Source: Pseudomonadota bacterium (GTDB lineage: Bacteria; Pseudomonadota; Gammaproteobacteria; Burkholderiales; Rhodocyclaceae). Taken from it: a stretch of 64,000 nucleotides of DNA. Where the stretch lies: positions 23,840 to 87,839 of the forward strand of contig JBDRPN010000002.1 of assembly GCA_043826925.1 (NCBI GenBank). The letters run 5' to 3'. Shown piece after piece: positions 1-64,000 of this stretch (within the stretch, counting starts at the first letter, position 1; each line of letters opens with the position of its first letter). A program made the position numbers and the translations under genes. The notes beneath the pieces are model-generated. The model worked only from the letters and a program-made list of their open reading frames with translations. It made no database searches and was not told where the DNA came from.

Positions 1-34
1 TGGTCTTGCCCCAATGGGCTTTGTGCAGATCCAT
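1..34 (-). CDS. 5' end of a gene running off the left edge (MDLHKAHWGKT...), product unknown
   Basis: Minus-strand ATG at 34-32 preceded by a strong SD (AAGGAGA, 44-38); divergent from the P-loop gene; only 11 codons visible. Confidence 0.45.
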   Translation of the reverse strand, partial: MDLHKAHWGKT

Positions 35-175
35 GATTCTCCTTAAAGCAAAAGTCCGATGCTGCGCTGCCGGAATGCCCCGGACCTGGAGAAGTCCTTT
101 TCGATGTCAGGGTCTATTAAGGATTGCTAATATCACGGGCACCGTGAAGGGAGCGTCAAGATGGGACGCCGTACC

Positions 176-224
176 GGACTTTGTCTGCCGGGGATTTCGC
201 TTCGCGGGCCGGCAAGCGCCGACT
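176..224. repeat. Dispersed 49-bp repeat, copy 1 (copy 2 at 42263-42311)
   Basis: ggactttgtctgccggggatttcgcttcgcgggccggcaagcgccgact matches 42263-42311 at 44 of 49 positions by manual alignment. Confidence 0.8.
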
Positions 225-321
225 TTCGGCGCAAGCCTGGCACGCCTGCGCCATGCGCTATGCTGGGCGCCGAACGGGGACAGGACATGCGACGAGCGAT
301 CTTCTTTGCGCCGGGGGGGCG

Positions 322-2073
322 ATGATGGCCAGCGAGGCTGCTGCCGACATGGAAGGCTCGGCCTGGAATCCCGGTGTCGGCACCGGCATCCCCGCGGAGT
401 TCCGCGCGCTCGAAACCATCTTGCGGCCCGAGTGCGTGTTCACCGGCGTCGGCGAGATCGACGAACTCGCCGCGCTGACCGGGCTGCCGCACGAGGAACT
501 CACGCTGTTCCGCCCGCAAAGGCTGGCGCTGCATGAGATCATCATCCGCGTCACGGCCGACGTCGCGGTGGCCGAGGGCGAGGAGGAAGAGGATTTCGGG
601 CGCAATTTCCGCCGCATCGCGACCAGGATCCGCGACGCCTACGTCGTTCCGCACATGGGCGAAATCGAGCAGGCCTATGCCGAACTGAGCCAGCGTGCCG
701 CTGCGCTGGTAAGCCGGATCCTGGAGGACACGCTGTTCCTGCCGCCGCCACCGGCAGCCGCGCGCGGCTGGTTCGGCCGCTGGCGCCGGGACAAGCGCCC
801 GAGCGCGCCGTCCGAGCCGGCCGCCGAGCGCGAGTACCGCATCGTCGCGGACTACAAGAGGCTGGGCCTGGGCACCGAAGATCCGCTACGGCGCGCCGCG
901 TACAAGAGCCTCTACCGGGTGCTTGGCGCGATTGCCGGCAAGCGCGGCCGCCTCGGCGCGGACCGCGACCTGCTGGCGAAGCTGGTCGCGCGCCACGTCT
1001 GCAACAGCCAGGGCAGCCAGCTGATCGGCCAGATGATCGCGCCCTGGGTCGTCGCGGCGATCGACGCGGAAGGCTACGTCCGCGTCGCCACCCAGGCGGC
1101 GCCGGTGCTGATTAGCCTGAAAGGCGCCTCGGCGGCCGGCAAGAGTTCGCTGCGGCCCATGCTCAAGCAGGTCCTGCGCGAACAGGGCATCGCCGCCGAC
1201 GGCTATGCCACGATCAGCCCGGATGTCTGGCGGCGCCAGCTGCTCGACTACGAATCGCTCGGGCGGGCGCGCAAATATGCCGGCCACCTGACCAGCCGCG
1301 AGCTGATGGTGATCGACGGCAAGCTCGATCGCTACATCCGCGACAAGGCCGATCGCGAGCACGCCATCCCGCACCTGCTGGTCGATCGCTTCCGCTTCGA
1401 CAGTTTCACCGCCGAGAAGGTGGCGCGGGTGCTGCACGACACCTATGCGCGCTACGTGCACACCATGTACATGTACTTCATCGTCACGCCGCCCGAGACC
1501 ACCGTGCTGCGCGGCTGGCAGCGGGCGCTGGAGCGCGGCCGCTACAAGGCGGTGGAGGATTTCCTGGCGCACGGTGTGGAGGCCTACCGCGGCATGCCGA
1601 AGATCCTGTTCAAATGGCTGGCCAGCCCGCGCCCCGACTACCGCTACGTCTTCCTCGACAACCGCGTGGCGCGCGGCAGCTTTCCCAAGACCATCGCCAG
1701 CGGCGACCGCGACCGGATGGTGATTTACGATCCGGCCGCCTTCATCGACATCGAGCGCTACCAGAAGGTCGACATCCATGCCGGCGCGCCGGCCGAGCTC
1801 TACCCGGCGTCGTCCGATCTGACGGTCGCCGCGAATTCCGGCTTCCTCAGGGAATGCGTGCGGCGCATCGCGACGCTGGAATTCGTCGATCGCGACAGCG
1901 GCCGTGCCTACCTGCGCGCGCACCGGGGCAGCTTCGAGGTACTCGACGCGGCACTGCTGGCGCGGCTTATGAGCGATGCGGAGTTCGCCGCTGCGCTGGG
2001 CGCGATCGCGCCCGGGTTGGCGGCGTCCGGGCAAGAGTTGGCGCTGGTGACACGGCGGAATACGCTTCCCTGA
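322..2073 (+). CDS. P-loop NTPase/kinase-like protein, zeta-toxin-like C-terminal domain
   Basis: Long ORF; Walker A GASAAGKSS (1123-1149) followed by ISPDVWRRQL. Start uncertain (ATG 322/325/349; track TTG 181 lies inside a repeat). Confidence 0.6.
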   Translation: MMASEAAADMEGSAWNPGVGTGIPAEFRALETILRPECVFTGVGEIDELAALTGLPHEELTLFRPQRLALHEIIIRVTADVAVAEGEEEEDFGRNFRRIATRIRDAYVVPHMGEIEQAYAELSQRAAALVSRILEDTLFLPPPPAAARGWFGRWRRDKRPSAPSEPAAEREYRIVADYKRLGLGTEDPLRRAAYKSLYRVLGAIAGKRGRLGADRDLLAKLVARHVCNSQGSQLIGQMIAPWVVAAIDAEGYVRVATQAAPVLISLKGASAAGKSSLRPMLKQVLREQGIAADGYATISPDVWRRQLLDYESLGRARKYAGHLTSRELMVIDGKLDRYIRDKADREHAIPHLLVDRFRFDSFTAEKVARVLHDTYARYVHTMYMYFIVTPPETTVLRGWQRALERGRYKAVEDFLAHGVEAYRGMPKILFKWLASPRPDYRYVFLDNRVARGSFPKTIASGDRDRMVIYDPAAFIDIERYQKVDIHAGAPAELYPASSDLTVAANSGFLRECVRRIATLEFVDRDSGRAYLRAHRGSFEVLDAALLARLMSDAEFAAALGAIAPGLAASGQELALVTRRNTLP

Positions 2074-2157
2074 TTGCGGAATAAAAACCTTGTTGGCCTC
2101 GGTGTAATAGGCGCTGCTACTATCTGACGCTTCGTCAAGAGAGCGTCAAGAACGGGT

Positions 2158-2190
2158 GTAGGCCGTACTCCCGGACGCTGCGCAACCTAC
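2158..2190. repeat. Degenerate GTAG-type REP-like hairpin upstream of sulP
   Basis: GTAGG...CCTAC termini around 23 nt. Confidence 0.35.
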
Positions 2191-2198
2191 CCCGGAAT

Positions 2199-4361
2199 AT
2201 GAGTTTTCCGCTGCTGCTGCAACGCTTCCTGCCCTTCCTGACCTGGTTTCCCTATTCCGGGGCGACGCTGCGTGCCGACTTCATTGCCGGCCTCACCGTG
2301 GCGCTGGTGCTGGTGCCGCAGTCGATGGCCTATGCCCAGCTGGCCGGTCTGCCGGCCTATTACGGACTCTATGCGGCTTTTCTGCCGGTGGTGGTGGCGG
2401 CGCTGTGGGGCTCGTCGCGCCAGCTCGGCACCGGGCCGGTGGCGGTCGCCTCGCTGCTCACCGCGTCCTCGCTGGCGCCGCTGGCGGCGCCGGGCTCGGA
2501 CGCCTTCGTCGCGCTGGCGATCATGCTGGCCCTGCTGGTCGGCATCTTTCAGCTCGCGCTGGGCGTGTTCAAGCTCGGCGTGGTGGTGAATTTCCTGTCG
2601 CACCCGGTCATCGTCGGCTTCACCAATGCGGCGGCGATCATCATCGGCCTGTCCCAGGTGAACAAGCTGATCGGCGTGCCGATGGGGCGCTCCGAGTCCT
2701 TCGTCAGCGACATCTGGGGCGTCGTGCAGCTGGTCGGAGACACCCATCTGCCGACCCTGGCCATGGGCGCAACTGCGATCGCCATCATGTGGGCGATCCG
2801 CAGACAGGCGCCCAAGCTGCCCGGCGTGCTGATCGCGGTCGCCCTGACCACCGTGGTCTCGTGGCAGATCGGCTTCGAGCGCAGCGCCAGCGCGAGCATC
2901 GAGCAGATTGCCGAGCCCGAGGCGCAGACGCTGCTCGGCGAATTCGTGCGCACCGAGGCGCGCATCAGGGAGATCAACGACCAGCTTGCCGCCGGCAATG
3001 GCGAACTCAGGAAGCTGCAAAAGGCCGGCAGCGAATCGGCTCACGATGTAGCCCGGCTGCGCTATGAGATCGAACTGCTCAAGCTGCAGCTCAAGGATCG
3101 CGAGGATGAAAACCGCCGTCGCAGCCGCGCCATTCGCGCCACCGTGCTGGAGCAGGTGCCCGCCGGCGACGGCAAGCCGGCGGTCTACTTCGCCCAGGGC
3201 AAGGTGCCGGCGGGGCTGCAGACCGAAGGTCATCGCTGGCGCATCACCCGCACCGTCCATGGCGCGGGCGGCGAGATCACCCTGACCGGCGGTGGCCAGG
3301 TGGTCGGCCGCATTCCCGAGGGCCTGCCCTCCGTCAGCTTGCCAAAATTTTCCTGGGAAGCCTTTGTCAGCCTGCTCGCCGCGGCCATCGTGATTTCGCT
3401 GGTGGGCTTCATGGAGGCGATTTCCATCGCCAAGGCCATCGCCGCCAAGACTCGGCAGAAAATCGACCCCAACCAGGAACTGATTGGCCAGGGCCTGGCC
3501 AACCTGGTCGGCAGCCTGACCCAGTCCTTCCCGGTTTCCGGCTCCTTCTCGCGCTCGGCGGTGAATATCAACGCCGGGGCCAAGTCCGGCATGTCCTCGG
3601 TCATCACCGGGGCATTCGTGCTGCTGACCCTGCTGTTCCTGACGCCGCTGCTCTACCACCTGCCGCAGGCGGTGCTTGCCGCCGTCATCATCATGGCGGT
3701 GATCGGCCTGATCAACTTCGGCGCCATCAAGCACGCCTGGCAGGCCAACCGGCACGACGGCATCGCCTCGGTGGTCACCTTCGTCGCCACCCTGGCGGCG
3801 GCGCCCCACCTTGACAAGGGCATCATGCTCGGCGCCGGGCTGGCCATCCTGCTTTATCTCTATCGCACCATGACGCCGCGCGTCGCCATCCTCGGCCGTT
3901 ATCACGACGGCACGCTGCGCGACGTGAAGGTGAACCAGTTGCCCGAATCGCGCGTGGTGGTCGCGGTGCGCTTCGACGGCCGACTCTACTTCGCCAATGT
4001 CTCCTACTTCGAGGACGCCCTGCTCGAAGCCGTCGCCAGCAACCCGCAGGTGGCCTACCTGCTGGTGGTCGGCGACGGCATCAACGAGCTCGATGCCTCG
4101 GGCGAGGAGGTGGTGCGCCACCTGGTCGAGCGCTTGCGTGCCAGCGGCATCACGGTGCTGTTCTCCGGCCTCAAGAAGCAGGTGATCGACGTCATGCATG
4201 CCACCGGCCTGTTCGACTACATCGGCCAGCCGAATATCTTCCCCACCGCCGACCTGGCCATCGAAGCTGCGTATGCGGCCGCGTCGGCGGCAGGCAGGGA
4301 GCACGCCTCGACCCTGCTCAAAAATCGACCTGTCGCCGCCGCGACAGCCCCGGCGCCGTAA
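2199..4361 (+). CDS. sulP: SulP/SLC26 anion (sulfate/bicarbonate) permease with STAS domain
   Basis: DFIAGLTVALVLVPQSMAYAQLAGLP, GLYAA, GSFSRSAVN, NQELIGQGLANL motifs; C-terminal STAS (RFDGRLYFAN...INELDASG). Confidence 0.93.
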   Translation: MSFPLLLQRFLPFLTWFPYSGATLRADFIAGLTVALVLVPQSMAYAQLAGLPAYYGLYAAFLPVVVAALWGSSRQLGTGPVAVASLLTASSLAPLAAPGSDAFVALAIMLALLVGIFQLALGVFKLGVVVNFLSHPVIVGFTNAAAIIIGLSQVNKLIGVPMGRSESFVSDIWGVVQLVGDTHLPTLAMGATAIAIMWAIRRQAPKLPGVLIAVALTTVVSWQIGFERSASASIEQIAEPEAQTLLGEFVRTEARIREINDQLAAGNGELRKLQKAGSESAHDVARLRYEIELLKLQLKDREDENRRRSRAIRATVLEQVPAGDGKPAVYFAQGKVPAGLQTEGHRWRITRTVHGAGGEITLTGGGQVVGRIPEGLPSVSLPKFSWEAFVSLLAAAIVISLVGFMEAISIAKAIAAKTRQKIDPNQELIGQGLANLVGSLTQSFPVSGSFSRSAVNINAGAKSGMSSVITGAFVLLTLLFLTPLLYHLPQAVLAAVIIMAVIGLINFGAIKHAWQANRHDGIASVVTFVATLAAAPHLDKGIMLGAGLAILLYLYRTMTPRVAILGRYHDGTLRDVKVNQLPESRVVVAVRFDGRLYFANVSYFEDALLEAVASNPQVAYLLVVGDGINELDASGEEVVRHLVERLRASGITVLFSGLKKQVIDVMHATGLFDYIGQPNIFPTADLAIEAAYAAASAAGREHASTLLKNRPVAAATAPAP

Positions 4362-4395
4362 CGCCAGCACCAACTCTTCACCGTCCAGCCCGATC

Positions 4396-6333
4396 ATGAA
4401 AAAACCGTCGCCCAAGATCCTCATCGCCGCCGCCTGCTTCCTGCTGATGTGGGGCGCCGCAGCTACGGTGGCCCCCGGTATCGAGGTAGCCGTGGTGCTC
4501 GGCATCCTGCTGCTGACGGTGTTCCTGTTCGCCTTCGAGGTGGTCGGCGTCGACGTCGCCGCGGTCAGCATCATGGTGATACTCGGCCTGATCAGCCATT
4601 TCGGTGCGGCATTGGGCATGGCCAAGCCTCTGGTGCCGCCCACCGAGTTGTTCCGCGGCTTCTCCAGCAACGCCGTGATTTCCATCATCGCCGTGATGAT
4701 CATCGGCGCCGGACTGGACAAGACCGGCCTGATGGGCAAGGTGGCCGGCACCATCCTCAAATACGCCGGCCGCACCGAGGCGCGCATCATCCCGGCGATT
4801 TCGGGCTCGGTCGGCTTCATTTCCAGCTTCATGCAGAACGTCGGCGCCGCCGCGCTGTTCCTGCCGGTGGTGAGCCGCATTTCGGCGCGCACCGGACTCG
4901 CGATGTCGCGCCTGCTGATGCCCATGGGTTTCTGCGCAATCCTCGGCGGCACCATCACCATGGTCGGTTCGAGCCCGCTGATCCTGCTCAACGACCTGAT
5001 CCTCACCTCCAACAAGGCCCTGCCGGCGGCACAGCAGATGGCGACCTGGTCGCTGTTTTCGGTAACGCCGATCGGCCTTGCGCTGCTCGGCACCGGCATC
5101 GCCTATTTCGTGCTCGCCGGACGCTTCGTGTTGCCGGGAAAGGCGGCAGTCGACGTGGTCAGCGGCGCCGATGCGGTGGATTACTTCCAGCAACTGTATG
5201 GGCTCGATTACGCGATCTACGAGGCGGTGGTGACGGCGGACAGTCCGCTGGTCGGCAAGCTGATCAATGACATCGAGGGCCCGAACCGGCTGCGCGTGAT
5301 CGCCATCCTGCGCGGCAGCGACGACTTGCGCATGGGGCCGTCGCGCGACGTCCAGATCGTCGGCGGCAGCGTCCTGGGCCTGCTCGGCGCGCCGGAGCGC
5401 CTGCGTGAATTCGCCGCGAACAGCGGTCTGCGCCTGCGCGAAGATCTCGAAACCTTCGCCGAACAACTCGCGCCCACCAAGGCGGGCATTGCCGAGGTGG
5501 TGATTCCGCCGCGCTCGGACCTTATCGGCAAGAGCGCGCGCGATGTCTGGATGCGCAAGACCTATGGCATTTCCATGACGGCGCTGCACCGCGGCGGCGC
5601 GACGTTGCGCGAAGGCGACGGCATCCGCGACATGCCCTTGCAGGCCGGCGATGCGCTGGTGGTACATACCAGCTGGGAAGCCCTGGCGCACCTGGAACAG
5701 GACAAGAACTTCGTCGTCATCACCACCGAGTATCCGCACGAGGAACTGCGCCCGCACAAGGTCAGGCAGGCGCTGGCTTTTTTCGGCATCACGCTGGTGC
5801 TGATCCTGTTTACCGACATCCGCCTCTCGATCGCGCTGATGAGCGGTGCGATCGGCATGATTCTCGCGGGCGTGCTGAAGATCGAGGAGGCCTACCAAGC
5901 GGTGAGCTGGAAATCCGTGTTCCTGCTCGCCAGCCTGATTCCGCTCGGCCTTGCGGTGGAAACCAGCGGCACCGCGGCGTGGATCGCGCAACAGACGCTG
6001 GCGCTGCTCGGCGGCACGCCGATCTGGGTGATCCAGCTGGCCATCGCGGTGCTGGCGACTTTCTTCACGCTGGTGATGTCGAACGTCGGCGCCACCGTGC
6101 TGCTGGTGCCGCTGGCGGTGAATATCGCGATCGGCGCCGGCGCCAACCCGGCAGTGTTTGCGCTGACCGTGGCGCTGGCGACCTCCAACTCCTTCTTCCT
6201 GCCGACCCACCAGGTCAATGCACTCATCATGGGGCCGGCGGGCTACCGGGTGGCCGACTTCATGCGCGCCGGCGGCATCATGACGCTGCTGTTCATCGTG
6301 GTGCTGATGGTCATGATGAACCTGGTGTTCTGA
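4396..6333 (+). CDS. SLC13/CitMHS-type permease with two TrkA-C (RCK_C) domains
   Basis: GFSSNAVISIIAVMIIGAGLDKTG, SSFMQNVGA, GGTITMVGSSP, MSNVGAT, HQVNALIMGPAGY motifs; central soluble RCK_C-like repeats. Confidence 0.88.
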   Translation: MKKPSPKILIAAACFLLMWGAAATVAPGIEVAVVLGILLLTVFLFAFEVVGVDVAAVSIMVILGLISHFGAALGMAKPLVPPTELFRGFSSNAVISIIAVMIIGAGLDKTGLMGKVAGTILKYAGRTEARIIPAISGSVGFISSFMQNVGAAALFLPVVSRISARTGLAMSRLLMPMGFCAILGGTITMVGSSPLILLNDLILTSNKALPAAQQMATWSLFSVTPIGLALLGTGIAYFVLAGRFVLPGKAAVDVVSGADAVDYFQQLYGLDYAIYEAVVTADSPLVGKLINDIEGPNRLRVIAILRGSDDLRMGPSRDVQIVGGSVLGLLGAPERLREFAANSGLRLREDLETFAEQLAPTKAGIAEVVIPPRSDLIGKSARDVWMRKTYGISMTALHRGGATLREGDGIRDMPLQAGDALVVHTSWEALAHLEQDKNFVVITTEYPHEELRPHKVRQALAFFGITLVLILFTDIRLSIALMSGAIGMILAGVLKIEEAYQAVSWKSVFLLASLIPLGLAVETSGTAAWIAQQTLALLGGTPIWVIQLAIAVLATFFTLVMSNVGATVLLVPLAVNIAIGAGANPAVFALTVALATSNSFFLPTHQVNALIMGPAGYRVADFMRAGGIMTLLFIVVLMVMMNLVF

Positions 6334-6467
6334 CCGCTCCATGACGCCAGCCTGCTGCCGATTGGCCATGGCGCGGCGTCTTGCCGGAGCGGCAGGATAG
6401 CCCGGCGCCGGCAGTGGGGCGCCTCGGGGCGGCTGACGCTGCTAGAATTGCGCCTGATCCCGCCACC

Positions 6468-8477
6468 ATGACCAGCCTCCTGCACGTCGATTTCCTGCTG
6501 ATTGCTTCTTGCGCCTGGCTGGCTGTCGGGCTGCTGGGGCTGGCGGCGCCGCGCAATACCTACTTCATCAGCAAGATCCTGTTTCCGCTCGGTGCGCTCG
6601 TCGCTATGCTGGTGGGATTGACGGCGCTGGCGTCGCTGGGCGGTCAGGCAGAGACCGCGGTGCTGGCCATCGGCCTGCCGGACCTGCCCTTCCACCTGCG
6701 CCTGGACAATCTGTCCGCCGTGTTCGCCCTGTTGCTGGGTTTCGCCTCGGTCGGCATCTCGATCTTCGCCGCCGGCTACTTCCGGGAAGGCGAGGGCACC
6801 GCGCCCGGCGTGCTCTGTCTCGAATACCACGTCTTTCTCGCCAGCATGCTGCTGGTGCTGCTGGCCGACGACGCCTACGCCTTCATGGTGGCCTGGGAGA
6901 GCATGGCGCTGTCGTCCTTCTTCCTCGTCACCACCAACCATCAGCACGCCGAGATACGCCGCGCCGGCTTTCTCTACCTGCTTATCGCCCATATCGGCGC
7001 CATATCCATCCTGCTCTCCTTCGGCGTGATGACCGGCGGCGCCGGCGACTACAGCTTTGCCGGCATGCGCGCCCAGGAGCTGTCGCCGTTCTGGGCCTCG
7101 GCGGCCTTCCTCCTGGCGCTGGCCGGCTTCGGCGCCAAGGCCGGCCTGGTGCCGCTGCACGTCTGGCTGCCCGAGGCGCATCCGGCGGCACCCTCGCCGG
7201 TCTCGGCGATGATGAGCGGCGTGATGCTGAAGACGGCAATCTACGGCCTGCTGCGGGTGAGCTTCGACTTGTTGCACACGACGATCTGGTGGTGGGGCGT
7301 GGTGGCGCTGGCGGTGGGTCTGGTCACGGCGCTTTTCGGCGTGCTCTACAGCACGGTGCAAAGCGACATGAAGAGGCTGCTGGCCTATTCGTCGATCGAG
7401 AATATCGGCCTGATAGCGGTCGGCATCGGCCTGACCCTGATCTTCCATGCCTACCGCATGGAGGCGCTGGCGGCCCTGGCCATGACGGCAGTGCTCTACC
7501 ACTGCCTGGCCCATTCCGCCTTCAAGAGCCTGCTGTTCCTGTGCACCGGTTCGGTGCTGCACGCGACCAAGGAGCGCAGCCTGGGCAAGCTCGGCGGCCT
7601 GATCCATCGCATGCCCTGGGTGGCTTGGCTGGCCTTGGCGGGCGTGGTCGCCAGCGCCGGCTTGCCGCCCTTGTCGGGCTTTGTTTCGGAGTGGCTGCTG
7701 CTGCAAAGCTTCCTGTTTTCGCCGGGCCTGCCGCACCCCTGGCTCAACATGGTGGTGCCGGTGGCCGCCGCGCTGGTGGTCTTGGTCGCCGCATTGGCCG
7801 GCTTCGCCATGGTCAAGTTCTACGGCATCATCTTCCTCGGCCAGATGCGCGAGCCCGGGCTGAAGGACGCTCATGATGCCGGCAGCTGGGAAAAAGTCGG
7901 CTTGGTGTGGCTGGCGCTGATCACCTTGCTGCTGGGCATCTTTCCCTCGACGGTCATCCTGCGCATCGACGCGGCCACGCGCCAGTTGCTCGGCACGGGT
8001 CTGGCCGACAAGCTGAACGAGCAGGGCTGGTGGATGCTGGCGCCTATTTCGCCGGAACGCGCCAGCTACGAGCCGATGATCTTCCTGGTCACCATCGCGT
8101 CCACCTTGCTGCTCGGCCGCTGGCTGGTGCGCCATCTCTACCATGGACGCGTGCGTCGCACCACGGCATGGGACTGCGGCTACTACTTCCAGGGCCCGCG
8201 CGCGCAGGACACCGCCGAGGGCTTCAGCCAGCCGATCCGCCGCATCTTCGAGCCGATGTTCCGCATGCTCCGGCATTTCCCGACCGCGCGCGACACCGCA
8301 CCGCATTACAGCGTCAAGGTCGAGGATCATTTCTGGTACTGGCTCTACCTGCCGCTGGCCCGCTTGGCCGCCCGGCTGTCGACGCTGATCGTCACCCTGC
8401 AGGGCGGGCGCATTGCCGTCTATCTGATGTACAGCTTCATCACCCTGCTGGTGCTCCTGCTGGTGGCGCGGCCATGA
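6468..8477 (+). CDS. hyfB: Hydrogenase-4 component B-like antiporter subunit (NuoL/MrpA family) of an Ehr-type complex
   Basis: AWESMALSSF, GFGAKAGLVPLHVWLPEAHPAAPSPVSAMMSG, KRLLAYSSIEN, WDCGY motifs. Confidence 0.9.
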   Translation: MTSLLHVDFLLIASCAWLAVGLLGLAAPRNTYFISKILFPLGALVAMLVGLTALASLGGQAETAVLAIGLPDLPFHLRLDNLSAVFALLLGFASVGISIFAAGYFREGEGTAPGVLCLEYHVFLASMLLVLLADDAYAFMVAWESMALSSFFLVTTNHQHAEIRRAGFLYLLIAHIGAISILLSFGVMTGGAGDYSFAGMRAQELSPFWASAAFLLALAGFGAKAGLVPLHVWLPEAHPAAPSPVSAMMSGVMLKTAIYGLLRVSFDLLHTTIWWWGVVALAVGLVTALFGVLYSTVQSDMKRLLAYSSIENIGLIAVGIGLTLIFHAYRMEALAALAMTAVLYHCLAHSAFKSLLFLCTGSVLHATKERSLGKLGGLIHRMPWVAWLALAGVVASAGLPPLSGFVSEWLLLQSFLFSPGLPHPWLNMVVPVAAALVVLVAALAGFAMVKFYGIIFLGQMREPGLKDAHDAGSWEKVGLVWLALITLLLGIFPSTVILRIDAATRQLLGTGLADKLNEQGWWMLAPISPERASYEPMIFLVTIASTLLLGRWLVRHLYHGRVRRTTAWDCGYYFQGPRAQDTAEGFSQPIRRIFEPMFRMLRHFPTARDTAPHYSVKVEDHFWYWLYLPLARLAARLSTLIVTLQGGRIAVYLMYSFITLLVLLLVARP

Positions 8478-9430
8478 TTTCCGTCTCGGGACTGTTTGGC
8501 CAGGCCTTCGCGATCCTGCTGGCGCTGGCGCTGGCGCCGCTGCTGTCGGGCTGGGTGGGGCAATGCCGGGCCTGGCTGCAAAGCCGCAGTGCGCCGCCGC
8601 TGCTGCAGCCCTACTACATGCTGCAGAAGCTGTTCCACAAGGATGTGGTACTGGCGCATGGCGCTTCGTCCCTGTTCCGCGTCGCGCCCTTCGTGGTCTT
8701 CGGTTGCATGGTGCTGGCCTGCGCCATTATTCCCACGCTGTCCACCGACCTGCCGCTGGCGCCGGCCGCCGACGCCCTCGCCCTGGTCGGCGTATTCGGT
8801 CTGGCGCGGATTTTCATTTCGCTCGCCGCGATGGATGTCGGCACTTCCTTCGGTAGCCTCGGTGGTCGCCGCGAAATGCTGATTGGATTTCTCGCCGAGC
8901 CGGCGCTGCTGATGGTGATTTTTACCCTGGCCATGATCGCCCAGTCGACCTCGGTCGCCACCATCGTCGATACCCTGGCCCATCGCGATCTGGTGATCTA
9001 CCCGAGCCTGGCCTTTGCCGGCATCGCCTTCACCTTCGTCTCCTTCGCCGAGAATGCCCGCGTGCCGGTGGACAATCCGGCCACCCATCTCGAACTGACC
9101 ATGATCCACGAGGCGATGATCCTCGAGTATTCCGGCCGCCATCTGGCGCTGCTCGAATGGGCGGCCAGCCTCAAGCTTTATGCCTACTCCTGTCTCGGCC
9201 TGGCGCTGTTTTTTCCCTGGGGCATCGCATCGGGCGACAGCTTCCTGGCGCTGGTCGCGGCGATACCGCTGCTGCTGTTCAAACTGAGCATCGGCGGCTT
9301 CCTGCTGGCCGTGATCGAGACCATCAACGCCAAGATGCGCATCTTCCGCGCGCCCGAGTTTCTCGGTACCGCCTTCATGCTGGCAGTGCTCGGACTGCTG
9401 GTGCGCCTGCTGCTGGAGAGCCGGGTATGA
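8474..9430 (+). CDS. hyfC: HyfC/HycD (NuoH-like) membrane subunit
   Basis: ATGA overlap with hyfB; QPYYMLQKLFHK, AENARVPVDNPATHLELTMIHEAMILEYSG. Confidence 0.9.
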   Translation: MISVSGLFGQAFAILLALALAPLLSGWVGQCRAWLQSRSAPPLLQPYYMLQKLFHKDVVLAHGASSLFRVAPFVVFGCMVLACAIIPTLSTDLPLAPAADALALVGVFGLARIFISLAAMDVGTSFGSLGGRREMLIGFLAEPALLMVIFTLAMIAQSTSVATIVDTLAHRDLVIYPSLAFAGIAFTFVSFAENARVPVDNPATHLELTMIHEAMILEYSGRHLALLEWAASLKLYAYSCLGLALFFPWGIASGDSFLALVAAIPLLLFKLSIGGFLLAVIETINAKMRIFRAPEFLGTAFMLAVLGLLVRLLLESRV

Positions 9431-10095
9431 GTTCCGCAATTCCGTTTTCTGCGCAGCTCATCAATCTTTTCGCGGCGGTGATCCTGCTGCTGGCCTTCGC
9501 CATGCTGGCGCAGCGGCGGATACTGGCGCTGATCAACCTGTTCGCCCTGCAGGGGCTGACCCTGTGCCTGGCGACCCTGGTGGCGGCGGTGACCACCAGC
9601 CAGGTGCACCTGTATTACTCGGCCGGCCTCACGCTGCTGCTCAAGGTGCTGCTGCTGCCCTGGATCCTGCATCGGCTGGTGCGCAAGCTCAACGTCAAGA
9701 ACGAGGTCGAGGCGCTGATCAACATCCCGACCACCATGCTGGTGGGAATCGTGCTGGTCATGGTCGCCTTCAATGTCGCGCTGCCGATTTCGGAGCTGTC
9801 CCACACCATCACGCGCGGCACCCTGGGCATTGCGCTGGCAGTGGTGATGCTGGCCTTCCTGATGATGATCACGCGGCAGAAGGCCATCACCCAGGTGGTC
9901 GGTTTCCTGTCGATGGAAAACGGCCTGTTCCTCGCCGCCACCAGCGCCACCTACGGCATGCCGATGGTGGTCGAACTGGGCATCGCGCTCGACGTGCTGG
10001 TCGGCGTGATCATCCTGGGCGTGTTCTTCTTCCAGATCCGCGACCAGTTCGACAGTCTCGACATTCGCAACATGGAACAGCTGAAAGACAACTAG
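9427..10095 (+). CDS. hyfE: HyfE-like membrane subunit
   Basis: Overlaps hyfC stop; KVLLLPWIL, QVVGFLSMENG, ELGIALDVL. Confidence 0.88.
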   Translation: MSSAIPFSAQLINLFAAVILLLAFAMLAQRRILALINLFALQGLTLCLATLVAAVTTSQVHLYYSAGLTLLLKVLLLPWILHRLVRKLNVKNEVEALINIPTTMLVGIVLVMVAFNVALPISELSHTITRGTLGIALAVVMLAFLMMITRQKAITQVVGFLSMENGLFLAATSATYGMPMVVELGIALDVLVGVIILGVFFFQIRDQFDSLDIRNMEQLKDN

Positions 10096-10112
10096 AAGAT
10101 GAAGAACTTTTC

Positions 10113-10186
10113 ACCACAGAGACACAGAGACACAGAGGAAATCAAAAGCCTTTCTGCCTGTCTCTGTGTCTCTGTGTCTCTGTGGT
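10113..10186. repeat. Perfect 25-bp inverted repeat (ACCACAGAGACACAGAGACACAGAG) with 24-nt loop; REP-like
   Basis: Arms 10113-10137 and 10162-10186 are exact reverse complements, each built of ACAGAGAC-type tandem units; lies between hyfE and hyfF. Confidence 0.92.
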
Positions 10187-10214
10187 CAATGATTTTGATC
10201 GGCATCTAGCCAAT

Positions 10215-11666
10215 ATGGATTTCTTCGTTCTCATGCTCGCGATTCCCCTGGTCAGCGGCGCGCTGCTGACGGTGGTCGGCGAACGCGAGTGGGCGCCCAA
10301 CCTCAACATCATTGCCAGTCTCGGCACCTTTGCCGCGGCGGCCGGCCTGACCGTCGAGATCGTCGCCAGCGGTCCGCGCTTCGCCTTCGGCGAGCAATTC
10401 TTCATCGATTCGCTGAATGTGTTCTTCGTCGCGCTGACCGCCTTCGTCGGCCTGACCACCAGCATATTCTCCGGCCCCTACATGAAGAACGAGCGCGAGC
10501 ACGGCAAGCTCAGCGCACCGCGCCTGCGGCTCTACAAAAGCATGTACCAGCTCTTCATGTTCACCATGCTGGCGGCGCTGACCACCAACAATCTCGGCAT
10601 CCTCTGGGTCGCGATGGAAGCGGCGACGCTGACCACGGTGCTGCTGGTGTCGCTCTACCGCACGCCGGCCAGCCTGGAGGCGGCCTGGAAATACTTCATT
10701 CTGTGTGGCGTCGGCATCGCCCAGGCGCTGTTCGGTACCATCCTGCTCTACTTTGCCGCCGAGCGCGTGTTGGGCGAGTCCGGCAACGCGCTTTTGTGGA
10801 CCCACCTGATCGACGTCAAGGGCCAGCTCGAGCCGACCATCATGGCCCTGTCCTTCATTTTTCTGCTGGTCGGCTACGGCACCAAGGTGGGTCTTGCGCC
10901 GCTGCACAACTGGCTGCCAGATGCCCACGCCGAAGGCCCGACGCCGGTCTCGGCGGTGCTTTCGGGCCTGCTGCTGAACGTCGCGCTCTACGCCATCCTG
11001 CGCTGCAAGGTACTGGCCGACGGCGCCATTCCCGGAAATTTCGCCGGCAACCTGATGATGGGCTTCGGCCTGTTCACGCTGCTCGTTGCGGCCTTCTTCC
11101 TGTCGCGGCAGAAGGATGTCAAGCGCATGTTCGCGTATTCCTCGATCGAGCACATGGGCCTCATCACCTTCGCCTTTGGCATGGGCGGTCCGGTGGCCAA
11201 TTTCGCCGGCCTCTTGCACATGACCATGCATTCGCTGACCAAATCGGCGATCTTCTTCGCCGTCGGCCATGCCACGCAGAAGACCGGCACCCAGTTGATG
11301 GAGAACATCCGCGGCCTGATCAAGATCAATCCGCTGATCGGCTGGGGGCTGATGCTCGGAACGCTGGCCATTCTTGGCATGCCGCCCTTCGGCGTCTTCG
11401 CCAGCGAATTCATGATCCTCACCCATGCCATGAAATACCACCCGTGGGCGACGCCGATCCTGCTGCTGGGGCTGGGCGTGGCTTTCGCCGCGATCTTCGG
11501 CAAGGTCCAGCCCATGGTGTTCGGCGAGACCGAGGCCAAGCGCCTGCCGCATGCGCCGGCCATCACGCCGGTGTTCCTGCATCTGGGCATCGTGTTGACA
11601 TTGGGACTCTATATTCCGCCCTATCTGACGCGCTGGTTCCACGAAGCCTCGCGCATGCTCGGCTAG
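10215..11666 (+). CDS. hyfF: HyfF-like antiporter subunit (NuoN/MrpD family)
   Basis: LWVAMEAATLTT, EAAWKYFILCGVG, GYGTKVGLAPLHNWLPDAHAEGPTPVSAVLSG, KRMFAYSSIEHMG. Confidence 0.9.
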   Translation: MDFFVLMLAIPLVSGALLTVVGEREWAPNLNIIASLGTFAAAAGLTVEIVASGPRFAFGEQFFIDSLNVFFVALTAFVGLTTSIFSGPYMKNEREHGKLSAPRLRLYKSMYQLFMFTMLAALTTNNLGILWVAMEAATLTTVLLVSLYRTPASLEAAWKYFILCGVGIAQALFGTILLYFAAERVLGESGNALLWTHLIDVKGQLEPTIMALSFIFLLVGYGTKVGLAPLHNWLPDAHAEGPTPVSAVLSGLLLNVALYAILRCKVLADGAIPGNFAGNLMMGFGLFTLLVAAFFLSRQKDVKRMFAYSSIEHMGLITFAFGMGGPVANFAGLLHMTMHSLTKSAIFFAVGHATQKTGTQLMENIRGLIKINPLIGWGLMLGTLAILGMPPFGVFASEFMILTHAMKYHPWATPILLLGLGVAFAAIFGKVQPMVFGETEAKRLPHAPAITPVFLHLGIVLTLGLYIPPYLTRWFHEASRMLG

Positions 11667-11681
11667 GGTCTGTTCACAACC

Positions 11682-13307
11682 ATGATCTTCCACGCCGAAC
11701 CCATCGAATTCGTCCGCCAGCCAGGGCCAGGCGCCCCGGTGTGGCGCGGCCGCGCCGCGGACGGCGAAGACATGCTGCGCTTCGCGATTTCCGTCCATCG
11801 CCACCAGGGCCGCCTAGCCGCGCTGTGGGGCGAGGATAGGCGGCAGCAGGGCGCCGGCTATCGCCTGCATTGCGTGTTCGCCCTCGACGAGGGCTGGCCC
11901 TGGCTCAGCCTCGACCTGGCGGCCGAGGGTGACCAGTGCCCGGTCTATCCCGACCTGTCCGGCATTTTTCCGGCGGCGAATCGCATGCAGCGCGCCACCC
12001 GCGACCTGGTCGGCATCGCCAGCGACGGCAGCGACCAGCGGCCCTGGCTGCGCCACGGCGCCTGGCCGGCGGACTGGTATCCGCTGCGACACGATGCCGA
12101 AGCGGAAAAAGGGGCCAGGCTCGAATTTAACGAATCCAAAAATTCGAGCCTGGCCCCTTTTTCAGCCGGCTTCGACAATTTCCCCAGCGACTACGAGTTC
12201 GTCAAGGTCGGCGGCGAGGGCGCCCACGAAATTCCGGTCGGCCCGATCCATGCGGGCATCATCGAGCCCGGCCATTTCCGCTTCTCGGTCGTCGGCGAGC
12301 GCGTGCTGCGCCTGGAGCAGCGGCTGGGGTACCAGCACAAGGGCGTCGAGAAGCTGTTCATCGGCGCCGACCTCGCGCATGGCGCGCGTGTGGTCGGCCG
12401 CGTCTCCGGTGATTCGACCTGCGCCTACGCCTGGGCCTATGCCGACGCGGTGGAGTCCGCGTGCCGCGTCGAGCCGCCGCCGCGGGCCCTGATGCTGCGT
12501 GCGCTGATGCTCGAGCGCGAGCGCGTCGCCAATCATCTGGGCGACCTCGGTGCGCTGGGCAACGACGCCGCCTTTGCCTTCGGCCTGACCCAGTTCATGC
12601 GCCTCAAGGAAGACTGGCTGCGCCTGAACCAGCAGATGTTCGGTCACCGCTTCATGATGGATCGCATCGTGCCGGGCGGCGTCGTCATGGACGTCGACGC
12701 CGGTGCGCTTGGCGCGATGGTCGAACAGTGCGGAGTGGTGCGTGGCGAAGTCAGGAAACTGTGCAAACTCTATGACGAACACGCCGGCCTGCAGGATCGT
12801 TTCGCCACCACCGGCGCGCTCGACGCCACCCTGGCACGCGAGCTGTCGCTGTCCGGCATGGCCGCCCGTGCCAGCGGCATCCTGCTCGACGGCCGCGCCC
12901 ACCGCCAGGGCTACACGCCGCCGGCGCCCTATGCCCAACTCGGCGTGCGTCCGGTCACCGACGAGCGCGGCGACGTGGCCGCGCGCGTCGCCGTGCGCTT
13001 CGGCGAGATTTACGAATCGCTGCGCCTGTTGCGCGAAATCGCGCTCGGCCTGCCGGGCGGTGTGATCCGGGTCGAAGTCGCGCCGACCGGCGACGCCAGC
13101 GGCCTCGGCGTGATCGAAGGCTGGCGCGGCGAGGTGTTGGTCGGCGTCCAGTTCGCCGGCGACGGCAGGCTGGCCCGGGTGCATCCGCACGACCCGTCAT
13201 GGCAGGCCTGGCCGGCGCTGGAACACGCGGTGCTCAAGGACATCGTTCCCGACTTCCCGCTGATCAACAAGTCCTTCAACTTGTCTTATTCCGGAGTCGA
13301 TCTGTGA
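11682..13307 (+). CDS. HyfG/HycE-like large subunit (NuoC+NuoD-like) lacking NiFe ligands; EhrL-type
   Basis: VGPIHAGIIEPGHFRFSVVGE, YQHKGVEK, ERERVANHLGD, EGWRGE; L1 site reads RVSGDST and C-terminus reads DFPLINKSFNLSYSGVDL, with no CxxC pairs. Confidence 0.88.
   Translation: MIFHAEPIEFVRQPGPGAPVWRGRAADGEDMLRFAISVHRHQGRLAALWGEDRRQQGAGYRLHCVFALDEGWPWLSLDLAAEGDQCPVYPDLSGIFPAANRMQRATRDLVGIASDGSDQRPWLRHGAWPADWYPLRHDAEAEKGARLEFNESKNSSLAPFSAGFDNFPSDYEFVKVGGEGAHEIPVGPIHAGIIEPGHFRFSVVGERVLRLEQRLGYQHKGVEKLFIGADLAHGARVVGRVSGDSTCAYAWAYADAVESACRVEPPPRALMLRALMLERERVANHLGDLGALGNDAAFAFGLTQFMRLKEDWLRLNQQMFGHRFMMDRIVPGGVVMDVDAGALGAMVEQCGVVRGEVRKLCKLYDEHAGLQDRFATTGALDATLARELSLSGMAARASGILLDGRAHRQGYTPPAPYAQLGVRPVTDERGDVAARVAVRFGEIYESLRLLREIALGLPGGVIRVEVAPTGDASGLGVIEGWRGEVLVGVQFAGDGRLARVHPHDPSWQAWPALEHAVLKDIVPDFPLINKSFNLSYSGVDL
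12105..12163. repeat. Perfect 24-bp inverted repeat inside the large-subunit CDS
   Basis: gaaaaaggggccaggctcgaattt (12105-12128) / aaattcgagcctggccccttttt-c (12140-12163), 11-nt loop; reading frame stays open. Confidence 0.9.
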
Positions 13308-13816
13308 TCCCGCTTCTGCGCCACATCTTCCGCACCGGCATTCTGACCGAGCCCATGCCCGAAGCCGAGGGCGGGCCGCAGCGCGAGATCGACCGGCTGC
13401 ACGACGAGATCCTGAATGTGCTCGGCCGCGCCCTGACCATACGTGAGGTCGATGCCGGTTCCTGCAACGGCTGCGAGCTGGAGATCCACGCCCTCAACAA
13501 TCCCTATTACAACCTCGAAGGCCGCGGCATCAAGTTCGTCGCCAGTCCGCGCCATGCCGACATGCTGCTGGTGACCGGGCCGGTGACGCGGAACATGGAA
13601 AATGCGCTGCGCATCGCCTACGACTGCACGCCCGATCCCAAGCTGGTCGTGGCGGTGGGCGACTGCGGCTGCAACGGCGGGGTGTTCGGCGAGAGCTATG
13701 CGAGTTGCGGCGCGGTGGACAACGTGGTCGGCGTCGACCTGCGCATTCCCGGCTGTCCGCCGACGCCGCTGGCCCTGATGCAGGGCATCCTGGCGGCGAT
13801 ACGCACCACGAAGTAG
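13304..13816 (+). CDS. HyfI/HycG (NuoB-like) Fe-S small subunit; EhrS-type
   Basis: GTGA overlap; GSCNGCELE, SPRHADMLLVTGP, AVGDCGCNGG, IPGCPP. Confidence 0.88.
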   Translation: MIPLLRHIFRTGILTEPMPEAEGGPQREIDRLHDEILNVLGRALTIREVDAGSCNGCELEIHALNNPYYNLEGRGIKFVASPRHADMLLVTGPVTRNMENALRIAYDCTPDPKLVVAVGDCGCNGGVFGESYASCGAVDNVVGVDLRIPGCPPTPLALMQGILAAIRTTK

Positions 13817-13899
13817 CCGCGCAAGAGTTGCCGCTGATGAAGCACCTGCGCAGCAAGGCGGTCGAGCAAAGTACGCTCTCCTCGCCGCTGCGGATGGTA

Positions 13900-15087
13900 C
13901 TACGGCGAAGCGTCGAGCAGCGCCGACCGATCCAGCGCCTTCGCATCGCTGACGCCGCACAGCGCCAGGGCCACGGCCATTTCGCTCTTCATCACCGACA
14001 ACATGTGGGCCACGCCGGCTTCGCCGCGCGCGGCGACGGCGTAACCCCAGGCGCGGCCGAGCATGCAGGCCCTGGCGCCCAGCGCCAGCGCCTTGACCAC
14101 GTCGAGTCCGCTCCTGACGCCGCCGTCCAGCAGCACTTCAAGCTTTTCGCCGACCGCATCGACGATGCGCGGCAAGGCATCGACGCTGGCCGCGACGCTG
14201 TCGAGCTGGCGTCCGCCGTGGTTGGAGACGACGATGCCGTCGGCCCCCGCAGCCGCCGCCAGGCGCGCGTCGTCCACGTCGAGGATGCCCTTGAGCAGGA
14301 TCTTGCCCGGCCAGTTCTCGCGCACCCAGTCCAGGTCGGCCCAGGTGATGCGCGGGTCGAACTGGCTATCGACCCAGGCTTTGAAGGCCGGCAGGCTGTG
14401 TGCATCGGGCACCGCCATGGTCAGGTTGCCGAACATCAGCGGTTTGCCGCGGATGGCGACGTCGAGCAGCCAGCGCGGATGCGATGCCAGGTCCCAGGCC
14501 TTGGCCATTTTGCCCCCGGGCGACAGGCCGCCGCCCATGCCGTTGCGGATGTCGCGGTAGCGCGCACCCATCACCGCGAGGTCGACGGTCAGCACCAGCA
14601 CCGGGCAGCCGGCGGCCTGCGCCCGGGCCATCAGCTCCCTGGCGTAGCCGCGGTCGCGCATGACATAAAGCTGGTACCAGAAAGGCGCCGCGGTGGCGGC
14701 ACGCACCTCCTCGATCGAGCAGATGGACACCGTCGATTCGCAGAAGGGCACGCCGGCGCCTTCGGCGGCGCGCGCCGCCTGTACCTCGGCACGGCGCGCC
14801 ATGACGCCGGCCAGGCCGAGCGGGGCGAGCACCAGCGGCAGCGCCAAGTCCTGGCCCAGCACGCGGGTGGCCAAGTTCAACTGCGAGACGTCGCGCATCA
14901 CGCGCTGGCGCAGGCGCAGGCGCCGGAAGGCCTGCTGGTTCTCCTGCGCGGTGATCTCCTCATAGGCGGCGCCGTCGAGGTAGTCGAACAGGTGGCGCGG
15001 CAGCCGCCGGCGCGCCAGTTCGCGGTAGTCGCCCGCCGTGGCCGGCGCCAGTCCGAGTCCGCAAGTTTCGTTGTCGTTCGCGCTCAT
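13900..15087 (-). CDS. lldD: FMN-dependent alpha-hydroxy acid (L-lactate) dehydrogenase
   Basis: FDYLDGAAYEE, WYQLYVMRDR, LTVDL, LKGILDVDDA, SNHGGRQLD, DGGVRSGLD. Confidence 0.88.
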   Translation of the reverse strand: MSANDNETCGLGLAPATAGDYRELARRRLPRHLFDYLDGAAYEEITAQENQQAFRRLRLRQRVMRDVSQLNLATRVLGQDLALPLVLAPLGLAGVMARRAEVQAARAAEGAGVPFCESTVSICSIEEVRAATAAPFWYQLYVMRDRGYARELMARAQAAGCPVLVLTVDLAVMGARYRDIRNGMGGGLSPGGKMAKAWDLASHPRWLLDVAIRGKPLMFGNLTMAVPDAHSLPAFKAWVDSQFDPRITWADLDWVRENWPGKILLKGILDVDDARLAAAAGADGIVVSNHGGRQLDSVAASVDALPRIVDAVGEKLEVLLDGGVRSGLDVVKALALGARACMLGRAWGYAVAARGEAGVAHMLSVMKSEMAVALALCGVSDAKALDRSALLDASP

Positions 15088-15141
15088 CTACGAGATCCTC
15101 GATTCATTCTGCCGGCAAGCCGTTTGGTGCCACGCAGCCCG

Positions 15142-16266
15142 TCATTCCCTGGCCAGGGCCGTGCCGCAGCTTCCTTCCTGGAATCGCCTGGCATCCTCCA
15201 CCATGGCTTCCGAAAAGAACTGGTAAGTGCTCTTGCCCATCTGCTTGGCGTGGTACATCGCCAGGTCGGCGTTGCGCAGCGCGCTATCGATATCCGTCGC
15301 GGACTGCGGAATCATGCAGATGCCGATGCTGAATCCGATGTGCGCCGGGGCGCCGCCGGTAGCGAAGGGTTCGGCGGCAATTCGCACCAGGTTTGCCGCA
15401 ACGCGCTCGACATCTTCGGCGATCGCGGTGTCGCTCAATATCACGGCAAACTCGTCGCCGCCGATGCGCGCGACGATATCGGCGCCGCGCAGCGCCCTTT
15501 CCAGCCGCACACCGACGGCTTTCAGCACCGCATCGCCGACCTGGTGGCCGAACTGGTCATTGACCGTCTTGAAACCGTCGACATCGATGTAAAGCAGGGC
15601 TGATCCGCCGCCGTTGCGCGCGTGACGCTGCAGCGCCTGGGCCAGGCTCAGCTCGAAGGCATGGCGATTGGGCAGCCCGGTAACCCGGTCGTACAGCGCC
15701 ATGCGCTCGATCTCGTTTTCCGCCGCGATCATCTGCATGCGCATCTTGCGGCTGGCATAGGTTCCGAGCACGGCGGAAGCGGTCAGGATCAACAGCATGC
15801 TGCCGAAAACCCGGCCGAGTTCGCCATACAGATCACGCAACGAGGCGCGCAAGGCAATGCTGCCGACGACCCGTCCCTCCAGGTGCACGGGAAGCGTCAG
15901 GCGCAGATCGACGAATGACAACACATGCCCCGCGGCCGGGGCCTCCTCACCGAGCTGGCGTTGCGCTTCCGGGCGCTGGAAGCGTGCCATCAGGCTGCCG
16001 TTGGCGCGATAGACGGCAGCCTCGATGATGATCGGCGATGCGTCGGCGGTGCCGATGATCTCCGCGGCCGTGCGGCTGTCTTCGAACACGATGGCTGCCG
16101 TGAGATTGGCGCCCAGCAGGCGTGCCTGCATCGTCAGGTTGTTCTGCAGGTGCTCGCGCAGGCTGTGGGCGTGGTAGCCAAGCAGCATCAGCAGGGCAAT
16201 CAGCAGGGCACTGCCGGTCGACACCAGACTGAGTCGCCAGTAGTTGAGCAGGCGGGTATGGGTCAT
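15142..16266 (-). CDS. Membrane diguanylate cyclase (YfiN-like) with periplasmic sensor domain
   Basis: Two TM segments flanking a periplasmic domain; YDRVTGLPNR, FKTVNDQFGHQVGD, intact GGDEF and RxxD (RGAD) I-site. Confidence 0.9.
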   Translation of the reverse strand: MTHTRLLNYWRLSLVSTGSALLIALLMLLGYHAHSLREHLQNNLTMQARLLGANLTAAIVFEDSRTAAEIIGTADASPIIIEAAVYRANGSLMARFQRPEAQRQLGEEAPAAGHVLSFVDLRLTLPVHLEGRVVGSIALRASLRDLYGELGRVFGSMLLILTASAVLGTYASRKMRMQMIAAENEIERMALYDRVTGLPNRHAFELSLAQALQRHARNGGGSALLYIDVDGFKTVNDQFGHQVGDAVLKAVGVRLERALRGADIVARIGGDEFAVILSDTAIAEDVERVAANLVRIAAEPFATGGAPAHIGFSIGICMIPQSATDIDSALRNADLAMYHAKQMGKSTYQFFSEAMVEDARRFQEGSCGTALARE

Positions 16267-16270
16267 GCAC

Positions 16271-16804
16271 TCACTCGATCAAGGTGCGTGCAAGTTTCAG
16301 AATCTTGGAACTCGGTGCGAGGCCGCTCTTTTTCATCGCGCCATAGTTGATGTCGAAGGTCACGCGTCCGCCATCGGTATGCAGGCCGATCATGGCGCCG
16401 CGGTCGACGGCGTTGCTTCCCTCGGCGATCACCAGCAATGCGCGGGTGCGGGCCAACGCACCGAGTCGTGCGAGGAGGCCGGCGTTGCCGGCTTCCACCA
16501 TCACTGCGGCACAACGGTCGAGCTCCTCGGGCGTGGTTCCGCTGCGCTGGACGGTAAGCGCCTGCCCCAGCACCTTCTTGCCGTCATGGCGACGCAAGGC
16601 CATGGTCAAAGCGCCTTCGTCCAGCACGCACAAGTGAAAGCCGGCCGACGTCGCCTGTGGCGGCCACTGGACAAACAGCAGCAAATTGTAGATTACCGCT
16701 GCCTTGACCTCGTTTTCGTCAGCCCGTTCAGCGGCCCATGCCGCATGGCAGGGCAAGGCCAGCAGCAATGCCGGCAGCATCGTCCGGCACAGCCGCCGCC
16801 ACAT
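16271..16804 (-). CDS. yfiR: YfiR (DUF4154) family periplasmic protein
   Basis: Signal peptide; EVKAAVIYNLLLFVQWP, GRVTFDIN, SSKILKLA; start trimmed to ATG 16804. Confidence 0.85.
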   Translation of the reverse strand: MWRRLCRTMLPALLLALPCHAAWAAERADENEVKAAVIYNLLLFVQWPPQATSAGFHLCVLDEGALTMALRRHDGKKVLGQALTVQRSGTTPEELDRCAAVMVEAGNAGLLARLGALARTRALLVIAEGSNAVDRGAMIGLHTDGGRVTFDINYGAMKKSGLAPSSKILKLARTLIE

Positions 16805-18765
16805 CAGATCTCCAGTTCCCAGCGCAGGCGCCACTGTCGCCCGTCGCGTTCGAGGGTATCTATCGGTGCGTTTTCCGGACCGACCGGGTCGCGATAACGT
16901 GTGTCCCCCAGGTTGTATATGCCCAGGCTCCATTGGCCATAGCGGCGCTGCTGCGCCTGGCGCAGCACCAGATTGCCGGTGACATAGCCGGCGACGTCGC
17001 CCTGCAGGCTGCGGCGTGGGCCGACTGCCTGCAGATTGAGGCCCAGCGTCGCGCCTAGCGCGGCGAGCGGTCCGTCGACCAGCAGCTTGCCCAGGCGCCG
17101 CGGCGAATTGACTGCTTCGCCACCGGGCTGGGTGATAGCCTGCCAGGCCAGGCTGCCGCGCACGCGCCAGCCGCCGTCGAGCAGGGTTTCGAAATCGGTT
17201 TCCCAGCCGCGCGCCGAGAGTTGGTCGCGGTTGCGGAACACCAGCAGGCCGTCCGCAGGGTCGGTTTCCTGGTCGATCAGGTCGCGTAGCGTGTATTGAT
17301 AGTGGCCGACGCCAAGGCGCAGTCTCGGCGTCGGCGTGTAGTCGAGCGCGAGCTCGCGGGTGCGGATGCGCTCGGGCTTCAGGTCGGGATTTCCCTTCTG
17401 CGAAAACCCGCTGTCCCCATAATGGCGTTCGTAGTCGTTGGGAGCGCGGAAGGCGCGACCGCCCATCAGCTTGACGGTGATATCGTCGCGCGGATGCCAG
17501 ATCAGTGCCCCGCGCGGCGAGACGATCGAGGGCGCGGTACTTTGGCTATCGATGCGCAGGCCCAGATTGGCTAGCCAGCCCGGCGCGATGCGCCATTCGT
17601 CCTGCACGAAAATCGCCGCGGTGCGGCCTCGGTGGCGGTCGTCGAGGTAGTCGAAGCGGGGATCGAGGTCGAAGTTGCGCTGCTCCAGGCGCACGTAGCT
17701 GCGCGCTTCGATGCCGGCGAGCAGGCGGTGATTGCGCCAGCCGGTCCAGGTCAGTTGCCATTCGCCGCTCCACCAGTCGGCGCGCGCTTCGTCGCGGTTG
17801 GTGGCCGGGTACGGAAATTCGCCGTCGAACGCGTAGCGGCCGAAATGCACGCGCAACTGATGGTCCAGCGCCTCGGCCAGGGTCGAGGTCCGCGCCAGGT
17901 CGACGTGATATTCGGTCTCCTGCACGAAGTTGCCCGGCGCGTCGAACACGGTAGTGTAGTAGGCCGTGGGGACATCCTTGCGGCGTCGCGAGAAGGTCGC
18001 GCTGCCGCGCCAGTTTTCCCAACTGCCCTTGAATATGGCCTTGAGGTAGCGCTCGCCGTCGAGCTGGTGCGCAATGCCGTCGCCGACCCCCGGCGCGTCG
18101 TACTCAGCGAAATAGAGATCGTGGCCGTCGCGCTGGTAGGCGCTGACGCCGGCCACCCAGTCGAGGCCGGCGGCGCTGCGGCCGCCCGAAAGCAGGCTGG
18201 TGCGGCGTCCGCTGCCGTCGCTGGCATCGAGCGAAACGCGGCTGCCGTTGAGATCGGCGCCGGTCCATAGCACCGCATTGACGATGCCGAACAGGGCATT
18301 GCCGCCATAGCTGGCGGACGAGGGGCCGGGCACGAATTCGAGACGCTTGATCCAGTCGATGTCGAGCGGGGCTTCGTTGCCGATCATCGCCTGGTCGTAG
18401 ATCGGATCGTTGCTGCGTGCGCCATCCACCAGCAGCAGGAAGCGCGAGTTGTAGTCGCCGGGCCGGCTGAAACCGCGCACACCGAGGTAGGCGTAGCCGC
18501 GGTCGTGGCTGGTGTAGACGCCGCGCGCCGACTGCAGCGCCTCGCCGATGTTGCGGAAGCCGAAGCGGCGCATGTCCTCGGCGGGAATCACCGTGGCGGT
18601 GGAGGGCGCTTCCGACAGCGGTTGCGCATAACGCGAGGCGCCCTGTACCTCGACCCCCAGCAGATCCTCCAGCTTCATGCCGGAGACATCATCCGCCGCA
18701 AGGAGCGCCGCCGGCATCCCGCAGGTCACGATGAGCCCCACCGAAAGTATCAGCCTGAATTGCAT
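16804..18765 (-). CDS. TonB-dependent outer-membrane receptor
   Basis: Signal peptide; plug motifs APSTATVI, VRGFSRPGDYNSRFLLLVDG, IKRLEFVPGPSSASYG; NPDLKPE; terminal beta-strand LRWELEI. Confidence 0.9.
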   Translation of the reverse strand: MQFRLILSVGLIVTCGMPAALLAADDVSGMKLEDLLGVEVQGASRYAQPLSEAPSTATVIPAEDMRRFGFRNIGEALQSARGVYTSHDRGYAYLGVRGFSRPGDYNSRFLLLVDGARSNDPIYDQAMIGNEAPLDIDWIKRLEFVPGPSSASYGGNALFGIVNAVLWTGADLNGSRVSLDASDGSGRRTSLLSGGRSAAGLDWVAGVSAYQRDGHDLYFAEYDAPGVGDGIAHQLDGERYLKAIFKGSWENWRGSATFSRRRKDVPTAYYTTVFDAPGNFVQETEYHVDLARTSTLAEALDHQLRVHFGRYAFDGEFPYPATNRDEARADWWSGEWQLTWTGWRNHRLLAGIEARSYVRLEQRNFDLDPRFDYLDDRHRGRTAAIFVQDEWRIAPGWLANLGLRIDSQSTAPSIVSPRGALIWHPRDDITVKLMGGRAFRAPNDYERHYGDSGFSQKGNPDLKPERIRTRELALDYTPTPRLRLGVGHYQYTLRDLIDQETDPADGLLVFRNRDQLSARGWETDFETLLDGGWRVRGSLAWQAITQPGGEAVNSPRRLGKLLVDGPLAALGATLGLNLQAVGPRRSLQGDVAGYVTGNLVLRQAQQRRYGQWSLGIYNLGDTRYRDPVGPENAPIDTLERDGRQWRLRWELEI

Positions 18766-18835
18766 GCGCGTGGTCCGAACGATTGCTTCCCCAGGACGCC
18801 GATACTACCCTCTTTCGCGCGATATGCAGAGCGGC

Positions 18836-19375
18836 TCAGCGCCCGCGCAGAGGCAGTGCCGGCGCCGCTTCATAACGGATCACCAGGTCCAGCGTGCTGG
18901 CCACTGCCTGCGATCCCGCCTGCGCCGGGGTCAGGCGCGCCTGCGCGAAACGGCTCACCAGGCCGTCGAGCAATTCCTTCGGCACCGGGTCGCTATTGAT
19001 CACCATGACGCGGTCAACCGCGCCCAGTGCGCTGACATGGAGACGCAGGGTCAGGCTGCCGGAAAACGGCACCGCTATCTCCTCCAGATCCGCAAGGTCG
19101 GGCTCGACCAGAAAACGGGCCTTGCGCGTCAGCTTGCCGGCGGCATCGGCCGGCGCGGCGGCGGTCTGCGCCGGCGGCGACGATGTGGGGGCGGGTTCTG
19201 CGGCCGCAAGCGCCGGGGCTTCGGTGACTTCCTTGCTTGCCAGGACCACGGTCAGCGTGACCGCCTTCGCACTGCGCGTCAGGTGACCGGCGAACTCGGC
19301 GGACAGCAGCCAGCCGAGGCCAAGGTGCAGCGCCAGCGAGATGGCCAGGGGCCAGGCCAGAGGCGAAGAATTCAA
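18836..19375 (-). CDS. TonB-like protein (N-terminal TM anchor, Pro/Ala linker, TonB-C-like domain)
   Basis: TTG start overlaps the regulator stop (TTGA); AISLALHLGL TonB-type TM with SxxxH; LRLHVSALGAVDRV...FAQARLTPA. Confidence 0.55.
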   Translation of the reverse strand: MNSSPLAWPLAISLALHLGLGWLLSAEFAGHLTRSAKAVTLTVVLASKEVTEAPALAAAEPAPTSSPPAQTAAAPADAAGKLTRKARFLVEPDLADLEEIAVPFSGSLTLRLHVSALGAVDRVMVINSDPVPKELLDGLVSRFAQARLTPAQAGSQAVASTLDLVIRYEAAPALPLRGR

Positions 19376-20004
19376 TCGAAAAGCCTGTGTTCGATCGCGT
19401 AGCGGATCAGGTCGGCGTTGTTGCCGATGCCGAGTTTTTCCATCAGGTGGGTCTTGTGGGTGGTGACGGTCTTCGGGCTGAGATGCAGCAGTTCGGCGAT
19501 CTGGTTCAGCATCACGCCCTGGGCGATCAGGCGCAGCACTTCCCATTCGCGCGGGCTCAGGCTCTGGTGCGCGGCGCCACCGGCGTGGGCAGCCGCGTCG
19601 AAAGCCAGCGAGGCGGCGACCGAGGGATCGATGAAGCGCTCGCCGGCGCCGACCCGGGTCACGGCAGTGAACAGCGTATCCGGACTCGATCCCTTGGTGA
19701 TATAGCCGGAAGCGCCGGCCTGCAGCGCGCGCCGCACCGTTCCCGGTTCGTCGTGCATGCTCAGCACCAGGATCGGCAATGCGGGTTGCGCCTTGCGGAT
19801 CTGCTCGATCAGGCTGGTGCCGGAGGCGCCGGGCATGGTCAGGTCCATGACGATCAGTTCGGCGCCACCGGCGTTCGCCGCCGCCAGCGCTTCCGCTGCA
19901 TTGGTGGCTTCCTGCACCACTTCGATGCCGGCGAAGGAATGCAGCATCTGCCTGAGGCCGACGCGGAACAGCGTGTGGTCGTCGGCGATGATGATCCTGA
20001 TCAT
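19372..20004 (-). CDS. NarL/FixJ-family response regulator (RR1)
   Basis: IIIADDH, MDLTMPG, LSMH, GYITK receiver motifs; LuxR HTH LSPREWEVL...SPKTVTTHK. Confidence 0.93.
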   Translation of the reverse strand: MIRIIIADDHTLFRVGLRQMLHSFAGIEVVQEATNAAEALAAANAGGAELIVMDLTMPGASGTSLIEQIRKAQPALPILVLSMHDEPGTVRRALQAGASGYITKGSSPDTLFTAVTRVGAGERFIDPSVAASLAFDAAAHAGGAAHQSLSPREWEVLRLIAQGVMLNQIAELLHLSPKTVTTHKTHLMEKLGIGNNADLIRYAIEHRLFD

Positions 20005-21254
20005 GGTGAGTTCGTGCTCCCTTCTGCGTGGTCGGCCTTGAGTGGAACCTGCGGCAGTGTGACCGCCAGCCGCGTGCCGCTGCCGGGGCTGCTGTCGATT
20101 TCCAGCGTGCCGCCGAGCGCTGTGACGCGCTCGGATATGCCGAGCAAGCCGAAGTGCGCGGCATGGTCGACTTCCGGTACGTCGAAGCCCTTGCCGTCGT
20201 CTTCCAGCAGCAGTCGCATTTCACCCCGATCATGGCTCAGCGTGATGTCGACGTTCTGCGCGCCAGCGTGACGAACGATATTGGAAAGCGATTCCTGGAC
20301 GATGCGGAACAATGCGATTGCATAATCGTCGTCGAGGCGATCGGCCGTCTGGGTAAATGAAATGCCGTAGCGGATGCCGGCCGCCCCGAGCATGCGCGCC
20401 GCCACCCATTCCACCGCGGCAGTGAGACCAAGGTTGAGCGCCGCCGGTCGCAGGTCGGAGGCGATCGCCTTCACGCTGCGGTAGGCTTCGGCGATCATCG
20501 TCTCGATGTTGCGCGCGGCCTCGCGTGCCGCCGCCGAATCGGCCGGCAGGCTGCGTTCGAGCAATTGCAGATGCATGCGCGCGGTGGTCAACACCTGGCC
20601 CAGTTCGTCGTGGAATTCGCGCGCCAGGCGTGCGCGCTCCTGCTCGATGCGTGCTTCACGATGACTGGCCAGTTGCCGCAATTCCTGGCGCGAGCGTTCG
20701 AGATCCTGCTGGGTCTGCTTGAGGGCCGTCACGTCGAGGATCACGCCATGCACCACGCGCGTGCCGTCTGCCGCGAACTCCGTCGTGGTGCGGATCTGCA
20801 ACCAGCGCGGGCTGTCGCCGGCGAGCAGGCTGCGCCCGATCCATTCGAACTCGTGCGCCGCTGTCGCCGCCTGGCGCCAGACCAGGCCGGCAAGATCGTC
20901 GGGATGGATGCCGGCGAAAAATACCAGCGGATCGGCCAGCATTTCTGCCGCAGTACCCGGCAGCAAACGCACCACGCCGTCGCTGATGGAACGGAATCCG
21001 GGGGTCGGCGCGGCGACGTATTCGAACAAGGCCACCGGCAACTGGCTCGACAGCTGGCGCAGCCGGCCCTCAGAGGCGCGCAAGGCCAACTCGGCCTGGC
21101 GACGACGCGTCGTCAGCCCCTGACGCCGGCGCCACGACCAGAAGGCGAAGGCCATCATCACCGCCAGGGTGATGCCGATCAGCATCATCGCGGAAAGCGT
21201 CAGCTGCCGCGATGATGCGACGGTAATGTCCGTTGCGGCATGGGCGAGCGACAA
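20001..21254 (-). CDS. PAS-containing HisKA_3 sensor histidine kinase (HK1)
   Basis: One TM, PAS-like segment, H-box AREFHDELGQ, FRIVQESLSNIVRHA, DDGKGF, FGLLGISER; start uncertain. Confidence 0.9.
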   Translation of the reverse strand: MSLAHAATDITVASSRQLTLSAMMLIGITLAVMMAFAFWSWRRRQGLTTRRRQAELALRASEGRLRQLSSQLPVALFEYVAAPTPGFRSISDGVVRLLPGTAAEMLADPLVFFAGIHPDDLAGLVWRQAATAAHEFEWIGRSLLAGDSPRWLQIRTTTEFAADGTRVVHGVILDVTALKQTQQDLERSRQELRQLASHREARIEQERARLAREFHDELGQVLTTARMHLQLLERSLPADSAAAREAARNIETMIAEAYRSVKAIASDLRPAALNLGLTAAVEWVAARMLGAAGIRYGISFTQTADRLDDDYAIALFRIVQESLSNIVRHAGAQNVDITLSHDRGEMRLLLEDDGKGFDVPEVDHAAHFGLLGISERVTALGGTLEIDSSPGSGTRLAVTLPQVPLKADHAEGSTNSP

Positions 21255-21367
21255 GTGGCGAACTCCGGGAACAGGGCTTGCGGCGCATTATAGACAGCGG
21301 GATGCCAGGGAAGTCACGCTGTGGTGCCGGCGAACCGCAGTCGGCGTGTCGGCGGCGGCCGCGCATC

Positions 21368-21404
21368 GCCGCTGGCGGCGGCACAACGCCGTGCCGCCAG
21401 CGGC
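21368..21404. promoter_or_regulatory. 12-bp perfect GC hairpin in the divergent HK1/fimT intergenic region
   Basis: gccgctggcggc / gccgccagcggc with 13-nt loop; function not assignable. Confidence 0.3.
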
Positions 21405-21573
21405 AACTCTGGCCGGGCACACCGTTCCGCCAGGGCCGGCAGTTGCGAGAATGGTGACGTCGGCATCGCGGAAGGTCAGGATTCCCTTATCGTCAATCCG
21501 CTTTCGCTGATGGCGCACAACGTCGGGAACGTGAATCATCAGCCTGTCTTCAAAGTACAGGCGGCGCAAGCAA

Positions 21574-22071
21574 ATGAAATCCGGCGGAAGTGCCAGTGGC
21601 GGTTTCACATTGGTCGAACTAATCATCGTCATGGTGGTAATGGCGATTTTGTTCGCCATTGCGCTTCCCGCGTTCACGGATTTCACCAACAGTAGCCGCC
21701 GCACCTCGGCCATAACACTGCTCGTAAGCGACTTGAATCAGGCGCGCGCCGAGGCGATAAAGCGAAACCGGCGCGCCCTGGTCTGCGTGCGAAACGCCGG
21801 CGGAACTGCATGCGGGAGCGGTACGGACTGGCAAAACGGCTGGTTGGTGTGCGCCGATGAGGATAGCGACAATGATTGCGCTGCCGCCGACATCATCAAC
21901 ACCCGTCCCGCGCTCGACAGCAGGCTGACCCTTGTCGGCAGCGCTGCGGTGATGCGCTTCAATGCGAGCGGAAGTGCGGTGGCGGGGACATTGACCCTTG
22001 ACGGTACATGGGCCGGCGCCACGCCGCGGGTTATCACCATAGCCGCGACCGGGCGCGTCTCCAGTCTGTAG
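21574..22071 (+). CDS. fimT: FimT/GspH-family minor pilin (cassette 1)
   Basis: Prepilin G-FTLVEL; LNQARAEAIKR, WQNGWLV. Confidence 0.88.
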   Translation: MKSGGSASGGFTLVELIIVMVVMAILFAIALPAFTDFTNSSRRTSAITLLVSDLNQARAEAIKRNRRALVCVRNAGGTACGSGTDWQNGWLVCADEDSDNDCAAADIINTRPALDSRLTLVGSAAVMRFNASGSAVAGTLTLDGTWAGATPRVITIAATGRVSSL

Positions 22072-22082
22072 CTCAATCCATC

Positions 22083-22598
22083 GTGAATATTTTCGCATCG
22101 GGATCCATAAGTCGAGATCGCCAACAAGGCATGTCGTTGATTGAAGTTATGGTCGCGATCGTGATCATCGCGATTGCCCTGTTCGGCACCGCAAGCCTGC
22201 AGATGTCGGCCATGCGGCTGGGGCAGGGCGGCGTGCTGCGCAGTCACGCGGTGTTTTTGGCGCAGGACATCGCCGAACGAATGGAAAGCAATGCAGCCGG
22301 CGCGATCGCAGGATCCTATGCGGTCACCCTGACAAGCACTCCGCCCGCTGTCGATACGACTTGTGAAACCGCAGCATGCGCCCAGGCGGCGTTGGCCGCC
22401 TATGACGTCGCGCAATGGGCCAATACCGTCAGCATGGCGCTGCCGCAAAGCTCCTGGTCGATCACCCACACGGTTACCGGTACGCCAAGCACCTACACGA
22501 TCGTGGTGAGTTGGATCGACCGCCGTACCAAGACCTCTGACACAAGCGTCGGCGCGATCGCCGAATCCTTCACTCTGACGCGAACGATCCTCGATTGA
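22083..22598 (+). CDS. pilV: Type IV pilus modification protein PilV (cassette 1)
   Basis: G-MSLIEVMVAIVI; AQDIAERMESN; DVAQWANTV...LP; GTG start. Confidence 0.88.
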   Translation: MNIFASGSISRDRQQGMSLIEVMVAIVIIAIALFGTASLQMSAMRLGQGGVLRSHAVFLAQDIAERMESNAAGAIAGSYAVTLTSTPPAVDTTCETAACAQAALAAYDVAQWANTVSMALPQSSWSITHTVTGTPSTYTIVVSWIDRRTKTSDTSVGAIAESFTLTRTILD

Positions 22599-22602
22599 AA
22601 TC

Positions 22603-23631
22603 ATGAATACGCCCGTTTCCGCACCGCGCCGGCGCTTTTCGATCCCGACGGGCCGGGCCAAGGGTTTCAGCCTGATCGAAATGATGGTTGCCATGACCAT
22701 CGGCCTGGTGATTATCGTTGCCCTGCTCGGCATGCTGGCAAGCAGCTGGACTGGCGCAAGTTCAAATCGACGTACGTCGGAAATCGAATTCGATGGCCGC
22801 TATGCGCTCGATACGATACTCAACGACCTGCGTCATGCAGGGTTTCGCGGTAACAGTTGGGCCGAACCGACGGTGCCGACTACCGCGATCACGCCGATCA
22901 CCGACGAGTGCCTCCCGGCGGGCGCCGCGGCCGGCAGTTTCGTTTCCAATCTCCGGCAAGGGGTGTGGGGCGCGAACGACAGCAATCCATTCAGTGCGAA
23001 CTGCATTCCTGCGGCCTCCTATCTGCGCGGCGACATTCTGGTAATTCGCAAGGTGGCGAGCATTCCGGTCACTGCGCTGGCGGCCAATACGTTGTACTTT
23101 CGTTCCACCTACAACGCCGGGGAGATCTTCCGCGGAGTCCCCGCCACCGGCTGTGCGGCCCCTGTCTCGACCTATGCCGCCCCATTCGACAAGGTGCCCT
23201 GCATCGCCGGCACTCCGTCACAGGGTCTGGACGATTTCGCGCTCCAAACCTACGTGTACGGGATAGGTCCTTCGGCCGACGATGCAAGCGTGCCGGCGCT
23301 ATACCGCATATCGTTGCAGGCCGATGGGTCTATGACTTCAGAGTTAATTGCCAATGGCATCGAACACCTGCAGGTGCAATACGGACGCCACACCACGGAC
23401 CTGAACACCCGCTACTACAATGCCAATGCCATTGCCGGATCGTCGGTCGATACCTCGGTAACCGAATGGGATGACGTCGACACAGTGCGCGTGTGGATTC
23501 TGGCACGGAGCGCCACCGCAGAGCCTGGCTATACCAATACCGGCACCTATACGATGGGTGACACGAGCTATACGGTGAATGACGGATTCCGCCGCAACTT
23601 GCGGTCTGCTCTGGTTCACCTGCGCAACTGA
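22603..23631 (+). CDS. pilW: PilW-family minor pilin (cassette 1)
   Basis: G-FSLIEMMVAMTIG; GRYALDTILNDLRHAG; GIEHLQVQYG; VRVWILARS. Confidence 0.88.
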   Translation: MNTPVSAPRRRFSIPTGRAKGFSLIEMMVAMTIGLVIIVALLGMLASSWTGASSNRRTSEIEFDGRYALDTILNDLRHAGFRGNSWAEPTVPTTAITPITDECLPAGAAAGSFVSNLRQGVWGANDSNPFSANCIPAASYLRGDILVIRKVASIPVTALAANTLYFRSTYNAGEIFRGVPATGCAAPVSTYAAPFDKVPCIAGTPSQGLDDFALQTYVYGIGPSADDASVPALYRISLQADGSMTSELIANGIEHLQVQYGRHTTDLNTRYYNANAIAGSSVDTSVTEWDDVDTVRVWILARSATAEPGYTNTGTYTMGDTSYTVNDGFRRNLRSALVHLRN

Positions 23632-23641
23632 GATCCACGTC

Positions 23642-24208
23642 ATGGCGCCCAACTCCACTCTCGGTTCTCGCCTCGCACAAGACGGCTCGGCCCTGATTTC
23701 GAGCTTGCTGATCCTTATTCTGATCATGATCATCGGCGTCACGTCGATGAGTATTTCCGACATCCAGTTCAAACTCGCCGGCAATCTGCAGTTTCAGTCC
23801 ACGGCGATGAGCAGTTCCGAAACCGCCGTGGTCGAGGCCGAGAACTGGCTGGCCACAGGGAGCAACTACCTGAATGGCGGGTTCACTACCTATTCCAGCG
23901 CAACCACACCGTATCTGCATCCCATCGGGCACGTGGCCGGCTTGACCGCTCCCGGTAATGACGTGCTGACCATGACTTGGGACAACAGTAATTCGATTGA
24001 GGCGGCCACCAGTGCCGGTGGGTCGCAACGCTACCTCATCGAACTGCTCGCGCAGAACGTCAAGCTGCTCGGCGACGACGTGTCGTCGGGGGGGCGCAAG
24101 AGTACGGCTTGCAGTCAGGTCAACATTTACCGGGTCACGGCTCGCGGCGTCAGTGCACGCAACGCGACCAGATTCGTACAGACGAATTACAGCGTATTGA
24201 GCTGTTAG
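23642..24208 (+). CDS. pilX: PilX-family minor pilin (cassette 1)
   Basis: G-SALISSLLIL lacking Glu5 as typical of PilX; YRVTARG C-terminal motif. Confidence 0.85.
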   Translation: MAPNSTLGSRLAQDGSALISSLLILILIMIIGVTSMSISDIQFKLAGNLQFQSTAMSSSETAVVEAENWLATGSNYLNGGFTTYSSATTPYLHPIGHVAGLTAPGNDVLTMTWDNSNSIEAATSAGGSQRYLIELLAQNVKLLGDDVSSGGRKSTACSQVNIYRVTARGVSARNATRFVQTNYSVLSC

Positions 24209-24222
24209 AAAGGACGAGCATC

Positions 24223-27200
24223 ATGATTGCGTCGACCAAGAAAGAGTACTGGGCGGGAGGCCTTTTCTTCCTGGTTCTCGCCACAGCAATGATCCGGCTT
24301 GCCATTGCGCTGACCGCGTTCAATCCGGCAACTCAACCAACCGGATACATTGCGCAGAACGAGGTCAGCAATTTCAACCTCAGGTCCGGTACCGAGACGC
24401 TTTTCCGCACCGAGTACGAGAAGGAGTTCTACAGCGGAAACCTGTATGCCTACAGGATAAATGCGGCGGGAGAGTTTTCTGCGGACGCGGAAACCTGGGC
24501 GGGCGGCGCCGCCGCGCATATCGATTTGCAGAATTTCGACACCGGGCGGCTCATTGCCACGATGAAGGACGATGGTACCGGGACTGCGTTTCGCTGGAGC
24601 GGGACGAGCAGCCTGTCTGCCGCGCAGGCGGCCTTGATCGGCGACGCCACACTGGGTCCGGATATCCTAAATTACCTGCGCGGCGACCGCAGCAACGAAG
24701 TTCAGCTCGGAGTTGGAAGCTTTCATCAAAGGGCATCTGCGCTGGGCGACATCGTGCATTCACGCCCCTTTTTCGTGAGCGACAGCACTGATCCGACGAT
24801 ATTCGTCGGTGCCAATGACGGCATGCTGCACGCCATCAATGCAGACCAGGTGAATGGTGGTGATGAGCGCTGGGCCTATGTGCCATCGATGCTGCTCTCC
24901 AAGATCAAGAGCCTTTCCACCATTCCATTCGTGCGTGACTACTATGTCGATGGCCAGATCAATGTCGCGACCATCTTGTCCGGCAGCAAGCGGATACTGG
25001 TGGGCGGCCTGGGGGCGGGCGGCAAGGGTCTGTATGCGCTGAATATCACCGGCAATGCCGGCCTGACGGCGGCCAGCGAAGCTGCTGTCGCCGCCAAGGT
25101 GCTCTGGGAAATCACGCCGACCACGGTCAATTACGCCGCGCCGGCCACCGTCGGCGCCTACGCCAATCTGGGCTATACCTATGGCACGCCGACCATCGCC
25201 AAGGTGGCGGGTACCGACGCCGTCATAATCGGCAATGGCTACAACAACGGTGGCGACTATGGCGCTTACCTGTACGTCATCGATGCCAATACCGGCCAGC
25301 GCATCAAGGGGATCAAAGCCGGAACCAACGGTACGGTGGCCAGCCCGAATGGCATCTTTACCCCGGTCGCGGTAGACACCGACAACGACGGCTCTGTCGA
25401 TCTGGTCTTTGCCGGAGACCTCTACGGCACCCTGTGGAAGTTCACCCTGGCCACCGACACCGCGACAGCCCTGTTTGCATCCGGGCAACCGATCACCGGC
25501 ACCCCTGCGGTTTCACTGCATCCGAACGGCGGCTACATGATCAATTTCGCCACGGGTGCGATGTTCACCACCGCGGATACCACCGACACCACAGTGCACT
25601 ATGCCTACGGTATTTGGGATGGTGCAGTTGCCGGCAGTATAGTCACGCAGACCCTGACCGAGCGGGTCTTTGGCACCACGCGGGTGCGCCAGGTCACTAC
25701 GAATCCGATGGACTGGACCACCGACAAGGGCTGGAGGGTCGCCCTGCCGGCGGGTGAAAAGGTGGTCGGTGAGGGCAGCTATGTCGCCAACCAGCGTTTT
25801 TACTTTACCTCCCACAATCCGAACGTCAGCACGTTGATCTCGGGTACCTCGACAACCGTGCACGGCGAGAACTGGCTGATGGAGCTGGATTATCTTTCCG
25901 GCGGCAACAAGAACCAGCCCTTCCTCGACCTGAGTGCCGATCTGTTGCTTAACGACAGCGACCGAATTCTCTATCTGGCCAGCGACACCTACGTCGCCAC
26001 CGATGTTTATACAGCTTACGATGATCCACCGCCTCCGGGCAAGATCGTCGGCGACGTGATTGCCGCCGGACTGGTGGGAGACACCGTCGCCACCGGCCGC
26101 GTTGGCCGGCCCATACCCCACTCGGCGGGCATTCCGGTCGGCAAGTTTCTCGATATCGGTGTCGAATCGCAACCGATTCTGGTGCAACTGGTCACGCTCA
26201 ACGACACCTTGTTCAACCAGAGCCCCGACGTCAGCTTCCCGGTGATCACCGAATTGACCGCGGGCGGACGCGGCGTCGCGGGCGGGCATTTCGACGTCGA
26301 TAATTACTACAACGGGTCGTCGTCGACTTCCGGCGGCACCAAGGCCACGGCCACCATCACTGTCGGTACCACCGGTCAGCTCGCCGGCGTGGCAGCCACG
26401 CTCGGCATCATCTCGCTGGACGGCGTCACCGTCTTTCCTGCGCTGACGACCAGCGACATCACCAGTGGCACGGCCACCACCACCAATGCCACCACCATCA
26501 AGAACAAGGTCACGGGGGGCTTTTCCGCGACGGTCTCGGGTTCGACCATCACCATCAGCGCGCCGCAGATCGGCACCTTCTACAACGGCAAGACGCTCAC
26601 CATCGCGGCGGGCACCTCGGAGCCCGTGGTCCCAGCCACGCCCGCGGTCAGCAAGATCGTCATCGGCGCCCAGCCCGTGGGGCAGAACACCCGCATCACG
26701 GATGTCAGCTTCGACGGCAGTTCGATTCTGCCCGGCACCGTTAACTTCCTCGCCGGATCGTCGGAAAGCGACATCGCGACTGCGCTTGCGGCAGCGCTGA
26801 CGACCCCGAGCGGATTCGGCAAGACCATCACCACGACCAACGTTCCCAACGACACCATCACCTTCACCGCGACCACCGACGGCGGATCCGCCAAAGCGAT
26901 CGTCGTCACCAGCAGCGCGGCGGCGCCAGTTGCGGCGGCTGCCGGTGTTCCGGCAACAAGACCGACCGGCTTCATCAGGTTCGACGGCGGAACCACCAAT
27001 AATTTCGGAACACCGAGGATCAACGATGACGTTTCCGGCCGCAGCATCAGGGTCGGCGGTATCAACGTGAATAGCGGTGACATCGAGCCGGGCAGAAACA
27101 AGACGGCGGTACAGGTCGCCGCGGCGGTTGTTGCCGATACCGGAACCGGCGGGACGGTGAAGGCCTACATCGGCGGCAACAGCATTACGCCCCTGTGCGA

Positions 27201-28683
27201 GGCCGAGCCCAGTACCACCGTATGCCTGGTCCATACCGGGACCTACAGCAATGGCTCGAACGTACAGGTTGGGAGCAGCAGCGGTTTCAATTCGGTTACC
27301 TATACGACGTCCGCAACCTCGGGCGGTACTGCCGGCTCTGCTGCCGTGGCGGCGCAACCTGCCTATGACATACAGCCCACCACCGTGTCGTTTGTGGCGG
27401 GCGGCGGCGGCGGCTGGACCGATTTCGCCCCGGCGCTGACAACCGTTGCCTTCAGTGGCGGGGTCGACGGCACCACCACCGTGACGGGCACTGCGGCTTG
27501 TACAGGTGAGTCCGGCGCCAGATGCCAAACCAAGAATCACGTGCATGAGTACGACGACAAGTACGATCGTACCGGCATCAATTTCCTTGACGGTAGCGCG
27601 GGCGTGCACGATCTGGTCAGGGCCATCGGGACCGGCTCAAATGCCCAGTTCAAGGTCATCGTGCAGAATCAGTACCTGAGCCCCGCAGTGCAACTGCATA
27701 TCGGCGATCCAAGCTACGTCTACAATGTTGACCAGGGATACATTCCGGTCAAGACCTACACGACCTCGGCGACGCTCGACCTGGCCGACCTGCCGACCTA
27801 TACCCTTGCCACCATCGGCAGTCTTGCCTTCAACATGCCGACCGACGCCTTCGACCAGAAGGATTGGTGGGCCGGCTATCTGGGTCTGCCGGCGGATGTG
27901 CGGGTCGGCCTGCACCCGACCCAGGCGAGTTGTGTCATGTCTTCGGCCGGTATCTACGACGGCAACATGATCCGGCCGATCATTCCTCCGGCCACGGTGA
28001 CAGCCTCGGGCAACGGCACCAGGGGTTACAACAGCGGTACCACGCCGTCGACGGCAACCGGCGTGCGTTTGAATGGCTCACTGGGCTTGCAGGTGATCAG
28101 CGCCAATACGGATAACAGCGAAATCGAACTGGCGGTGCCAGGGCGACCGGAGTATGGCTGGCGCCTCAAGTCCACCGCCTACCATAATCGCCTGCTGGCG
28201 GAATATGCCATTTACTGGCATAGCGAAACGCCGAGTCAGTGTTACGGAGATACCGGTTGGACCAAGCTCGGTGTGACGGATATGCGTCCCTGTGGCTCAT
28301 CCGACACGACCACGCCGGCTCCCGGGACGCAAAGATGCACCGCGGCGTCGACCACCAACCTGGGTACTGACCCGAAAATCGAGAATTTCGGCACCGGGTG
28401 TACCACCACTTTCACCAGTACGGGGAATGTGGAGGTGCGGACCACGAGGTGTGACGACGGCAAGGTGCAGATCATCACCAAGACCCGCAACGAAGATGGA
28501 ACGGTGACTATCCGCACGCAATACACGCCACCCACGGTTGATAACGGAACCGACCCCAACGTCGCCAGCGATACCACGGTCATCATTGCCGCCGATGGTG
28601 GGAAGACTACTTCGGGTGGCGACGAGCGCGGCCTGCAACCCCGTACCGGGCGCATTTCGTGGCGCGAGTTGATCCGGCCCTGA
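24223..28683 (+). CDS. pilY1: PilY1/PilC pilus-tip adhesin, atypical architecture (cassette 1)
   Basis: Propeller motifs LGDIVHSRP, FVGANDGMLHA, ERWAYVP, YVDG, Ca-loop DTDNDGSVD, terminal GRISWREL. Confidence 0.85.
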   Translation: MIASTKKEYWAGGLFFLVLATAMIRLAIALTAFNPATQPTGYIAQNEVSNFNLRSGTETLFRTEYEKEFYSGNLYAYRINAAGEFSADAETWAGGAAAHIDLQNFDTGRLIATMKDDGTGTAFRWSGTSSLSAAQAALIGDATLGPDILNYLRGDRSNEVQLGVGSFHQRASALGDIVHSRPFFVSDSTDPTIFVGANDGMLHAINADQVNGGDERWAYVPSMLLSKIKSLSTIPFVRDYYVDGQINVATILSGSKRILVGGLGAGGKGLYALNITGNAGLTAASEAAVAAKVLWEITPTTVNYAAPATVGAYANLGYTYGTPTIAKVAGTDAVIIGNGYNNGGDYGAYLYVIDANTGQRIKGIKAGTNGTVASPNGIFTPVAVDTDNDGSVDLVFAGDLYGTLWKFTLATDTATALFASGQPITGTPAVSLHPNGGYMINFATGAMFTTADTTDTTVHYAYGIWDGAVAGSIVTQTLTERVFGTTRVRQVTTNPMDWTTDKGWRVALPAGEKVVGEGSYVANQRFYFTSHNPNVSTLISGTSTTVHGENWLMELDYLSGGNKNQPFLDLSADLLLNDSDRILYLASDTYVATDVYTAYDDPPPPGKIVGDVIAAGLVGDTVATGRVGRPIPHSAGIPVGKFLDIGVESQPILVQLVTLNDTLFNQSPDVSFPVITELTAGGRGVAGGHFDVDNYYNGSSSTSGGTKATATITVGTTGQLAGVAATLGIISLDGVTVFPALTTSDITSGTATTTNATTIKNKVTGGFSATVSGSTITISAPQIGTFYNGKTLTIAAGTSEPVVPATPAVSKIVIGAQPVGQNTRITDVSFDGSSILPGTVNFLAGSSESDIATALAAALTTPSGFGKTITTTNVPNDTITFTATTDGGSAKAIVVTSSAAAPVAAAAGVPATRPTGFIRFDGGTTNNFGTPRINDDVSGRSIRVGGINVNSGDIEPGRNKTAVQVAAAVVADTGTGGTVKAYIGGNSITPLCEAEPSTTVCLVHTGTYSNGSNVQVGSSSGFNSVTYTTSATSGGTAGSAAVAAQPAYDIQPTTVSFVAGGGGGWTDFAPALTTVAFSGGVDGTTTVTGTAACTGESGARCQTKNHVHEYDDKYDRTGINFLDGSAGVHDLVRAIGTGSNAQFKVIVQNQYLSPAVQLHIGDPSYVYNVDQGYIPVKTYTTSATLDLADLPTYTLATIGSLAFNMPTDAFDQKDWWAGYLGLPADVRVGLHPTQASCVMSSAGIYDGNMIRPIIPPATVTASGNGTRGYNSGTTPSTATGVRLNGSLGLQVISANTDNSEIELAVPGRPEYGWRLKSTAYHNRLLAEYAIYWHSETPSQCYGDTGWTKLGVTDMRPCGSSDTTTPAPGTQRCTAASTTNLGTDPKIENFGTGCTTTFTSTGNVEVRTTRCDDGKVQIITKTRNEDGTVTIRTQYTPPTVDNGTDPNVASDTTVIIAADGGKTTSGGDERGLQPRTGRISWRELIRP

Positions 28684-28761
28684 CGGCCTGCCGACAACAA
28701 TGCCGGGAATACACAACACATACGCAACATGAACAGCCATACACCGAGAGGAGTCACGGAC

Positions 28762-29178
28762 GTGAAAAGAAGCGGAGCAAAGGGTTTCACCCTGATCGAA
28801 CTGATGATTGCGGCAGCCGTGATCGGTATCCTGCTGGCGATCGCGGTGCCCAACTATCAGGACTACATCCGGAAGGCATCGCGTTCGGCGGCCCAGTCCG
28901 AATTGCTCGAACTGGCCAGCATCCAGGAGAAGATCTTTCTCAACTCGAGCGCCTATGCGCTGAATGTCACCAGCGCCTATACCGGAACTTCCGCCGGAGG
29001 CCTGGGACGGACCAGCGGCACCACCCAGGACGGCAAGTACACCCTCGCGGTGACGCCCAGCGCAGGTGCCACCTACACGCTCACCGCAACTCCTGTGGCG
29101 GGAACATCGCAGGCGACCGATGGGGCCATATCGATCAATGAAGCCGGGCAGCGCTTGTGGGGAACCGTCGCCTGGTGA
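28762..29178 (+). CDS. pilE: PilE-type type IV minor pilin (cassette 1)
   Basis: [41 protein letters not shown]; GTG start after AGGAG. Confidence 0.88.
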
Positions 29179-29236
29179 CTTGCGTGGCGCGCATGCCGCG
29201 CCGTTTCCAGTTTCACTTCATGACGGAGGTTTCAAA

Positions 29237-29623
29237 ATGGGATTTGGTTCTTTGTTCGGAGGGCTGTTCGGCAAGCAGTCGGGGGCGAACTACGACAGCC
29301 TCTCTGTTGCCGAACTGACGGAACGCATCGCAGGCAAGCAGGAGCGCGCCGAGGAGATTCGTAATTTGCTGCTGCGCGCGGGAGGCGATCAGGCGGCCAG
29401 CGACAAGTCCCGCGACTGGTTGCTCAAGATGGAGCAAGCTGCCAGCGAGGCGGAAAAAAAGATGGACCTGGCTCTGCAGTCGAAAATCAAGGCCGAGATC
29501 GCCGAAGCGCAAAAACGTCGGAGAAAGATCGAAGAAGGCGCCAAAGGAATGAACGAGGAATTGCTTGCGGTCGAAGACGAGATTGAACTCCTGACGCGAG
29601 CACTGGATAGCAAACAGAAATAG
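29237..29623 (+). CDS. Hypothetical all-helical coiled-coil protein (128 aa)
   Basis: SD GGAGG then ATG; N-terminal GFGSLFGGLFG, charged heptad-rich remainder. Confidence 0.7.
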   Translation: MGFGSLFGGLFGKQSGANYDSLSVAELTERIAGKQERAEEIRNLLLRAGGDQAASDKSRDWLLKMEQAASEAEKKMDLALQSKIKAEIAEAQKRRRKIEEGAKGMNEELLAVEDEIELLTRALDSKQK

Positions 29624-29773
29624 CAGGGGCCAATCGGCTTCTCGATGCGGCGCCGATCAAACGCATTCCTGGCGTCGCCGTATTTGCGCGCAGGCCATGG
29701 CGCAATGGTCGCCCCAATTTCGCTGCTTCTCCCTGCCGCCGATGCTTCAGGAGCCCCGCCCTCCCTGAAGGAT

Positions 29774-30409
29774 CTACCTGATGATCTGGTGCTGGATGGC
29801 GTACTGCGTCAGGCCGGCATTGGTGTCTATGCCCATCTTGTGCAAGATGCGGGCACGGTAGGTACTGATGGTGTTCGGGCTGCGCGACAGTCCTTCGGCG
29901 ATCTCCGAGACCGATTTGCCGGCGGCCAGCAGGCACAGCACCTGGTACTCGCGATCGGAAAGCCGCTCGTGCGGCAGCACCTCGCGGCGGCCGCTGACAT
30001 CCAGCGCCAGCCATTCGGCCAGCGAAGCGCTGATGTACTTCTTGCCGCGACGCAGGGTGGCGACGGCCTTGAGCAGTTCTTCCGGGGCGGCTTCCTTGCT
30101 CAGATAACCACTGGCGCCGAGTTTCAACGCGCGTACCGCCATGTGTTCCTCAGGCTGGATGCTCATGATCAGCACCGGCACCTCCGGTCTGCGCCGAATG
30201 GACTCCTGCAGCACCACCAGGCCATTTTGATCCGGAAGGTTCAGGTCGAGGATCACCAGGTCGATCATTAACTCGTTCTTGCGCAGGAGATCGATTGCTG
30301 CCGCCGCATTGACGGCTTCGGCGCAAATTTCGAGCTCGGGGTCGGTCATCAGCATGAGGCGGATTCCCTGGCGTACGACAGGATGGTCATCGACCAGCAG
30401 GATCTTCAT
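29774..30409 (-). CDS. NarL/FixJ-family response regulator (RR2)
   Basis: LLVDDHPVVRQG, LDLNLPD, GYLSK; LuxR HTH LSDREYQVL...SPNTISTYR. Confidence 0.93.
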   Translation of the reverse strand: MKILLVDDHPVVRQGIRLMLMTDPELEICAEAVNAAAAIDLLRKNELMIDLVILDLNLPDQNGLVVLQESIRRRPEVPVLIMSIQPEEHMAVRALKLGASGYLSKEAAPEELLKAVATLRRGKKYISASLAEWLALDVSGRREVLPHERLSDREYQVLCLLAAGKSVSEIAEGLSRSPNTISTYRARILHKMGIDTNAGLTQYAIQHQIIR

Positions 30410-31839
30410 GGTGTTTGCTCCGTAGATAGGCGCGCGCCGGTGCGGCCGCGGGGAATCATGATGTGAATGCGTGTGCCGCTCGGGTTTGCAGTGCCGTTCG
30501 CAGGCTCGATGTCGACGCGCCCGCCCCAGCTTTCCACTCGCTCGCGAATGCCCAGGAGGCCCAGCGCCGGCCTGTTCTGGTCGCGTGGCTGCATGCCGCG
30601 GCCATTATCCTTGACTTCCAGGTGAATGGTGTCGTCGGTTGCCTCGAGGATTATATCGACGCGGCTGGCGTGGGCGTGACGCGATACATTGGTCAGCAAT
30701 TCCTGGCACACGCGGAACAGGTCGGTCGCCATTTCGGGCGCAATGTCGATTGCTTCATCCGGCAGGTCAACACCGCAACGGATACCCATGCGACGGGAAA
30801 AATCCTGGGCCTGCCATTCGATCGCCGCGACCAGTCCGAGCGAATCGAGCAGGCTGGGGCGCAAATCCCACGAGATGCTGCGCACCACCTTGATCAATTC
30901 ATCGACCTGGGCAGCGATGCCGTTACCCGCCTTGCCGGCATCGAGTCGGGCTATCGCGAACTTCAGCGCTGTCAGGCGCTGGCCGAGCTCGTCGTGAATC
31001 TCGTGCGAGATTCGGGTGCGTTCCTCCTCGCGCACCGCGCGCATGCGTGCCGAAAGCGAGCGCAGGTTCTCGACCGTCTGCTCCAGCTGCTGCGCATGAT
31101 CGCGTTCCAGCCGATCGTGGCGAATGATGGCGTCGAGCATCAGATCGAAAGCATCGGCCAGTTGCCCGACTTCGTCGGTGAATCCGGCCGTCGATTGCCG
31201 CACATCCTCAAGGCGGGCGTTGCGACTGGCTTGCTGCGCAATCGTGGTGGTGGCCCGGATCAGGCCGTCCAGCGGCGCGACTATCGATTTGACGATACGG
31301 CGAAACACGATCTGCCCCAGCAGGAAGGCAGCGACCAGCAGAATCACGGTGGCGATGCAGATTCTGACGAATTCAAACACCTCGAAGCGCAGGTCCAGTG
31401 CCAGCAGCAACTGACCACGTTCTATACCCTGGTGCGAAATCGGCGCGCGCACGACCAGGCTGAAGAGTTCCATGCGTTCCCGCTGGTCGGCGAGGCCGGC
31501 CAGAACGTCTGGCAGATCCACGGGGGTGGCGCCAAAGCGTATCGCCGATAGTGGCAGGTCGATGGCGGTCGGCACGATGGCCGCCCAATGCAAACCCTCC
31601 AGGCCCTTCAGCGACTCCAGGTTTTCCTGCAGCACCTGACTGTCGCCGAACATTAGTGCGGCCGAACTCTGGGTGGCCAGTATGCCGGCCGCCGCGTGGG
31701 CCGATTCGCGAACCTCTGCGCGCTCGGAAACAAAGATATAGAACAATCCGCCCAGCCCGACCACCAGCAGCAAGCTGCCGAGCATAAGCTTGTACGCCAG
31801 CATCAGGCGACTGTGAATGGTTTGACGGCGGCTGAACAT
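30406..31839 (-). CDS. HAMP HisKA_3 sensor kinase with periplasmic sensor domain (HK2)
   Basis: Two TMs, HAMP (DEVGQLADAFDLM), H-box SHEIHDELGQ, FRVCQELLTNVSRHA, DNGRG, GLLGIRER; start trimmed to ATG 31839. Confidence 0.9.
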   Translation of the reverse strand: MFSRRQTIHSRLMLAYKLMLGSLLLVVGLGGLFYIFVSERAEVRESAHAAAGILATQSSAALMFGDSQVLQENLESLKGLEGLHWAAIVPTAIDLPLSAIRFGATPVDLPDVLAGLADQRERMELFSLVVRAPISHQGIERGQLLLALDLRFEVFEFVRICIATVILLVAAFLLGQIVFRRIVKSIVAPLDGLIRATTTIAQQASRNARLEDVRQSTAGFTDEVGQLADAFDLMLDAIIRHDRLERDHAQQLEQTVENLRSLSARMRAVREEERTRISHEIHDELGQRLTALKFAIARLDAGKAGNGIAAQVDELIKVVRSISWDLRPSLLDSLGLVAAIEWQAQDFSRRMGIRCGVDLPDEAIDIAPEMATDLFRVCQELLTNVSRHAHASRVDIILEATDDTIHLEVKDNGRGMQPRDQNRPALGLLGIRERVESWGGRVDIEPANGTANPSGTRIHIMIPRGRTGARLSTEQTP

Positions 31840-32402
31840 CAATGCGCCGGCTGTGCCGGTTGCGCCAGGCTGAGCACGGCGCCGAGGATCGGCGCCAGGC
31901 AAAGCGAAAGGTTTTTGCGCCAAATCATCGGAAACCCACTCGGTATGGCATGAGCGCATCTTGCTACAGGACGCTTGACGCGTTAATCATGTTTAGCAAA
32001 GACAAACGCAGATAATTCTGTGACACTGACGTAGTTATTAGACTACTTTAATGCAGTGCTTGCGAAACAGCCGTTCCGTTGGAGGGGCGGATTTCGATTT
32101 GCCATGGCCGGCTGACGCCGGCCTCGCACGGGGCCGAGCACTTGTGAAGCAGACTTTCCAGCCGTGCAAGGCGCAGGGGAGGCTTGGGGCGATGCGGCAG
32201 CCGGTCTGGATTGGGGAGTTCGGCATTCCACGCACAAGGGGTGCGTTTGAAGTGGGCATCAGGTTTACCCTATGGCATTTAAGTGATTCCTGATTGCGGT
32301 GCTAGTTGATGCTTGTCAGCATGTCACCGAAACACGCCGCATTAATAGTGATACAACTACACGACCACAAGAATGTCAGCCCTTACCTTGAAAATTGCTC
32401 AA

Positions 32403-32891
32403 ATGCGAAACAGGGCCTCTTCCGGTTTTAGCCTGGTTGAACTGATCGTCGTTGTGGCGATTATCGGCATCCTCGTCGCGATTGCCGTTCCCAGTTACAA
32501 CCAATACTTGATCCGTTCCAACAAGGCGGCCGCCAAGGCTGTGCTGATGGAGATTGCCAGTCGCCAGGAGCAGTACGTTGTACAGAATCGGGGCTATTTT
32601 CTCAATTGCACCGCCGCCTGCCCTGCGGATCCGAGCACTTTGCCGACTGCCGACTGCACGGCAAGCTCGACGACGATGTTCTCGGCACTGGGCGTCACCT
32701 TGCCGCAGGAGGCCCTGGCGGCCTACAACTTTGCCATTTGCGCGCCGACGACGACGGCGACCAACGTCAATCTCGCCAGCATGCCGACCTTCCAGGCGAC
32801 GGCGATCGCACGCAGCGACACGATTCAGGTCGGCGAGGCCACGCTGTATGTCAATCAGTTCGGCCTGCGCATGCCGCTGGCGCAATGGTGA
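32403..32891 (+). CDS. pilE: PilE-type type IV minor pilin (cassette 2)
   Basis: G-FSLVELIVVVAIIGILVAIAVPSY, AAAKAVLMEIASRQEQY; start 32373 or 32403. Confidence 0.87.
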   Translation: MRNRASSGFSLVELIVVVAIIGILVAIAVPSYNQYLIRSNKAAAKAVLMEIASRQEQYVVQNRGYFLNCTAACPADPSTLPTADCTASSTTMFSALGVTLPQEALAAYNFAICAPTTTATNVNLASMPTFQATAIARSDTIQVGEATLYVNQFGLRMPLAQW

Positions 32892-32898
32892 CGCGGCC

Positions 32899-33468
32899 AT
32901 GAACCCGATCAACTACGCCCCGATCGCGCAGTTGCCCCCGCAGTTGCCCCAGCGGCGCGCAGACGCCGGCTTCACGCTGATCGAAGTGCTGGTGGTGACC
33001 GCCATCATGGGCATCCTGCTGGCCATCGGCATGCCCGGCCTGCGCAGCCTGATGGATAACCAGAAGATGAAAAGCGCCACCTTCGACCTGGTGACGACGG
33101 TCATGCAGGCGCGTAGCGAGGCCGTCAAGTACGGGACCACGTCGGGCGCATCGATTTCGATCGTGGCGCAGAGCGGCAACTACAACAATGGCTGGTGCAT
33201 AGTATTCACCAGTAGTTCCACTTGCAGCGTCAGCGCTCCTGGGGGCGACGTCATGCGCGTCAATGCCGCAACGGCGAACGTCACCTATACCGTGTTTTCG
33301 TGCAGCGCCACGCCCTGCGTCATCACCTTCGGGCGCACCGGGCGTCTGAGCTCCGGCAGCGCGGTCAAGATCCGGGTGGATAACGACGACGCGAGCAACC
33401 TGCTGACCCGCTGCGTGACGATCGATACGGCGGGCAATGCCAGCACCAAGGTGGGGGTCTGCACATGA
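32899..33468 (+). CDS. fimT: FimT/FimU-family minor pilin (cassette 2)
   Basis: G-FTLIEVLVV; MQARSEAVK; NYNNGWCI; ITFGRTG. Confidence 0.87.
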   Translation: MNPINYAPIAQLPPQLPQRRADAGFTLIEVLVVTAIMGILLAIGMPGLRSLMDNQKMKSATFDLVTTVMQARSEAVKYGTTSGASISIVAQSGNYNNGWCIVFTSSSTCSVSAPGGDVMRVNAATANVTYTVFSCSATPCVITFGRTGRLSSGSAVKIRVDNDDASNLLTRCVTIDTAGNASTKVGVCT

Positions 33469-34103
33469 CGCGCATAACCATATTGGCGAAGCATCGCGGC
33501 TATTCGTTGCTCGAAGTGCTGATCACCATGTTCGTGATCGCGGTCGGACTGCTCGGTCTGGTCGGATTGCAGGCTCGTGCGCTTACCGCCGAGGTCGAAT
33601 CCGCCTCGCGCGGGCAGGCGCTGATGCTGGTCAACGAAATGGCCGATCGCATGGAATCCAACCTGGCCCAGCTCAAGGCGCCCGCCGGCAGCGCCACCTA
33701 CGATCAGCGCAGCGGCGGCAGCAAGATCGTGTTCGGCACTGGATACACGAACTCATGCGTGACCGGCAACCCGTCCGATCTCGGCGATCAGGCCGAGTGC
33801 TGCAAGACCACGGCGCAGGGCGGCACGAAGAACTCGGTTGCCGAAAGCGATATCTGCGAGTGGGACCTGGCGCTCAAGGGCATTGGCGAAACTACCGGCG
33901 GCGCATCCAAGGTCGGCGGCCTGGCAGGTGCCCGTGGCTGCATCTTCCTGCAGGCCACCAGCGTCTATGAAATCAACGTCGTCTGGCAAGGCCGCGACGC
34001 CACCGGCGCCGTGGCCTCCGACCTGACTTGCGGCGACACGGCAATCACCGCGGGACGGCGCGGAATCAGCCGGCGTATCTGGGTTGCGGATCTCAGTGGA
34101 TGA
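33465..34103 (+). CDS. pilV: PilV (cassette 2)
   Basis: G-YSLLEVLITMFVIAVGLLGLVGLQ; EMADRMESN; DICEWDLAL; INVVWQG. Confidence 0.87.
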   Translation: MTRITILAKHRGYSLLEVLITMFVIAVGLLGLVGLQARALTAEVESASRGQALMLVNEMADRMESNLAQLKAPAGSATYDQRSGGSKIVFGTGYTNSCVTGNPSDLGDQAECCKTTAQGGTKNSVAESDICEWDLALKGIGETTGGASKVGGLAGARGCIFLQATSVYEINVVWQGRDATGAVASDLTCGDTAITAGRRGISRRIWVADLSG

Positions 34104-34107
34104 AACG

Positions 34108-35493
34108 ATGAGCATCATGTGCGGATCGAATAGCGGACAGGCCGACACGCGGCGCCGGGTCGCCAGCGCCAACTTTCATGCGGGCGCACAAGCCGGCTTC
34201 ACGCTCGCCGAAGTGCTGGTGGCGATGGGCATTGCCATGGTGCTGCTGTCGGCGCTGGCAGGGCTCTTCGCCTCGACCGTAACCACCCGTCAGCAAGTGG
34301 ACCGCGAGGGCCAGAAGATTGAAAACGCGCGCTTCTCGATCGAGACCATGGCCGAGGACATCCGGCTGGCGGGATTCTGGGGTAACTACACGCCGGCCGG
34401 GCGCTGGAATTCGGTGCAATGGCAAGCCGTGTCGGCCCTGGAAGATGCCGGCAGCGGATGCACCGCCGCGGCCCTGACCCAGGGTTGGACCAATCTGGGC
34501 ACCGGCACCGTGAGGCTACCCGTGCCGATACTCGGATTCGAGGCGCACGACGACGGCGGCGCCACCCAGACCATCGACGACGAGATCACCGACTGCCTGC
34601 CGAACTATCTGGCGGGCACCGACGTCCTGGTGATCCGGCGCGCCAAGACGGCGGCCGTCACGGCCGAGGCCATCGCCGGCACGCTCAATGCCGCCAAGAC
34701 CTACCTGCAGGTGTCCGCATGTTCAACCGAACTCGGGACCAACGACTTTACGGTGACGACCGGCAGCACCTCGCCCGCCGGTCTGATGCGCCTGGGCTGT
34801 TCCGCGCTTGCCGCCGACCGCGCCCCGGTCTGGGAGCTGATCACCCGCATCTACTACGTCGCCTCGGAAAACGAGTCCGGCGACAACATTCCGACCCTGA
34901 AAATGATCGACACCAGTGCCGGTGCCACCACGCCGGTCACCATCGCGCCGCACGTGGTGGACTTGCATCTGGAATACGGCATCGACCCCTCGGGTTACCA
35001 GTGGACGGCGAACACGGTGGTCCTCGCCGGTGCCGGTCGCAGGAACCTCGATCGCCTCTACGTCACGGCGGCAGGCGGAACCACCGGCATCGCCGCGCCC
35101 ACGCACACCAGCGGCACGGTGTCCGATGGCGGCGTCAGCTGGACCCCTTATGCGCTGATCGAGGGTTCGATCGATGCCTACGGCCGCTCGACCATCGATC
35201 CGGAGCGCCTGATGCCGAACGGTTCGACCACCGGTACGGCCTTGACCGACCCCTGGGGAGGCGCCACCAATTGGCAGGACGTCATGTCGATCAAATTGTG
35301 GGTGGTGGTGCGCGACCCCGAGGCGACCAGGAATTACACGAACAACAAGGAATTCGTGCTCGGGTCGATCTCCGTGCCGGCGGCGACCTTGAATGCCCGG
35401 GGCGTGAATGGCGGCAGCTACCGCTACAAGTCGTCCGGATCAACCATCAAGGTGGTCAACATGGCCGGACGCAGGGAGGATGTGGTGCCATGA
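34108..35493 (+). CDS. pilW: PilW (cassette 2) with an internal insertion
   Basis: G-FTLAEVLVAM; ENARFSIETMAEDIRLAG; GTDVLVIRRA; LHLEYGID; IKLWVVVR. Confidence 0.87.
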   Translation: MSIMCGSNSGQADTRRRVASANFHAGAQAGFTLAEVLVAMGIAMVLLSALAGLFASTVTTRQQVDREGQKIENARFSIETMAEDIRLAGFWGNYTPAGRWNSVQWQAVSALEDAGSGCTAAALTQGWTNLGTGTVRLPVPILGFEAHDDGGATQTIDDEITDCLPNYLAGTDVLVIRRAKTAAVTAEAIAGTLNAAKTYLQVSACSTELGTNDFTVTTGSTSPAGLMRLGCSALAADRAPVWELITRIYYVASENESGDNIPTLKMIDTSAGATTPVTIAPHVVDLHLEYGIDPSGYQWTANTVVLAGAGRRNLDRLYVTAAGGTTGIAAPTHTSGTVSDGGVSWTPYALIEGSIDAYGRSTIDPERLMPNGSTTGTALTDPWGGATNWQDVMSIKLWVVVRDPEATRNYTNNKEFVLGSISVPAATLNARGVNGGSYRYKSSGSTIKVVNMAGRREDVVP

Positions 35494-36041
35494 AATCAAT
35501 CCCATTCCGCATAGCGCCGCGGCGGCCTGCCGCGCAGCGTGGTTCGGTGCTGCTGTTGAGCCTGTTCATGCTGATGGTGATGACCCTGCTGGCGCTGTCG
35601 GCCATCAAGATGGGCACTGTGAATTTGCGCACCATCAACAACATGCAAATGCGCAGCGAGGCCATGGGTGCGGCCCAGCATGCCCTCGACCAGGTGATGA
35701 GCACCAATTTCACCGACGACGTCGCCGGCACGGAGCGCGCCTGGACCGTGGCGGTCGATGCCGGCAAAACCTACAACGTCGCGGTGGCCCGCCCCTGCAT
35801 CCGCCAGGTGACGCCGATCATGAACACCGTGCTGGACATCGGCAACAGCGAAGACCTGAAATGCTACGACACGATTTCCAACCCGGTATCCGCCTGTTCC
35901 ACCACGGTCTGGGAGATCACCGCCACCGTCAGTGAAGGCTGGTTCGGCGCCAACGTCGCGATCACCCAGGGCACCGGCATCCGCATGGACAACGGCGCGG
36001 CGACTGTGTACTCCAACGATTCTTCCTATCGTTGCTCATGA
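35490..36041 (+). CDS. pilX: PilX (cassette 2)
   Basis: QRG-SVLLLSLFMLMVMTLLAL; ATGA overlap with pilW. Confidence 0.85.
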   Translation: MKSIPFRIAPRRPAAQRGSVLLLSLFMLMVMTLLALSAIKMGTVNLRTINNMQMRSEAMGAAQHALDQVMSTNFTDDVAGTERAWTVAVDAGKTYNVAVARPCIRQVTPIMNTVLDIGNSEDLKCYDTISNPVSACSTTVWEITATVSEGWFGANVAITQGTGIRMDNGAATVYSNDSSYRCS

Positions 36042-36057
36042 AGTCGGAGCTCATATC

Positions 36058-39000
36058 ATGAACATTCCCCAATCCCTGCGCCACGGCGTCATCGCCGTGG
36101 CTGCCACCGTCGGTCTCGGGATGATGACCCCCTCGCTGGCGGAAGACATCGATCTCTATGTCGGCGGCGAAGCCGCCACCGGATCCCAGGCCAATGTGCT
36201 GATCGTGCTCGACAACTCGACCAACTGGGCCGCGGCCAATCAGGGCTGGCTTCCTTCCGGCACCAAGCAGGGCGAAGCGGAACTTCAAGCCCTTTCTGAA
36301 ATCCTGTCCACCCTGGGCGATAACATCAATGTCGGCTTGCTGATGGCGGCGGGCTCCAACGGCGGCTACGTGCGCTTCGGCGTGCGCGAGATGAGCGGCA
36401 CAAACAAGACCGCCTTCACCGGCATGCTCAACAACATGGTCGCCACCTTCGGCGGCGACGGCGACAACGACGACAAGGTCAATACCGCCTCCATCGTCTA
36501 TGACAGCATGTTGAATGCGGCCTACCGCTATTTCAACGGCTTTGCCCGTTTCGGTACCACCGACCTGCCCAGCGGCAGTGTGCTTGACCTGCGCGATTAC
36601 ACCGGCAGCACGGTCAATACCACCAAACAGCCGGCCGGCGCGCTGGCCGGCAATTCCCTGGCCACCTCCACCTCCACCACCTATCTGCCGCCCGGCACCG
36701 CCAACGATGGCTGCGCCAAGAACTTCATCATTTTCATTGGCAACGGCTATCCGAACCAGGCCGGAACCACCACCGATCTGTCGGACGCTGCGGCGCTGGC
36801 CGGAATCACCACAGCGGCCACCGTCAGCGCCATCACCGCCCCGGTCTCCGGCGGCAGCCCGAAGATCGCCGACGAGTGGACGCGCTTCATGTACACCTAC
36901 GGCGTCACGTCCACCGTGGACGACCCGAAGAGCACCAGCAGTCCGAAGGCCAAGCTGATTAACAAGATCGCCACCTACACCATCGATGTCTGCAAGGATG
37001 CCTGCGAAGCCGATCAGGCTACCTTGCTCAAGAGCATGGCCAAGGTCGGCGGCGGCAAGTACTACAAATCCACCAGCAAGCAGGAAATCAAGAATGCGAT
37101 GTCCCTGATCTTCGCCGAGATCCAGGCCGTCAATAGCGTGTTCGCTTCGGCCACGCTGCCGATTTCGGTGAATACCCAGGGCACGTTCGAAAACCAGGTG
37201 TATATCGGCGTGTTCCGTCCCGACTCGGGCGCCCGTCCGCGCTGGTTCGGCAACCTCAAGGAATACAAGTTCGGCCGCTACTGCGACGCCGACCGCAACG
37301 ACAAGGTACTGATCGACAACACCCGCGCGCTGGCCAACGGCATGGTGACCGCGACCCTGACCGGCAACGCCACCGGCACGGTGACGGGAAGCTTCAGCGG
37401 CACCCTGACCACGCTGAGCGGCAGCAGTGCAGTGAGCGGAACGGTGGCCGGCACCGTCAGCGGTACCTCGTCGGCCACTCTTGCGGCGACCTTCGGCGGT
37501 TCGCCGGGAACCACCGGCAGTCCCGCGGTCGATGCAGGCAGCGGCACGGTGACCGGAACCATTACCGGAACCGGCACGGGGACCGGCAGTTCGACCTTCA
37601 CCGGCACCTTGAACGGCATCTCCTCACTGTCGGGAAGTTTCACTGCCACCGACGAGCGCATCGGCGACGACGTCCCGGCGCCCAGTTGCGGCTCCGATGC
37701 CTCGGGCGATATCCCCCTCAACCTCTACCTGGGCGACCAGCACGGCTACCGCGCGATCGACGAAGAAGGCAATACCGGCTTCATCGATCTGTCGGCCAAG
37801 AGCTATTGGACGTCCGCTTCGAGCTTCTGGACCGCAACGCCGAATGCGACCGGCGGCGCCAGCGATTCGCCGGACGGACCGGAAGTCGAGCGCGGCGCCG
37901 CGGCGCAGCGCCTGCGCACCGCGTGGGCGACCACGGCGACCTCGCCGCACCCGGACGGGCGCAGGGTGTACACCTGTCTCGGCACCTGCCTGGCTTCCGC
38001 TGCCACCACATCGCAGAAGACGCTGTCGAACAATGCGGTGACCACCAGCAATAGCGAAGTCACGGCCGCGCTGGCCGCGCCCAGCGGCTCGGCGACCGTG
38101 ACCCTGGCCCGTTCCGGCAACACGGTGACGGCCACATCGACCGCGGCGCACGGTTTCGCGGACGGCGCCACGGTCACCATCGCCGGCGCCACGCCGACCG
38201 ACTACAACGGCGCCAAGACCATTACCTTCGTCGATGCCACGCATTTCACCTACACCCTGAACGAGTCCCCGACCACCACCGATACCGCAACGGCGACCAA
38301 GCCCGGCGGCACGGTCACGGTTACCGACATTTCGCTGTCCGGCACCACGGCGGGCACGACCGTGACCGCCACGGTGACGACGAATCCCGCCCATGGCCTT
38401 GCGGCCGGCAATGTGACGACGATTGCGGGGGCCGCCCAGTCCTTCCTCAATGGCTCGCATACCGTGCTTGGCGCACCGGCGGTGACCGGCACCACCTTCG
38501 CCGTCAGCGTGACCTTGCCGGCCAATCCGGCGACGCCGGCGACGACCGCCGGCAGTGCGGTCGCCATCGGCCAGACGGCAACCCACAGCTCGATCAGTTA
38601 TTCCACGGCGGCCTGTACTGCCGGTGCCGCGGCGGGCTGCGCCGTGGTCCTGGCGACTGGAAATCTCGGCAACAAGTTCGTCACCGGCAACACAGTCGTG
38701 GTCTCCAATGCGGCTCCCGATGCCTACAACACCGGAGCCGCCGGGACGACGATCCGCGCCACCGGCACCAGTTGCCCGAACACCGCGACGCTGACCGTCA
38801 CCAACAGCAACAAGAACGCCGTCTACTGCTACACCGTGGCCGCGCAGCCGACGGTCGTGACGCCGGACGGGGGCGCGAGCAAGACGGCGACAAGTCCCGG
38901 CACCTCCTTCCCGGTCGACATCACGCGGACGCTGGGCAGCACCACGGCGACGGTGGTCACCAACCCGGCAGCGGCTCACGCCTTCACTACCGCCGACAGC

Positions 39001-40962
39001 ATCACCATCAGCGGCGCCGCGCAAAGCCAGTACAACGGTGCCTGGACGCCGCTGAGCGTCAATGTGCCCGACGCCAATACCTTCACCTTCGGCCCGGTCA
39101 CGCTGACGCCGGCCACGCCGCCGACCGGAACCATCACGGCCACCACCGGCACCGGCGTGGCCGGGCCGGACACCACCAACCTGATCCTGTGGACCCGCGG
39201 CAAGGATCTGTGGGAAGACGAGGACATCAATGCGTCGCTGACCAATGTGCGCGCCAGCATTCACGGCGACGTGCTGCATGCGCGGCCGGTAGTCGTCAAC
39301 TACGGCAGCAGCATCGGCATCGTCGGCTTCTACGGCGCCAACGACGGCTTCCTGCGTGCGATTCACGGCGGCACGGCAGGTATCGACGGCGAGGAAAAGT
39401 GGGCCTTCATGCCCAGCGAATTCATGACCTACACCAAGCTGGCAAGGCTTTACAGCAACAGCGAAGTCGTGCGCTATCCCAACCTGTCCTGCAGCATCTC
39501 GCCGACGCCCACTGGGCGCAACTATTTCTGGGACGGCTCGCTGACCGCCTATCAGTCGCCGGACGGCACGGCATCCACGGCGCCGAGCAAGACCTGGCTG
39601 TTTGCCACCCTGCGCCGCGGCGGGCGCGCCCTGTATGCGCTGGATGTCACCGATCCGGACGTGCCCAAGTTCATGTGGCGCATCACCAATGCCAGCACCG
39701 GATTTTCCGAACTGGCGCAGACCTGGTCCGAGCCGAAGATCGCCAAGCTCAAGGGGACCTTCACCCGCGCCGACGCGACGGTGATCACCGATCCCGTGGT
39801 GCTGGTGTTCGGCGCCGGCTACGACGCTGCCCAGGAGGACAAGCCGACCGGCAGCCATATCACGCCGACCATGGGCCGCGGCGTGTTCGTGGTCGAGGCC
39901 GAGACCGGGCAGTTGATCCAGTTCCTGCAGCCCACCTCGGGCGTCACCGGCTACAGTTTTGCCGCCGACGTGAATGCCCTCGACCTGAACGCCGACGGTT
40001 ACCTGGATCGCATTTACGCGGGCGACACCAATGCCAATCTGTTCCGCTTCGATACCCAGCAGACAGTGACCAATGTCGCCAGCAGCAGCTACTGGAAGCG
40101 CTATCACCTGGCCAAGGTGGGCGATGTCGATGCCAACGGCGGAGTCAACGCGCGGAAATTCCTCTTCGCGCCGGAAGTGCTGCCCTTCCTGCACAACGGC
40201 GTAATCAAGACCATGGTGCTGGTCGGCAGCGGCAACCGCGAAAAGCCGCTGCCCAACTTCCAGTCCGACGGCAGCCCGAATGCACTGACCTGCTCCAGCC
40301 TCTACACCGACACCTACTACCCGAGCTCGTCATCGAACAAGATCAACGACCGCTTCTTCGGCTTGCTCGATCCGGTGCAATCCGGCGCCACCGAGGCGAC
40401 GGTGAATGCCGATCCAATTGTTTTCGGCGACCTGCAGCAGATCAATTCCAATACCCTGGCGACCACCACGCTGACGCCCTTCAGCTTGTCCAGCAGCGAC
40501 CGCGGCTGGAACATCCTGCTGCGCAACGATCCCGACGGCAACGGCACGCGCAACGAGGAGAAGTCGGTGAATGCCGCCAAGGTGGTGGCCGGGGTGGTCT
40601 TCTTCGCCACCAACACACCCGTGTCGCCCAATCCGAGTGCGGGCGTCTGCTCCAATCTGGGCGAGGCGCTGGGCTACGCGGTCGATCCCTTCACCGGTCT
40701 GCCGGCGATCAACCGCGACGAATCGACCAGCGGCGGCGTGGCAACCTACACCAGCGTCGATTTCGCCACCAAGTTTTCCGGCGGCGGCCTGCCCCCGACC
40801 GTGACCGCGGGTGTGGTGTCGATCGGCGGCACGCCCTACCGCTTCATCATCGGCAGCGGCGGCGACACGCTGACCTCGGCGTCGTCGATCGCCGGCGCGC
40901 GCAGCGTGATCAATCTGCGGGGTACGCGCTCCCGGCTCTACTGGTCCTACGGCGCCGACTGA
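36058..40962 (+). CDS. pilY1: PilY1 adhesin with vWA-like N-terminus and repeat-rich middle (cassette 2)
   Basis: AEDIDLY, VLIVLDNS vWA-like start; WFGNLKEY; HGDVLHARP, ANDGFLRA, EKWAFMP, TWSEP, Ca-loop DLNADGYLD. Confidence 0.9.
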   Translation: MNIPQSLRHGVIAVAATVGLGMMTPSLAEDIDLYVGGEAATGSQANVLIVLDNSTNWAAANQGWLPSGTKQGEAELQALSEILSTLGDNINVGLLMAAGSNGGYVRFGVREMSGTNKTAFTGMLNNMVATFGGDGDNDDKVNTASIVYDSMLNAAYRYFNGFARFGTTDLPSGSVLDLRDYTGSTVNTTKQPAGALAGNSLATSTSTTYLPPGTANDGCAKNFIIFIGNGYPNQAGTTTDLSDAAALAGITTAATVSAITAPVSGGSPKIADEWTRFMYTYGVTSTVDDPKSTSSPKAKLINKIATYTIDVCKDACEADQATLLKSMAKVGGGKYYKSTSKQEIKNAMSLIFAEIQAVNSVFASATLPISVNTQGTFENQVYIGVFRPDSGARPRWFGNLKEYKFGRYCDADRNDKVLIDNTRALANGMVTATLTGNATGTVTGSFSGTLTTLSGSSAVSGTVAGTVSGTSSATLAATFGGSPGTTGSPAVDAGSGTVTGTITGTGTGTGSSTFTGTLNGISSLSGSFTATDERIGDDVPAPSCGSDASGDIPLNLYLGDQHGYRAIDEEGNTGFIDLSAKSYWTSASSFWTATPNATGGASDSPDGPEVERGAAAQRLRTAWATTATSPHPDGRRVYTCLGTCLASAATTSQKTLSNNAVTTSNSEVTAALAAPSGSATVTLARSGNTVTATSTAAHGFADGATVTIAGATPTDYNGAKTITFVDATHFTYTLNESPTTTDTATATKPGGTVTVTDISLSGTTAGTTVTATVTTNPAHGLAAGNVTTIAGAAQSFLNGSHTVLGAPAVTGTTFAVSVTLPANPATPATTAGSAVAIGQTATHSSISYSTAACTAGAAAGCAVVLATGNLGNKFVTGNTVVVSNAAPDAYNTGAAGTTIRATGTSCPNTATLTVTNSNKNAVYCYTVAAQPTVVTPDGGASKTATSPGTSFPVDITRTLGSTTATVVTNPAAAHAFTTADSITISGAAQSQYNGAWTPLSVNVPDANTFTFGPVTLTPATPPTGTITATTGTGVAGPDTTNLILWTRGKDLWEDEDINASLTNVRASIHGDVLHARPVVVNYGSSIGIVGFYGANDGFLRAIHGGTAGIDGEEKWAFMPSEFMTYTKLARLYSNSEVVRYPNLSCSISPTPTGRNYFWDGSLTAYQSPDGTASTAPSKTWLFATLRRGGRALYALDVTDPDVPKFMWRITNASTGFSELAQTWSEPKIAKLKGTFTRADATVITDPVVLVFGAGYDAAQEDKPTGSHITPTMGRGVFVVEAETGQLIQFLQPTSGVTGYSFAADVNALDLNADGYLDRIYAGDTNANLFRFDTQQTVTNVASSSYWKRYHLAKVGDVDANGGVNARKFLFAPEVLPFLHNGVIKTMVLVGSGNREKPLPNFQSDGSPNALTCSSLYTDTYYPSSSSNKINDRFFGLLDPVQSGATEATVNADPIVFGDLQQINSNTLATTTLTPFSLSSSDRGWNILLRNDPDGNGTRNEEKSVNAAKVVAGVVFFATNTPVSPNPSAGVCSNLGEALGYAVDPFTGLPAINRDESTSGGVATYTSVDFATKFSGGGLPPTVTAGVVSIGGTPYRFIIGSGGDTLTSASSIAGARSVINLRGTRSRLYWSYGAD

Positions 40963-41046
40963 CCGCGTGTGAATTAATCTACTGCGCGTGCCGGATCGGG
41001 GCTTGGGCGGTGCTCACTATCCTCATGTACAGAAACGTGCATTCCG

Positions 41047-41089
41047 GTAGCTGCGCTCCGGCCGCACCCCGCTGCGGCCCGCTCGCTAC
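41047..41089. repeat. GTAG...CTAC-bounded REP-like hairpin
   Basis: gtagc...ggccgca-cccc gc-tgcggcc...gctac. Confidence 0.45.
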
Positions 41090-41130
41090 GATTTCTTCAC
41101 AAGCTCTGAACGAAGGCCGCGCGCTGCTTG

Positions 41131-41171
41131 CGCGGATATGTTCCCATTAAGCTGGCGGGGACATATCCCGC
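41131..41171. terminator. Imperfect hairpin between pilY1 and the HTH-ferredoxin gene
   Basis: ggatatgttccc / ggggacatatcc stem; no U-tract, so terminator role is uncertain. Confidence 0.3.
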
Positions 41172-41254
41172 CGGGGGATACCGTCTCCGCCCTCCGGTTG
41201 GAGACATAAAAATTTTGGAATTGCGCGGGCGGCGGCATTGCTATGCTTGCCGCC

Positions 41255-42781
41255 ATGTCGCAACGGCTGACCCTTTCCCGCGCCGCGCATCTGCTCGGCA
41301 TCTCGCGCATGGCGCTGCAAAAGCGCATCCGCGAGGGCGAGCTGCCGTCCTTCGACGGCATGGTGAGCGTTGATGAGCTGCAGCGCGTCTGGCCGCAACT
41401 CGATCTGGACGAGTCGGGCAGCTTCGAAAAGACCCGCGCGATTCGCGAGGATGCGTTCGCCAGGCGCCTGCGCGAGCGCGTGCTGCCCAGCCAGGAGGCG
41501 CTGGCCCGGCGCCTGTTTGCGCAGGGACAGGAACTGGCCGAACTGCAGCGCACCCTGACGCGCTACCACGCGCTGTTCGAGGCCTTGCAGGCGCGTCTGG
41601 CCGCCGCGCCGGCGCCGGGCGCGGAAGAACTGGCGCAACTGCTCGACGAAGGCCTGGCGCAGGCATTGGCGGTCCCGGCGCCGCGCGCGGACGTCAGCGC
41701 GCTCGATGCTATGCTGCGCGTCATGTCGGCGCACGTCACGGTCAGGCCATCGGGCCACGAGTTCTTCGTCGAGGGTTCCGAGACCCTCCTGAAGGCGGCA
41801 TTGCGCGCCGGCCTGACGCCCAATTACGGTTGCGGCAACGGTTTGTGCGGCCTGTGCAAGGCGCGCGTGGTGGCCGGCGAGACGCGCGCCATGGCGCCTT
41901 CCGACTACCCTTTTTCCGCCGCCGAGAAGGCCCAGAACCATGTGCTGATGTGCGTGTGCACGGCGCTCAGTTCCGACCTGGTGCTGGAGGTGCTGGAAGC
42001 CGGCGCGCCGGAGGACATTCCCGAACAGCGCATCGTCGCCAAGCTGCGCAGCGTCGACCGGCTGAACGACGACATGCTGCGCCTGCATCTGCAGACCCCG
42101 CGCAGCAACCGCCTGCGCTTTCTCGCCGGGCAGCGGGTCACCCTCGGCCTTCCGGCCGGCGTCGCCAGCGGCGCCGACCTGCATGCCGAATACCCGATCG
42201 CAAGCTGCCCCTGCGACGACCGCAACCTGATTTTCCATATTCCGAGTCCGGCTCGCCGTGGCGGACTCTGTCCGCCGGGGATTCCGCTTCGCGGGCCGGC
42301 GAGCGCCAACTCTCAGGGCGATCCCGCGCAAGGCTTTGCCGAATGCCTGGAGGCCGGCCTGGTCAAGGCCGGCGACGATCTCTCGGTGTGGGGGCCGTGG
42401 GGCAGCTTCGTGCTCGACCGCGGCTCGACGCGGCTGGCGCTGGTATTCATCGCCATCGACGAGGGTTTTGCGCCGATCAACAGCCTGGTCGAACACGCGA
42501 TTGCCGAGGATGCCGCCGAATCGATCACCCTCTACTGGGCCAGTTCCCGGCCGGGCGGCCAATATCTGCCCAACCAGTGCCGCGCCTGGGCCGCCGCGCT
42601 CGACGAATTCAGCTACCTGCCGCTGGACCTGGCCGAATTGCCGGCGGCGCTGGCGGCGAACGCCGCACTGGCCGCCAGCGACATCTATCTCGCCGGCGCG
42701 ACGCAGCAGGTCGAACCGCTGGCGGCAACGCTGCGCGCGGCCGGCCTGCCGTCGCGCCAATTGCATATCGAGGCACTATGA
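41255..42781 (+). CDS. Excisionase-type HTH + coiled coil + [2Fe-2S] ferredoxin + FAD/NAD-binding reductase fusion
   Basis: LTLSRAAHLLGISRMALQKRIREGEL (HTH_17-like); YGCGNGLCGLCK...VLMC ferredoxin motif; FLAGQ, GPWGSF, GFAPINS. Confidence 0.85.
   Translation: MSQRLTLSRAAHLLGISRMALQKRIREGELPSFDGMVSVDELQRVWPQLDLDESGSFEKTRAIREDAFARRLRERVLPSQEALARRLFAQGQELAELQRTLTRYHALFEALQARLAAAPAPGAEELAQLLDEGLAQALAVPAPRADVSALDAMLRVMSAHVTVRPSGHEFFVEGSETLLKAALRAGLTPNYGCGNGLCGLCKARVVAGETRAMAPSDYPFSAAEKAQNHVLMCVCTALSSDLVLEVLEAGAPEDIPEQRIVAKLRSVDRLNDDMLRLHLQTPRSNRLRFLAGQRVTLGLPAGVASGADLHAEYPIASCPCDDRNLIFHIPSPARRGGLCPPGIPLRGPASANSQGDPAQGFAECLEAGLVKAGDDLSVWGPWGSFVLDRGSTRLALVFIAIDEGFAPINSLVEHAIAEDAAESITLYWASSRPGGQYLPNQCRAWAAALDEFSYLPLDLAELPAALAANAALAASDIYLAGATQQVEPLAATLRAAGLPSRQLHIEAL
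42263..42311. repeat. Dispersed 49-bp repeat, copy 2, in frame inside the reductase CDS
   Basis: 44/49 match to 176-224; encodes part of PSPARRGGLCPPGIPLRGPASANSQG. Confidence 0.8.
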
Positions 42782-42830
42782 CCATGAGCGAACTTAAAGT
42801 GAAATACATTGCCAAGCACGCCGTGTCAGG

Positions 42831-42904
42831 TTCGAGCGCAGCGAGCCATTTGATAGCCTCCCCCGCGAGGGGGAGGACGGGAGGGGGCGGGCCCATTTGC
42901 CAGC
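42831..42904. repeat. MITE/REP-like element, left copy of an inverted pair
   Basis: Reverse complement closely matches 43662-43732; internal hairpin cctccccc-gcga-gggggagg. Confidence 0.85.
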
Positions 42905-42970
42905 TTGATGCGTTACGACAACAAGGTATTTCATAATGTGCGATAGTTCATCGAAGCCAAGGGCGTGCCC

Positions 42971-43351
42971 ATGACCCAGACACGCCGCACCATACCGATA
43001 CAAGCGCAGGGCGCGACTTTGGAAACCCCCGCCGAGCTCGATGCCTGTTCCTCGGCCGAGCCCTTCGCGCTGATGGTCCTGGGCGACAGCATGGCGCCGG
43101 AGTTTGTCGAAGGCGAGGTGATCCTGATCGAGCCCGAGGGGCTGGCGACCGACGGTTCCTTCGTCCTGGCGCAACTGGCCGGCGAGTGGATCTTCCGCCA
43201 GCTGGTCCGCCATGATGCGGGCTGGCGCCTGCAGGCGCTGAATCCGGCCTATCCCGCCGCGGATATTCCCGGCCTCGACGCGGTCAAAGGCGTCATCATC
43301 CAGAAATCGCAACCCGGGCGGCGCCGGGCCACCAAACGTTACGTAGACTAA
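42971..43351 (+). CDS. Stand-alone S24/LexA-like peptidase-domain protein without HTH
   Basis: FALMVLGDSMAPEFVEGEVILIEP, WIFRQL, LQALNPAYP, VKGVII. Confidence 0.8.
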   Translation: MTQTRRTIPIQAQGATLETPAELDACSSAEPFALMVLGDSMAPEFVEGEVILIEPEGLATDGSFVLAQLAGEWIFRQLVRHDAGWRLQALNPAYPAADIPGLDAVKGVIIQKSQPGRRRATKRYVD

Positions 43352-43366
43352 AGCCCACCGAAAACC

Positions 43367-43600
43367 ATGCCCTACTACATCTATCGTGTCACGCCCATCG
43401 GCCCCGTCCAGCAGCTCGCCAGGATCAGCCAGTTCGAGGTATTCAAGGACGCCTCGAACGAAGCCAAGCGCCTGCGCCGCGAAGCCGAACTCGGCGCCGG
43501 CGAAAAGATCAAGACCATCTTTGCCGCCAACGAACTCCAGGCGGAAGAGCTCCTCAACGAGCCACGCGGCGAGGAGCCGATGACCGGCGAGGACTATTAA
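43367..43600 (+). CDS. Small hypothetical protein (77 aa)
   Basis: MPYYIYRV...FKDASNEAKRLR...IFAANELQAEELL; plausible codon usage; follows the S24 gene by 15 bp. Confidence 0.7.
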   Translation: MPYYIYRVTPIGPVQQLARISQFEVFKDASNEAKRLRREAELGAGEKIKTIFAANELQAEELLNEPRGEEPMTGEDY

Positions 43601-43661
43601 CGCCCATGACTTCGATGAACCACACCGCCTCATGAAATATCGCACTTTCGATAAGCTGCGG

Positions 43662-43732
43662 GCTGGCAAATTGGCCCGCCCCTCCCGTCCTCCCCTCACG
43701 GGGAGGCTACTGATTGGCTCGCTGCGCTCGAA
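43662..43732. repeat. MITE/REP-like element, right copy of the inverted pair
   Basis: Near-identical reverse complement of 42831-42904 with a few substitutions and single-base indels in G/C runs. Confidence 0.85.
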
Positions 43733-43774
43733 AATTTGCATCCGCACTGGCCAAGGTATTTCAAGTTAGCCGTC

Positions 43775-44227
43775 GTGGTCGACGAAACCGCCTTTCGTCA
43801 CACCAGGGAAGACATCAATCGCCTGCCCTGCGTCTTCGAGCGCGCGCTGCTGGCGCGCCACGCGGCCTGCGAGCTGGCGCAAAGTCACCAGATTGCCGAG
43901 CGCGAGAGCATCGCCTGCACGCAGGCGGCGGCGCACCAGGCCTGCAGCAGGATGTCGCAACTGCTGCGCGAGAAGTCCAGCTTCGCCCTGCACCTGACCG
44001 CCACCCAGCGCATCCTGCCGCACGCGATGATGATGAAAATCCAGTGCGGCGGCCTCGATGGCCTCAAGGCCCTGCTCGATGCCGACGCCGCGGCGCCGCA
44101 GGTTGATCGCCTGCTGCGCCTGGCGCAGGAGCGCTACGGCGATCTCGATGCACTGCCCTTCTCCGAGATCGTGCAGGGTGTGGCGGCATGGAAGGCGCGT
44201 CGTCGCCATCAAGGAGCGCCGCGATGA
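43775..44227 (+). CDS. Cys-rich hypothetical protein
   Basis: PCVFERALL...ACELA...ESIAC...QAC...KIQCGGL; GTG start inferred; stop overlaps the next ATG. Confidence 0.65.
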   Translation: MVDETAFRHTREDINRLPCVFERALLARHAACELAQSHQIAERESIACTQAAAHQACSRMSQLLREKSSFALHLTATQRILPHAMMMKIQCGGLDGLKALLDADAAAPQVDRLLRLAQERYGDLDALPFSEIVQGVAAWKARRRHQGAPR

Positions 44228-45255
44228 TTGCCGGCATGGCGGCGCTGGTCAACGCCGTACAGACCAACTGCGACATCGCCGACGCCCGCCATGCGCGCGA
44301 CGTCAGCCTGTGCACCTATCTGCTCGGCATGCGCGAGTTCTATCGCTGGGAACACCAGTTGCCCTACGGCGTGTCGCCGCCGCGCGAGGAAGTCGGGCGC
44401 TGGATTGCCGAGCGCGAGGCGCGCTGGGAACTGATCGCCGCCGATGACTTCGTCGCCGTGCCGGTCGCCGGTCGCGAGTTCGATCCCTTCGCCGCGCAGC
44501 AGGTCAATGCCGCGCTGGCCGGCAGCGGGCTGGTCTATGGCGCGGGGCTGGGGCGCTTCCACAAGCCGCACTTCTTCCTTGGCCAGCTCGACCGCGAGGA
44601 GCAGCGCGGCGAGGCGCACCTGCTGGTCTGCGGCTGCGAATATGCGCGCGACGTCTCGGCGATTCCGGCAGCATCGCAGGGTGCCACCCTGATCGTGCGC
44701 CGCGAGGCGCTGCGGCAGTGGCTGTGGGAAAAGGCCGAGGGCTGGAACGTCAAGCAGCAGGACGGTGCGCTGAAATCGGCCCTGCTCGCTTATGGCTTCG
44801 ACGTCGATCCGCAGGCTGCCATCGAGCGCATGACGGACGGCGAGATCGAAACCCTGGTGCTGCACGAGGAAGGCGAATTCGCCGCGGGCCGCATGCTGGG
44901 CCACGAATGGACCGACAAGCTGGCCGGCTTCAGCGGCAAGCGCGCCGAACTGCTGGCGCGCGCGGTGCGCGACAACCTCGCGGATTGCCTGGTGACGCTG
45001 CCGGCACTGTTGCAGCGGGACGCGGCGGACTCGCTGCATTTCTGGTTTTCGACCTTCGACGGCCTGCGCCGCGAACTCTTTCCGCGCCTGGTCGAGGCCT
45101 ATGGCTCAAGAGTTGGCGCTGGCGACCCGGCGATCCTGGCCGCGGCGGCGACTGCCGGCCGCACGCATTTCACCGCACTCGGCCGGCGCCTGCTCGATCT
45201 CGACGAAGCCGGCATCGAGGCGCTGTCCCACCAGCCTGCGGCAATCGCCCTGTAG
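44224..45255 (+). CDS. Conserved hypothetical protein, Sfum_1244-like family (recalled assignment)
   Basis: VQTNCDIADARHA, LCTYLLGMREFYRWE, GLVYGAG, KPHFFLG, RAVRDNLADC. Confidence 0.7.
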   Translation: MIAGMAALVNAVQTNCDIADARHARDVSLCTYLLGMREFYRWEHQLPYGVSPPREEVGRWIAEREARWELIAADDFVAVPVAGREFDPFAAQQVNAALAGSGLVYGAGLGRFHKPHFFLGQLDREEQRGEAHLLVCGCEYARDVSAIPAASQGATLIVRREALRQWLWEKAEGWNVKQQDGALKSALLAYGFDVDPQAAIERMTDGEIETLVLHEEGEFAAGRMLGHEWTDKLAGFSGKRAELLARAVRDNLADCLVTLPALLQRDAADSLHFWFSTFDGLRRELFPRLVEAYGSRVGAGDPAILAAAATAGRTHFTALGRRLLDLDEAGIEALSHQPAAIAL

Positions 45256-45304
45256 GGCCGACTTCAGTCGGCCAGGGTGGATGGCGGACTGAAGCCGGCC
45301 CTAC
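45252..45304. repeat. GTAG-family REP doublet, copy 1
   Basis: GTAGGGCCGACTTCAGTCGGCC...GGCGGACTGAAGCCGGCCCTAC. Confidence 0.9.
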
Positions 45305-45369
45305 GCCCGCCCCAAGCCCTGTCCCACGGCAGAACCATTTTGCCGGCGCCGCTGCACTAGACTTCGCCG

Positions 45370-46746
45370 ATGACTGTTCCCCGTTCCTCGCGTTCACTTC
45401 AGCGCGAACTGCTGCACCTGGCCTGGCCGGTGCTGATCGCACAGGCCGCAGTGATGGCCAATGGCGTGATCGACACGCTGATGGCCGGCCACCTGTCCTC
45501 GGTCGATCTGGCGGCGGTCGGCATCGGCGCCAGCATCTACATCACCATCATCATGGCGCTGATGGGCGTGCTGCTGGCGCTGACGCCGGTGGTGGCCCAC
45601 CATTACGGCGCGCAACGCTACGCCGAGATCGGCGCCGACGTGCGGCAATGCGCCTGGCTGGCGTTGCTGCTCTCTGTGCTCGCCTTCGCCGCCCTGAAAC
45701 ATCCCGATCCGCTGCTGGCTTTTTCGCGCCTGACCCCCGCAGTGGAATTCAAGGTGCGCGCCTATCTCGAAGGCTCGGCCTGGGCGGTGCCGGGCGTGAT
45801 GTTCTTCCGTGTCTTCTACGGTTTCACCAACGGCATCGGCCGGCCGCGTCCGGTGATGACGTTCAATCTGCTCGGGCTGGCGCTGAAGGCACCGCTCAAC
45901 TGGGTCTTCATGTATGGCCATTTCGGGTTCCCGGCCATGGGCGGTGCGGGCTGCGGCTGGTCCTCCGCCGTCATCATGTGGACCCTTGCGAGCTTGTCCT
46001 GGCTGTGGTGCCGGCGCAATGCCGAATACGCACCCTACGGCGTCTTCGCCCGCTTCGAGTGGCCGCGCCTCACGGCCCTGCGCGGATTGCTGGTGCTGGG
46101 CCTGCCGATGGGCGCCACCTTCCTCGTCGATGTCACCGCCTTTACCTTCATGGCGCTGTTCATCGCCCGCCTCGGAGCGGAGGTGTCCGCCGCGCACCAG
46201 ATCGCCGCCAATGTCGCTGTGTTCGTCTTCATGATGCCGCTGGCCCTGGGCGTCGCCACCGGCGTGGTGGTCGGCCAGGCGCTGGGCGCGGGCGACAGCC
46301 GACGCGCGCGGCACGCCGGTTTGCTCGGGCTGGGCGTCGGCTGCGGTGCGGCGGCGATTACCGGCGCGGCCATTGGCTTCGGCGCCGCGCCGCTGGCGCG
46401 CGCCTACACATCGGACCCGGTGGTTGCCGCCGCCGCCGCCACGCTGCTCGGCATCGTCGCCGTCTATCACCTCGCCGACGCCGTGCAGGCGGTCATGGCC
46501 CAGGTGCTGCGCGGCTACAAGCGCGCCATGGCGCCGATGGTGATCTATGCACTTTCGCTATGGGGTGTGGGCCTGGGCGGCGGCTATTTGCTGGGCCTCA
46601 CCGACACCTTCGGCGCGGCGCGCGGCGCGGCCGGCTTCTGGATCGCGGCCGTGGCGAGCCTGTCGATCGCCGGGGCCGGTGTGCTGGCCTACTTCCTGCG
46701 GATTTCCGCTCAAACCATCCCGGCGCCGGCGGCCACCAGCGCATAG
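45370..46746 (+). CDS. norM: MATE family efflux transporter (NorM-like)
   Basis: LAWPVLIAQ, IDTLMAGHLSSVDLAAVG, AAHQIAAN, LADAVQAV..QVLRGYK; about 12 TM. Confidence 0.88.
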   Translation: MTVPRSSRSLQRELLHLAWPVLIAQAAVMANGVIDTLMAGHLSSVDLAAVGIGASIYITIIMALMGVLLALTPVVAHHYGAQRYAEIGADVRQCAWLALLLSVLAFAALKHPDPLLAFSRLTPAVEFKVRAYLEGSAWAVPGVMFFRVFYGFTNGIGRPRPVMTFNLLGLALKAPLNWVFMYGHFGFPAMGGAGCGWSSAVIMWTLASLSWLWCRRNAEYAPYGVFARFEWPRLTALRGLLVLGLPMGATFLVDVTAFTFMALFIARLGAEVSAAHQIAANVAVFVFMMPLALGVATGVVVGQALGAGDSRRARHAGLLGLGVGCGAAAITGAAIGFGAAPLARAYTSDPVVAAAAATLLGIVAVYHLADAVQAVMAQVLRGYKRAMAPMVIYALSLWGVGLGGGYLLGLTDTFGAARGAAGFWIAAVASLSIAGAGVLAYFLRISAQTIPAPAATSA

Positions 46747-47138
46747 CGCGCGGCCTTGCCGGCCGCCATCCATGCCGTGCAGGCCAGCGGCGGCAGGCGC
46801 AGCCAGCCGGCGGCGGCGCACAGTGCGTCGCCGACGAGTGGCGCCCAGGCCAGGATCAGCAGCGGGGCGCCATGCCGGCGCAGGGCGTCCAGGCGATGGG
46901 TCGCCGTGGCGTCAGCGCCAACTCTTGCGGGCAGCAGGCGGGCCATGCCGTAGGTGCTCATGCCGCCCAGCGTATTGCCCAGCGTCGCCAGCAGCAGCGC
47001 CGCCAGCGTCTGTTCCGGATGCAGCCTGATCACGGCGAACAGCACGGCTTCAGAGCCCCCGGGCAACAGGGTCGCGGCAAGGAAGCTGGCGAGGAAAAGG
47101 CCGGCCAATCCGGCTTCGGCGGTGAATGCGAAGTCCAT
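46710..47138 (-). CDS. YqaA/DedA (VTT domain) membrane protein
   Basis: LFLASFLAATLLPGGSE, ATLGNTLGG, WAPLVGDALC, GKAARY. Confidence 0.85.
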   Translation of the reverse strand: MDFAFTAEAGLAGLFLASFLAATLLPGGSEAVLFAVIRLHPEQTLAALLLATLGNTLGGMSTYGMARLLPARVGADATATHRLDALRRHGAPLLILAWAPLVGDALCAAAGWLRLPPLACTAWMAAGKAARYALVAAGAGMV

Positions 47139-47184
47139 GGCGCATGTTACCCTTTGCGATTACCGAACCTTCTGCCCTCCTGTC

Positions 47185-48690
47185 ATGGATTACCTCGAAA
47201 GAATACTCAACGCCCGTGTTTATGATGTCGCAATAGAAACGCCGCTGGAGCCGGCCTCGATCCTCTCGGCGCGCATCGGCAACCGCGTGCTGCTGAAGCG
47301 CGAGGACATGCAACCGGTGTTCAGCTTCAAGCTGCGCGGCGCCTACAACAAGATCGTCCATCTGACGGCGGCGCAGCGCAAGCATGGCGTGATCTGCGCT
47401 TCGGCCGGCAACCATGCCCAGGGCGTGGCGCTGTCGGCGCAGAAGCTGGGGCTGCGCGCCGTGATCGTGATGCCGACGACGACGCCGCAGATCAAGATCG
47501 ATGCGGTGAAAAAGCTCGGCGGCGAGGTGGTGCTGGCCGGCGATTCCTTCGACGCCGCCTACACCCACGCACTGGAACTGGAGAAGAAGCAGAAACTCAA
47601 CTTCGTCCATCCCTTCGACGATCCCGACGTGATCGCCGGCCAGGGCACGATCGGCATGGAGATCCTGCGCCAGCATCCCGATCCGATCGACGCGGTGTTC
47701 TGCTGCGTCGGCGGCGGCGGCCTGATTTCCGGCGTGGCGGCCTACATCAAGCGCCTGCGGCCCGAGGTCAGGATCATCGGCGTCGAGGCGGCCGATGCCG
47801 ATGCCATGGCGCGCTCGCTGGCCGCGGGCAAGCGCGTGCGCCTGGAAAACGTCGGCCTGTTCGCCGACGGCGCGGCGGTCAAGTATGTCGGCGCCGAGAC
47901 CTTCCGCCTGTGCCGCGAATATGTCGATGAAATGGTGCTGGTCGATACGGACGCGATCTGCGCCGCAATCAAGGACGTGTTCGAGGATACGCGCTCGATC
48001 CTCGAACCGGCCGGCGCGCTGGCGGTGGCCGGCGCCAAGGCCTGGGCGCACAGGCATGGCATGCGCGGCAAGACGCTGGTGGCGGTGGCCTCCGGCGCCA
48101 ACATGAATTTCGACCGCCTGCGTTTCGTCGCCGAGCGCGCCGAAGTCGGCGAACAGCGCGAGGCGGTGCTGGCCGTGACGCTGCCGGAGACTCCGGGCGC
48201 CTACAAGAAATTCGTCGCCCTGATCGGCTCGCACAACATCACCGAATTCAATTACCGCTATCACGATGCGGCCGAGGCCCATGTCTTCGTCGGCATGCAG
48301 GTGGCCAACCGCAACGAGGCGACCAAGCTGGTCGCGCAACTGCAGAAGAACGGCTATCCGGCGCTGGACCTGACCGACGACGAAATGGCCAAGCTGCACA
48401 TCCGCCACCTGGTCGGCGGCCATGCCGCGCATGTCAAGAACGAACTGATCTACCGCTTCGAGTTTCCCGAACGTCCCGGGGCGCTGATGCACTTCCTCAA
48501 CAAGATGAGCGCCGGCTGGAACATCAGCCTGTTCCACTACCGCAACCACGGCGCCGACACCGGCCGCGTGCTGGTCGGCATGGAAGTGCCGCCGAAGGAG
48601 ATGAAGGACTTCCGCTTCTTCCTCAAGAATCTCGGCTATCGCTGCTGGGACGAATCGAAGAACCCCGCCTACCGCCTGTTTCTCGGCTAG
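47185..48690 (+). CDS. ilvA: Threonine ammonia-lyase, biosynthetic
   Basis: KREDMQPVFSFKLRGAYN, SAGNHAQG, HPFDDPDVIAGQGT, two ACT domains (FPERPGAL, HYRNHGA). Confidence 0.96.
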   Translation: MDYLERILNARVYDVAIETPLEPASILSARIGNRVLLKREDMQPVFSFKLRGAYNKIVHLTAAQRKHGVICASAGNHAQGVALSAQKLGLRAVIVMPTTTPQIKIDAVKKLGGEVVLAGDSFDAAYTHALELEKKQKLNFVHPFDDPDVIAGQGTIGMEILRQHPDPIDAVFCCVGGGGLISGVAAYIKRLRPEVRIIGVEAADADAMARSLAAGKRVRLENVGLFADGAAVKYVGAETFRLCREYVDEMVLVDTDAICAAIKDVFEDTRSILEPAGALAVAGAKAWAHRHGMRGKTLVAVASGANMNFDRLRFVAERAEVGEQREAVLAVTLPETPGAYKKFVALIGSHNITEFNYRYHDAAEAHVFVGMQVANRNEATKLVAQLQKNGYPALDLTDDEMAKLHIRHLVGGHAAHVKNELIYRFEFPERPGALMHFLNKMSAGWNISLFHYRNHGADTGRVLVGMEVPPKEMKDFRFFLKNLGYRCWDESKNPAYRLFLG

Positions 48691-48723
48691 CGCTGCGGAT
48701 TGCCACGTGCCGTACGTTTGCAC

Positions 48724-49875
48724 ATGAGCTTCGACTTCGACGCAATAGTGGACCGGTCCATCAGCGATTCGGTCAAATGGGCGAAGTACGCCGGGCGCGA
48801 CGTCATCCCGCTGTGGGTCGCCGACATGGATTTCGCCGCGCCGCCGGCGGTGATCGCGGCTCTGCACCGCCGCATCGACCACGGCGTGTTCGGCTACAAC
48901 CAGCCCACGGCGAGTCAGGTCGAGGCCGTGGCCGCCTACCTCGAACGCAAGTTTCATTGGCGCATCGATCCGGAATGGATCGTCTGGCTGCCGGGCCTGG
49001 TGTCGGGGCTCAATGTCGCCTGCCGCGCCGTCGGTGCGCCGGGCGATGCAGTGTTCACGGCGACGCCGATCTACCCGCCCTTCCTTTCGGCGCCGATCGA
49101 TTCCGGCCGGCGCGTGGCCAGTGCGCCGCTGGTGCGCGATTCGGCCGGCTGGCTGTGGGATTTCCCGGCGGTCGATGCCGTGCTGCGCAGCAGCCGGGCC
49201 AAGCTCTTCCTGCTGTGCCATCCGCACAACCCGACCGGGCGCGCCTGGCACGCGGACGAGCTGTGGCAGATCGCGGCGCTGGCCGAAAAGCACGATCTGG
49301 TGGTCTGTTCGGACGAAATCCACAACGGCCTGGTGCTGTCGCCGCAGCGCCAGCACCAACTCTTCGCCACGCTCTCGCCCGAGCTTGCGGCGCGCACCAT
49401 AACGCTCCTGGCGCCGTCCAAGACTTTCAACATTCCGGGACTGGGCTGCGCCTTCGCGATCATCTCCGACGCCGGCCTGCGCCAGGATTTTCGCCAGGCC
49501 ATGCACGGCATCGTGCCCCACGTCAATGCGCTGGGCATGGTCGCGACCGAGGCCGCGCTGACGCTCTGCGACGACTGGCATGCGGCCCTGCTCGACTATC
49601 TGCGCGGCAACCTGCGCCTGGTCGAGCGTGCCGTCGCCGCCCTGCCGGGCCTCGACATGCGGCCGGTCGAGGCGACCTACCTGGCCTGGGTCGATGCGCG
49701 CGAATTTGCCGCCGACCGCGGCATCGGCAATCCGGCGCGCTGGTTCGAGCAACACGGCCTGGGCCTGTCCGACGGCGCGGATTTCGGCGCGCCAGGTTTT
49801 GTCCGCCTGAATTTTGGCACCCACCGCGCCCTGTTGGAACAAGCGCTGGAGCGCCTGGCGCGGGCGACGCTGTAG
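48724..49875 (+). CDS. PatB/MalY-family PLP-dependent C-S lyase (cystathionine beta-lyase-like)
   Basis: PLWVADMDF, HGVFGY, HPHNPTGR, SDEIH, APSKTFNIPGL, FVRLNFG. Confidence 0.92.
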   Translation: MSFDFDAIVDRSISDSVKWAKYAGRDVIPLWVADMDFAAPPAVIAALHRRIDHGVFGYNQPTASQVEAVAAYLERKFHWRIDPEWIVWLPGLVSGLNVACRAVGAPGDAVFTATPIYPPFLSAPIDSGRRVASAPLVRDSAGWLWDFPAVDAVLRSSRAKLFLLCHPHNPTGRAWHADELWQIAALAEKHDLVVCSDEIHNGLVLSPQRQHQLFATLSPELAARTITLLAPSKTFNIPGLGCAFAIISDAGLRQDFRQAMHGIVPHVNALGMVATEAALTLCDDWHAALLDYLRGNLRLVERAVAALPGLDMRPVEATYLAWVDAREFAADRGIGNPARWFEQHGLGLSDGADFGAPGFVRLNFGTHRALLEQALERLARATL

Positions 49876-49925
49876 GGCCGGCTTCAGCCGGCCGGAGGTG
49901 GATGGCGGACTGAAGTCCGCCCTGC
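49872..49925. repeat. GTAG-family REP doublet, copy 2
   Basis: GTAGGGCCGGCTTCAGCCGGCC...GGCGGACTGAAGTCCGCCCTGC. Confidence 0.9.
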
Positions 49926-49945
49926 GGCCCGCCCGTGTCTTCGCT

Positions 49946-50545
49946 TCACGCGAAACGCAGGACGCCGGCCTCGGTGATGATCGCCGCGACGGGTATGTCG
50001 TGGGTCTGCGGCCGGATGTCGGCGACGCGGCCCAGTTCGTAGCCAATGCCGATTGCCAGCGGGCGGGGAACCAGTGCCGCCAGGGTGCGGTCGAAGTAAC
50101 CACCGCCGTAGCCGAGGCGGAAGCCTTGGGCGTCGAAGGCCAGCAGCGGCAGCAGGACGACATCGGGAACGAGATCGGGGCCGTCCTGCGGAATAGGGAT
50201 GTCGTAGCGGTCGACGCCCATCGCCGAAGCCGGGGTCCAGCCACGAAAGCGCATCGGCGCAGCGGTGTCGATCACGATTGGCATGGCGGCCTGCCAACCG
50301 CGGTCGATCAGGCGGGATGCCAGCGGTCGCGCGTCGAATTCGCCGCGCACCGGCGCGCAGAAGGCCAGCGTCTGTGGCGGCAGCGGCGCCAGCAGCATGG
50401 CGAGATGGGCCTCGATTCGTGCCGAGAATTCGGCGCGGGTTTTGTCGTCGAGGGCCATGCGGGCGGCGAGTTTCTCGCGCCGCAGGGCGGCGCGAGAAAC
50501 CGTGCAATCGGCGATGTGTTCGCCAGACGGAGAGTGGGCGGTCAT
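49946..50545 (-). CDS. ygfA: 5-formyltetrahydrofolate cyclo-ligase
   Basis: PDVVLLPLLAFDAQGFRLGYGGGYFDRTL, HDIPV. Confidence 0.92.
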   Translation of the reverse strand: MTAHSPSGEHIADCTVSRAALRREKLAARMALDDKTRAEFSARIEAHLAMLLAPLPPQTLAFCAPVRGEFDARPLASRLIDRGWQAAMPIVIDTAAPMRFRGWTPASAMGVDRYDIPIPQDGPDLVPDVVLLPLLAFDAQGFRLGYGGGYFDRTLAALVPRPLAIGIGYELGRVADIRPQTHDIPVAAIITEAGVLRFA

Positions 50546-50579
50546 GTGCTAACGTGGAGCAGTCGGAAAGTAACCCTGA

Positions 50580-52532
50580 ATGAACTATAAGCCCAAGTCT
50601 GCCCTGTCGGTATCGCGTATCGTCCTTGCTGCGTTCTCGCTCGCGGCCGCCGTGCTGTCGGCGCCGGTACTTGCCGAGCGCGGCGATGAGGCCCTGCTGG
50701 TGGCGCGCGACGCCTTTCGCGACGGCGAGCGGGTTCGGCTCGGGCGCCAGTTGCAGACGCTGCAAGGCCATCCGCTGCAACCCTGGGCCGAATACTGGGC
50801 CTTGCGCCTGCGCCTCGACGACGGCGATGCCGACGGCGTGGCGGATTTCCTGACGCGCCATGCCGGCAGCTACCTGGCCGAGAAACTGCGCGGCGACTGG
50901 CTGCGGGTGCTGGGCAAGGCGGGCGACTGGGAGAAATTCCGGCGCGAGCTGCCGGCGCTGGTCCTGCCCGATGCCGAAGTAAGCTGCTACGCCGCGCAGG
51001 CCGCAGGCAACGCCGACATGGTGCGCCCGCTGTGGAACAGCGGCCAGGATCTGCCTCAAGCTTGCGAGGCCGTGGTCGATCAGTTGGTTGCCGACGGCGG
51101 CCTGACGGTGGAGGAAGTCTGGCAGCGCGTGCGTCGCCTGTTCGAGGCCAAGCGGGTCGGCGCCGCACGCAGCGCGGCGGCTTATCTGCCCGCGGTCGAG
51201 GGCTTCGACGGGCGCGGCCTCGAAGCCATTGCGCAAAGGCCGACGCGCCATCTCGACAAGCTGCCGGCCGGCTTTGCCGCCAGGCGCGGTAGCCGCGAAG
51301 TGGCGCTGTTCGCCATACAGCGCGTGGCACGCAACGATCCTCAGGATGCGGCGGTGCGGCTGGCCCGCATCGAAACGCGGTTCGGCGACGAAGAGCGCGC
51401 CTATGCCTGGGGCCAGGTGGCCTGGCAGGCCGCGCTGCGCCACCAGCCCGAGGCCCTGGCCTGGTATGAAAAAGCCGCCGGCACCGCGCTTTCCGAGGAA
51501 CAACAGGCTTGGCGTGTGCGCGCCGCGCTGCGCGCACACGACTGGAGCGCAGTCCGGCGTGCGATTACGGCGATGCCGCCGCCGCTCGCCGCCCAGCCGG
51601 AATGGACGTATTGGCAGGGCCGTGCCCTGGCAGCCGGCAACCAGCTCGACGCCGCGCGCCTGAACTACCTCAAAATCGGCGGCCAGCCGAATTTCTACGG
51701 CAACCTGGCCGACGAGGAGCTCGGCCGCGCGATCGACGTGCCGCCCCATGCACGGGCTCCCAGTACCGAGGAACTGGCCATCGCCGCAGCCAATCCGGGT
51801 CTGCAGCGCGCGCTGGCGCTGTTCCGCCTCGACATGCGCGTCGAAGGCGTGCGCGAATGGGTCTGGGCGCTGCGCGGCATGGACGACCGGGCCCTGCTCG
51901 CGGCGGCCGAATTCGCCAAGGGCAACGAGATCTGGGACCGCGCCATCAACACTGCCGACCGCACGCGGGCGCAGCACAATTTCAGCCTGCGCTACATCGC
52001 GCCCTTCAGCGATCGCGTGCTGCCCAAGGCTGACGAACTGGCGCTCGACAACGGCTGGGTGTACGGCCTGATGCGGCAGGAATCGCGCTTCGTGATGAAC
52101 GCCAAATCCTCGGCCGGCGCCAAGGGCCTCATGCAGTTGATGCCGGCCACCGCGAAATGGGTGGCGAAGAAAATCAAGCTGGGCAATTTCCATCCGCGGC
52201 GAGTTGCCGAAATGGAGACCAATGTCACGCTCGGCACCCATTACCTGAAAATGGTCCTGGACTCGCTCGACAACCATCCAGTGCTGGCCTCCGCCGCCTA
52301 CAACGCCGGCCCCGGCCGCGCCCGCCGCTGGCGCGCCGAGCAGCCCATGGAAGGCGCGATCTATGCCGAGACCATACCCTTTGCGGAAACCCGCGATTAC
52401 GTGAAAAAGGTCATGAGCAACGCGGTGTATTACAACACCCTGTTTTCCGGCCATCCGCAGTCGCTGAAAGCCAGCCTGGGCGTGATCGGCGCGCGCGGAC
52501 AGGGCGAAATCGGCGTGGAGCAACTGCCGTGA
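50580..52532 (+). CDS. slt: Soluble lytic murein transglycosylase (Slt70-like)
   Basis: Signal peptide, superhelical region, LMRQESRF, AKGLMQLMP, AYNAGPGR, ETRDYVKKV. Confidence 0.93.
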   Translation: MNYKPKSALSVSRIVLAAFSLAAAVLSAPVLAERGDEALLVARDAFRDGERVRLGRQLQTLQGHPLQPWAEYWALRLRLDDGDADGVADFLTRHAGSYLAEKLRGDWLRVLGKAGDWEKFRRELPALVLPDAEVSCYAAQAAGNADMVRPLWNSGQDLPQACEAVVDQLVADGGLTVEEVWQRVRRLFEAKRVGAARSAAAYLPAVEGFDGRGLEAIAQRPTRHLDKLPAGFAARRGSREVALFAIQRVARNDPQDAAVRLARIETRFGDEERAYAWGQVAWQAALRHQPEALAWYEKAAGTALSEEQQAWRVRAALRAHDWSAVRRAITAMPPPLAAQPEWTYWQGRALAAGNQLDAARLNYLKIGGQPNFYGNLADEELGRAIDVPPHARAPSTEELAIAAANPGLQRALALFRLDMRVEGVREWVWALRGMDDRALLAAAEFAKGNEIWDRAINTADRTRAQHNFSLRYIAPFSDRVLPKADELALDNGWVYGLMRQESRFVMNAKSSAGAKGLMQLMPATAKWVAKKIKLGNFHPRRVAEMETNVTLGTHYLKMVLDSLDNHPVLASAAYNAGPGRARRWRAEQPMEGAIYAETIPFAETRDYVKKVMSNAVYYNTLFSGHPQSLKASLGVIGARGQGEIGVEQLP

Positions 52533-53548
52533 GCAACATCTTGCTGATCGGCGGCACGGGCTTCCTGGGCAGTGCGGTGGTGCGCGAACTGGCGCGCCGT
52601 CCCGCCAGCGCCAACTTTCAATTCAAGCTGCCGACGCGGCGGCGCGACAAGGCCAAGCATCTGCTGGTCCTGCCGACCGCCGATGTGGTCGATGCCGATG
52701 TGCATGACCCGGCCACGCTGGCGCGGCTGATGCAGGGTCAGGACGCGGTGGTCAGCCTGGTCGGCATCCTCAAGGGCGGCGAACCGGGGCGCCTTTCCCC
52801 CGGCCCCCTTCCCGGGGAAGGGGGTGACGATGGTTCGCCGCGTGGCGGCTCCGGGAATGTGGCTGGCCCGGCCTTGGGACGGCCCGGCGACCGGGCACCG
52901 TATGGCCCCGGCTTTGCCCGCGCCCACGTCGAACTGCCGCGGAAGATCGTCGCCGCAGCGAAGGCGGCCGGCGTGCGCCGGGTGCTGCACGTCTCGGCGC
53001 TGCAAGCCGCCGCCGATGCGCCTTCCGGCTACCTGCGCTCCAAGGCCGCGGGAGAGACGGTGTTGCGCGAAGCCGGCCTGGACCTGACGATCTTCCGGCC
53101 CTCGGTGATCTTCGGGCCGGGCGACGCCTTCCTCAATCTGTTCGCGCGCATGGCCAGGATCGCGCCGTTTTTCCCGCTCGCCGGCGCCGACGCGCGTTTC
53201 CAGCCGGTCTGGGTGGAGGACGTCGCCAACACGATCGCCGACAGCCTGCAGCGCGCCGAGAGCATAGGCGCCAGCTACGATCTGTGCGGCCCGCGGCAAT
53301 ACAGCCTGCGCCAACTGGTCAGGTATGCGGCCGCGGCCGGCGGCCATCCGCGGTTCGTGATCGGCCTGCCACAGGCCGTCGCCTGGCTGCAGGCCTGGGC
53401 CATGGAGTTCATCCCCAACGGCCCGATGACGCGCGACAACATCCGTTCCATGCGCGTCGCCAGCGTCTGCGACAGCGGCTGCAGCCTGCCTTTCGGCCGT
53501 GTCGCGACGCCGCTCGAACTCGTCGCGCCGACGTATTTGCGTGGCTGA
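52529..53548 (+). CDS. NAD-dependent epimerase/dehydratase (NDUFA9-like) with internal insertion
   Basis: GGTGFLG Rossmann motif, [33 protein letters not shown]; GTG overlaps the slt stop. Confidence 0.9.
52790..52890 (+). repeat. About 100-bp palindromic element in frame inside the epimerase CDS
   Basis: Hairpin cccccttcc/ggaaggggg (52804-52824) then gccttgggacggcccggcg; collinear with the reverse complement of 55911-56011. Confidence 0.75.
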
Positions 53549-53561
53549 CGGCACTCCGCCC

Positions 53562-54806
53562 ATGAAGACCTACGCCGTGGGCGGCGCGGTGCGCGACGAA
53601 CTGCTCGGCCTGCCGGTCAAGGACCGCGACTGGGTGGTGGTCGGCGCCACCCCGCAGGACATGCTGGCGCAGGGTTTTCTCGCCGTCGGCCGCGATTTTC
53701 CGGTTTTCCTCCATCCGCAGACGCACGAGGAATATGCGCTGGCGCGCACCGAGCGCAAGACCGGACCGGGCTACACCGGCTTTGCCTTCCACGCCGCGCC
53801 GGGCGTGACGCTGGAGCAGGACCTGATCCGGCGCGACCTGACCATCAACGCCATCGCCAGGGACGAGGCCGGCGCCATCATCGATCCGCATGACGGCCGC
53901 GCCGACCTCGCCGCGCGCATCCTGCGCCACGTCTCGCCGGCCTTTGCCGAAGACCCGGTGCGCATCCTGCGCGTGGCGCGCTTCGCCGCGCGCTTTGCCG
54001 ATTTCAGCATCGCCGCGGAAACCATGACGCTGATGCGCGGCATGGTCGCTGCGGGCGAAGTCGATGCGCTGGTGCCCGAACGGGTCTGGCAGGAACTCGC
54101 GCGCGGCCAGATGGAAGCGCGGCCCTCGCGCATGTTCGAGGTGCTGCGCGAATGCGGGGCGCTGGTCCGCCTGCTGCCCGAACTCGATGCGCTGTGGGGC
54201 GTGCCGCAGCGTGCCGACTACCATCCCGAAATCGACACCGGCGTGCATGTGATGATGGTGATCGACATGGCGGCCCGGCTCGGCGCCGCCTTGCCGGCGC
54301 GCTTCGCGGCCCTGACCCACGACCTGGGCAAGGGGCTGACGCCAGCCGAGATCCTGCCGCGGCATTACGGCCATGAAGCGAAAAGCGTGGCGCTGCTCGA
54401 AGGAATCTGCGAACGCCTGCGCGTGCCGGCGGAATGCCGCGAAGTGGCGCGCCTGGCGGCGCGTTTTCATGGCGACATGCACCGCGTCGCCGAGTTGCGC
54501 CCCGAAACCCGCCTGACCGTGCTCGAACGCTGCGATGCCTTGCGCCGGCCGGAGCGCTTCGAGCTGATCCTGCTCGCCTGCGAGGCCGATTATCGCGGCC
54601 GGCTGGGTTGGGAAGAACGCGATTACGCGCCGGCCGCCGCCTGGCGCGCCGGACTGGGCGCCGTGCGCGGCGTCGATGCGGGGGCGATCGCGCGGGCGAC
54701 GACTGCCCGCGCCGGTCGGGCCGATCCGCAGGCCATCGCCCGCGACGTCAGCGCGGCGCGTGTCGAGGTCTTGCGGGAACTCAAGGCTAAAGCAGCCAGC
54801 CGATAA
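53562..54806 (+). CDS. cca: Multifunctional CCA tRNA nucleotidyltransferase with HD domain
   Basis: [50 protein letters not shown]. Confidence 0.96.
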
Positions 54807-54975
54807 AGGCGGCGACCAGCGAAAACACGATCACCGAGGCGAAGGGGAAGGAATACTCCCTGCCGCGCAGCCGAAAGCGCAAATCGCCCGGCAGCCGGCC
54901 CAACTGCGGCAGGCGCTGTTGCATCAGGCCGATCACGAAAACCGTGGCGACCAGGACAATCAGCCATTTCAGCAT
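54787..54975 (-). CDS. Small membrane protein, DUF2905-like
   Basis: [10 protein letters not shown]...[13 protein letters not shown]. Confidence 0.75.
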
Positions 54976-55103
54976 GGGGGGCGCGCGGTAGAATTCATGG
55001 AAACCCGATCTTATCCCAGCAGAGGATACCGTCCGCCGACATGACTGTCGCCGGACATGCCGGAGCCCCGCATAATGATGCCGTCCCCCAACGTTTCCAG
55101 CCG

Positions 55104-56366
55104 ATGAATCCACCCCGTTTCGCGCAACACGAAGTCCTGGTCCGCACCCCTGCCGTCCCGGCGCAGCCGACACCGCTGTTGTTCATCCACGGCGCCTATA
55201 CCGCCGCCTGGTGCTGGGAGGAGCATTTCCTGCCCTTTTTTGCCGAAGCCGGCTACGCCGCTTATGCCGTGAGCCTGTCCGGCCACGGCAGCTCGCCGGG
55301 GCGCAAGCATCTCGACAGCTTTTCGATCGCCGACTATGTGCGCGACGTGGAGACCGTGGTCGCCGAACTGCCGGCCCCGCCGGTGCTGATCGGGCATTCG
55401 ATGGGCGGCTTCGTGGTGCAGAAATATCTCGAAGACCATCAGGCGCCCGGCGCGGTGCTGATGTGCGCGGTGCCGCCGCAGGGCCTGATGTCGGCCGCGA
55501 TGGGCATGATGTTTTCCAAGCCGGGCATGATGCAGGACTTGAACAGCCTGTTGAGCGGTGGCAAGGCCTCGCTGGAAACCCTGCGCGAGGCCCTGTTCGC
55601 CCAGCCGGTGTCGCTCGACGACCTGAAGCGCTTTTACAAGGGCTCGCAATCCGAATCGCATCGCGCGATCTGGGACATGTCGCTGTTCAGCATGCCGCGC
55701 ACCGGGCGCGTCAAGCGTACGCCGCTCCTGGTCCAGGGCGCGGAATTCGACCACCTGATCGCGGCTTCGCTGGTGGAAATGACTGCGCGCTCCTACGACG
55801 TCGATGCCCATATCTTTTCCGGCATGGGCCACGGCCTGATGCTGGAGCGCGACTGGAAAAAGCCGGCGCAGCAGCGTCTCGACTGGCTCAAGGAGATTGA
55901 CGCATGCGCGCTGCCGCAGCGCCGCCCCAAGGCGGCGCAAGCCAAATCCAGAGCCGGCGCAGCCGGCGAATCACAGCCACTCCCGCTCCTGGAGCGGGGG
56001 CGGGGGGAGAGCACTAATGATCGTCACTTTTCAATCCCCCGCATCCGGCGACGTCATCATGTTCGGCGATGTCGCGCAGCGCATGATGAGAATCATGGGC
56101 AAGGAGGCCAGCGACAAGGGCATCGTCACCGTCGAGCAACTGCCCGACGCGATCGCCCGGCTCAAGGCCGCGATCGAGGAAGACAAGCAGCAGCGCGCCG
56201 GCCTGCAGGAAGAAGACCTGCCGCGCACCGAACCCGACCACAGCGGCCACGCCCAGAGTTCACGGCCCTACGTCACCCTGACCCAGCGCGCCGTGCCGCT
56301 GCTGGAACTGCTGGAGTGGTCGCTGAAGAAGCAGAAGCCGGTGGTCTGGGGCGTCTGATTCTGTAG
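55104..56366 (+). CDS. Alpha/beta hydrolase (domain ends near 55900); ORF reads through to 56366 with no earlier stop
   Basis: LFIHGAYTAAWCW, GHSMGG nucleophile, FDHLI, GMGHGLML; the region after WLKEI is repeat-derived, then overlaps DUF1840 out of frame. Confidence 0.75.
   Translation: MNPPRFAQHEVLVRTPAVPAQPTPLLFIHGAYTAAWCWEEHFLPFFAEAGYAAYAVSLSGHGSSPGRKHLDSFSIADYVRDVETVVAELPAPPVLIGHSMGGFVVQKYLEDHQAPGAVLMCAVPPQGLMSAAMGMMFSKPGMMQDLNSLLSGGKASLETLREALFAQPVSLDDLKRFYKGSQSESHRAIWDMSLFSMPRTGRVKRTPLLVQGAEFDHLIAASLVEMTARSYDVDAHIFSGMGHGLMLERDWKKPAQQRLDWLKEIDACALPQRRPKAAQAKSRAGAAGESQPLPLLERGRGESTNDRHFSIPRIRRRHHVRRCRAAHDENHGQGGQRQGHRHRRATARRDRPAQGRDRGRQAAARRPAGRRPAAHRTRPQRPRPEFTALRHPDPARRAAAGTAGVVAEEAEAGGLGRLIL
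55911..56011 (-). repeat. About 100-bp palindromic element, same family as 52790-52890
   Basis: Reverse complement ctctccccccgcccccgctccaggagcggg...ttcgccg...tggct...gccttggggcggc aligns collinearly with the epimerase insert. Confidence 0.75.
56017..56358 (+). CDS. DUF1840-like protein
   Basis: MIVTFQSPASGDVIMFGDVA...LPDAIARL...VTLTQRAVPLLELL...VVWGV. Confidence 0.82.
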   Translation: MIVTFQSPASGDVIMFGDVAQRMMRIMGKEASDKGIVTVEQLPDAIARLKAAIEEDKQQRAGLQEEDLPRTEPDHSGHAQSSRPYVTLTQRAVPLLELLEWSLKKQKPVVWGV

Positions 56367-56407
56367 GGCCGACTTCAGCGTGGATGGCGGACTGAAGTTC
56401 GCCCTAC
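56363..56407. repeat. GTAG-family REP doublet, copy 3 (shortened)
   Basis: GTAGGGCCGACTTCAG-CGTGGATGGCGGA-CTGAAGTTCGCCCTAC. Confidence 0.9.
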
Positions 56408-56439
56408 GTCGGCCTTACAAGTCCGCCTGGCGCCCGGAT

Positions 56440-57006
56440 TTACTCCTTGACGGCTTCGACGGCGATGCTGAGGCTGACTTCGTCGCTGACGTAGGGCACG
56501 TTCTTGCTCATGTTGAAGTCCGAACGCTTGACCTTGGTCACGGCGTTGGCACCGATCGCGTCCTTCTTCAGCATCGGATGCGGCATCGAATGGAAATTGG
56601 TCACGGTCAGGGTCACCGGCTTGGTCACGCCTTTGATGGTCAGGTTGCCGTCGATGGCCACCGGCTTGTCGCCGTCGAACTTCACGCTGGTCGATTTGAA
56701 GCTGATGTTCGGGTATTTCTCGGTATGGAAGAAGTCCTCGCCCTGGATGTGGCCGTTGAACAGTGCGAAGCCGGTGTTGACCGACTTGGCATCGATGGTC
56801 ACATCCACCGATCCGGTCCTGGCTGCGCGATCGAGCACGATCTTGCCGCTGGTCTTGTCGAAGCGGTGCTGCTGGAAGGAGTAGCCGAGATGGTTGTACT
56901 CGAAGCGCGGCAGGGTATGGCCGGCGTCGATGTTGAAGGTTTCGGGAGCGGCGAGGGCGGCGGCAGACAGGCTGGCAAGGGTGACTACGAGGGCGAGTTT
57001 CTTCAT
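56440..57006 (-). CDS. yceI: YceI-family polyisoprenoid-binding periplasmic protein
   Basis: Signal peptide, IDAGHT..FEYNHLG, DFFHTEKYPNISF, LTIKGVTKPV, KRSDF. Confidence 0.9.
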   Translation of the reverse strand: MKKLALVVTLASLSAAALAAPETFNIDAGHTLPRFEYNHLGYSFQQHRFDKTSGKIVLDRAARTGSVDVTIDAKSVNTGFALFNGHIQGEDFFHTEKYPNISFKSTSVKFDGDKPVAIDGNLTIKGVTKPVTLTVTNFHSMPHPMLKKDAIGANAVTKVKRSDFNMSKNVPYVSDEVSLSIAVEAVKE

Positions 57007-57037
57007 GGGTTTTCTCCTGGGGTGAAAAACGGAAATG

Positions 57038-57613
57038 CTACTTGGCGGCGGCCGCGGTGGCGACCAGACGGAACTTGATCTGGATTTCGTTGGCAACGGT
57101 GCCGAAGTCGGCCCAGATGCCGTCGCCTATGCCGTAGTCGGCCCGCTTCAGCACCAGGCTGCCGTCGAAAGTGGCGGCGTTGCCTTGCTGGGTCACGGTG
57201 ACCGGTGTGACCAGATCCAGGGTCTTGCCCTTGATGCTCATCTTGCCGGCGAGTTCAACGCGGTTTCCGCCCAGCGGCTTGACCGAGGTCGCCACGAATT
57301 TGGCGATGGGGAAGGCCTTGGTGTTGAACCAGGCCTTGCCGGCCACCTCGTCGTTGGCGTCCTTCGACCCGGCATCGATGCTGGCCAGGTCGATTTCGAG
57401 CTCGGCCTTTGCCGCGGCGGGTTTCGCCGGGTCGTAGGCCAGCTTGCTGCGGAAGCTCTTGAATTGACCTTCGACCGGCACGTTCATTTGCTTGTATACG
57501 AAGCTGAGCGAACTCCTGTTGAGCTGCAACTGACTGAACTCGACGGCTTGCGCGGCGGGTGCCAGCACGGCCAGCGTGCAGGCCAGGACAAGGCTATTGG
57601 GCCAGAACTTCAT
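57038..57613 (-). CDS. Second YceI-family protein
   Basis: FVYKQMNVPVEGQF, IDLASIDAG, WFNTKAFP, IKGKT, LKRADYGIG. Confidence 0.88.
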   Translation of the reverse strand: MKFWPNSLVLACTLAVLAPAAQAVEFSQLQLNRSSLSFVYKQMNVPVEGQFKSFRSKLAYDPAKPAAAKAELEIDLASIDAGSKDANDEVAGKAWFNTKAFPIAKFVATSVKPLGGNRVELAGKMSIKGKTLDLVTPVTVTQQGNAATFDGSLVLKRADYGIGDGIWADFGTVANEIQIKFRLVATAAAAK

Positions 57614-58191
57614 TGTGTGTCTCCGGAGGGATTGCGCAGAAAGGGCAGCATGCGCGCGAGTATGTCGTCGCGGTCGATGAAATGATGTTTCAGCGCGGCG
57701 CCGAGGTGGGCGAACACCAGGGCCGCCATGCTGTAGTTGAGCAATTTGTGCATCTGTTGCAGCAGATCGCCCAGTTCGGCGTTCTTGGTGAGCAGATCCG
57801 GCAGCGGCAGCACGCCGAACCAGACGGTCTGAAAACCCTTGGCCGAGCTCATCAGCCAGCCGGACAGCGGCACCGCGACCATCAGCAGATAGAGCAGGAC
57901 ATGGGTTGCCGAGGCGACGGAACGCTGCCAGGCGGGCATCCCGGCAGGCAATTCGGGCGGCCGGTGCGTCAGGCGCCAGCCCAGGCGCAGCACCACGAAC
58001 AGGAAAATCGTCACGCCGGCCCATTTGTGCCAGGAGTAGAACTTGAGTTTTTGCGGCGAGATCGGCAAGTCGGCCATATAGAAACCCAGCGCAAAGCTGC
58101 CGATGATCGCCAGCGCGATCAGCCAGTGCAGGCCGATGGCGGTGAAGGTATAGCTGTTGTCCGGACTGGGGGCGGCGGGGCGGGTACTCAT
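57610..58191 (-). CDS. Cytochrome b561 (YceJ-like)
   Basis: IGLHWLIA, HKWAG, HVLLYLLMVAVPLSGW, HLGAALKHHF. Confidence 0.9.
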   Translation of the reverse strand: MSTRPAAPSPDNSYTFTAIGLHWLIALAIIGSFALGFYMADLPISPQKLKFYSWHKWAGVTIFLFVVLRLGWRLTHRPPELPAGMPAWQRSVASATHVLLYLLMVAVPLSGWLMSSAKGFQTVWFGVLPLPDLLTKNAELGDLLQQMHKLLNYSMAALVFAHLGAALKHHFIDRDDILARMLPFLRNPSGDTQ

Positions 58192-58426
58192 GGCGTGGGT
58201 GCATACGACAAGCGCAAGTCAAGCGGCGCACTTTACGCGCCGTATCGATAATGGCAAAGAGGCGTGGCCACAAATGATTGATGCCTTATTTGCAACAATT
58301 CCCCGGAACTTTTGATTCCTCGCCGCATCGCGGCGCGCTGTTCACAGCCGGCAGGTGCCCCTGCCTTAAGCTGTCCGACTGAATACGGTATCCGATCAGA
58401 CAGCATCCGAGTCATATAATTGCGCC

Positions 58427-59203
58427 ATGCCACGCTTTGCCGCGAACCTTTCCTTCCTGTTCACCGAGCGTCCGTTTTTCGAACGCTTTGCCGCGGCCCG
58501 TGCCGCCGGCTTCGCGGCCGTCGAGTTTCATTTTCCCTACGAGCATGACCGCGCGGCCCTGGCCGAGGTGGTGCTGACCTCGGGCCTCGAAGTGGTGCTG
58601 TTCAACCTGCCGGCGGGCGACTGGACGGCCGGCGAACGCGGCATTGCCTGCCATCCGCGGCGCATCGCTGAGTTTCAGGATGGCGTCGGCCTGGCCATCG
58701 AATACGCCCGGCTGCTGGGTTGCAGCCGGCTCAACTGCCTGGCGGGCATCGCGCCCGGCGACCTTGCCCACGACAAGGCGCGCGAAACCCTGATCGAGAA
58801 CCTGCGCTTTGCCGCCGCGGTGGCCAGACGCGCCGACATCCAGTTGCTGCTGGAGCCGCTAAACACCCGCGATACGCCGGGCTTCTTCGTCGCCACCCCG
58901 CGTGCCGGGCTGGCCTTGATCGACGCGGTCGGCAGCGAAAACCTGCGCCTGCAATACGACATCTACCACGCCCAGGTCATGGCGGGCGACCTGGCGCGCA
59001 GCCTGGAAGAAAACCTGCCGCGGATCGGCCACATCCAACTGGCGGACAATCCCGGCCGTCACGAGCCGGGCACCGGCGAAATCAATTTTCCCTTCCTGCT
59101 GCAGCATCTCGACCGCATCGGCTACGGCGGCTGGGTCGGTTGCGAATACCAGCCGAGCAGACGAACTGAAGATAGTCTGGGGTGGCTGGAGGCGTGGCGA
59201 TGA
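58427..59203 (+). CDS. hyi: Hydroxypyruvate isomerase
   Basis: MPRFAANLSFLF, EPLN, LQYDIYH, HIQLADNPGRHEPGTGEIN, GCEY. Confidence 0.93.
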   Translation: MPRFAANLSFLFTERPFFERFAAARAAGFAAVEFHFPYEHDRAALAEVVLTSGLEVVLFNLPAGDWTAGERGIACHPRRIAEFQDGVGLAIEYARLLGCSRLNCLAGIAPGDLAHDKARETLIENLRFAAAVARRADIQLLLEPLNTRDTPGFFVATPRAGLALIDAVGSENLRLQYDIYHAQVMAGDLARSLEENLPRIGHIQLADNPGRHEPGTGEINFPFLLQHLDRIGYGGWVGCEYQPSRRTEDSLGWLEAWR

Positions 59204-60480
59204 ACCACACCCGGCAGCGGGCATTCTTGCGCGACCTGTTCGACGCCGCAGTGGCGGCGGCCGATCCGGCGCGCTGCCTGCCGGCCTGGCTGCCCGCTGC
59301 GCCCAAAGGCCGCACCGTGATAGTTGGCGCTGGCAAGGCGGCGGCGGCCATGGCGCGGGCAGTCGAGGATCACTGGCGCGGCGACTTGCAGCGCCTGTCC
59401 GGCATCGTCGTCACGCGTTACGGACACGGCGCGCCGACTCGGCGCATCGAAGTCGTCGAGGCTTCGCACCCGGCGCCCGACGAAGCCGGCCAGCAAGCCG
59501 CCGCACGCGTGCTGGCAGCCGTAGCGGGACTCACGGCGGACGATCTGGTGCTGGTGCTGCTTTCGGGCGGCGGTTCGGCCCTGCTCGCGGCGCCGATGGC
59601 CGGCATCGCGCTGACCGAAAAGCGCGCCGTGACCAAGGCCTTGCTTGCCTGCGGCGCCAGCATCGGCGAAATCAACTGCGTCAGGAAACACCTGTCGGCG
59701 ATCAAGGGCGGCCGTCTGGCGCTGGCCGCTCAGCCTGCGCGGGTGCTGACCCTGGCGATTTCCGACGTGCCCGGCGACGAGCTGTCCACCATCGCCTCCG
59801 GGCCTACCGTGCCCGATCCGACCACCTGTGCCGATGCGCTGGGGATCGTCGATCGCTACGGCATCGAACTGCCGGCCGCCGCGCGCCAGGCGCTCGCCAG
59901 CGGCGCTGCCGAAACGCCGAAGCCGGACCACCCGGGATTTGCCCGTTGCGAGTCGCAGATCATCGCCACGGCGCAAGGCTCGCTGGCAGCCGCCGCCGAA
60001 CTGGCAAGCGCGCGCGGCATCACGCCGCTGGTGCTGGGTGACGCCATCGAGGGCGAGGCGCGCGAGGCGGCGCGGGTGCTGGGCGGCGTCGCGCTGTCCT
60101 GCGCCACGCACGGCCAGCCGCTGGCCGCACCCTGCGTGCTGCTTTCCGGCGGCGAAACCACGGTGACCGTGAAGGGCGGCGGGCGTGGCGGGCGCAATGC
60201 CGAGTTCCTGCTCGGACTGGCGCTGGCGCTGAGCGGGCATGGCCGGATCCATGCCATCGCCTGCGACACCGACGGCATCGACGGTTCGGAGGACAATGCC
60301 GGCGCGCTGCTGCTGCCCGACAGCGCGGCGCGTGCCGCCGCCGCCGGAATTGATTTGCGCGCGCGGCTGGCCGAGAATGACGCCTACAACGTGTTCGCGG
60401 CTCTGGGCGACCTGATCGTCACCGGGCCCACGCGCACCAATGTCAATGACTTCAGGGCGATCCTCATTGACCCCCATTGA
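59200..60480 (+). CDS. Glycerate 2-kinase (MOFRL/TtuD family)
   Basis: GAGKAAAAMA, LLSGGGSAL, RKHLSAIKGG, GGETTV, GGRNAEF, DTDGIDG, TGPTRTNVND. Confidence 0.92.
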   Translation: MNHTRQRAFLRDLFDAAVAAADPARCLPAWLPAAPKGRTVIVGAGKAAAAMARAVEDHWRGDLQRLSGIVVTRYGHGAPTRRIEVVEASHPAPDEAGQQAAARVLAAVAGLTADDLVLVLLSGGGSALLAAPMAGIALTEKRAVTKALLACGASIGEINCVRKHLSAIKGGRLALAAQPARVLTLAISDVPGDELSTIASGPTVPDPTTCADALGIVDRYGIELPAAARQALASGAAETPKPDHPGFARCESQIIATAQGSLAAAAELASARGITPLVLGDAIEGEAREAARVLGGVALSCATHGQPLAAPCVLLSGGETTVTVKGGGRGGRNAEFLLGLALALSGHGRIHAIACDTDGIDGSEDNAGALLLPDSAARAAAAGIDLRARLAENDAYNVFAALGDLIVTGPTRTNVNDFRAILIDPH

Positions 60481-60498
60481 ACCGACGGAAGGTCTGCC

Positions 60499-62001
60499 AT
60501 GACTCGACGCGAACACTCTGCCGATAGCGCTCAGGACTTTGCCGACACCAATTACTCGGCACTGCTGGCCGAGCTCGCGGGCCTGCTGCCGGCGAATTCG
60601 CTGCTGCAGGTGACCGAGGACGTGAAGCCCTACGAATGCGACGGCCTGTCGGCCTATCGCCAGGTGCCGATGGCCGTCGCCCTGCCGGAAACCGAGGCGC
60701 AGGTGATCGCGGTGATCAAGGCCTGTCGCGCCGCCGGGGCGCCGCTGGTGCCGCGCGGCGCCGGTACCGGGCTGTCGGCAGGCGCCTTGCCGCATCCGCA
60801 GGGTGTGGTGCTGTCCCTGGCGAAGATGAAGAAGATCCTCCATGTCGACCCGGTGGCGCGCGTCGCCGTGGTGCAGCCCGGCGTGCGCAACCTGGCGATT
60901 TCCGAGGCGGCCGCGCCGCTCGGACTGTATTACGCACCGGACCCGAGTTCGCAGATCGCCTGTTCGATCGGCGGCAACGTCGCCGAGAATTCCGGCGGCG
61001 TGCACTGCCTCAAATACGGCCTGACGCTGCACAACGTGCTGCGCGTGCGCGCCGTGCTGATCACCGGCGAGATCGTCGAGTTCGGCAACCATGCGCTGGA
61101 CGCGCCCGGCTACGACCTGCTGGCGCTGACCATCGGCTCCGAGGGCCTGCTGGCGGTCGTTACCGAAGTCACGGTGAAGCTGGTGCCGAAGCCGGACCAT
61201 GCCCAGGTCATCATCGCCAGCTTCGGCGACGTGATGACGGCCGGCAATGCGGTGGCGGACGTGATCGCCGCCGGCATCATTCCCGCGGGCCTGGAAATGA
61301 TGGACAAGCCGGCCACCGCCGCGGTCGAGCCCTACGTCAAGGCCGGCTACGACCTGACGGCGGCGGCGATCCTGCTCTGCGAATCCGACGGCACGGCCGA
61401 GGAAGTCGCCGAGGAAATCGGCCGCATGCAGGCCGTGCTGGAAGCCAGCGGCGCCACCAAAATCCGCGTCTCGCATTCGGAAGCCGAGCGCCTGCTGTTC
61501 TGGGCCGGGCGCAAGGCGGCCTTCCCCGCCGCCGGCCGCATTTCGCCCGATTACTACTGCATGGACGGCACCATCCCGCGCAAGCGCCTCGGCGAAATGC
61601 TGATGGCAATCTACGGCATGGAAAAGAAATACGGCCTGCGCTGCATCAACGTGTTCCATGCCGGCGACGGCAACATGCATCCGCTGATCCTCTACGACGC
61701 CAACGTGCCCGGTGAACTGGAGCGCACCGAAGCCTTCGGCGCCGAAATCCTGCGCCTGTCGGTGCAGCTCGGCGGCACCATCACCGGCGAACACGGCGTC
61801 GGTTACGAGAAGATCAATTCCATGTGCGACCAGTTCTGCGCCGACGAAATCCGCGCCTTCCACGCGGTCAAGCGCGCCTTCGACCCGGAAGGCCTGCTCA
61901 ATCCGGAGAAGGCCATCCCGACGCTGTATCGCTGCGCCGAATCGGGGCGCATGCATGTGCATGGGGGCGACATCCCGTTCCCGGAACTGGAGCGCCTGTG
62001 A
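60499..62001 (+). CDS. glcD: Glycolate oxidase subunit GlcD
   Basis: PRGAGTGLSAG, YAPDPSSQIACSIGGNVAENSGG, FHAGDGNMHP, ITGEHGVG. Confidence 0.95.
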   Translation: MTRREHSADSAQDFADTNYSALLAELAGLLPANSLLQVTEDVKPYECDGLSAYRQVPMAVALPETEAQVIAVIKACRAAGAPLVPRGAGTGLSAGALPHPQGVVLSLAKMKKILHVDPVARVAVVQPGVRNLAISEAAAPLGLYYAPDPSSQIACSIGGNVAENSGGVHCLKYGLTLHNVLRVRAVLITGEIVEFGNHALDAPGYDLLALTIGSEGLLAVVTEVTVKLVPKPDHAQVIIASFGDVMTAGNAVADVIAAGIIPAGLEMMDKPATAAVEPYVKAGYDLTAAAILLCESDGTAEEVAEEIGRMQAVLEASGATKIRVSHSEAERLLFWAGRKAAFPAAGRISPDYYCMDGTIPRKRLGEMLMAIYGMEKKYGLRCINVFHAGDGNMHPLILYDANVPGELERTEAFGAEILRLSVQLGGTITGEHGVGYEKINSMCDQFCADEIRAFHAVKRAFDPEGLLNPEKAIPTLYRCAESGRMHVHGGDIPFPELERL

Positions 62002-63089
62002 TGGAGGAACTCGTCGAAAAATTCCGCTCGCGCATTCTCGAACGCAAGCCGCTGCGCCTCAGGGGCGGCGGCAGCAAGGACTTCTATGGCGGGCCGCTGG
62101 CCGGCGAGGTGCTGGAGACCGGCGCCTACAGCGGCATCGTCAGCTATGAGCCGACCGAACTGGTGGTCACGGCGCGTTGCGGCACGCCGCTGGCCGAGCT
62201 GGAGTTGGCGCTGGCGGCACGGCGCCAGTTTCTCGCCTGCGAGCCGCCCGGCTTCGGTGCTGCAACCGTCGGCGGCGAGGTTGCTGGTGGCGCCACCGTC
62301 GGCGGCGCCGTCGCCGCCGGGCTTTCCGGCCCGCGCCGGGCGATGGCCGGCAGCCTGCGCGACTTCGTTCTCGGCGTGAAGATCATGGACGGCGAGGGCC
62401 GCGTGCTCAAATTCGGCGGCGAGGTGATCAAGAACGTGGCCGGCTTCGACGTCTCGCGCCTGATGACGGGCAGCCTCGGCACCCTGGGCCTGATCCTCGA
62501 AGTGTCGCTGAAGGTGATGCCGCTGCCGGTGGGCGACGCCACCCTGCGTTTCGAGATGCCGCAGGCTCAGGCCCTGGATGCCATGAATCGCTGGGCCGGC
62601 CAGCCGCTGCCGCTGGCGGCGGGCAGCTGGCAGGACGGCGTGCTCACGCTGCATTTGTCCGGCGCGCAGGCGGCGGTCGCCTCGGCCTGCCGGAAGCTCG
62701 GTGGCGAGCTGATCGAGGCAAGGGCGGCGGCCGAGTTCTGGCAGGCGCTGCGCGAGCAGAGCGCCGAATTTTTCGCCGGTGATATACCGCTGTGGCGATT
62801 TTCCGTGCCGTCAGTCGCTGTGCCGCTGGAACTGCCCGGTGAGCAACTGCTGGAGTGGGGCGGGGCGCAGCGCTGGCTGCGGGCCGACGCCGATGCGACG
62901 CAGCTGCGTGAAATCGCCGCCCGGGCCGGCGGACACGCGACGCTGTTTCGCGGCGGCCGCGGGGAACAGCGGACCGGCGGGGTGTTCGCGCCGCTGCAGC
63001 CGGCGCTGATGGAAGTGCATCGCCGGCTCAAGCAGAGCTTCGATCCCTACGGCGTGTTCAATCCTGGCCGGTTGTATCCGGAATTATGA
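62001..63089 (+). CDS. glcE: Glycolate oxidase FAD subunit GlcE
   Basis: GGGSKDFYG, YEPTELV, KFGGEVIKNVAGFDVSRL, EWGGAQRW, FDPYGVFNPGR. Confidence 0.95.
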   Translation: MEELVEKFRSRILERKPLRLRGGGSKDFYGGPLAGEVLETGAYSGIVSYEPTELVVTARCGTPLAELELALAARRQFLACEPPGFGAATVGGEVAGGATVGGAVAAGLSGPRRAMAGSLRDFVLGVKIMDGEGRVLKFGGEVIKNVAGFDVSRLMTGSLGTLGLILEVSLKVMPLPVGDATLRFEMPQAQALDAMNRWAGQPLPLAAGSWQDGVLTLHLSGAQAAVASACRKLGGELIEARAAAEFWQALREQSAEFFAGDIPLWRFSVPSVAVPLELPGEQLLEWGGAQRWLRADADATQLREIAARAGGHATLFRGGRGEQRTGGVFAPLQPALMEVHRRLKQSFDPYGVFNPGRLYPEL

Positions 63090-63091
63090 TG

Positions 63092-63166
63092 CCCCCCACA
63101 CTCACATTCGTTCGCTGCCCCCCCGGGGAGGGCTCATGCCCTCTTGGGGCGGCCCGGCGAGGGCAT
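63092..63166 (+). repeat. Palindromic repeat between glcE and glcF, related to the 52790/55911 family
   Basis: ccccccacactcacattcgttcgctgcccccc...cttggggcggcccggcg; shares the cttggg(g/a)cggc end motif. Confidence 0.65.
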
Positions 63167-63171
63167 GGCTG

Positions 63172-64000
63172 ATGGAAACCCATCTCGCCGATTTCATCCG
63201 TCATACCACCGCCGGCCGCGAGGCCGAGGAAATCCTGCGGCGCTGCGTGCATTGCGGCTTCTGCACCGCGACCTGCCCGACCTATCAGCTGCTGGGCGAC
63301 GAGCTCGACGGTCCGCGCGGGCGCATCTACCTGATCAAGCAGGTGCTGGAAGGCGCCACGCCGACCGAAAAAACCCGCCTGCATCTCGACCGCTGCCTCT
63401 CTTGCCGTTCCTGCGAGACCACCTGTCCTTCGGGCGTGCATTACACGCGCCTGCTCGACATCGGCCGCGAAGTGGTCGAGCGCATGGTGCCGCGCACGGG
63501 CAGCGATGCTTTCATGCGCGGCGCGCTGAAGAACCTGCTGCCGCGTGCGACCGTGTTCGGCGCCGCGATGAAGCTCGGCCAGTCGGTGCGCATGCTGCTG
63601 CCCGGCGCGCTGCGCGCCAAGGTGCCGCCGCTGTCCGCGGCCGGCCCGACGCCGCGGCGCAGCCATGCGCGGCAATTGATCGCACTGGCCGGCTGCGTGC
63701 AGCCCTCGATGTATCCCAATGTCAATGGCGCGACGCGGCGCGTGCTCGACCGCCTCGGCATCCAGATGGTCGAGGCGAAAGGCGCCGGCTGCTGCGGCGC
63801 GGTGCGCCTGCATCTGAACGAGGCCGAAGGCGCGCGCGACGACGCCCGGCGCAACATCGACGCCTGGTGGCCGCTGCTCGAAGCCGGCGCCGAAGGCCTG
63901 GTAATGACGGCCTCCGGTTGCGGCTCGCACGTGCTCGAATACGCCCACCTGCTGGAGGAGGATCCCGACTACGCGGTCAAGGCGGCGCGCGTGGTGTTGG
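63172..64000 (+). CDS. glcF: Glycolate oxidase Fe-S subunit GlcF (truncated by the window edge)
   Basis: RRCVHCGFCTATCPTY, LDRCLSCRSCETTCPSGV, GCCGA, TASGCG. Confidence 0.93.
   Translation, partial: METHLADFIRHTTAGREAEEILRRCVHCGFCTATCPTYQLLGDELDGPRGRIYLIKQVLEGATPTEKTRLHLDRCLSCRSCETTCPSGVHYTRLLDIGREVVERMVPRTGSDAFMRGALKNLLPRATVFGAAMKLGQSVRMLLPGALRAKVPPLSAAGPTPRRSHARQLIALAGCVQPSMYPNVNGATRRVLDRLGIQMVEAKGAGCCGAVRLHLNEAEGARDDARRNIDAWWPLLEAGAEGLVMTASGCGSHVLEYAHLLEEDPDYAVKAARVVL

Follow-up and report, generated by a model that had tools for sequence, protein, structure and literature searches.

A NiFe-less Ehr complex behind SulP and SLC13 carriers in a Rhodocyclaceae bacterium, a possible energy partner of inorganic-carbon uptake

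The closest described systems are the Ehr complexes, such as that of Geobacter sulfurreducens (GSU0739-0745). Compared by description, these have, like the locus reported here, a group-4-like large subunit without CxxC NiFe motifs, a NuoB-like small subunit, and NuoL/M/N-like, NuoH-like, and HyfE-like membrane subunits, with no dedicated maturation genes, and their function is still without assignment in the literature (PMC6349859, PMC10284858, PMC7894505). The partner in published proposals is formate dehydrogenase, unlike here, where a SulP transporter and an SLC13 permease precede Ehr; in relatives, Ehr is embedded between SulP, DabA/DabB, and CsoSCA2. Pyrococcus MBS, a respiratory relative of group 4 hydrogenases, and Pyrococcus MBH are complexes of 13-14 subunits that include an Mrp module and a ferredoxin subunit like NuoI. 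E. coli hydrogenase-4/formate hydrogenlyase (HyfA-J; HycB-G, PDB 7Z0S) is the closest structural relative of the large subunit. The genes here follow its order hyfB-C-(D)-E-F-G-(H)-I, but the NiFe cysteines, HyfA, HyfD, and HyfH (ferredoxins and third antiporter subunit), FdhF, HyfJ/R, and the protease are missing here. The DAB (DabA/DabB) pumps for PMF-coupled CO2 hydration also have a complex-I-type antiporter-like energy module (preprint 10.64898/2026.03.13.711513), whereas in Ehr a beta-CA-like subunit is missing and a complete peripheral arm, Fe-S cluster included, is present. Cyanobacterial NDH-1MS/MS' (NdhD3/F3-CupA) is likewise a complex-I family member tied to inorganic carbon alongside the SulP-type BicA (PMC12435202, PMC13249358), a link that is proposed for the present locus; it is, however, a ferredoxin:plastoquinone oxidoreductase with NdhI/K clusters and the CupA Zn site, none of which were found here.

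The window, i.e. the whole stretch of 64,000 nt of contig JBDRPN010000002.1 that was analysed, comes from a freshwater bacterium that oxidises hydrogen and sulfur. RuBisCO is present in its genome. Nine genes in one direction, as listed in the initial annotation, were verified by ORFs, public gene calls of the same contig, and Pfam; positions 2199-13816 hold sulP, an SLC13/CitMHS-TrkA_C permease gene, and six Ehr genes (hyfB, C, E, and F-like, a NuoCD-like large subunit, and a NuoB-like small subunit). The features are as follows.
322..2073, + strand: P-loop protein of 583 aa, Zeta_toxin-like kinase core in the C-terminal half (weak Pfam match)
2082..2152, + strand: conserved non-coding block 5' of sulP (alignment of 32 sulP upstream regions)
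2199..4361, + strand: SulP/SLC26-family anion transporter with C-terminal STAS (Pfam Sulfate_transp and STAS)
4396..6333, + strand: SLC13/DASS-like permease of CitMHS fold (Pfam CitMHS/Na_sulph_symp) with two internal TrkA_C (RCK_C) domains
6438..6448, + strand: extended -10-like element GCTGCTAGAAT, about 20 nt 5' of the hyfB start
6468..8477, + strand: HyfB-like antiporter-type membrane subunit (EhrA-type; Proton_antipo_M)
8474..9430, + strand: HyfC/NuoH-like membrane subunit (Pfam NADHdh, 120 bits), 4-nt overlap with hyfB
9427..10095, + strand: HyfE-like small membrane subunit (NCBIfam, below cut-off), 4-nt overlap with hyfC
10110..10189, no strand: REP-like palindrome in the hyfE-hyfF spacer (inverted repeat I1)
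10215..11666, + strand: HyfF-like antiporter-type membrane subunit (Proton_antipo_M)
11682..13307, + strand: fused NuoC-like and NuoD/HycE-like large subunit (Pfam Complex1_30kDa and Complex1_49kDa)
13304..13816, + strand: NuoB/HycG-like small subunit (Pfam Oxidored_q6, 106 bits), 4-nt overlap with the large-subunit gene

The large subunit reads RVSGDST at residues 240-246 and ends in ...NKSFNLSYSGVDL. Its best PDB match is E. coli HycE (7z0s_E, E 3.8e-47); it also matches MbhL of Pyrococcus MBH (6CFW, E 2.7e-30), whereas the match to MbsL is weak (E 1e-11). In the phmmer alignment with HycE, cysteines C241, C244, C531, and C534 correspond to S242, S245, S535, and G538, which confirms the loss of the NiFe ligands first read from the altered motifs. 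S-D-S-S-G stands at the NiFe-site positions in 64 of 73 related large subunits, and more than one cysteine at these positions was seen in none of the 73. A 27-nt-armed palindrome (12102-12166) lies in frame inside the linker of this subunit. The small subunit keeps Cys54, Cys57, Cys121, and Cys151, the [4Fe-4S] ligands, which are invariant across all related loci while its other cysteines vary. Within about 15 kb upstream and 8 kb downstream, no hyp, protease, HyfA/H-type ferredoxin, or FDH genes were found, in agreement with the initial annotation. A working H2-evolving or H2-oxidising group 4 [NiFe] hydrogenase (Hyf/FHL-2-like) is suggested by the NCBIfam labels of hyfB and hyfF as hydrogenase 4 subunits, and by true [NiFe] hydrogenases on other contigs of the genome, presumably with maturation genes too; it is nevertheless contradicted by the sequence, as the four NiFe cysteines are gone here and never all present in the 73 relatives, and together with the missing accessory genes this makes such an enzyme vanishingly improbable. 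Judged from these alignments, the complex is no H2 enzyme but, as had been proposed, Ehr, which is related to group 4 hydrogenases and complex I and has no NiFe site.

HyfB and HyfF passed their NCBIfam equivalogs 'hydrogenase 4 subunit B' (883.6 vs cut-off 667) and 'hydrogenase 4 subunit F' (857.6 vs 543). The HyfE-like subunit stayed below the cut-off of the hydrogenase 4 membrane subunit model (96 vs 136 bits) and had no match in Pfam. HyfF is most like subunit H of MBS (PDB 6U8Y, chain 6u8y_H, E 8.6e-38). For HyfB, 82 of 86 related sequences keep TM5 Glu144, TM7 Lys224, TM8 Lys255, and TM12 Glu408 unchanged; in HyfF, Glu135, Lys224, and Glu398 never vary, and all 75 sequences have Asn255 in place of the TM8 Lys. 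Because HyfB E/K/K/E, HyfF E/K/N/E, and the four small-subunit cysteines are so conserved, selection appears to maintain the module as an ion translocator that carries an Fe-S cluster. The REP-like palindrome between hyfE and hyfF has 28-nt arms, 96% complementary to each other, with CACAGAGA repeats. It gave only sub-threshold miRNA-hairpin matches in Rfam, has dozens of genomic copies elsewhere (174 BLAST segments), and is missing from the spacer in several close relatives.

The initial annotation had counted the P-loop protein to the unit, which did not hold. Of 301 family genomes, 23 have an ortholog, which is near Ehr in only two of them (G000 and G155), and a promoter-like block, into which the last codons of the P-loop gene reach, separates it from sulP; the gene is thus probably a neighbour outside the unit. 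Its Pfam match to Zeta_toxin is weak (24.4 bits over 70 of 199 profile positions), and searches of NCBIfam and PDB sequences gave no match. The block at 2082-2152 contains an A-tract (AATAAAAA) as well as a TTGGCC -35-like hexamer, which a 19-nt spacer separates from an extended -10-like TGCTACTAT (2116-2124); a small hairpin GACGCT...AGCGTC comes next. It is kept whatever gene stands upstream (P-loop, TauE-USP, SulP2, or others) and is a putative promoter; a consensus scan restricted to 16-18 nt spacers had no match there. At hyfB, CTGCTAGAAT, CTGATAGAAT, or TATAAT stands at the same upstream site in nearly all 33 close loci, behind any preceding gene. The motif has 8 genomic copies vs 3.7 expected, so it is not rare and no regulon marker. 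With this conserved promoter-like element of hyfB's own, co-expression with sulP is not assured, and Ehr may be transcribed separately from the transporters.

SulP consists of Sulfate_transp (361 bits in two stretches) and STAS, and an insert of about 140 aa (coiled-coil/beta, residues ~226-366) splits the halves of the transport domain. The protein clears the cut-off of TIGR00815 (433 vs 380) but not those of the equivalogs BicA (144 vs 880) and DauA (198 vs 614). Its best PDB relative is the plant transporter SULTR4;1 (E 9e-97); the GSFSRSAVN motif is kept, and the TM8 Glu aligns with Glu347 of SULTR4;1, which we take to be the mediator of H+ coupling. Among the 44 close loci that are informative, 34 have a SulP ortholog directly 5' of hyfB, with differing genes further upstream, and 33 of 43 orthologs in 301 family genomes adjoin Ehr and/or a DabA/DabB cluster (25 Ehr, 2 DAB5 and Ehr, 6 DAB5 alone). 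The adjacency extends to at least three Ehr lineages; in G249 (same genus and same flanks) and G051, Ehr modules of other clades stand behind the same SulP ortholog. The proposed SulP-Ehr link thus proved conserved and specific in the neighbourhood survey, and on this basis SulP is a real partner of Ehr. The other large Ehr clade (24 loci) is found behind metG without any transporter, so SulP is not needed by Ehr. The link to the SLC13 permease is specific as well, though sporadic, as 6 of 8 close orthologs (at least 76% identity) in the family adjoin Ehr, in three gene orders. The permease matches CitMHS (220 bits), TrkA_C (64 bits, two domains), and Na_sulph_symp (39 bits), and scores below the cut-off of TIGR00785 dass (93.5 vs 198.6).

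The frame that recurs in relatives is SulP, then DAB5, Ehr, SLC13 with Ehr, or DAB5 with Ehr as alternatives, then a convergent CsoSCA2 carbonic anhydrase gene. DabA (PF10070, E 1e-224), DabB, and further antiporter-like genes abut Ehr of three divergent lineages, on the same strand in L010/G236, L013, L041, and G259 and convergently in G225; in G048, DAB adjoins a NiFe-less Ehr with 32% identity, whose small subunit has a fused 2x[4Fe-4S] ferredoxin domain. DabA and Ehr lie within 12 kb in 4 of about 13 genomes holding both, vs about 0.1 expected by chance, a rough estimate that ignores shared ancestry. CsoSCA2-type genes, of a family described in PMC9164163, form the end of the locus: they follow Ehr within 8 kb in 6 genomes and follow DAB5 in 9. 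Both DabA and CsoSCA2 carry the inorganic-carbon argument, and no gene for either was found in the window's own genome, DabA being missing from the window as well.

Could the carriers serve other anions? SulP and SLC13 would then import sulfate, thiosulfate, or dicarboxylates, with Ehr as a Mrp-like Na+/H+ or pH module. SulP is most like SULTR-type sulfate transporters and falls short of the BicA equivalog, DASS carriers typically transport sulfate or carboxylates in symport with Na+, record titles point to sulfur-oxidising hosts, and a rhodanese gene is present in L041. TauE-USP and SulP-USP proteins upstream of the window fit sulfur oxyanions equally, but TauE and SulP2 are encoded on the opposite strand and do not occur in every locus. 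A sulfate carrier is also hard to reconcile with SulP orthologs that head DabA/DabB clusters without adjoining Ehr in 6 genomes (5 of them Ehr-free), framed by CsoSCA2, and this explanation is quite improbable.

Ehr has been treated as a putative redox-coupled ion translocator (PMC6349859, PMC7894505), and it could be an autonomous redox-driven respiratory pump (e.g. ferredoxin-dependent, with a quinone or sulfur acceptor) whose neighbours reflect inherited synteny or shared regulation only. The invariant [4Fe-4S] ligands, the ferredoxin fusion in G048, the promoter-like element of hyfB, and the metG-linked sister clade, with housekeeping neighbours only, fit such a pump. It is unlikely, given that the SulP adjacency is kept despite changing upstream genes and recurs with three Ehr lineages, that DabA and Ehr are closer than chance predicts, and that canonical quinone residues are missing (Nqo4 His38 and Tyr87 correspond to Ile194 and Gly243 of the large subunit).

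Complex-I-type antiporter modules can power CO2 hydration, as in DAB and NDH-1MS (preprint 10.64898/2026.03.13.711513; PMC12435202). Ehr itself might therefore be an energy-coupled vectorial CO2-hydrating machine that substitutes for DabAB or NDH-1MS/CupA, with the former NiFe pocket (Ser/Asp/Ser/Ser) catalytic or gating and SulP adding bicarbonate transport. The slot between SulP and CsoSCA2 that Ehr shares with DAB5, the metG-linked clade operating without transporters, and the strongly conserved pocket speak for it. However, Ehr has no carbonic-anhydrase-like subunit and no conserved Zn-ligand set, only the DPSW and GDS motifs being invariant, and DAB and Ehr stand side by side in G259, G236/L010, and G048, which complementary roles fit better than redundant ones. 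We hold this reading, too, to be rather doubtful.

Tentatively, and with a chance somewhat short of even, we prefer Ehr as the partner that energises an inorganic-carbon uptake locus by translocating cations, based on gene neighbourhood in one bacterial family. The locus would be one form of a modular system with which the Sulfuritalea/Rhodocyclaceae group acquires CO2/bicarbonate, a form in which a six-gene Ehr operon gained two secondary anion carriers on its 5' side, SulP/STAS and the SLC13-type permease. SulP would take up bicarbonate or a similar anion together with H+ or Na+, the antiporter-like pair and the NuoH-like subunit would move H+/Na+, the peripheral arm would retain one [4Fe-4S] cluster, and Ehr would make or recycle the ion gradient used by SulP, SLC13, and, in relatives, DabA/DabB. 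In this scheme, we infer the substrate, ion, coupling direction, protein contacts, and energy source of Ehr. Against it count the closeness of SulP to H+/sulfate-type SLC26 proteins with the failed BicA model, and an Ehr in which no electron donor or acceptor site is evident and no NuoI-like subunit occurs; with His38 and Tyr87 not kept, a primary pump would have no evident power source. Among the anions first suggested, bicarbonate/CO2 gained support from SulP and Ehr beside DabA/DabB and CsoSCA2 in relatives, while the energised uptake or pH mechanism stays conjectural. Among the papers in the library searched, none links Ehr to CO2/bicarbonate-uptake genes. The position of Ehr among such genes in relatives gives a testable lead to its role.

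The contig of the window has a G+C content of 66% and belongs to the metagenome-assembled genome GCA_043823575.1, which is 4.96 Mb long and 91% complete. The genomes closest to it are those of Sulfuritalea/Rhodocyclaceae. Nine co-oriented genes, as described in the initial annotation, were obtained concordantly from the ORF listing, the public gene calls and Pfam/NCBIfam:

322-2073, + strand, P-loop protein of 583 aa
2199-4361, + strand, SulP-STAS anion transporter
4396-6333, + strand, CitMHS/SLC13 permease with two TrkA_C domains
6468-8477, + strand, hyfB-like
8474-9430, + strand, hyfC/nuoH-like
9427-10095, + strand, hyfE-like
10215-11666, + strand, hyfF-like
11682-13307, + strand, large subunit, fused NuoC+NuoD/HycE-like
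13304-13816, + strand, NuoB-like small subunit

The genes on the 3' side run on the opposite strand; the first codes for an FMN-dependent dehydrogenase and is followed by that of a GGDEF protein and by further genes. On the 5' side, an anion-transporter island (L085 7780-14621, contig C2) immediately precedes the window on the opposite strand and is divergent from the nine genes. It codes for a second SulP-STAS, to which two USP domains are fused, for a histidine kinase and a response regulator, and for a TauE/SafE exporter likewise fused to two USP domains (TauE-USP). At many related loci, an NtrC-type regulator and a kinase are found in its place.

Ehr complexes, NiFe-less relatives of group 4 hydrogenases and complex I, are reported in many phyla, and to our knowledge no donor, acceptor or role has been assigned to them. 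The best solved relative of the large subunit is E. coli HycE (7z0s_E; E 3.8e-47, residues 40-540). In the alignment, HycE C241, C244, C531 and C534 are replaced by S242, S245, S535 and G538, and the NiFe-site positions read S-D-S-S-G in 64 of 73 related large subunits, with more than one Cys in none of the 73. A group 4 [NiFe] hydrogenase was rejected, because all four Cys ligands (RxCGxC, DPCxxC) are lost. Neither maturation genes (hyp, endopeptidase) nor an electron-input partner (HyfA/H, FDH, CODH) was found within about 15 kb upstream and 8 kb downstream, in agreement with the absence noticed initially. Despite the similarity to HycE, a working hydrogenase is thus extremely improbable. 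True [NiFe] hydrogenases and RuBisCO are encoded elsewhere in the genome.

The small subunit has an Oxidored_q6 match, and its Cys54, 57, 121 and 151 (proximal [4Fe-4S], CxxC...C...CP) are invariant across relatives. In HyfB, the TM5 Glu, TM7 Lys, TM8 Lys and TM12 Glu are invariant, and the equivalent channel residues of HyfF are E, K, N and E. Membership in complex I (Nuo) was rejected, since quinone-site residues are absent (T. thermophilus Nqo4 His38 and Tyr87 align with Ile194 and Gly243 of the large subunit) and equivalog scores are below the cut-offs (NuoD 150.8 vs 360; NuoB 109.9 vs 116). The sole other NuoD homologue of the genome belongs to true complex I, with its nuo operon on contig C51. 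Antiporter-like (NuoL/M/N), NuoH-like and HyfE-like membrane subunits were all identified in one cluster by Pfam and NCBIfam. With the Cys-less large subunit and the kept [4Fe-4S] ligands, they make up the signature recognised in the initial annotation, and by the published definition the cluster is, as judged from its sequence, an Ehr complex, the function of which is still called unknown in the literature (PMC6349859, PMC10284858, PMC7894505).

The homologue search with the large subunit returned close relatives only (72-93%). In close relatives, the large subunit shows the lowest conservation of all Ehr proteins (76% vs at least 90% for the membrane subunits). A palindrome with 27-nt arms (12102-12166) is translated in frame within its NuoC-NuoD linker. 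It is single-copy in the genome, located at the same site in locus L004 and intergenic in L011.

Eighty related loci were gathered via HyfB, and the nine window proteins and clustered neighbours were mapped onto them. In the HyfB+C+F tree, the loci fall into two clades. In the clade of the window, a SulP ortholog (68-97% identity, 140-aa insert included) is directly upstream of hyfB in 34 of 44 informative loci, which bears out the proposed co-occurrence of SulP with Ehr; the genes beyond SulP vary among these 34. A DabA cluster is upstream of hyfB in 3/44 and something else in 7/44. The other clade has 24 loci in which metG precedes Ehr within housekeeping synteny (apbC/mrp, dcd, amino-acid decarboxylase), and none of the 24 carries a transporter gene. 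It follows from this clade that conservation applies to the Ehr core of six genes, to which individual lineages have added transporters. An alternative reading, with Ehr as a redox pump that acts on its own and has its neighbours by inheritance only, is to be weighed at such loci; we consider it unlikely. Genome G249, from the genus of the window and with matching flanks (SulP 75%, LldD-like 87%), and genome G051 carry Ehr modules of the other clade, still behind a SulP ortholog. At least three Ehr lineages have therefore retained this pairing or entered into it anew.

Of the 301 family genomes, 115 encode Ehr, and 46 of the 89 genera are represented among them; about 10 of these genomes are counted by a 30-38% Hyf/Hyc-type match alone. 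Two paralogous Ehr clusters are present in L091 (G294), L092 (G143) and L099/L100 (G249), and their large subunits share 45% and 54-58% identity with that of the window. In G294 and G143 the two clusters adjoin each other in divergent or convergent orientation; in G249 about 20 kb separates them.

The SulP protein belongs to the SulP/SLC26 family, with Pfam matches to Sulfate_transp (361 bits) and a C-terminal STAS domain (55.8 bits), and with a TIGR00815 score of 433.5 (cut-off 380.45). The reverse survey of the 301 genomes gave SulP orthologs, full length and at least 65% identical, in 43 genomes: 25 adjoin Ehr, 2 are ahead of DAB+Ehr, 6 are ahead of a DabA cluster without adjoining Ehr, and 10 are elsewhere or unresolved at contig ends. 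We infer a bicarbonate function of SulP from this context only, as its score with the BicA equivalog NF050096 is 143.9 bits (cut-off 880). The protein is closest to SULTR-type proteins, and this, together with the BicA score, speaks for a sulfur oxyanion or dicarboxylate as the anion, or for a module of pH/Na+ homeostasis; we regard this alternative as improbable.

The insert of SulP (140 aa, residues about 226-366, window 2874-3299) is coiled-coil and beta-rich, and nothing meaningful was found in it by Pfam. Its position, flanked on either side by one of the 7-TM repeats of SulP, makes a periplasmic location probable by SLC26 topology. Ehr- and DAB-linked orthologs and some 52-58% paralogs share it, and the SulP-USP paralog does not have it.

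The proposed link of Ehr with inorganic carbon comes from relatives. In L010 (=G236), L013, L041 and G259, a DabA cluster, consisting of DabA (PF10070, E 1e-224), DabB and two more Proton_antipo_M genes, is immediately 5' of hyfB on the same strand. For L010/G236 and G259, in which the sequence extends further upstream, the cluster is preceded by a fifth antiporter-like gene and the SulP ortholog. G225 has the DabA cluster in convergent orientation to an Ehr that belongs to the other clade. The DabA cluster of G048 is followed by a very divergent Ehr-like six-gene cluster (L089 10222-17467), the large subunit of which is 32% identical and reads ICGDSS / SYCGNDL, with one of the four canonical Cys positions kept, and the small subunit of which is fused to an N-terminal 2x[4Fe-4S] ferredoxin domain. 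DabA and Ehr are both present in about 13 genomes, and in 4 of them they are at most 12 kb apart, vs about 0.1 expected by chance (our rough estimate for two loci in a 4-Mb genome, which ignores shared ancestry).

A 373-aa protein with a CsoSCA_cat match (27.8 bits) is of the 'CsoSCA2' type, that is, a non-carboxysomal carbonic anhydrase (PMC9164163). Its gene is at most 8 kb downstream of Ehr, mostly convergent, in 6 surveyed genomes, and directly 3' of the DabA cluster in 9. The frame that recurs across these loci is SulP > [DAB5 / Ehr / SLC13+Ehr / DAB5+Ehr] > convergent < CsoSCA2, where DAB5 is the DabA/DabB cluster with additional antiporter-like genes; the version in the window is SulP > SLC13 > Ehr. 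The DAB CO2 pump is a pair of DabA (PF10070) and DabB, whereas the window and its 91%-complete genome have neither DabA nor CsoSCA2, and DabA adjoins Ehr in relatives only. Within this frame, Ehr itself could be a vectorial CO2 hydratase that replaces DAB, which seems improbable to us; in the DAB5+Ehr form both are present.

The five-gene DAB variant (L086 1093-10240, L093 3320-12669, L096, L097, L090) consists of one antiporter-like gene, a dabA gene for a long protein (about 1070 aa), dabB and another two antiporter-like genes. Often the SulP ortholog heads it and a convergent CsoSCA2 stands at its close, and it is present also in genomes lacking Ehr. No description of this form was found.

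The SLC13 permease has Pfam matches to CitMHS (220 bits) and Na_sulph_symp (39.4 bits), both above the cut-offs, and scores 93.5 with the DASS model TIGR00785, below its cut-off of 198.6. Close orthologs (at least 76%) occur in 8 of the 301 genomes and adjoin Ehr in 6, so that its suggested association with Ehr recurs in relatives, in three gene orders: SulP>SLC13>Ehr, SLC13>SulP>Ehr and SLC13>Ehr. A 186-aa remnant, 77% identical, is located between SulP and the DabA cluster in G219 (L097 12655-13215), which has no Ehr. This suggests that the permease is a component of the locus rather than of Ehr in particular.

The P-loop gene, which the initial annotation had linked to Ehr, was rejected as a member of the unit, because among 23 of the 301 genomes with an ortholog it is near Ehr only in the genome of the window and one congener. 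The family is conserved over its full length with 40-69% identity. The recognisable part is a partial Zeta_toxin core (24.4 bits vs 22.3, only 70/199 profile positions); nothing meaningful was found by Pfam in the N-terminal 255 aa, and PDB and NCBIfam gave no match.

The gaps are 125 nt (P-loop/sulP), 34 nt (sulP/slc13), 134 nt (slc13/hyfB), 119 nt (hyfE/hyfF) and 15 nt (hyfF/large subunit); the remaining junctions of the Ehr genes are 4-nt overlaps. A consensus scan predicted no promoter, and terminator-like sites only inside genes, none in any gap. Cross-locus comparison revealed a non-coding block 5' of sulP kept regardless of the upstream gene, with an A-tract, a -35-like hexamer, a 19-nt spacer and an extended -10-like TGCTA(A/C)TAT; the P-loop ORF extends into this block at its 3' end. 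About 20 nt 5' of hyfB, nearly all close loci have an extended -10-like CTGCTAGAAT, a common motif genome-wide (8 copies vs 3.7 expected). With promoter-like blocks at sulP and hyfB and no terminators in the gaps, two transcription starts with read-through are likely.

GCTGCTAnnAT, shared before sulP and hyfB, was rejected as a regulon marker (11 genome copies vs about 20 expected). Because NtrC-type regulators flank related loci, sigma-54 promoters were searched for (TGGCAC-N5-TTGCW, up to 2 mismatches); matches were fewer than in shuffles, with none in intergenic gaps. Rfam recognised no riboswitch and, on the two palindromes, gave only sub-threshold miRNA-hairpin matches. A REP-like palindrome (10110-10189), with 28-nt arms of CACAGAGA repeats, fills the hyfE-hyfF spacer. 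It has dozens of genome copies, and several close relatives lack it at this site.

Tentatively, and at a little less than an even chance, we read Ehr as the cation-translocating energy partner of a locus for uptake of inorganic carbon (DIC). The partners SulP, SLC13/DASS and DabAB would each consume an H+ or Na+ gradient, and Ehr, since its antiporter channels and Fe-S cluster are intact, could generate or recycle such a gradient locally. It has no NuoI-like subunit, quinone-site residues or NiFe site. A bolder form of this reading, which we hold to be unlikely, makes Ehr the energy engine so far missing from a modular carbon-concentrating system of non-cyanobacterial type, with the layout SulP - [DabA/DabB + extra antiporter subunits and/or Ehr] - CsoSCA2. 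Docked with SulP or the DabA/DabB chain, Ehr would form a supercomplex analogous to cyanobacterial NDH-1MS, through which redox or ion-gradient energy would couple to bicarbonate accumulation.

No link of Ehr with SulP, DAB or CsoSCA2 was found in the searchable literature. Ehr is an already known kind of complex, and the hypothesis on its function here is testable: the SulP-Ehr locus and its relatives turn the open question of the role of Ehr into concrete experiments, for which cultivable Sulfuritalea/Sulfurisoma strains exist; Sulfurisoma sediminicola BSN1 has the order SulP>Ehr (L012). If the proposal is true, Ehr would join NDH-1MS and DAB as a third complex-I-derived route for taking up inorganic carbon, the CsoSCA2 carbonic anhydrases, as yet unexplained, would be accounted for, and the routine annotation of Ehr genes as 'hydrogenase 4' or 'NADH-quinone oxidoreductase' would be corrected. 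Should Ehr be the energy engine, a family without function since its naming would receive one.

Follow-up and report, generated by a model that had tools for sequence, protein, structure and literature searches.

Twin minor-pilin/PilY1 cassettes, each adjacent to a NarL-family two-component system, in a freshwater Sulfuritalea bacterium: conserved pairing and candidate operators

In Myxococcus xanthus, which has three clusters of minor-pilin/PilY1 genes, the HsfBA phosphorelay brings about differential expression of PilY1 (PMC7541494, PMC9109919). In Pseudomonas aeruginosa, the two-component system FimS(AlgZ)-AlgR controls the fimU-pilVWXY1Y2E operon (PMC5979040, PMC8787478), and YfiBNR (TpbB) is an envelope-stress c-di-GMP module described in both P. 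aeruginosa and Escherichia coli (PMC3375315, PMC4887326). The locus described here, which lies in a window of 64,000 nucleotides (the whole stretch of DNA analyzed) from the 4.96-Mb assembly of a freshwater Sulfuritalea bacterium, appears to extend a principle that Myxococcus and Pseudomonas already exemplify. We consider it reasonably likely that it encodes two alternative type IVa priming/tip modules, each under the transcriptional control of the NarL-family two-component system next to it.

The region between positions 19372 and 40962 had been described in the first-pass annotation as two minor-pilin/PilY1 cassettes, each divergent from its own NarL-type pair, and Pfam searches bore out this gene content (Table 1). 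In unit 1, RR1 and HK1 are encoded on the minus strand, divergent from fimT-pilV-pilW-pilX-pilY1-pilE; in unit 2, which follows, RR2 and HK2, likewise on the minus strand, diverge from pilE-fimT-pilV-pilW-pilX-pilY1. A search of the 4.96-Mb assembly found no PilY1 genes other than these two. The paralogs are indeed highly diverged, as had been claimed, with 25-40% identity between the proteins of the two cassettes, and PilX1 and PilX2 cannot be aligned at all. The claim that the window lacks a major pilin and an assembly ATPase holds for the entire contig, on which no PilB/PilT-type ATPase or further pilin gene was found; these are encoded elsewhere in the genome. The gene for the 128-aa coiled-coil protein between the units is located directly upstream of HK1 in other species.

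Table 1. Genes and candidate regulatory sites of the locus (window coordinates)
Feature	Position	Strand	Evidence or remark
CHASE8-GGDEF diguanylate cyclase, YfiN-like	15142-16266	-	Pfam GGDEF 1.2e-46, CHASE8 9.8e-18
YfiR/HmsC-like periplasmic protein	16271-16933	-	Pfam DUF4154 5.7e-31
TonB-dependent receptor	16804-18765	-	Pfam Plug and TonB_dep_Rec barrel
Small TonB_C-like protein (weak call)	18836-19402	-	Pfam TonB_C E=0.013, below curated cut-off
RR1, NarL/FixJ-family response regulator	19372-20004	-	Pfam REC 4.4e-27, GerE 1.4e-20
HK1	20001-21254	-	one transmembrane helix, cytoplasmic PAS, HisKA_3, HATPase
TATAAT, conserved -10 of presumed HK1 promoter	21287-21292	-	block CATTATAGACAG
Candidate operator P1, GTCAGGATTCCCTTAT	21475-21490	+	consensus ATCAGG-N4-CCCTAT
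Candidate operator P2, ATCCGCTTTCGCTGAT	21496-21511	+	5 nt after P1; type ATCCGC-N4-GCTGAT
-10-like hexamer AATCAT	21534-21539	+	22 nt after P2, 35 nt before fimT1 ATG
fimT1, FimT/FimU-type minor pilin	21574-22071	+	GspH, N_methyl
pilV1	22083-22598	+	Tt1218-like, N_methyl; start codon as chosen
pilW1	22603-23631	+	PilW PF16074, 1.3e-20
pilX1	23642-24208	+	PilX PF13681, 9.6e-9
pilY1_1, 1486 aa	24223-28683	+	PF05567, 133 bits
pilE1	28729-29178	+	ComP_DUS 7.6e-18, N_methyl
Conserved coiled-coil protein, 128 aa	29237-29623	+	no family
RR2, NarL/FixJ-family response regulator	29774-30409	-	36% identical to RR1
HK2	30406-31959 or 30406-31839	-	start ambiguous; periplasmic CHASE8, HAMP, HisKA_3, HATPase
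Distal RR2-type palindrome, GTAGT-N6-ACTAC	32031-32046		sole exact copy in the 4.96-Mb genome
Candidate P1 in cassette-2 promoter, ATCAGGTTTACCCTAT	32258-32273	+	sole exact TCAGG-N4-CCCTAT in the genome
Degenerate P2-like site, TTAAGTGATTCCTGAT	32279-32294	+	right half alone conserved
Proximal RR2-type palindrome, ATAGT-N6-ACTAC	32345-32360		1 mismatch; 13 nt before first pilE2 ATG
pilE2	32373-32891	+	ComP_DUS (Pfam); ATG at 32403 may be the true start
fimT2	32899-33468	+	GspH, N_methyl; start codon as chosen
pilV2	33465-34103	+	N_methyl; Tt1218-like match weak, below Pfam cut-off
pilW2	34108-35493	+	PF16074 1.1e-12
pilX2 (frame corrected)	35490-36041	+	PilX_N weak, 21.7 bits, E=2e-4, below Pfam cut-off
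pilY1_2, 1634 aa	36058-40962	+	PF05567 45.6 bits, 6.1e-12; propeller C-terminal

PilY1_1 and PilY1_2 differ strongly in architecture. PilY1_1, which matches P. aeruginosa PilY1 (PDB 3hx6, E=2.7e-32), consists of a beta-propeller in the N-terminal third followed by approximately 900 aa that are rich in Thr, Ser and Gly and match no family. For PilY1_2, the orthologs of which are 64-96% identical, Pfam and PDB sequence searches did not confirm a vWA domain. An open reading frame at 35408-35935, initially taken for pilX2, is in the wrong frame; the corrected PilX2 is 94-97% identical to its orthologs in the closest relatives and 53-61% identical to those from cassette-2-type loci in other species. 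Both PilE proteins match the ComP_DUS family, a FimT/GspH-type pilin is present in both cassettes, and the genome encodes six PilB/GspE-type ATPases and thus several filament systems, so one or both cassettes might act in another role of type IV filaments, for instance DNA uptake (via FimT and ComP-type DNA receptors), rather than in adhesion or twitching. We regard this as quite improbable, given that ComP_DUS and GspH also cover ordinary type IVa PilE and FimU and that the canonical priming complex of type IVa pili consists of the full FimT-PilVWX-PilY1-PilE set.

The sensors differ in type, in agreement with the earlier assignment of a cytoplasmic PAS domain to HK1 and a periplasmic sensor to HK2. 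Pfam makes no PAS call for HK1 (PAS_3, E=0.067); a profile of eight orthologs matches the PAS structure 3mr0 (E=1.6e-8). The sensor of HK2 is a CHASE8 domain. An NCBIfam model exists for histidine kinases near YfiR-like proteins (HK_near_YfiR_like), and the N-terminal part of HK2 resembles it, with a score of 68 bits that is under the cut-off of 194. No NCBIfam equivalog reaches its cut-off for RR1.

The first-pass annotation had named conservation of the regulator-cassette pairing across genomes as a check, and the pairing proved to be conserved despite inversions, insertions and moves to different contigs. Orthologs of RR1 (at least 64% identity) were found in 37 species-level genomes, 31 of which have a usable flank, and in 29 of the 31 a minor-pilin cassette lies directly beside HK1, at a distance of 0.2-1.7 kb; the exceptions are L020, where HK2-RR2 alone lies in between, and L044, which has no cassette. 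At 43 loci with RR1-like genes of no more than 49% identity, no pilins were found nearby. A cassette adjoins HK2-RR2 in all 14 genomes with an RR2 ortholog (at least 66% identity), in divergent orientation in Sulfuritalea-type genomes and co-directionally (HK2-RR2-pilE-fimT...) in the genus g37 and in G173. Independent confirmation comes from G343, where the pairs are unlinked, the first two-component system with a cassette-1-type set being on contig C5 and the second with a cassette-2-type set on C26. For comparison, 59 other Rhodocyclaceae genomes supplied 60 further PilY1 cassettes, none of which has either two-component system, or any full-length NarL-type regulator, directly beside it; within approximately 3 kb, one gene for a 26%-identical regulator and three receiver-only genes were seen. 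Both systems are absent from G090, the complete genome of cultured type from this genus.

The cassette beside HK1-RR1 varies by species, being a cassette-2-type set or yet another type elsewhere, so this site is best described as a swappable slot; the type changes even at 98% RR1 identity (L017 and L018 compared with the window). Twin or triple cassettes without a two-component system are common in Rhodocyclaceae, and the twin layout itself is therefore ordinary. The rapid cassette turnover in a fixed slot, the GC content of approximately 0.60 over 22-34 kb compared with approximately 0.67 in the flanks, and the occurrence in the family of two or three cassettes in tandem with no regulators (L109, L116, L118, L126) could also reflect diversifying selection on the tip, as would arise from evasion of pilus-specific phages or predators, in which case the regulators would be a piliation on/off switch and the tips redundant rather than surface-specialized. 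This explanation seems unlikely considering that two different sensor types and two operator sequences are maintained, that HK2-RR2 retains cassette-2-type sets in nine Sulfuritalea-type genomes, and that the two PilY1 architectures differ so greatly.

Candidate operators were detected in the cassette promoters. P1 is present, with at most two mismatches, in all 29 HK1-cassette intergenic regions, always in one orientation and whatever the cassette type, and is absent from g37 and G173, genomes without an RR1 ortholog. TCSAGG-type matches with at most one mismatch number 22 in 17.9 kb of intergenic DNA versus 21 in the whole genome, both strands included. P2 was scored in 18 of 30 promoters, or 20 if a 6-nt gap is allowed in L022 and L052. 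A -10-like hexamer lies exactly 22 nt after the proximal palindrome in 25 of the 30 RR1-type promoters; L022 fits this spacing when re-read with the 6-nt gap, and L024 also has AATCAT at +22. On the HK1 side, the block CATTATAGACAG is kept in up to 19 of 27 intergenic regions versus at most 5 in shuffled controls.

The RR2-type palindrome (consensus TGTAGT-N6-ACTACA) is found where RR2 occurs, always upstream of the first pilin gene; it is exact in the window and in L012, L014, L097, L098, L099 and L100, and has one mismatch in L020, L104, L105, L107 and L108. Neither this palindrome nor P1 occurs in exact form at the 60 other Rhodocyclaceae PilY1 cassettes. TAGATT follows the palindrome by exactly 22 nt in L012, L014, L098 and L100. 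The proximal position is likewise occupied in L020, L104 and L105, and only 13-43 nt separate the proximal copy from the pilE2 start codon in the window and the genomes nearest to it, where the 22-nt rule fails; this placement would fit repression or a different promoter.

The genes downstream of RR1 could point in another direction. In many species HK1-RR1 is followed by genes for the TonB-like protein, the TonB-dependent receptor, YfiR and the cyclase, so the RR1 regulon may be partly unrelated to pili. The cyclase gene is the final one of the HK1-RR1 transcription unit and is also found downstream of RR1 in L016-L020, L043, L047, L048 and L052; the small TonB_C-like gene follows RR1 in several other loci too. 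The main targets of the two-component systems could instead be the c-di-GMP/envelope circuit formed by these downstream genes, or genes at a distance, with the cassettes as passengers in a recombination-prone intergenic slot. About one locus in three has the receptor-YfiR-cyclase genes behind RR1; in G343, G412, G415 and G173, HK2 is preceded by receptor and YfiR genes; and the switch of cassette type between genomes with nearly the same RR1 is compatible with this possibility as well. We nevertheless give it a low probability: adjacency of the cassettes is far better kept than that of the receptor-YfiR-cyclase genes, within the intergenic region the conserved operators are close to the cassette, a constant distance from a -10 box that points toward it, and in the co-directional loci, including those of g37, the palindrome separates RR2 from pilE and would therefore serve the cassette rather than autoregulation.

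Returning to two regulated tip modules, we combine the observed gene content, neighborhood conservation, and conserved and specific operator/promoter geometry with the following proposed scheme for binding, sign of regulation, signals and consequence for pilus function. Each module of four or five minor pilins and a PilY1 adhesin would work with a pilus machine whose genes lie elsewhere in the genome. Phosphorylated RR1 would bind the tandem 16-bp palindromes P1 and P2, and phosphorylated RR2 the TGTAGT-N6-ACTACA palindrome; as these assignments are by co-occurrence, another factor may bind either. Because the palindrome ends exactly 22 nt before the -10-like hexamer in most loci, its center is near -41.5 of what appears to be a sigma-70-type promoter without a -35 box, a class II activator geometry that fits activation. 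HK1 would read a cytoplasmic cue through its PAS domain, and HK2 a periplasmic or envelope cue through its YfiN-type CHASE8 domain, probably gated by the YfiR-like protein. In the slot beside HK1-RR1, cassettes would be exchanged between species while regulator and operator remain. The presence of RR1-type and RR2-type operators in the cassette-2 promoter suggests joint control, so that cassette 2 probably integrates both systems and cassette 1 answers to RR1 alone. The original proposal of a dedicated sensor for each interchangeable tip thus stands in part: the pairing is conserved and the cassette promoters contain regulator-specific palindromic candidate operators, whereas HK1-RR1 is tied to the slot, the cassette-2 promoter has both operator types, and the twin layout is common without two-component systems. 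The scheme predicts a signal-dependent choice of pilus tip.

Among known systems, PilS-PilR, which is encoded beside the pilin gene under its control, resembles the locus in arrangement, but is NtrC-type and sigma-54 dependent and controls the major pilin, not a tip set. The likeness to YfiBNR lies in the YfiR-like periplasmic protein (DUF4154) and the CHASE8-type periplasmic sensor: HK2 shares its sensor domain with the YfiN-like cyclase in the window, and in four relatives yfiR is immediately upstream of HK2. The output here, however, is a histidine kinase and NarL-type regulator besides the cyclase, and no YfiB lipoprotein gene was seen, a TonB-dependent receptor gene being located beside yfiR, where yfiB might be expected. 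FimS-AlgR is a two-component system that directly activates a minor-pilin/PilY1 operon, as proposed here, but AlgR is LytTR-type and its gene is distant from that operon, only one cassette is present, and PilY1 feeds back on FimS. M. xanthus has several alternative priming/tip sets per genome, as here, and its phosphorelay picks the PilY1 set, the sets being thought to adapt one type IVa machine to different conditions. Its regulator is an NtrC-like enhancer-binding protein with sigma-54-type control that is not encoded beside each cassette, whereas in this Sulfuritalea bacterium the cassettes are physically linked to two systems of the NarL/FixJ type, and the candidate operators are palindromes at sigma-70-like promoters.

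The source of the window is a metagenome-assembled genome of Sulfuritalea sp. (Rhodocyclaceae), and the nearest public loci bear the Sulfuritalea name. Pfam scans bear out the gene content that the first-pass annotation had proposed for the two units, in each of which a minor-pilin/PilY1 cassette faces its own two-component system (HK1-RR1 for cassette 1, HK2-RR2 for cassette 2). One gene call had to be replaced: the open reading frame at 35408-35935 is a wrong-frame artefact, and the actual pilX2 overlaps the stop codon of pilW2. Every member of cassette 1 exceeds the Pfam cut-off for its family; in cassette 2, this is the case for the GspH, PilW, ComP_DUS and PilY1 matches but not for PilV2 (Tt1218-like, 15.7 bits) and PilX2 (PilX_N, 21.7 bits), the identities of which are supported by gene position and orthologues. 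Prepilin N_methyl matches were obtained for fimT1, pilV1, pilW1, pilE1, pilE2, fimT2, pilV2 and pilW2. The pilins of both cassettes carry a class III signal (G-F/M-x-x-x-E plus a hydrophobic helix); a scan for the prepilin motif recovered 7 of the 8 N_methyl pilins, missing pilW2, and PilX1 and PilX2 have an N-terminus of the PilX type.

Features of the two pilin units and their intergenic regions (window positions)
Feature	Position	Strand	Assignment or remark
RR1	19372-20004	-	REC + GerE (Pfam)
HK1	20001-21254	-	HisKA_3 + HATPase (Pfam)
HK1 N-terminus	21200-21254		conserved pre-helix stretch
fimT1, pilV1, pilW1, pilX1, pilY1_1, pilE1	21574-29178	+	facing HK1-RR1 (Pfam)
pilY1_1	24223-28683		N-terminal propeller
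coiled-coil protein gene	29237-29623	+	no family match
RR2	29774-30409	-	Pfam
HK2	30406-31959	-	CHASE8, HAMP, HisKA_3, HATPase (Pfam)
RR2-type palindrome, exact	32031-32046		
TCAGG-N4-CCCTAT	32258-32273		cassette-2 promoter
RR2-type palindrome, one mismatch	32345-32360		just before pilE2
pilE2, fimT2, pilV2, pilW2, pilX2, pilY1_2	32373-40962	+	facing HK2-RR2
pilX2	35490-36041		overlaps pilW2 stop codon

The paralogues of the two cassettes are indeed highly diverged, with 25-40% identity and a PilX pair that cannot be aligned. The two pilY1 genes are the only ones in the 4.96-Mb assembly, and the pilus ATPases (PilB/PilT type) and candidate major pilins, noted earlier as missing from the window, are encoded on other contigs: the genome contains six PilB/GspE-type ATPases, a PilT/PilU-like pair on contig C58 and, on contig C25, two PilA-like pilin genes adjoining a PilB-like gene. 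The cassette proteins are annotated here as predicted pilus-tip or priming components. The GC content is ~0.60 across 22-34 kb, a segment that spans cassette 1, the HK2-RR2 genes and the start of cassette 2, compared to 0.65-0.70 in the flanks.

The PilY1 propeller (PF05567) scored 133 bits in PilY1_1, which also matches PDB 3hx6 (E=2.7e-32), and 45.6 bits in PilY1_2. The architecture of PilY1_1 is atypical: the propeller occupies the N-terminal third (residues ~173-517), and the ~900 residues after it are Thr-, Ser- and Gly-rich and match no family, a reversal of the domain order usual in PilY1/PilC. A vWA domain in PilY1_2 was supported neither by Pfam nor by PDB sequence search. Downstream of pilE1, we found a gene for a 128-aa coiled-coil protein, homologues of which (45-50% identity) occur in five other loci (L026, L028, L030, L031 and L034), where their genes directly precede HK1 in the same orientation; the protein therefore travels with HK1-RR1 or with sets of the cassette-1 type.

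Both two-component systems combine a REC + GerE regulator with a HisKA_3 + HATPase kinase (Pfam, NCBIfam), and the phospho-acceptor Asp and the H-box His are recognisable in the sequences. Neither regulator could be assigned to a named NarL/FixJ subfamily (GacA/UvrY, NarL, UhpA, MctR and others), the best NCBIfam equivalogs scoring 158-160 bits against cut-offs of 280-300; no LytTR-type DNA-binding domain was detected, both proteins possessing a GerE/LuxR-type HTH. In HK1, a single transmembrane helix precedes a cytoplasmic PAS domain. For the latter, suggested in the first-pass annotation, Pfam alone gave no call (E=0.067), but a profile built from eight orthologues matched the PAS structure 3mr0 (E=1.6e-8). 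The ~18 residues that precede the helix, SLAHAA(E/T)DIT(V/I)ASSRQLTLSAM, are strongly conserved in orthologues down to ~65% identity, and a related form is still recognisable in more distant ones; this stretch could serve as a short peptide for signalling or interaction outside the cytoplasm.

The association of each system with a pilin cassette is conserved in other genomes (29/31 loci for RR1 and 14/14 for RR2). A search that included one genome per species identified RR1 orthologues in 37 loci, with 64-99% identity and all from Sulfuritalea or related Rhodocyclaceae, the next proteins showing at most 49%. Upstream sequence sufficient for judging was available for 31 of these loci; in 29 of them, the start of HK1 and a prepilin gene are 0.2-1.7 kb apart, the two being divergent in 28 and co-directional in one (L034). 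In L020, HK2-RR2 alone separates HK1 from a cassette, and in L044 (the same locus as L004/L005, from genome G010, labelled a Propionivibrio MAG), there is an in-frame TGA in the HK1 orthologue and other genes occupy the slot, the site beside HK1-RR1 that otherwise holds pilin cassettes. Between HK1 and a ferredoxin-domain gene, the L044 slot contains a Uma2-like gene and three MSHA/T2SS-like pseudopilin genes and no PilY1 cassette. No pilins were found near more distant RR1-like genes in 43 loci. RR2 was sought in 400 family members together with the RR1-bearing genomes, which yielded orthologues (at least 66% identity) in 13 other genomes, after which identity drops to 60% or less, and a minor-pilin cassette adjoins the RR2 system in all 13 as well as in the window. 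In Sulfuritalea-type genomes, HK2-RR2 and a cassette-2-type set are transcribed divergently; in g37, a genus that has RR2 and lacks RR1, system and cassette are co-directional (HK2-RR2-pilE-fimT and so on); and in G173, HK2-RR2 is flanked by two cassettes.

Such adjacency might be a general trait of PilY1 cassettes in Rhodocyclaceae. This explanation is ruled out by 60 control PilY1 loci, drawn from 59 other genomes in the family: in no case does a full-length NarL-type regulator gene immediately adjoin the cassette. The nearest case is a regulator gene with 26% identity ~3 kb away, and a receiver-only gene occurs within ~3 kb in just three control loci. The linkage is therefore confined to one lineage. 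The twin layout in itself is not special, since two or three cassettes in tandem, lacking a neighbouring two-component system, are found elsewhere (L109, L116, L118 and L126, in genomes G040, G006, G094 and G079, respectively).

The type of cassette that faces HK1-RR1 differs among species. A cassette-1 type is found in the window, L016, L019 and, inverted, L034; a cassette-2 type in L021, L022 (genome G048), L042 and L052, with PilY1_2 identity from ~40% (L042) to 78%; and most of the remaining RR1 loci harbor other pilE-first types. In G401 and G402, cassette 2, HK2-RR2 and HK1-RR1 are retained at 93-99% identity, and a different cassette takes the position of cassette 1. In L020, cassette 2 is followed by HK2-RR2-HK1-RR1 and cassette 1 is missing; because the HK1-proximal half of the intergenic region between HK1 and cassette 1 (IG1) is alignable between L020 and the window, cassette 1 and its promoter represent an insertion or deletion of ~8.4 kb. 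In G343, the two pairs are unlinked, on different contigs, with the same partners as in the window (HK1-RR1 with a cassette-1-type set and HK2-RR2 with a cassette-2-type set). The segment comprising cassette 1 and HK2-RR2 shows presence/absence variation among relatives (against L020, and against L021, L022 and L052). A mobile-element origin of this segment is unsupported: the window contains no tRNA gene, no integrase signature marks the segment, and no direct or inverted repeats flank it beyond the shared pilin N-termini.

Comparison of the HK1-cassette intergenic regions revealed three conserved non-coding blocks, a TATAAT on the HK1 side and two at the cassette end. The first of the latter, P1, is a 16-bp palindrome, (ATCAGG or ATAGGG)-N4-CCCTAT, which is present with at most two mismatches in 29/29 of these regions and in constant orientation relative to the cassette, regardless of cassette type. 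A stricter form, TCAGG-N4-CCCTAT, matches exactly at one place in the genome, the cassette-2 promoter; with up to one mismatch, there are 21 copies genome-wide (both strands) compared to 22 in the 17.9 kb of HK1-cassette intergenic regions. The second palindrome, P2 (ATCCGC-N4-GCTGAT), follows 5 nt past P1 in 18 promoters as scored, or 20 if a gap of 6 nt is allowed in L022 and L052. Of 30 promoters, 25 have a -10-like hexamer (AATCAT, GATCAT, TAGAAT, TATACT or TAGACT) that starts exactly 22 nt past the promoter-proximal palindrome, a spacing that places the palindrome centre near -41.5; L022 also fits this spacing when re-read with a 6-nt gap, and L024 has AATCAT at +22 as well. A sigma-54 promoter in IG1, considered on account of TGGCGC-N5 in the conserved block, was rejected: the -12 TTGC is missing and shows no conservation across loci.

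A different palindrome, TGTAGT-N6-ACTACA, tracks RR2. Upstream of the first pilin gene, L012, L014, L097-L100 and the window have an exact copy, the window's being the only one in its genome; a one-mismatch copy is found just before pilE2 in the window and in L020, L104, L105, L107 and L108; and in co-directional loci, the palindrome is located between RR2 and pilE. In L012, L014, L098 and L100, TAGATT again starts exactly 22 nt past it. No exact copy of either motif was detected at the 60 control cassettes, and P1 is absent in genomes with no RR1 orthologue (g37, G173). Where both regulators are encoded, cassette promoters hold both motifs (L034, L097, L107, L108 and the region between HK2 and cassette 2 in the window); IG1 of the window contains only P1 and P2. 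The proximal RR2-type site of the window breaks the 22-nt rule, and repression by RR2 at this site is therefore conceivable. There is no convincing -10 hexamer from the distal RR2-type palindrome towards HK2 that would point to autoregulation. Exact GTAGT-N6-ACTAC also occurs near RR2-like genes (40-49% identical) in distant phyla (Chitinophagaceae, Bacteroidota and other distant MAGs; L060, L065, L073, L087 and L091), and a much broader NarL-type subfamily may use it as operator.

On the 3' side of RR1, on the same strand, lie genes for a weak TonB_C-like protein, a TonB-dependent receptor, a YfiR-like protein (DUF4154, 5.7e-31 in Pfam) and a CHASE8-GGDEF cyclase. The YfiN-like cyclase (64.7 bits) and HK2 (31.1 bits) share the CHASE8 domain, so that the YfiR-like protein and CHASE8 sensor of YfiBNR are both represented. 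We noticed no YfiB (Pal/OmpA-like lipoprotein) in the window, and the TonB-dependent receptor gene adjoins yfiR. In four relatives (G343, L097; G412, L107; G415, L108; G173, L098), TonB-dependent receptor and yfiR-like genes directly precede HK2-RR2 in one operon. Compared to the YfiBNR relay, the receptor gene in these genomes stands beside yfiR where yfiB might be expected, and the output is a kinase, not merely a cyclase. HK2 also resembles, with a score below the cut-off, the NCBIfam model for kinases near YfiR-like proteins. Given the common CHASE8 domain, the yfiR adjacency and this resemblance, gating of HK2 by YfiR in the periplasm is plausible. YfiR/CHASE8 sensing, hitherto described mainly for a c-di-GMP cyclase, is also tied here to a histidine kinase adjoining pilus genes.

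The most economical reading of this conservation is that each NarL-type regulator would directly control the neighboring tip cassette via its own operator. The regulators are probably class II activators, and RR1 probably acts on cassette 2 as well. A further-reaching proposal, which as a whole we consider unlikely, is a two-input decision circuit. Under this proposal, an outer-membrane or periplasmic relay made up of the TonB-dependent receptor and the YfiR-like protein would gate the CHASE8 kinase HK2 and the CHASE8 cyclase alike, such that envelope or surface signals would choose the pilus tip while raising c-di-GMP; RR1, informed by its PAS domain, would share in the control of both cassettes via common P1 operators; and the regulator with its operator and promoter would be a fixed docking station that has repeatedly received foreign tip cassettes, each coming at once under host control.

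The minor-pilin/PilY1 set loaded on a pilus decides what it binds and under which conditions it works. To our knowledge, the mechanism by which a tip set is chosen is known only in Myxococcus and, for a single set, in Pseudomonas. The present locus offers a compact, sequence-defined alternative, with two small NarL-type systems, two different predicted 16-bp operators and a fixed promoter geometry, and some 40 genomes provide a natural series of cassette exchanges under one regulator. Together, these make the regulator-operator assignments and the "plug-in" evolution of adhesin sets directly testable.

Choice among tip sets by signals and two-component control of a minor-pilin operon are both established: Myxococcus xanthus chooses among multiple minor-pilin/PilY1 sets through signal transduction (PMC7541494, PMC9109919), and the minor-pilin operon of Pseudomonas aeruginosa is under the two-component system FimS-AlgR (PMC5979040). 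In the literature, we found nothing specific on NarL-type control of minor pilins or on CHASE8 kinases with YfiR, nor any account of a locus of the present kind. In contrast to FimS-AlgR, which relies on LytTR-type DNA binding, RR1 and RR2 employ the GerE/LuxR-type HTH. What is new here is a NarL/FixJ regulator family outside the named subfamilies, the physical coupling of its members to the cassettes, the predicted operators with their promoter geometry, and the behavior of the locus as a "docking slot".

Follow-up and report, generated by a model that had tools for sequence, protein, structure and literature searches.

Five genes (g1 to g5) of the window, by which we mean the whole 64,000-nucleotide stretch of DNA that was analysed, probably represent, in Sulfuritalea, a lineage-specific accessory module of the reverse dissimilatory sulfite reductase (rDsr) pathway of sulfur oxidation in beta-proteobacteria. 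The genes form one evolutionary unit that is gained and lost along with dsrAB, and some families carry them at the distal end of a dsrA-divergent operon that also has genes for a DsrC-like protein, TusA, and TauD-like DsrQ. A functional tie of the module to rDsr is very likely; that it mainly serves maturation, repair, or sulfur handling, and not pure regulation, is put forward tentatively. The sequence-only reading of this region had stated that none of the genes has an assignable pathway, a statement now superseded by the rDsr context. Its statement that such genes recur in sulfur oxidizers is strongly supported by the distribution: the module tracks dsrB almost perfectly within the order, and several families have it physically linked to dsrAB. 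No literature on the five-gene module was found, and the one metatranscriptome of the same study had no contigs on the stretch.

Organization of the cluster

As previously described, all five open reading frames lie on the forward strand. The features are as follows:

41255..42781, + strand: g1, with an HTH-like N-terminus and a conserved long linker ahead of a plant-type [2Fe-2S] ferredoxin domain and a degenerate FNR-like module
42243..42320, + strand: repeat-derived in-frame insertion of ~12 amino acids, GLCPPGIPLRGP, inside the g1 FNR-like module
42782..42964, no strand: copy of a MITE/REP-like dispersed repeat, filling the g1–g2 spacer
42965..43351, + strand: g2, free-standing S24 domain (lambda CI/LexA/UmuD C-terminal-like), followed by a conserved basic tail, QKSKPGRRKAxKRYVE
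43367..43600, + strand: g3, 77 amino acids, MPYYIYR N-terminus and acidic C-terminus
43601..43774, no strand: another, inverted copy of the dispersed repeat (inverted pair I1), filling the g3–g4 spacer
43775..44227, + strand: g4, 150 amino acids, five invariant Cys
44224..45255, + strand: g5, Sfum_1244/DUF6866 protein, 343 amino acids
45252..45304, + strand: hairpin with 23-nt arms (inverted repeat I3), directly 3' of the g5 stop

The g1 reading frame opens at 41243, and the orthologue start is the Met at 41255; g4 was listed as 43736–44227, and its actual start is the GTG at 43775 (28–31 orthologues). The g4 stop and the g5 ATG overlap as ATGA. Because the order g2-g3-g4-g5 is retained in 80/80 related loci for which the contig is long enough, the arrangement is non-random, far exceeding chance. 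The upstream neighbour of the cluster in the window is a pilY1-like gene, and dsr is not nearby.

Both large spacers are copies of a dispersed repeat present in ~30 copies. The one at 42782–42964 has 29 blastn matches over the draft genome and pairs invertedly with 43700–43732; the one at 43601–43774 has 35, including one within the dsr operon (C51:66763–66922). The repeat-filled spacers are not part of the ancestral operon, and the g1–g2 gap in L001, a relative with 96–97% identity, is 14 nt; the MITEs are recent insertions missing from close relatives. The DNA of the g1 insertion likewise has ~22 blastn matches in the genome, and the insertion is found in the window and in L019, and neither in the 96% identical L001 nor in 12 other orthologues. 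The hairpin after g5 (arms 91% complementary, 7-nt loop), possibly a terminator or a REP-like element, is not called by a terminator scan because it has no T-tract, and the 120 nt that include it (45250–45369) have ~30 matches in the genome.

Co-occurrence and linkage with dsrAB

A single sample of 401 genomes from the order (Burkholderiales sensu lato in GTDB) was searched for Sfum_1244 and dsrB, which occur in 63 and 83 genomes, respectively. Sfum_1244 is present in 62 of the 83 dsrB-positive genomes vs. one of the 318 dsrB-negative genomes (a MAG that is 76% complete), an association with an odds ratio of ~936 and a Fisher p of 3e-53, both uncorrected for shared ancestry. Within the window's own family, all 6 module-positive genomes have dsrB and all 4 module-negative genomes lack it. 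Presence and absence of the module and of dsrB switch jointly within families f1, f90, and f100, and in an isolated f2 genome, G349, a rare module-positive member of its family in which dsrAB is also present. The other genes follow the same distribution: full-length g1 is encoded in 56 of 64 module-positive genomes (and cut by contig ends in 3 more), g2 in 57, and g4 in 53, and none of the three occurs in any of the 16 module-negative genomes. Furthermore, g1, g2, and g3–g4 track Sfum_1244 even where they are scattered over the chromosome; in Sulfurimicrobium lacus, g5, g2, g3–g4, and g1 occupy four separate loci. The genes cluster or co-occur in more than 60 genomes, which upholds the earlier proposal of a conserved functional five-gene set.

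Sfum_1244 is missing from 21 of the 83 dsrB-positive genomes in the order, and from all 57 dsrB-positive genomes sampled outside it; thus, the module is not required for rDsr generally. Judged by the latter count (0/57), the DsrS of purple sulfur bacteria is probably a different protein from Sfum_1244. More distant Sfum_1244 homologues (886 clusters at 50% identity) stand alone in unrelated gene neighbourhoods, some of them in apparent anaerobes, and the basic activity of the family is therefore not Dsr-specific.

The dsrA-divergent array reads dsrBA, then in the opposite direction Cas6-like, DsrC-like, (TusA), p202, TauD-like, g1, g2, g3, (g4), and g5; it is found in genomes G349, G488, G651, and G725, and up to g1 in G580, across four GTDB families. 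In these five genomes g1, mostly with g2–g5 behind it, is the distal end of the operon. The TauD-like gene upstream of dsrA has been published as dsrQ (PMC7596348), and in several genomes g1–g5 lie directly downstream of it within this operon. In families f101, f129, and f133, a variant cluster adjoins dsrAB and places g5 and a g2-like S24 gene amid three DsrC-like genes and TusA, along with an Alvin_2107-family sulfur-oxidation protein. The window's genome still has the proximal half of the dsrA-divergent array beside dsrAB, on contig C51, and its dsr operon ends in dsrN and a cobA-like gene, without dsrR or dsrS. Like the accessory dsr genes (dsrQ/tauD-like, dsrR, dsrS, dsrN), g1–g5 are outside the catalytic core yet genomically tied to dsrAB, although none of the named Dsr proteins is homologous to any of the five.

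In Rhodocyclaceae relatives the operon comprises g1, AAA_5, DUF2201, Z, a gene for an 82-amino-acid protein, g2, g3, g4, and g5. The MoxR-type AAA+ ATPase, the DUF2201 VWA protein, and Z (345 amino acids, uncharacterized) co-occur or are co-operonic with the module in many genomes, covering most of the families without the dsrA-divergent arrangement, and are interleaved with it in some operons; Z is encoded in 47 of 64 module-positive and 0 of 16 module-negative genomes, and is missing from those with the dsr-adjacent architecture. MoxR/VWA pairs remodel or load metalloenzymes, and the AAA_5 protein with the VWA-containing DUF2201 protein resembles the maturation pairs NorQ–NorD, CbbQ–CbbO, and CoxD–CoxE. 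Unlike these, the pair in the window's genome lies away from the cluster (C5:43165–46650), and the DUF2201 partner has a metallopeptidase-like N-domain.

Predicted properties of the encoded proteins

g1 is homologous to BenC/MmoC-type Fdx-FNR reductases (BenC/PRK05713-like), with a Fer2 domain (Pfam E 3.6e-12) and PDB profile matches (T4moF, BenC, and similar) confined to residues 166–490. Residues 165–512 are collinear with the class IB reductases (BenC, T4moF, MmoC) and share their layout, in which a plant-type [2Fe-2S] domain at the N-terminus precedes the FAD-binding and NAD-binding modules; g1 differs by a 160-residue extra N-terminus that includes the HTH-like segment. Residues 9–37 match HTH_8 and HTH_17 in Pfam, both below threshold, and the segment is described as HTH-like on these matches and its conservation. 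In the orthologue alignment this segment is invariant, as are the [2Fe-2S] ligands C197, C202, C205, and C237, and the motifs SCPCDDRN and QCRAW, which are new relative to class IB. Conversely, the class IB motifs RxYS, GGxG, and C-terminal CG are not conserved: (E/D)YP(I/V)AS stands at the RxYS position and GGxG is missing, such that g1 retains the cluster ligands without the FAD and NAD motifs. SoxR, a small member of the MerR family, carries a C-terminal CX2CXCX5C cluster; g1 and SoxR-type sensors both combine an HTH and a [2Fe-2S] cluster within one polypeptide, but this is analogy only, because g1 has a ferredoxin domain and an FNR-like module, and SoxR homology is not detectable. The redox role proposed earlier for g1 is plausible given the invariant HTH-like segment and all four Cys ligands, and the chances that g1 provides the module with a DNA-binding redox sensor are about even.

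g2 matches Peptidase_S24 (PF00717, E 7.7e-17) alone, with no N-terminal or DNA-binding domain found in a domain search. g2 has the S24 beta-fold; the lambda CI C-terminal domain is its closest PDB relative (E 1.3e-11), and its best solved-structure relatives also include LexA and UmuD'. In contrast to the self-cleaving S24 proteins LexA, lambda CI, and UmuD, g2 has neither a DNA-binding domain nor an Ala-Gly or Cys-Gly cleavage site, the general-base Lys is an invariant Arg (Arg78), and the conserved basic C-terminal tail is an addition. The Ser of GDSM is mostly kept, but some orthologues have lost it (L037 has Ala, G499 has DDYM). From these residues g2 is probably not a protease. The Lys-to-Arg replacement, the missing site, and the Ser losses leave the suggestion that the halves of a LexA/CI-type regulator are redistributed over the cluster unsupported, and no link between g2 and the HTH of g1, its supposed other half, was found.

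Domain and family searches assign g3 to no family. It has a mean column identity of 65% in an alignment of 30 orthologues and is always immediately upstream of g4, the two staying paired even where they are split from the other module genes. Conservation is strong in both g4 and g5, and their AlphaFold2 models are confident. The model of g4 (pLDDT 88, pTM 0.81) has no fold match in the PDB (Foldseek, best E-value 1.1). g5 scores 420 bits against NF045620 (Sfum_1244; cut-off 150) and spans DUF6866_N and DUF6866_C (PF21739 and PF21740), with N-terminal C16 and C30 and the motif H214-E215-x-G217-E218 invariant; its model (pLDDT 94.7, pTM 0.91) also lacks a fold match in the PDB (Foldseek best E-value 1.3, TM < 0.2).

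Alternative explanations and proposed function

The sequence-only reading had called the cluster a candidate redox-sensing regulatory system. If its role were purely regulatory, a [2Fe-2S] transcription factor that senses redox state (g1) would act with g2 as its LexA/CI-like partner domain in trans and g3–g5 as the signal input, together switching dsr or other genes. The invariant HTH-like N-terminus and conserved long linker ahead of the ferredoxin domain are consistent with this, as is the position of g1 as first operon gene in Rhodocyclaceae and at the point where the module meets the dsr-divergent array. A conserved palindrome in the divergent promoter region of dsrA, TACCC-N4-5-GGGTA, has no second copy in the window's genome. 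However, it is also present in four module-less dsr-positive genomes (G436, G509, G417, G608), and thus its binding protein is probably something other than the module; nor do the upstream regions of the dispersed g1, g2, g3–g4, and g5 units share a motif beyond shuffled controls. Moreover, without the catalytic Lys or a cleavage site, g2 cannot be inactivated by LexA-like self-cleavage, and five to nine strongly conserved proteins, including a MoxR ATPase and a VWA protein, are unusual for a simple switch. We consider pure regulation unlikely.

That the link to dsr reflects mere shared ancestry or co-transfer of an unrelated module, for example one for general thiol or redox housekeeping, is rather improbable. 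The lack of phylogenetic correction in the Fisher statistics, the distant Sfum_1244 homologues without dsr linkage, and the housekeeping genes that adjoin module genes in many genomes (secA, tpiA-secG-nuo, mutY, pyrC, mnmE/mnmG) would fit it, but not the joint switching within families, or the repeated fusion with the dsrA-divergent operon and, in the second architecture, with DsrC-like and TusA genes. Least credible is that the cluster is left over from a mobile element, prophage, or defence island, a reading to which the HTH_17/excisionase-like match in g1, the CI-like fold of g2, the MITE copies, and the accompanying MoxR-VWA pair (such pairs are found in some conflict systems) might point. 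None of the five proteins matches a PADLOC family, and the AAA_5 protein has only marginal P-loop matches; phage or integrase genes are absent nearby, the MITEs are recent additions not shared by close relatives, and the genes are stable, single-copy, and chromosomal over many families, following a metabolic pathway.

In the preferred explanation, an accessory role in rDsr, the products would constitute a cytoplasmic thiol/Fe-S protein machine that sustains the Dsr sulfur relay, or controls Dsr. The invariant Cys of g4 (five) and g5 (two) would make these proteins its sulfur- or metal-handling core, with g3 as a small partner of g4, and g2, as a catalytically dead S24 fold, may act as a protein-binding adaptor. 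g1, a [2Fe-2S] protein with an FNR module devoid of flavin and NAD(P) motifs, would signal or pass on redox state, and its HTH-like segment would probably also bind DNA and tune expression. The MoxR/VWA pair would remodel or load a target; DsrAB, DsrC, and a relay protein are candidates. By its distribution, the module looks like an undescribed helper of rDsr.

Layout of the cluster in the window

The window's ORF listing contains five co-oriented ORFs at 41243–45255, between a 1676-aa PilY1-like ORF upstream and a MATE transporter gene downstream, in the genome of a Sulfuritalea-like MAG from groundwater. The five same-strand genes described in the sequence-only reading are all present, the start of the fourth being corrected. 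The genes (g1–g5, hereafter the module) and the two long spacers are as follows:

41243 (orthologues: Met of 41255) to 42781, + strand: g1, HTH-[2Fe-2S]-FNR-like protein, 512 aa counted from 41243
42965–43351, + strand: g2, S24 domain only
43367–43600, + strand: g3, 77 aa, no Pfam/NCBIfam family
43775 (GTG start), + strand: g4, five-Cys protein, 150 aa, no Pfam/NCBIfam family
44224–45255, + strand: g5, full-length Sfum_1244/DUF6866 protein
42782–42964 and 43601–43774: spacers, dispersed MITE/REP-like repeat copies, mutually inverted

The g4 start was moved to GTG 43775 by alignment of 28–31 orthologues, and the proposed ATGA overlap holds, with the TGA stop of g4 falling within the ATGA that opens g5. 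The spacer repeat (~110–160 bp) has about 30 copies in the same draft genome, and the g1–g2 gap is 14 nt in a related locus (L001, 96–97% identical). A further copy lies within the dsr operon, on another contig (C51:66763–66922). Directly 3′ of the g5 stop is a hairpin with 23-nt arms (45252–45304); because the genome contains about 30 matches to the surrounding 120 nt (45250–45369), the hairpin is probably a REP-type element, which may also act as a terminator.

Distribution and linkage to dsr

Sfum_1244 was detected in 4/401 genomes sampled phylum-wide, all four within the order of the window's genome (GTDB Burkholderiales in the wide sense), and in 63/401 genomes sampled across that order. 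In many Sfum_1244-positive genomes g5 is alone at its locus, and other module genes lie elsewhere on the chromosome. When 64 positive and 16 negative genomes were searched with profiles, g2 was recovered in 57 of the positives, full-length g1 in 56 (plus three cut by contig ends), g4 in 53 (always preceded by g3), and an unannotated protein of about 345 aa, Z, in 47; none of these was found in any of the 16 negatives. Named carriers include Sulfurimicrobium lacus, Sulfurirhabdus autotrophica, a Sulfuricellaceae MAG, and Usitatibacter.

In view of this distribution, dsrB was searched for in the same 401-genome sample of the order. It is present in 83 genomes, including 62 of the 63 that encode Sfum_1244, the lone exception being a 76%-complete MAG; Sfum_1244 thus occurs in 1/318 dsrB-negative genomes (odds ratio about 936, p 3e-53, statistics that ignore kinship). 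In the window's own family, the six positives all encode dsrB and the four negatives all lack it, and G349, an isolated positive in family f2, has dsrAB. The proposal that such genes recur in sulfur oxidizers is borne out by the phylogenetic profile. Sfum_1244 is absent from 21 dsrB-positive genomes inside the order and from 57/57 sampled outside it; thus, the module is a lineage-specific accessory and not a core Dsr component.

The association is also physical. In four genomes (G349, G488, G651, and G725), genes for Cas6-like, DsrC-like, (TusA–TusA), p202, TauD-like, g1, g2, g3, (g4), and g5 proteins form one array divergent from dsrAB, p202 being the protein encoded next to the TauD-like gene; in G580 the array extends as far as g1. 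The TauD-like gene is dsrQ of Lenk et al., as cited in PMC7596348. In the window's genome, dsrAB are not on the module contig but at C51:74.1–76.6 kb, and beside them (C51:76.9–80.1 kb) are genes for a Cas6-like protein (TIGR02807, above cut-off), tandem TusA, DsrC-like, p202, and TauD-like proteins. The window cluster is the distal half of the array, the proximal half of which is still beside dsrAB. A second architecture, in families f101, f129, and f133, is a cluster adjoining dsrAB in which g5 and an S24 gene that is g2-like but shorter are interspersed with genes for three DsrC-like proteins, TusA, a Sel1 protein, two 2OG-Fe(II) oxygenases, and an Alvin_2107-family "globule sulfur oxidation" protein. 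Genes g1–g5 form one evolutionary unit tied to sulfur oxidation by reverse dissimilatory sulfite reductase (rDsr).

A Cas6/Cmx6-family gene (TIGR02807, PF09559) is divergent beside dsrA in 25 of 26 beta-proteobacterial dsr loci inspected, with none detected in G531. It is present with or without the five-gene module, and no CRISPR context was seen. It was found at:

C51:76925–77521 and L086:4541–5113
L152, L153, L154, L155, and L157–L176

A scan of the genome collection with g5 yielded 80 Rhodocyclales loci, and the order g2-g3-g4-g5 is kept in every one whose contig extends far enough; the proposed check of neighborhood conservation accordingly came out in favor of the cluster. In Sulfuritalea-like genomes g1 is directly upstream of g2–g5; its position is 2.6–3.8 kb further upstream in Sulfurisoma, Methyloversatilis-like, and other genera, where the genes inserted after it encode an AAA_5 (MoxR-like) ATPase, a metallopeptidase-like plus VWA-like protein (DUF2201_N/DUF2201), Z, and an 82-aa protein. 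The AAA_5/MoxR and VWA genes are inside the operon in Sulfurisoma and one further genome (G382), and are absent from the window cluster and the dsr-adjacent architecture. In the window's genome, the ATPase, DUF2201 protein, and Z are encoded on a different contig (C5:43165–46650), where they adjoin a divergent 1120-aa ORF, the whole region spanning C5:39635–46650. Depending on the genome, the gene for an unannotated family of ~100 aa (EERILxAVKxTLAGVIxDTATP...), which may be a further member of this network, immediately precedes the g2-like S24 gene, follows g1, or adjoins g5:

L143:4755–5072
L145:8424–8720
L153:8652–8897
L134:7835–8131

Properties of the encoded proteins

The g1 protein has a Fer2 domain (Pfam, E 3.6e-12) in which the plant-type [2Fe-2S] ligands (CX4CX2C...C: C197, C202, C205, and C237) are invariant among 15 orthologues. 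It resembles ferredoxin reductases of the BenC/PRK05713 type, and its PDB profile matches (BenC, T4moF) are restricted to residues 162–490; residues 1–160 have no PDB sequence match. Homology to BenC/T4moF is clear overall, but the family lacks the RxYS (FAD) and GGxG (NAD(P)) motifs of FNR proteins, which are replaced family-wide by (E/D)YP(I/V)AS and xDxGFAP, respectively; SCPCDDRN and QCRAW are newly gained, invariant motifs of the FNR module. Residues 9–37 give weak HTH matches (HTH_17, 18.8 bits against a cut-off of 27; HTH_8, 19.4 against 22; TIGR01764, 16.2 against 28.8), and in the alignment both this HTH-like segment and the long linker are conserved, the former strongly. The protein may be DNA-binding. 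A 12-aa in-frame insertion in g1 (GLCPPGIPLRGP; window 42243–42320) is also present in L019 (81% identical) and absent from L001 (96% identical), a distribution that points to one of two histories, separate insertions at a hot spot or a precise loss. In Sulfurimicrobium-type genomes, an 80-aa CDGSH-type iron-sulfur protein is encoded on the same strand after g1 (L135:2638–2880, L139:2777–3019).

The g2 protein matches PF00717 (E 7.7e-17), and its closest PDB relatives are the lambda CI C-terminal domain, LexA, and UmuD′. The serine nucleophile motif (G-x-S-M) is GDSM in g2 and in 23 of 24 aligned orthologues; the exceptions seen are Ala in L037 and DDYM (Tyr) in G499. The general-base Lys of S24 peptidases is K156 in LexA and K192 in CI; the aligned residue in g2 is Arg78, invariant in 24 orthologues. 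HMMER against PDB CI chains, which pairs FRQL of g2 with FKKL of CI, independently gives the same Lys-to-Arg replacement as the alignment with LexA. There is no Ala-Gly or Cys-Gly cleavage site in g2 (the aligned segment is C-S-x-A-E-P), and no releasable N-terminal domain, about 30 poorly conserved residues preceding the fold; the tail (QKSKPGRRKAxKRYVE) is conserved. From these residues, g2 appears to be a non-proteolytic S24 fold. The sequence-only reading had proposed that the halves of a LexA/CI-type regulator were redistributed, with the HTH on g1 and the S24 domain free; such a split LexA was rejected on the Lys-to-Arg replacement and the absence of a cleavage site.

PDB sequence-profile searches with g3, g4, and g5 gave chance-level matches only (e.g., CutA, E 7e-4 over 65 residues). 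Five Cys are invariant among the 28–31 g4 orthologues aligned, and the AlphaFold2 model of g4 (pLDDT 88) has no PDB relative by Foldseek (best E 1.1, TM about 0.2). The g5 protein scores 420.3 bits against Sfum_1244 (NF045620; curated cut-off 150) and covers both DUF6866 domains (PF21739, 202 bits; PF21740, 193 bits); its invariant residues include C16, C30, H214, E215, G217, E218, D250, and D254. Its model (pLDDT 94.7, pTM 0.91) likewise has no PDB relative by Foldseek (best E 1.3, TM about 0.2 or below), and hhalign found no homology of g5 to p202 or Z. Judged by distribution rather than sequence, g5 is unlikely to be DsrS, given the consistent absence of Sfum_1244 from the dsrB-positive genomes sampled outside the order. 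Distant Sfum_1244 homologues are solitary and not dsr-linked, and thus the basic activity of the family is probably more general than Dsr. These homologues have no conserved neighbors except one weakly ThiS-like protein: 90 aa with a weak ThiS (sulfur-carrier) match, encoded after the homologue in an apparent anaerobe (L148:2243–2515; also L147:11145–11417).

Possible roles and significance

The many conserved Cys residues, the [2Fe-2S] site that is retained, the DsrC-like and TusA neighbors, and the MoxR/VWA association lead us to infer a thiol/Fe-S protein machine. Its role would be to support the Dsr sulfur relay or to control it, be it by maturation, repair, sulfur handling, or sensing, with g1 as the redox-reporting component. 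Our tentative proposal is that g1–g5, joined in most lineages by the MoxR ATPase, DUF2201/VWA protein, and Z, constitute a previously unrecognized multi-protein machine (including two new folds and a pseudo-protease) that beta-proteobacterial sulfur oxidizers may need for sustained rDsr function. It might, for instance, serve DsrAB/DsrC as an activase or a repair system, or be a persulfide-sensing/handling complex coupling relay status to gene expression via g1.

A purely regulatory system, with g1 as the candidate DNA-binding component, is rather unlikely. In three genomes no common operator was found upstream of the dispersed g1, g2, g3-g4, and g5 units (best 14-mers 30–31, vs. 29–32 in shuffles), and these upstream regions, which share no motif, gave no support for g1 as their regulator. 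A palindrome, TACCC-N4-5-GGGTA, is conserved in the divergent dsrA/cas6-like promoter region (C51:76576–76595, where it is unique within the genome, plus 20 other genomes). Similar palindromes also occur in dsr-positive genomes without the module; the palindrome does not single out g1 and was rejected as its operator. The palindrome and the cas6-like gene are separated by a small ORF that is itself conserved (about 85 aa, ...RFTIFDIDP...). The same study provides a single metatranscriptome, which contains nothing on this stretch.

Co-inheritance of the module with dsr, with no functional tie between them, is weakened by the within-family switches and the repeated physical fusion with dsr, and we regard it as improbable. 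A mobile-element or defense remnant, for which the repeats in the spacers might be cited, deserves hardly any credence: the chromosomal distribution is stable, PADLOC models gave no match for g1–g5, the DUF2201 protein, or the 82-aa protein (the ATPase had marginal P-loop matches only), and such an origin was rejected on this lack of matches.

To return to the proposed Dsr-supporting machine, three of the five proteins lack a characterized relative, and two folds have no PDB match. No paper on Sfum_1244, DUF6866, or this gene set turned up in the literature search, with only dsrQ named. The set matches no described system, and its putative function is drawn from genomic context.

Among the beta-proteobacteria of freshwater, groundwater, and wastewater (such as Sulfuritalea, Sulfuricella-type genera, Sulfurirhabdus), rDsr is a major pathway by which sulfur is oxidized, and its published parts list is built largely on Allochromatium. 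The DUF6866/Sfum_1244 family, which comprises about 900 clusters at 50% identity, gains a concrete, testable context, as does the five-Cys g4 family, and in g2 nature has reused an S24 fold without its protease chemistry. The module genes could serve as extra metagenome markers for beta-proteobacterial Dsr-type sulfur oxidizers. Five to nine conserved genes that follow dsrAB so closely imply that, for this lineage, a part of the pathway is still missing from the picture, be it in maturation, repair, sulfur delivery, or control.
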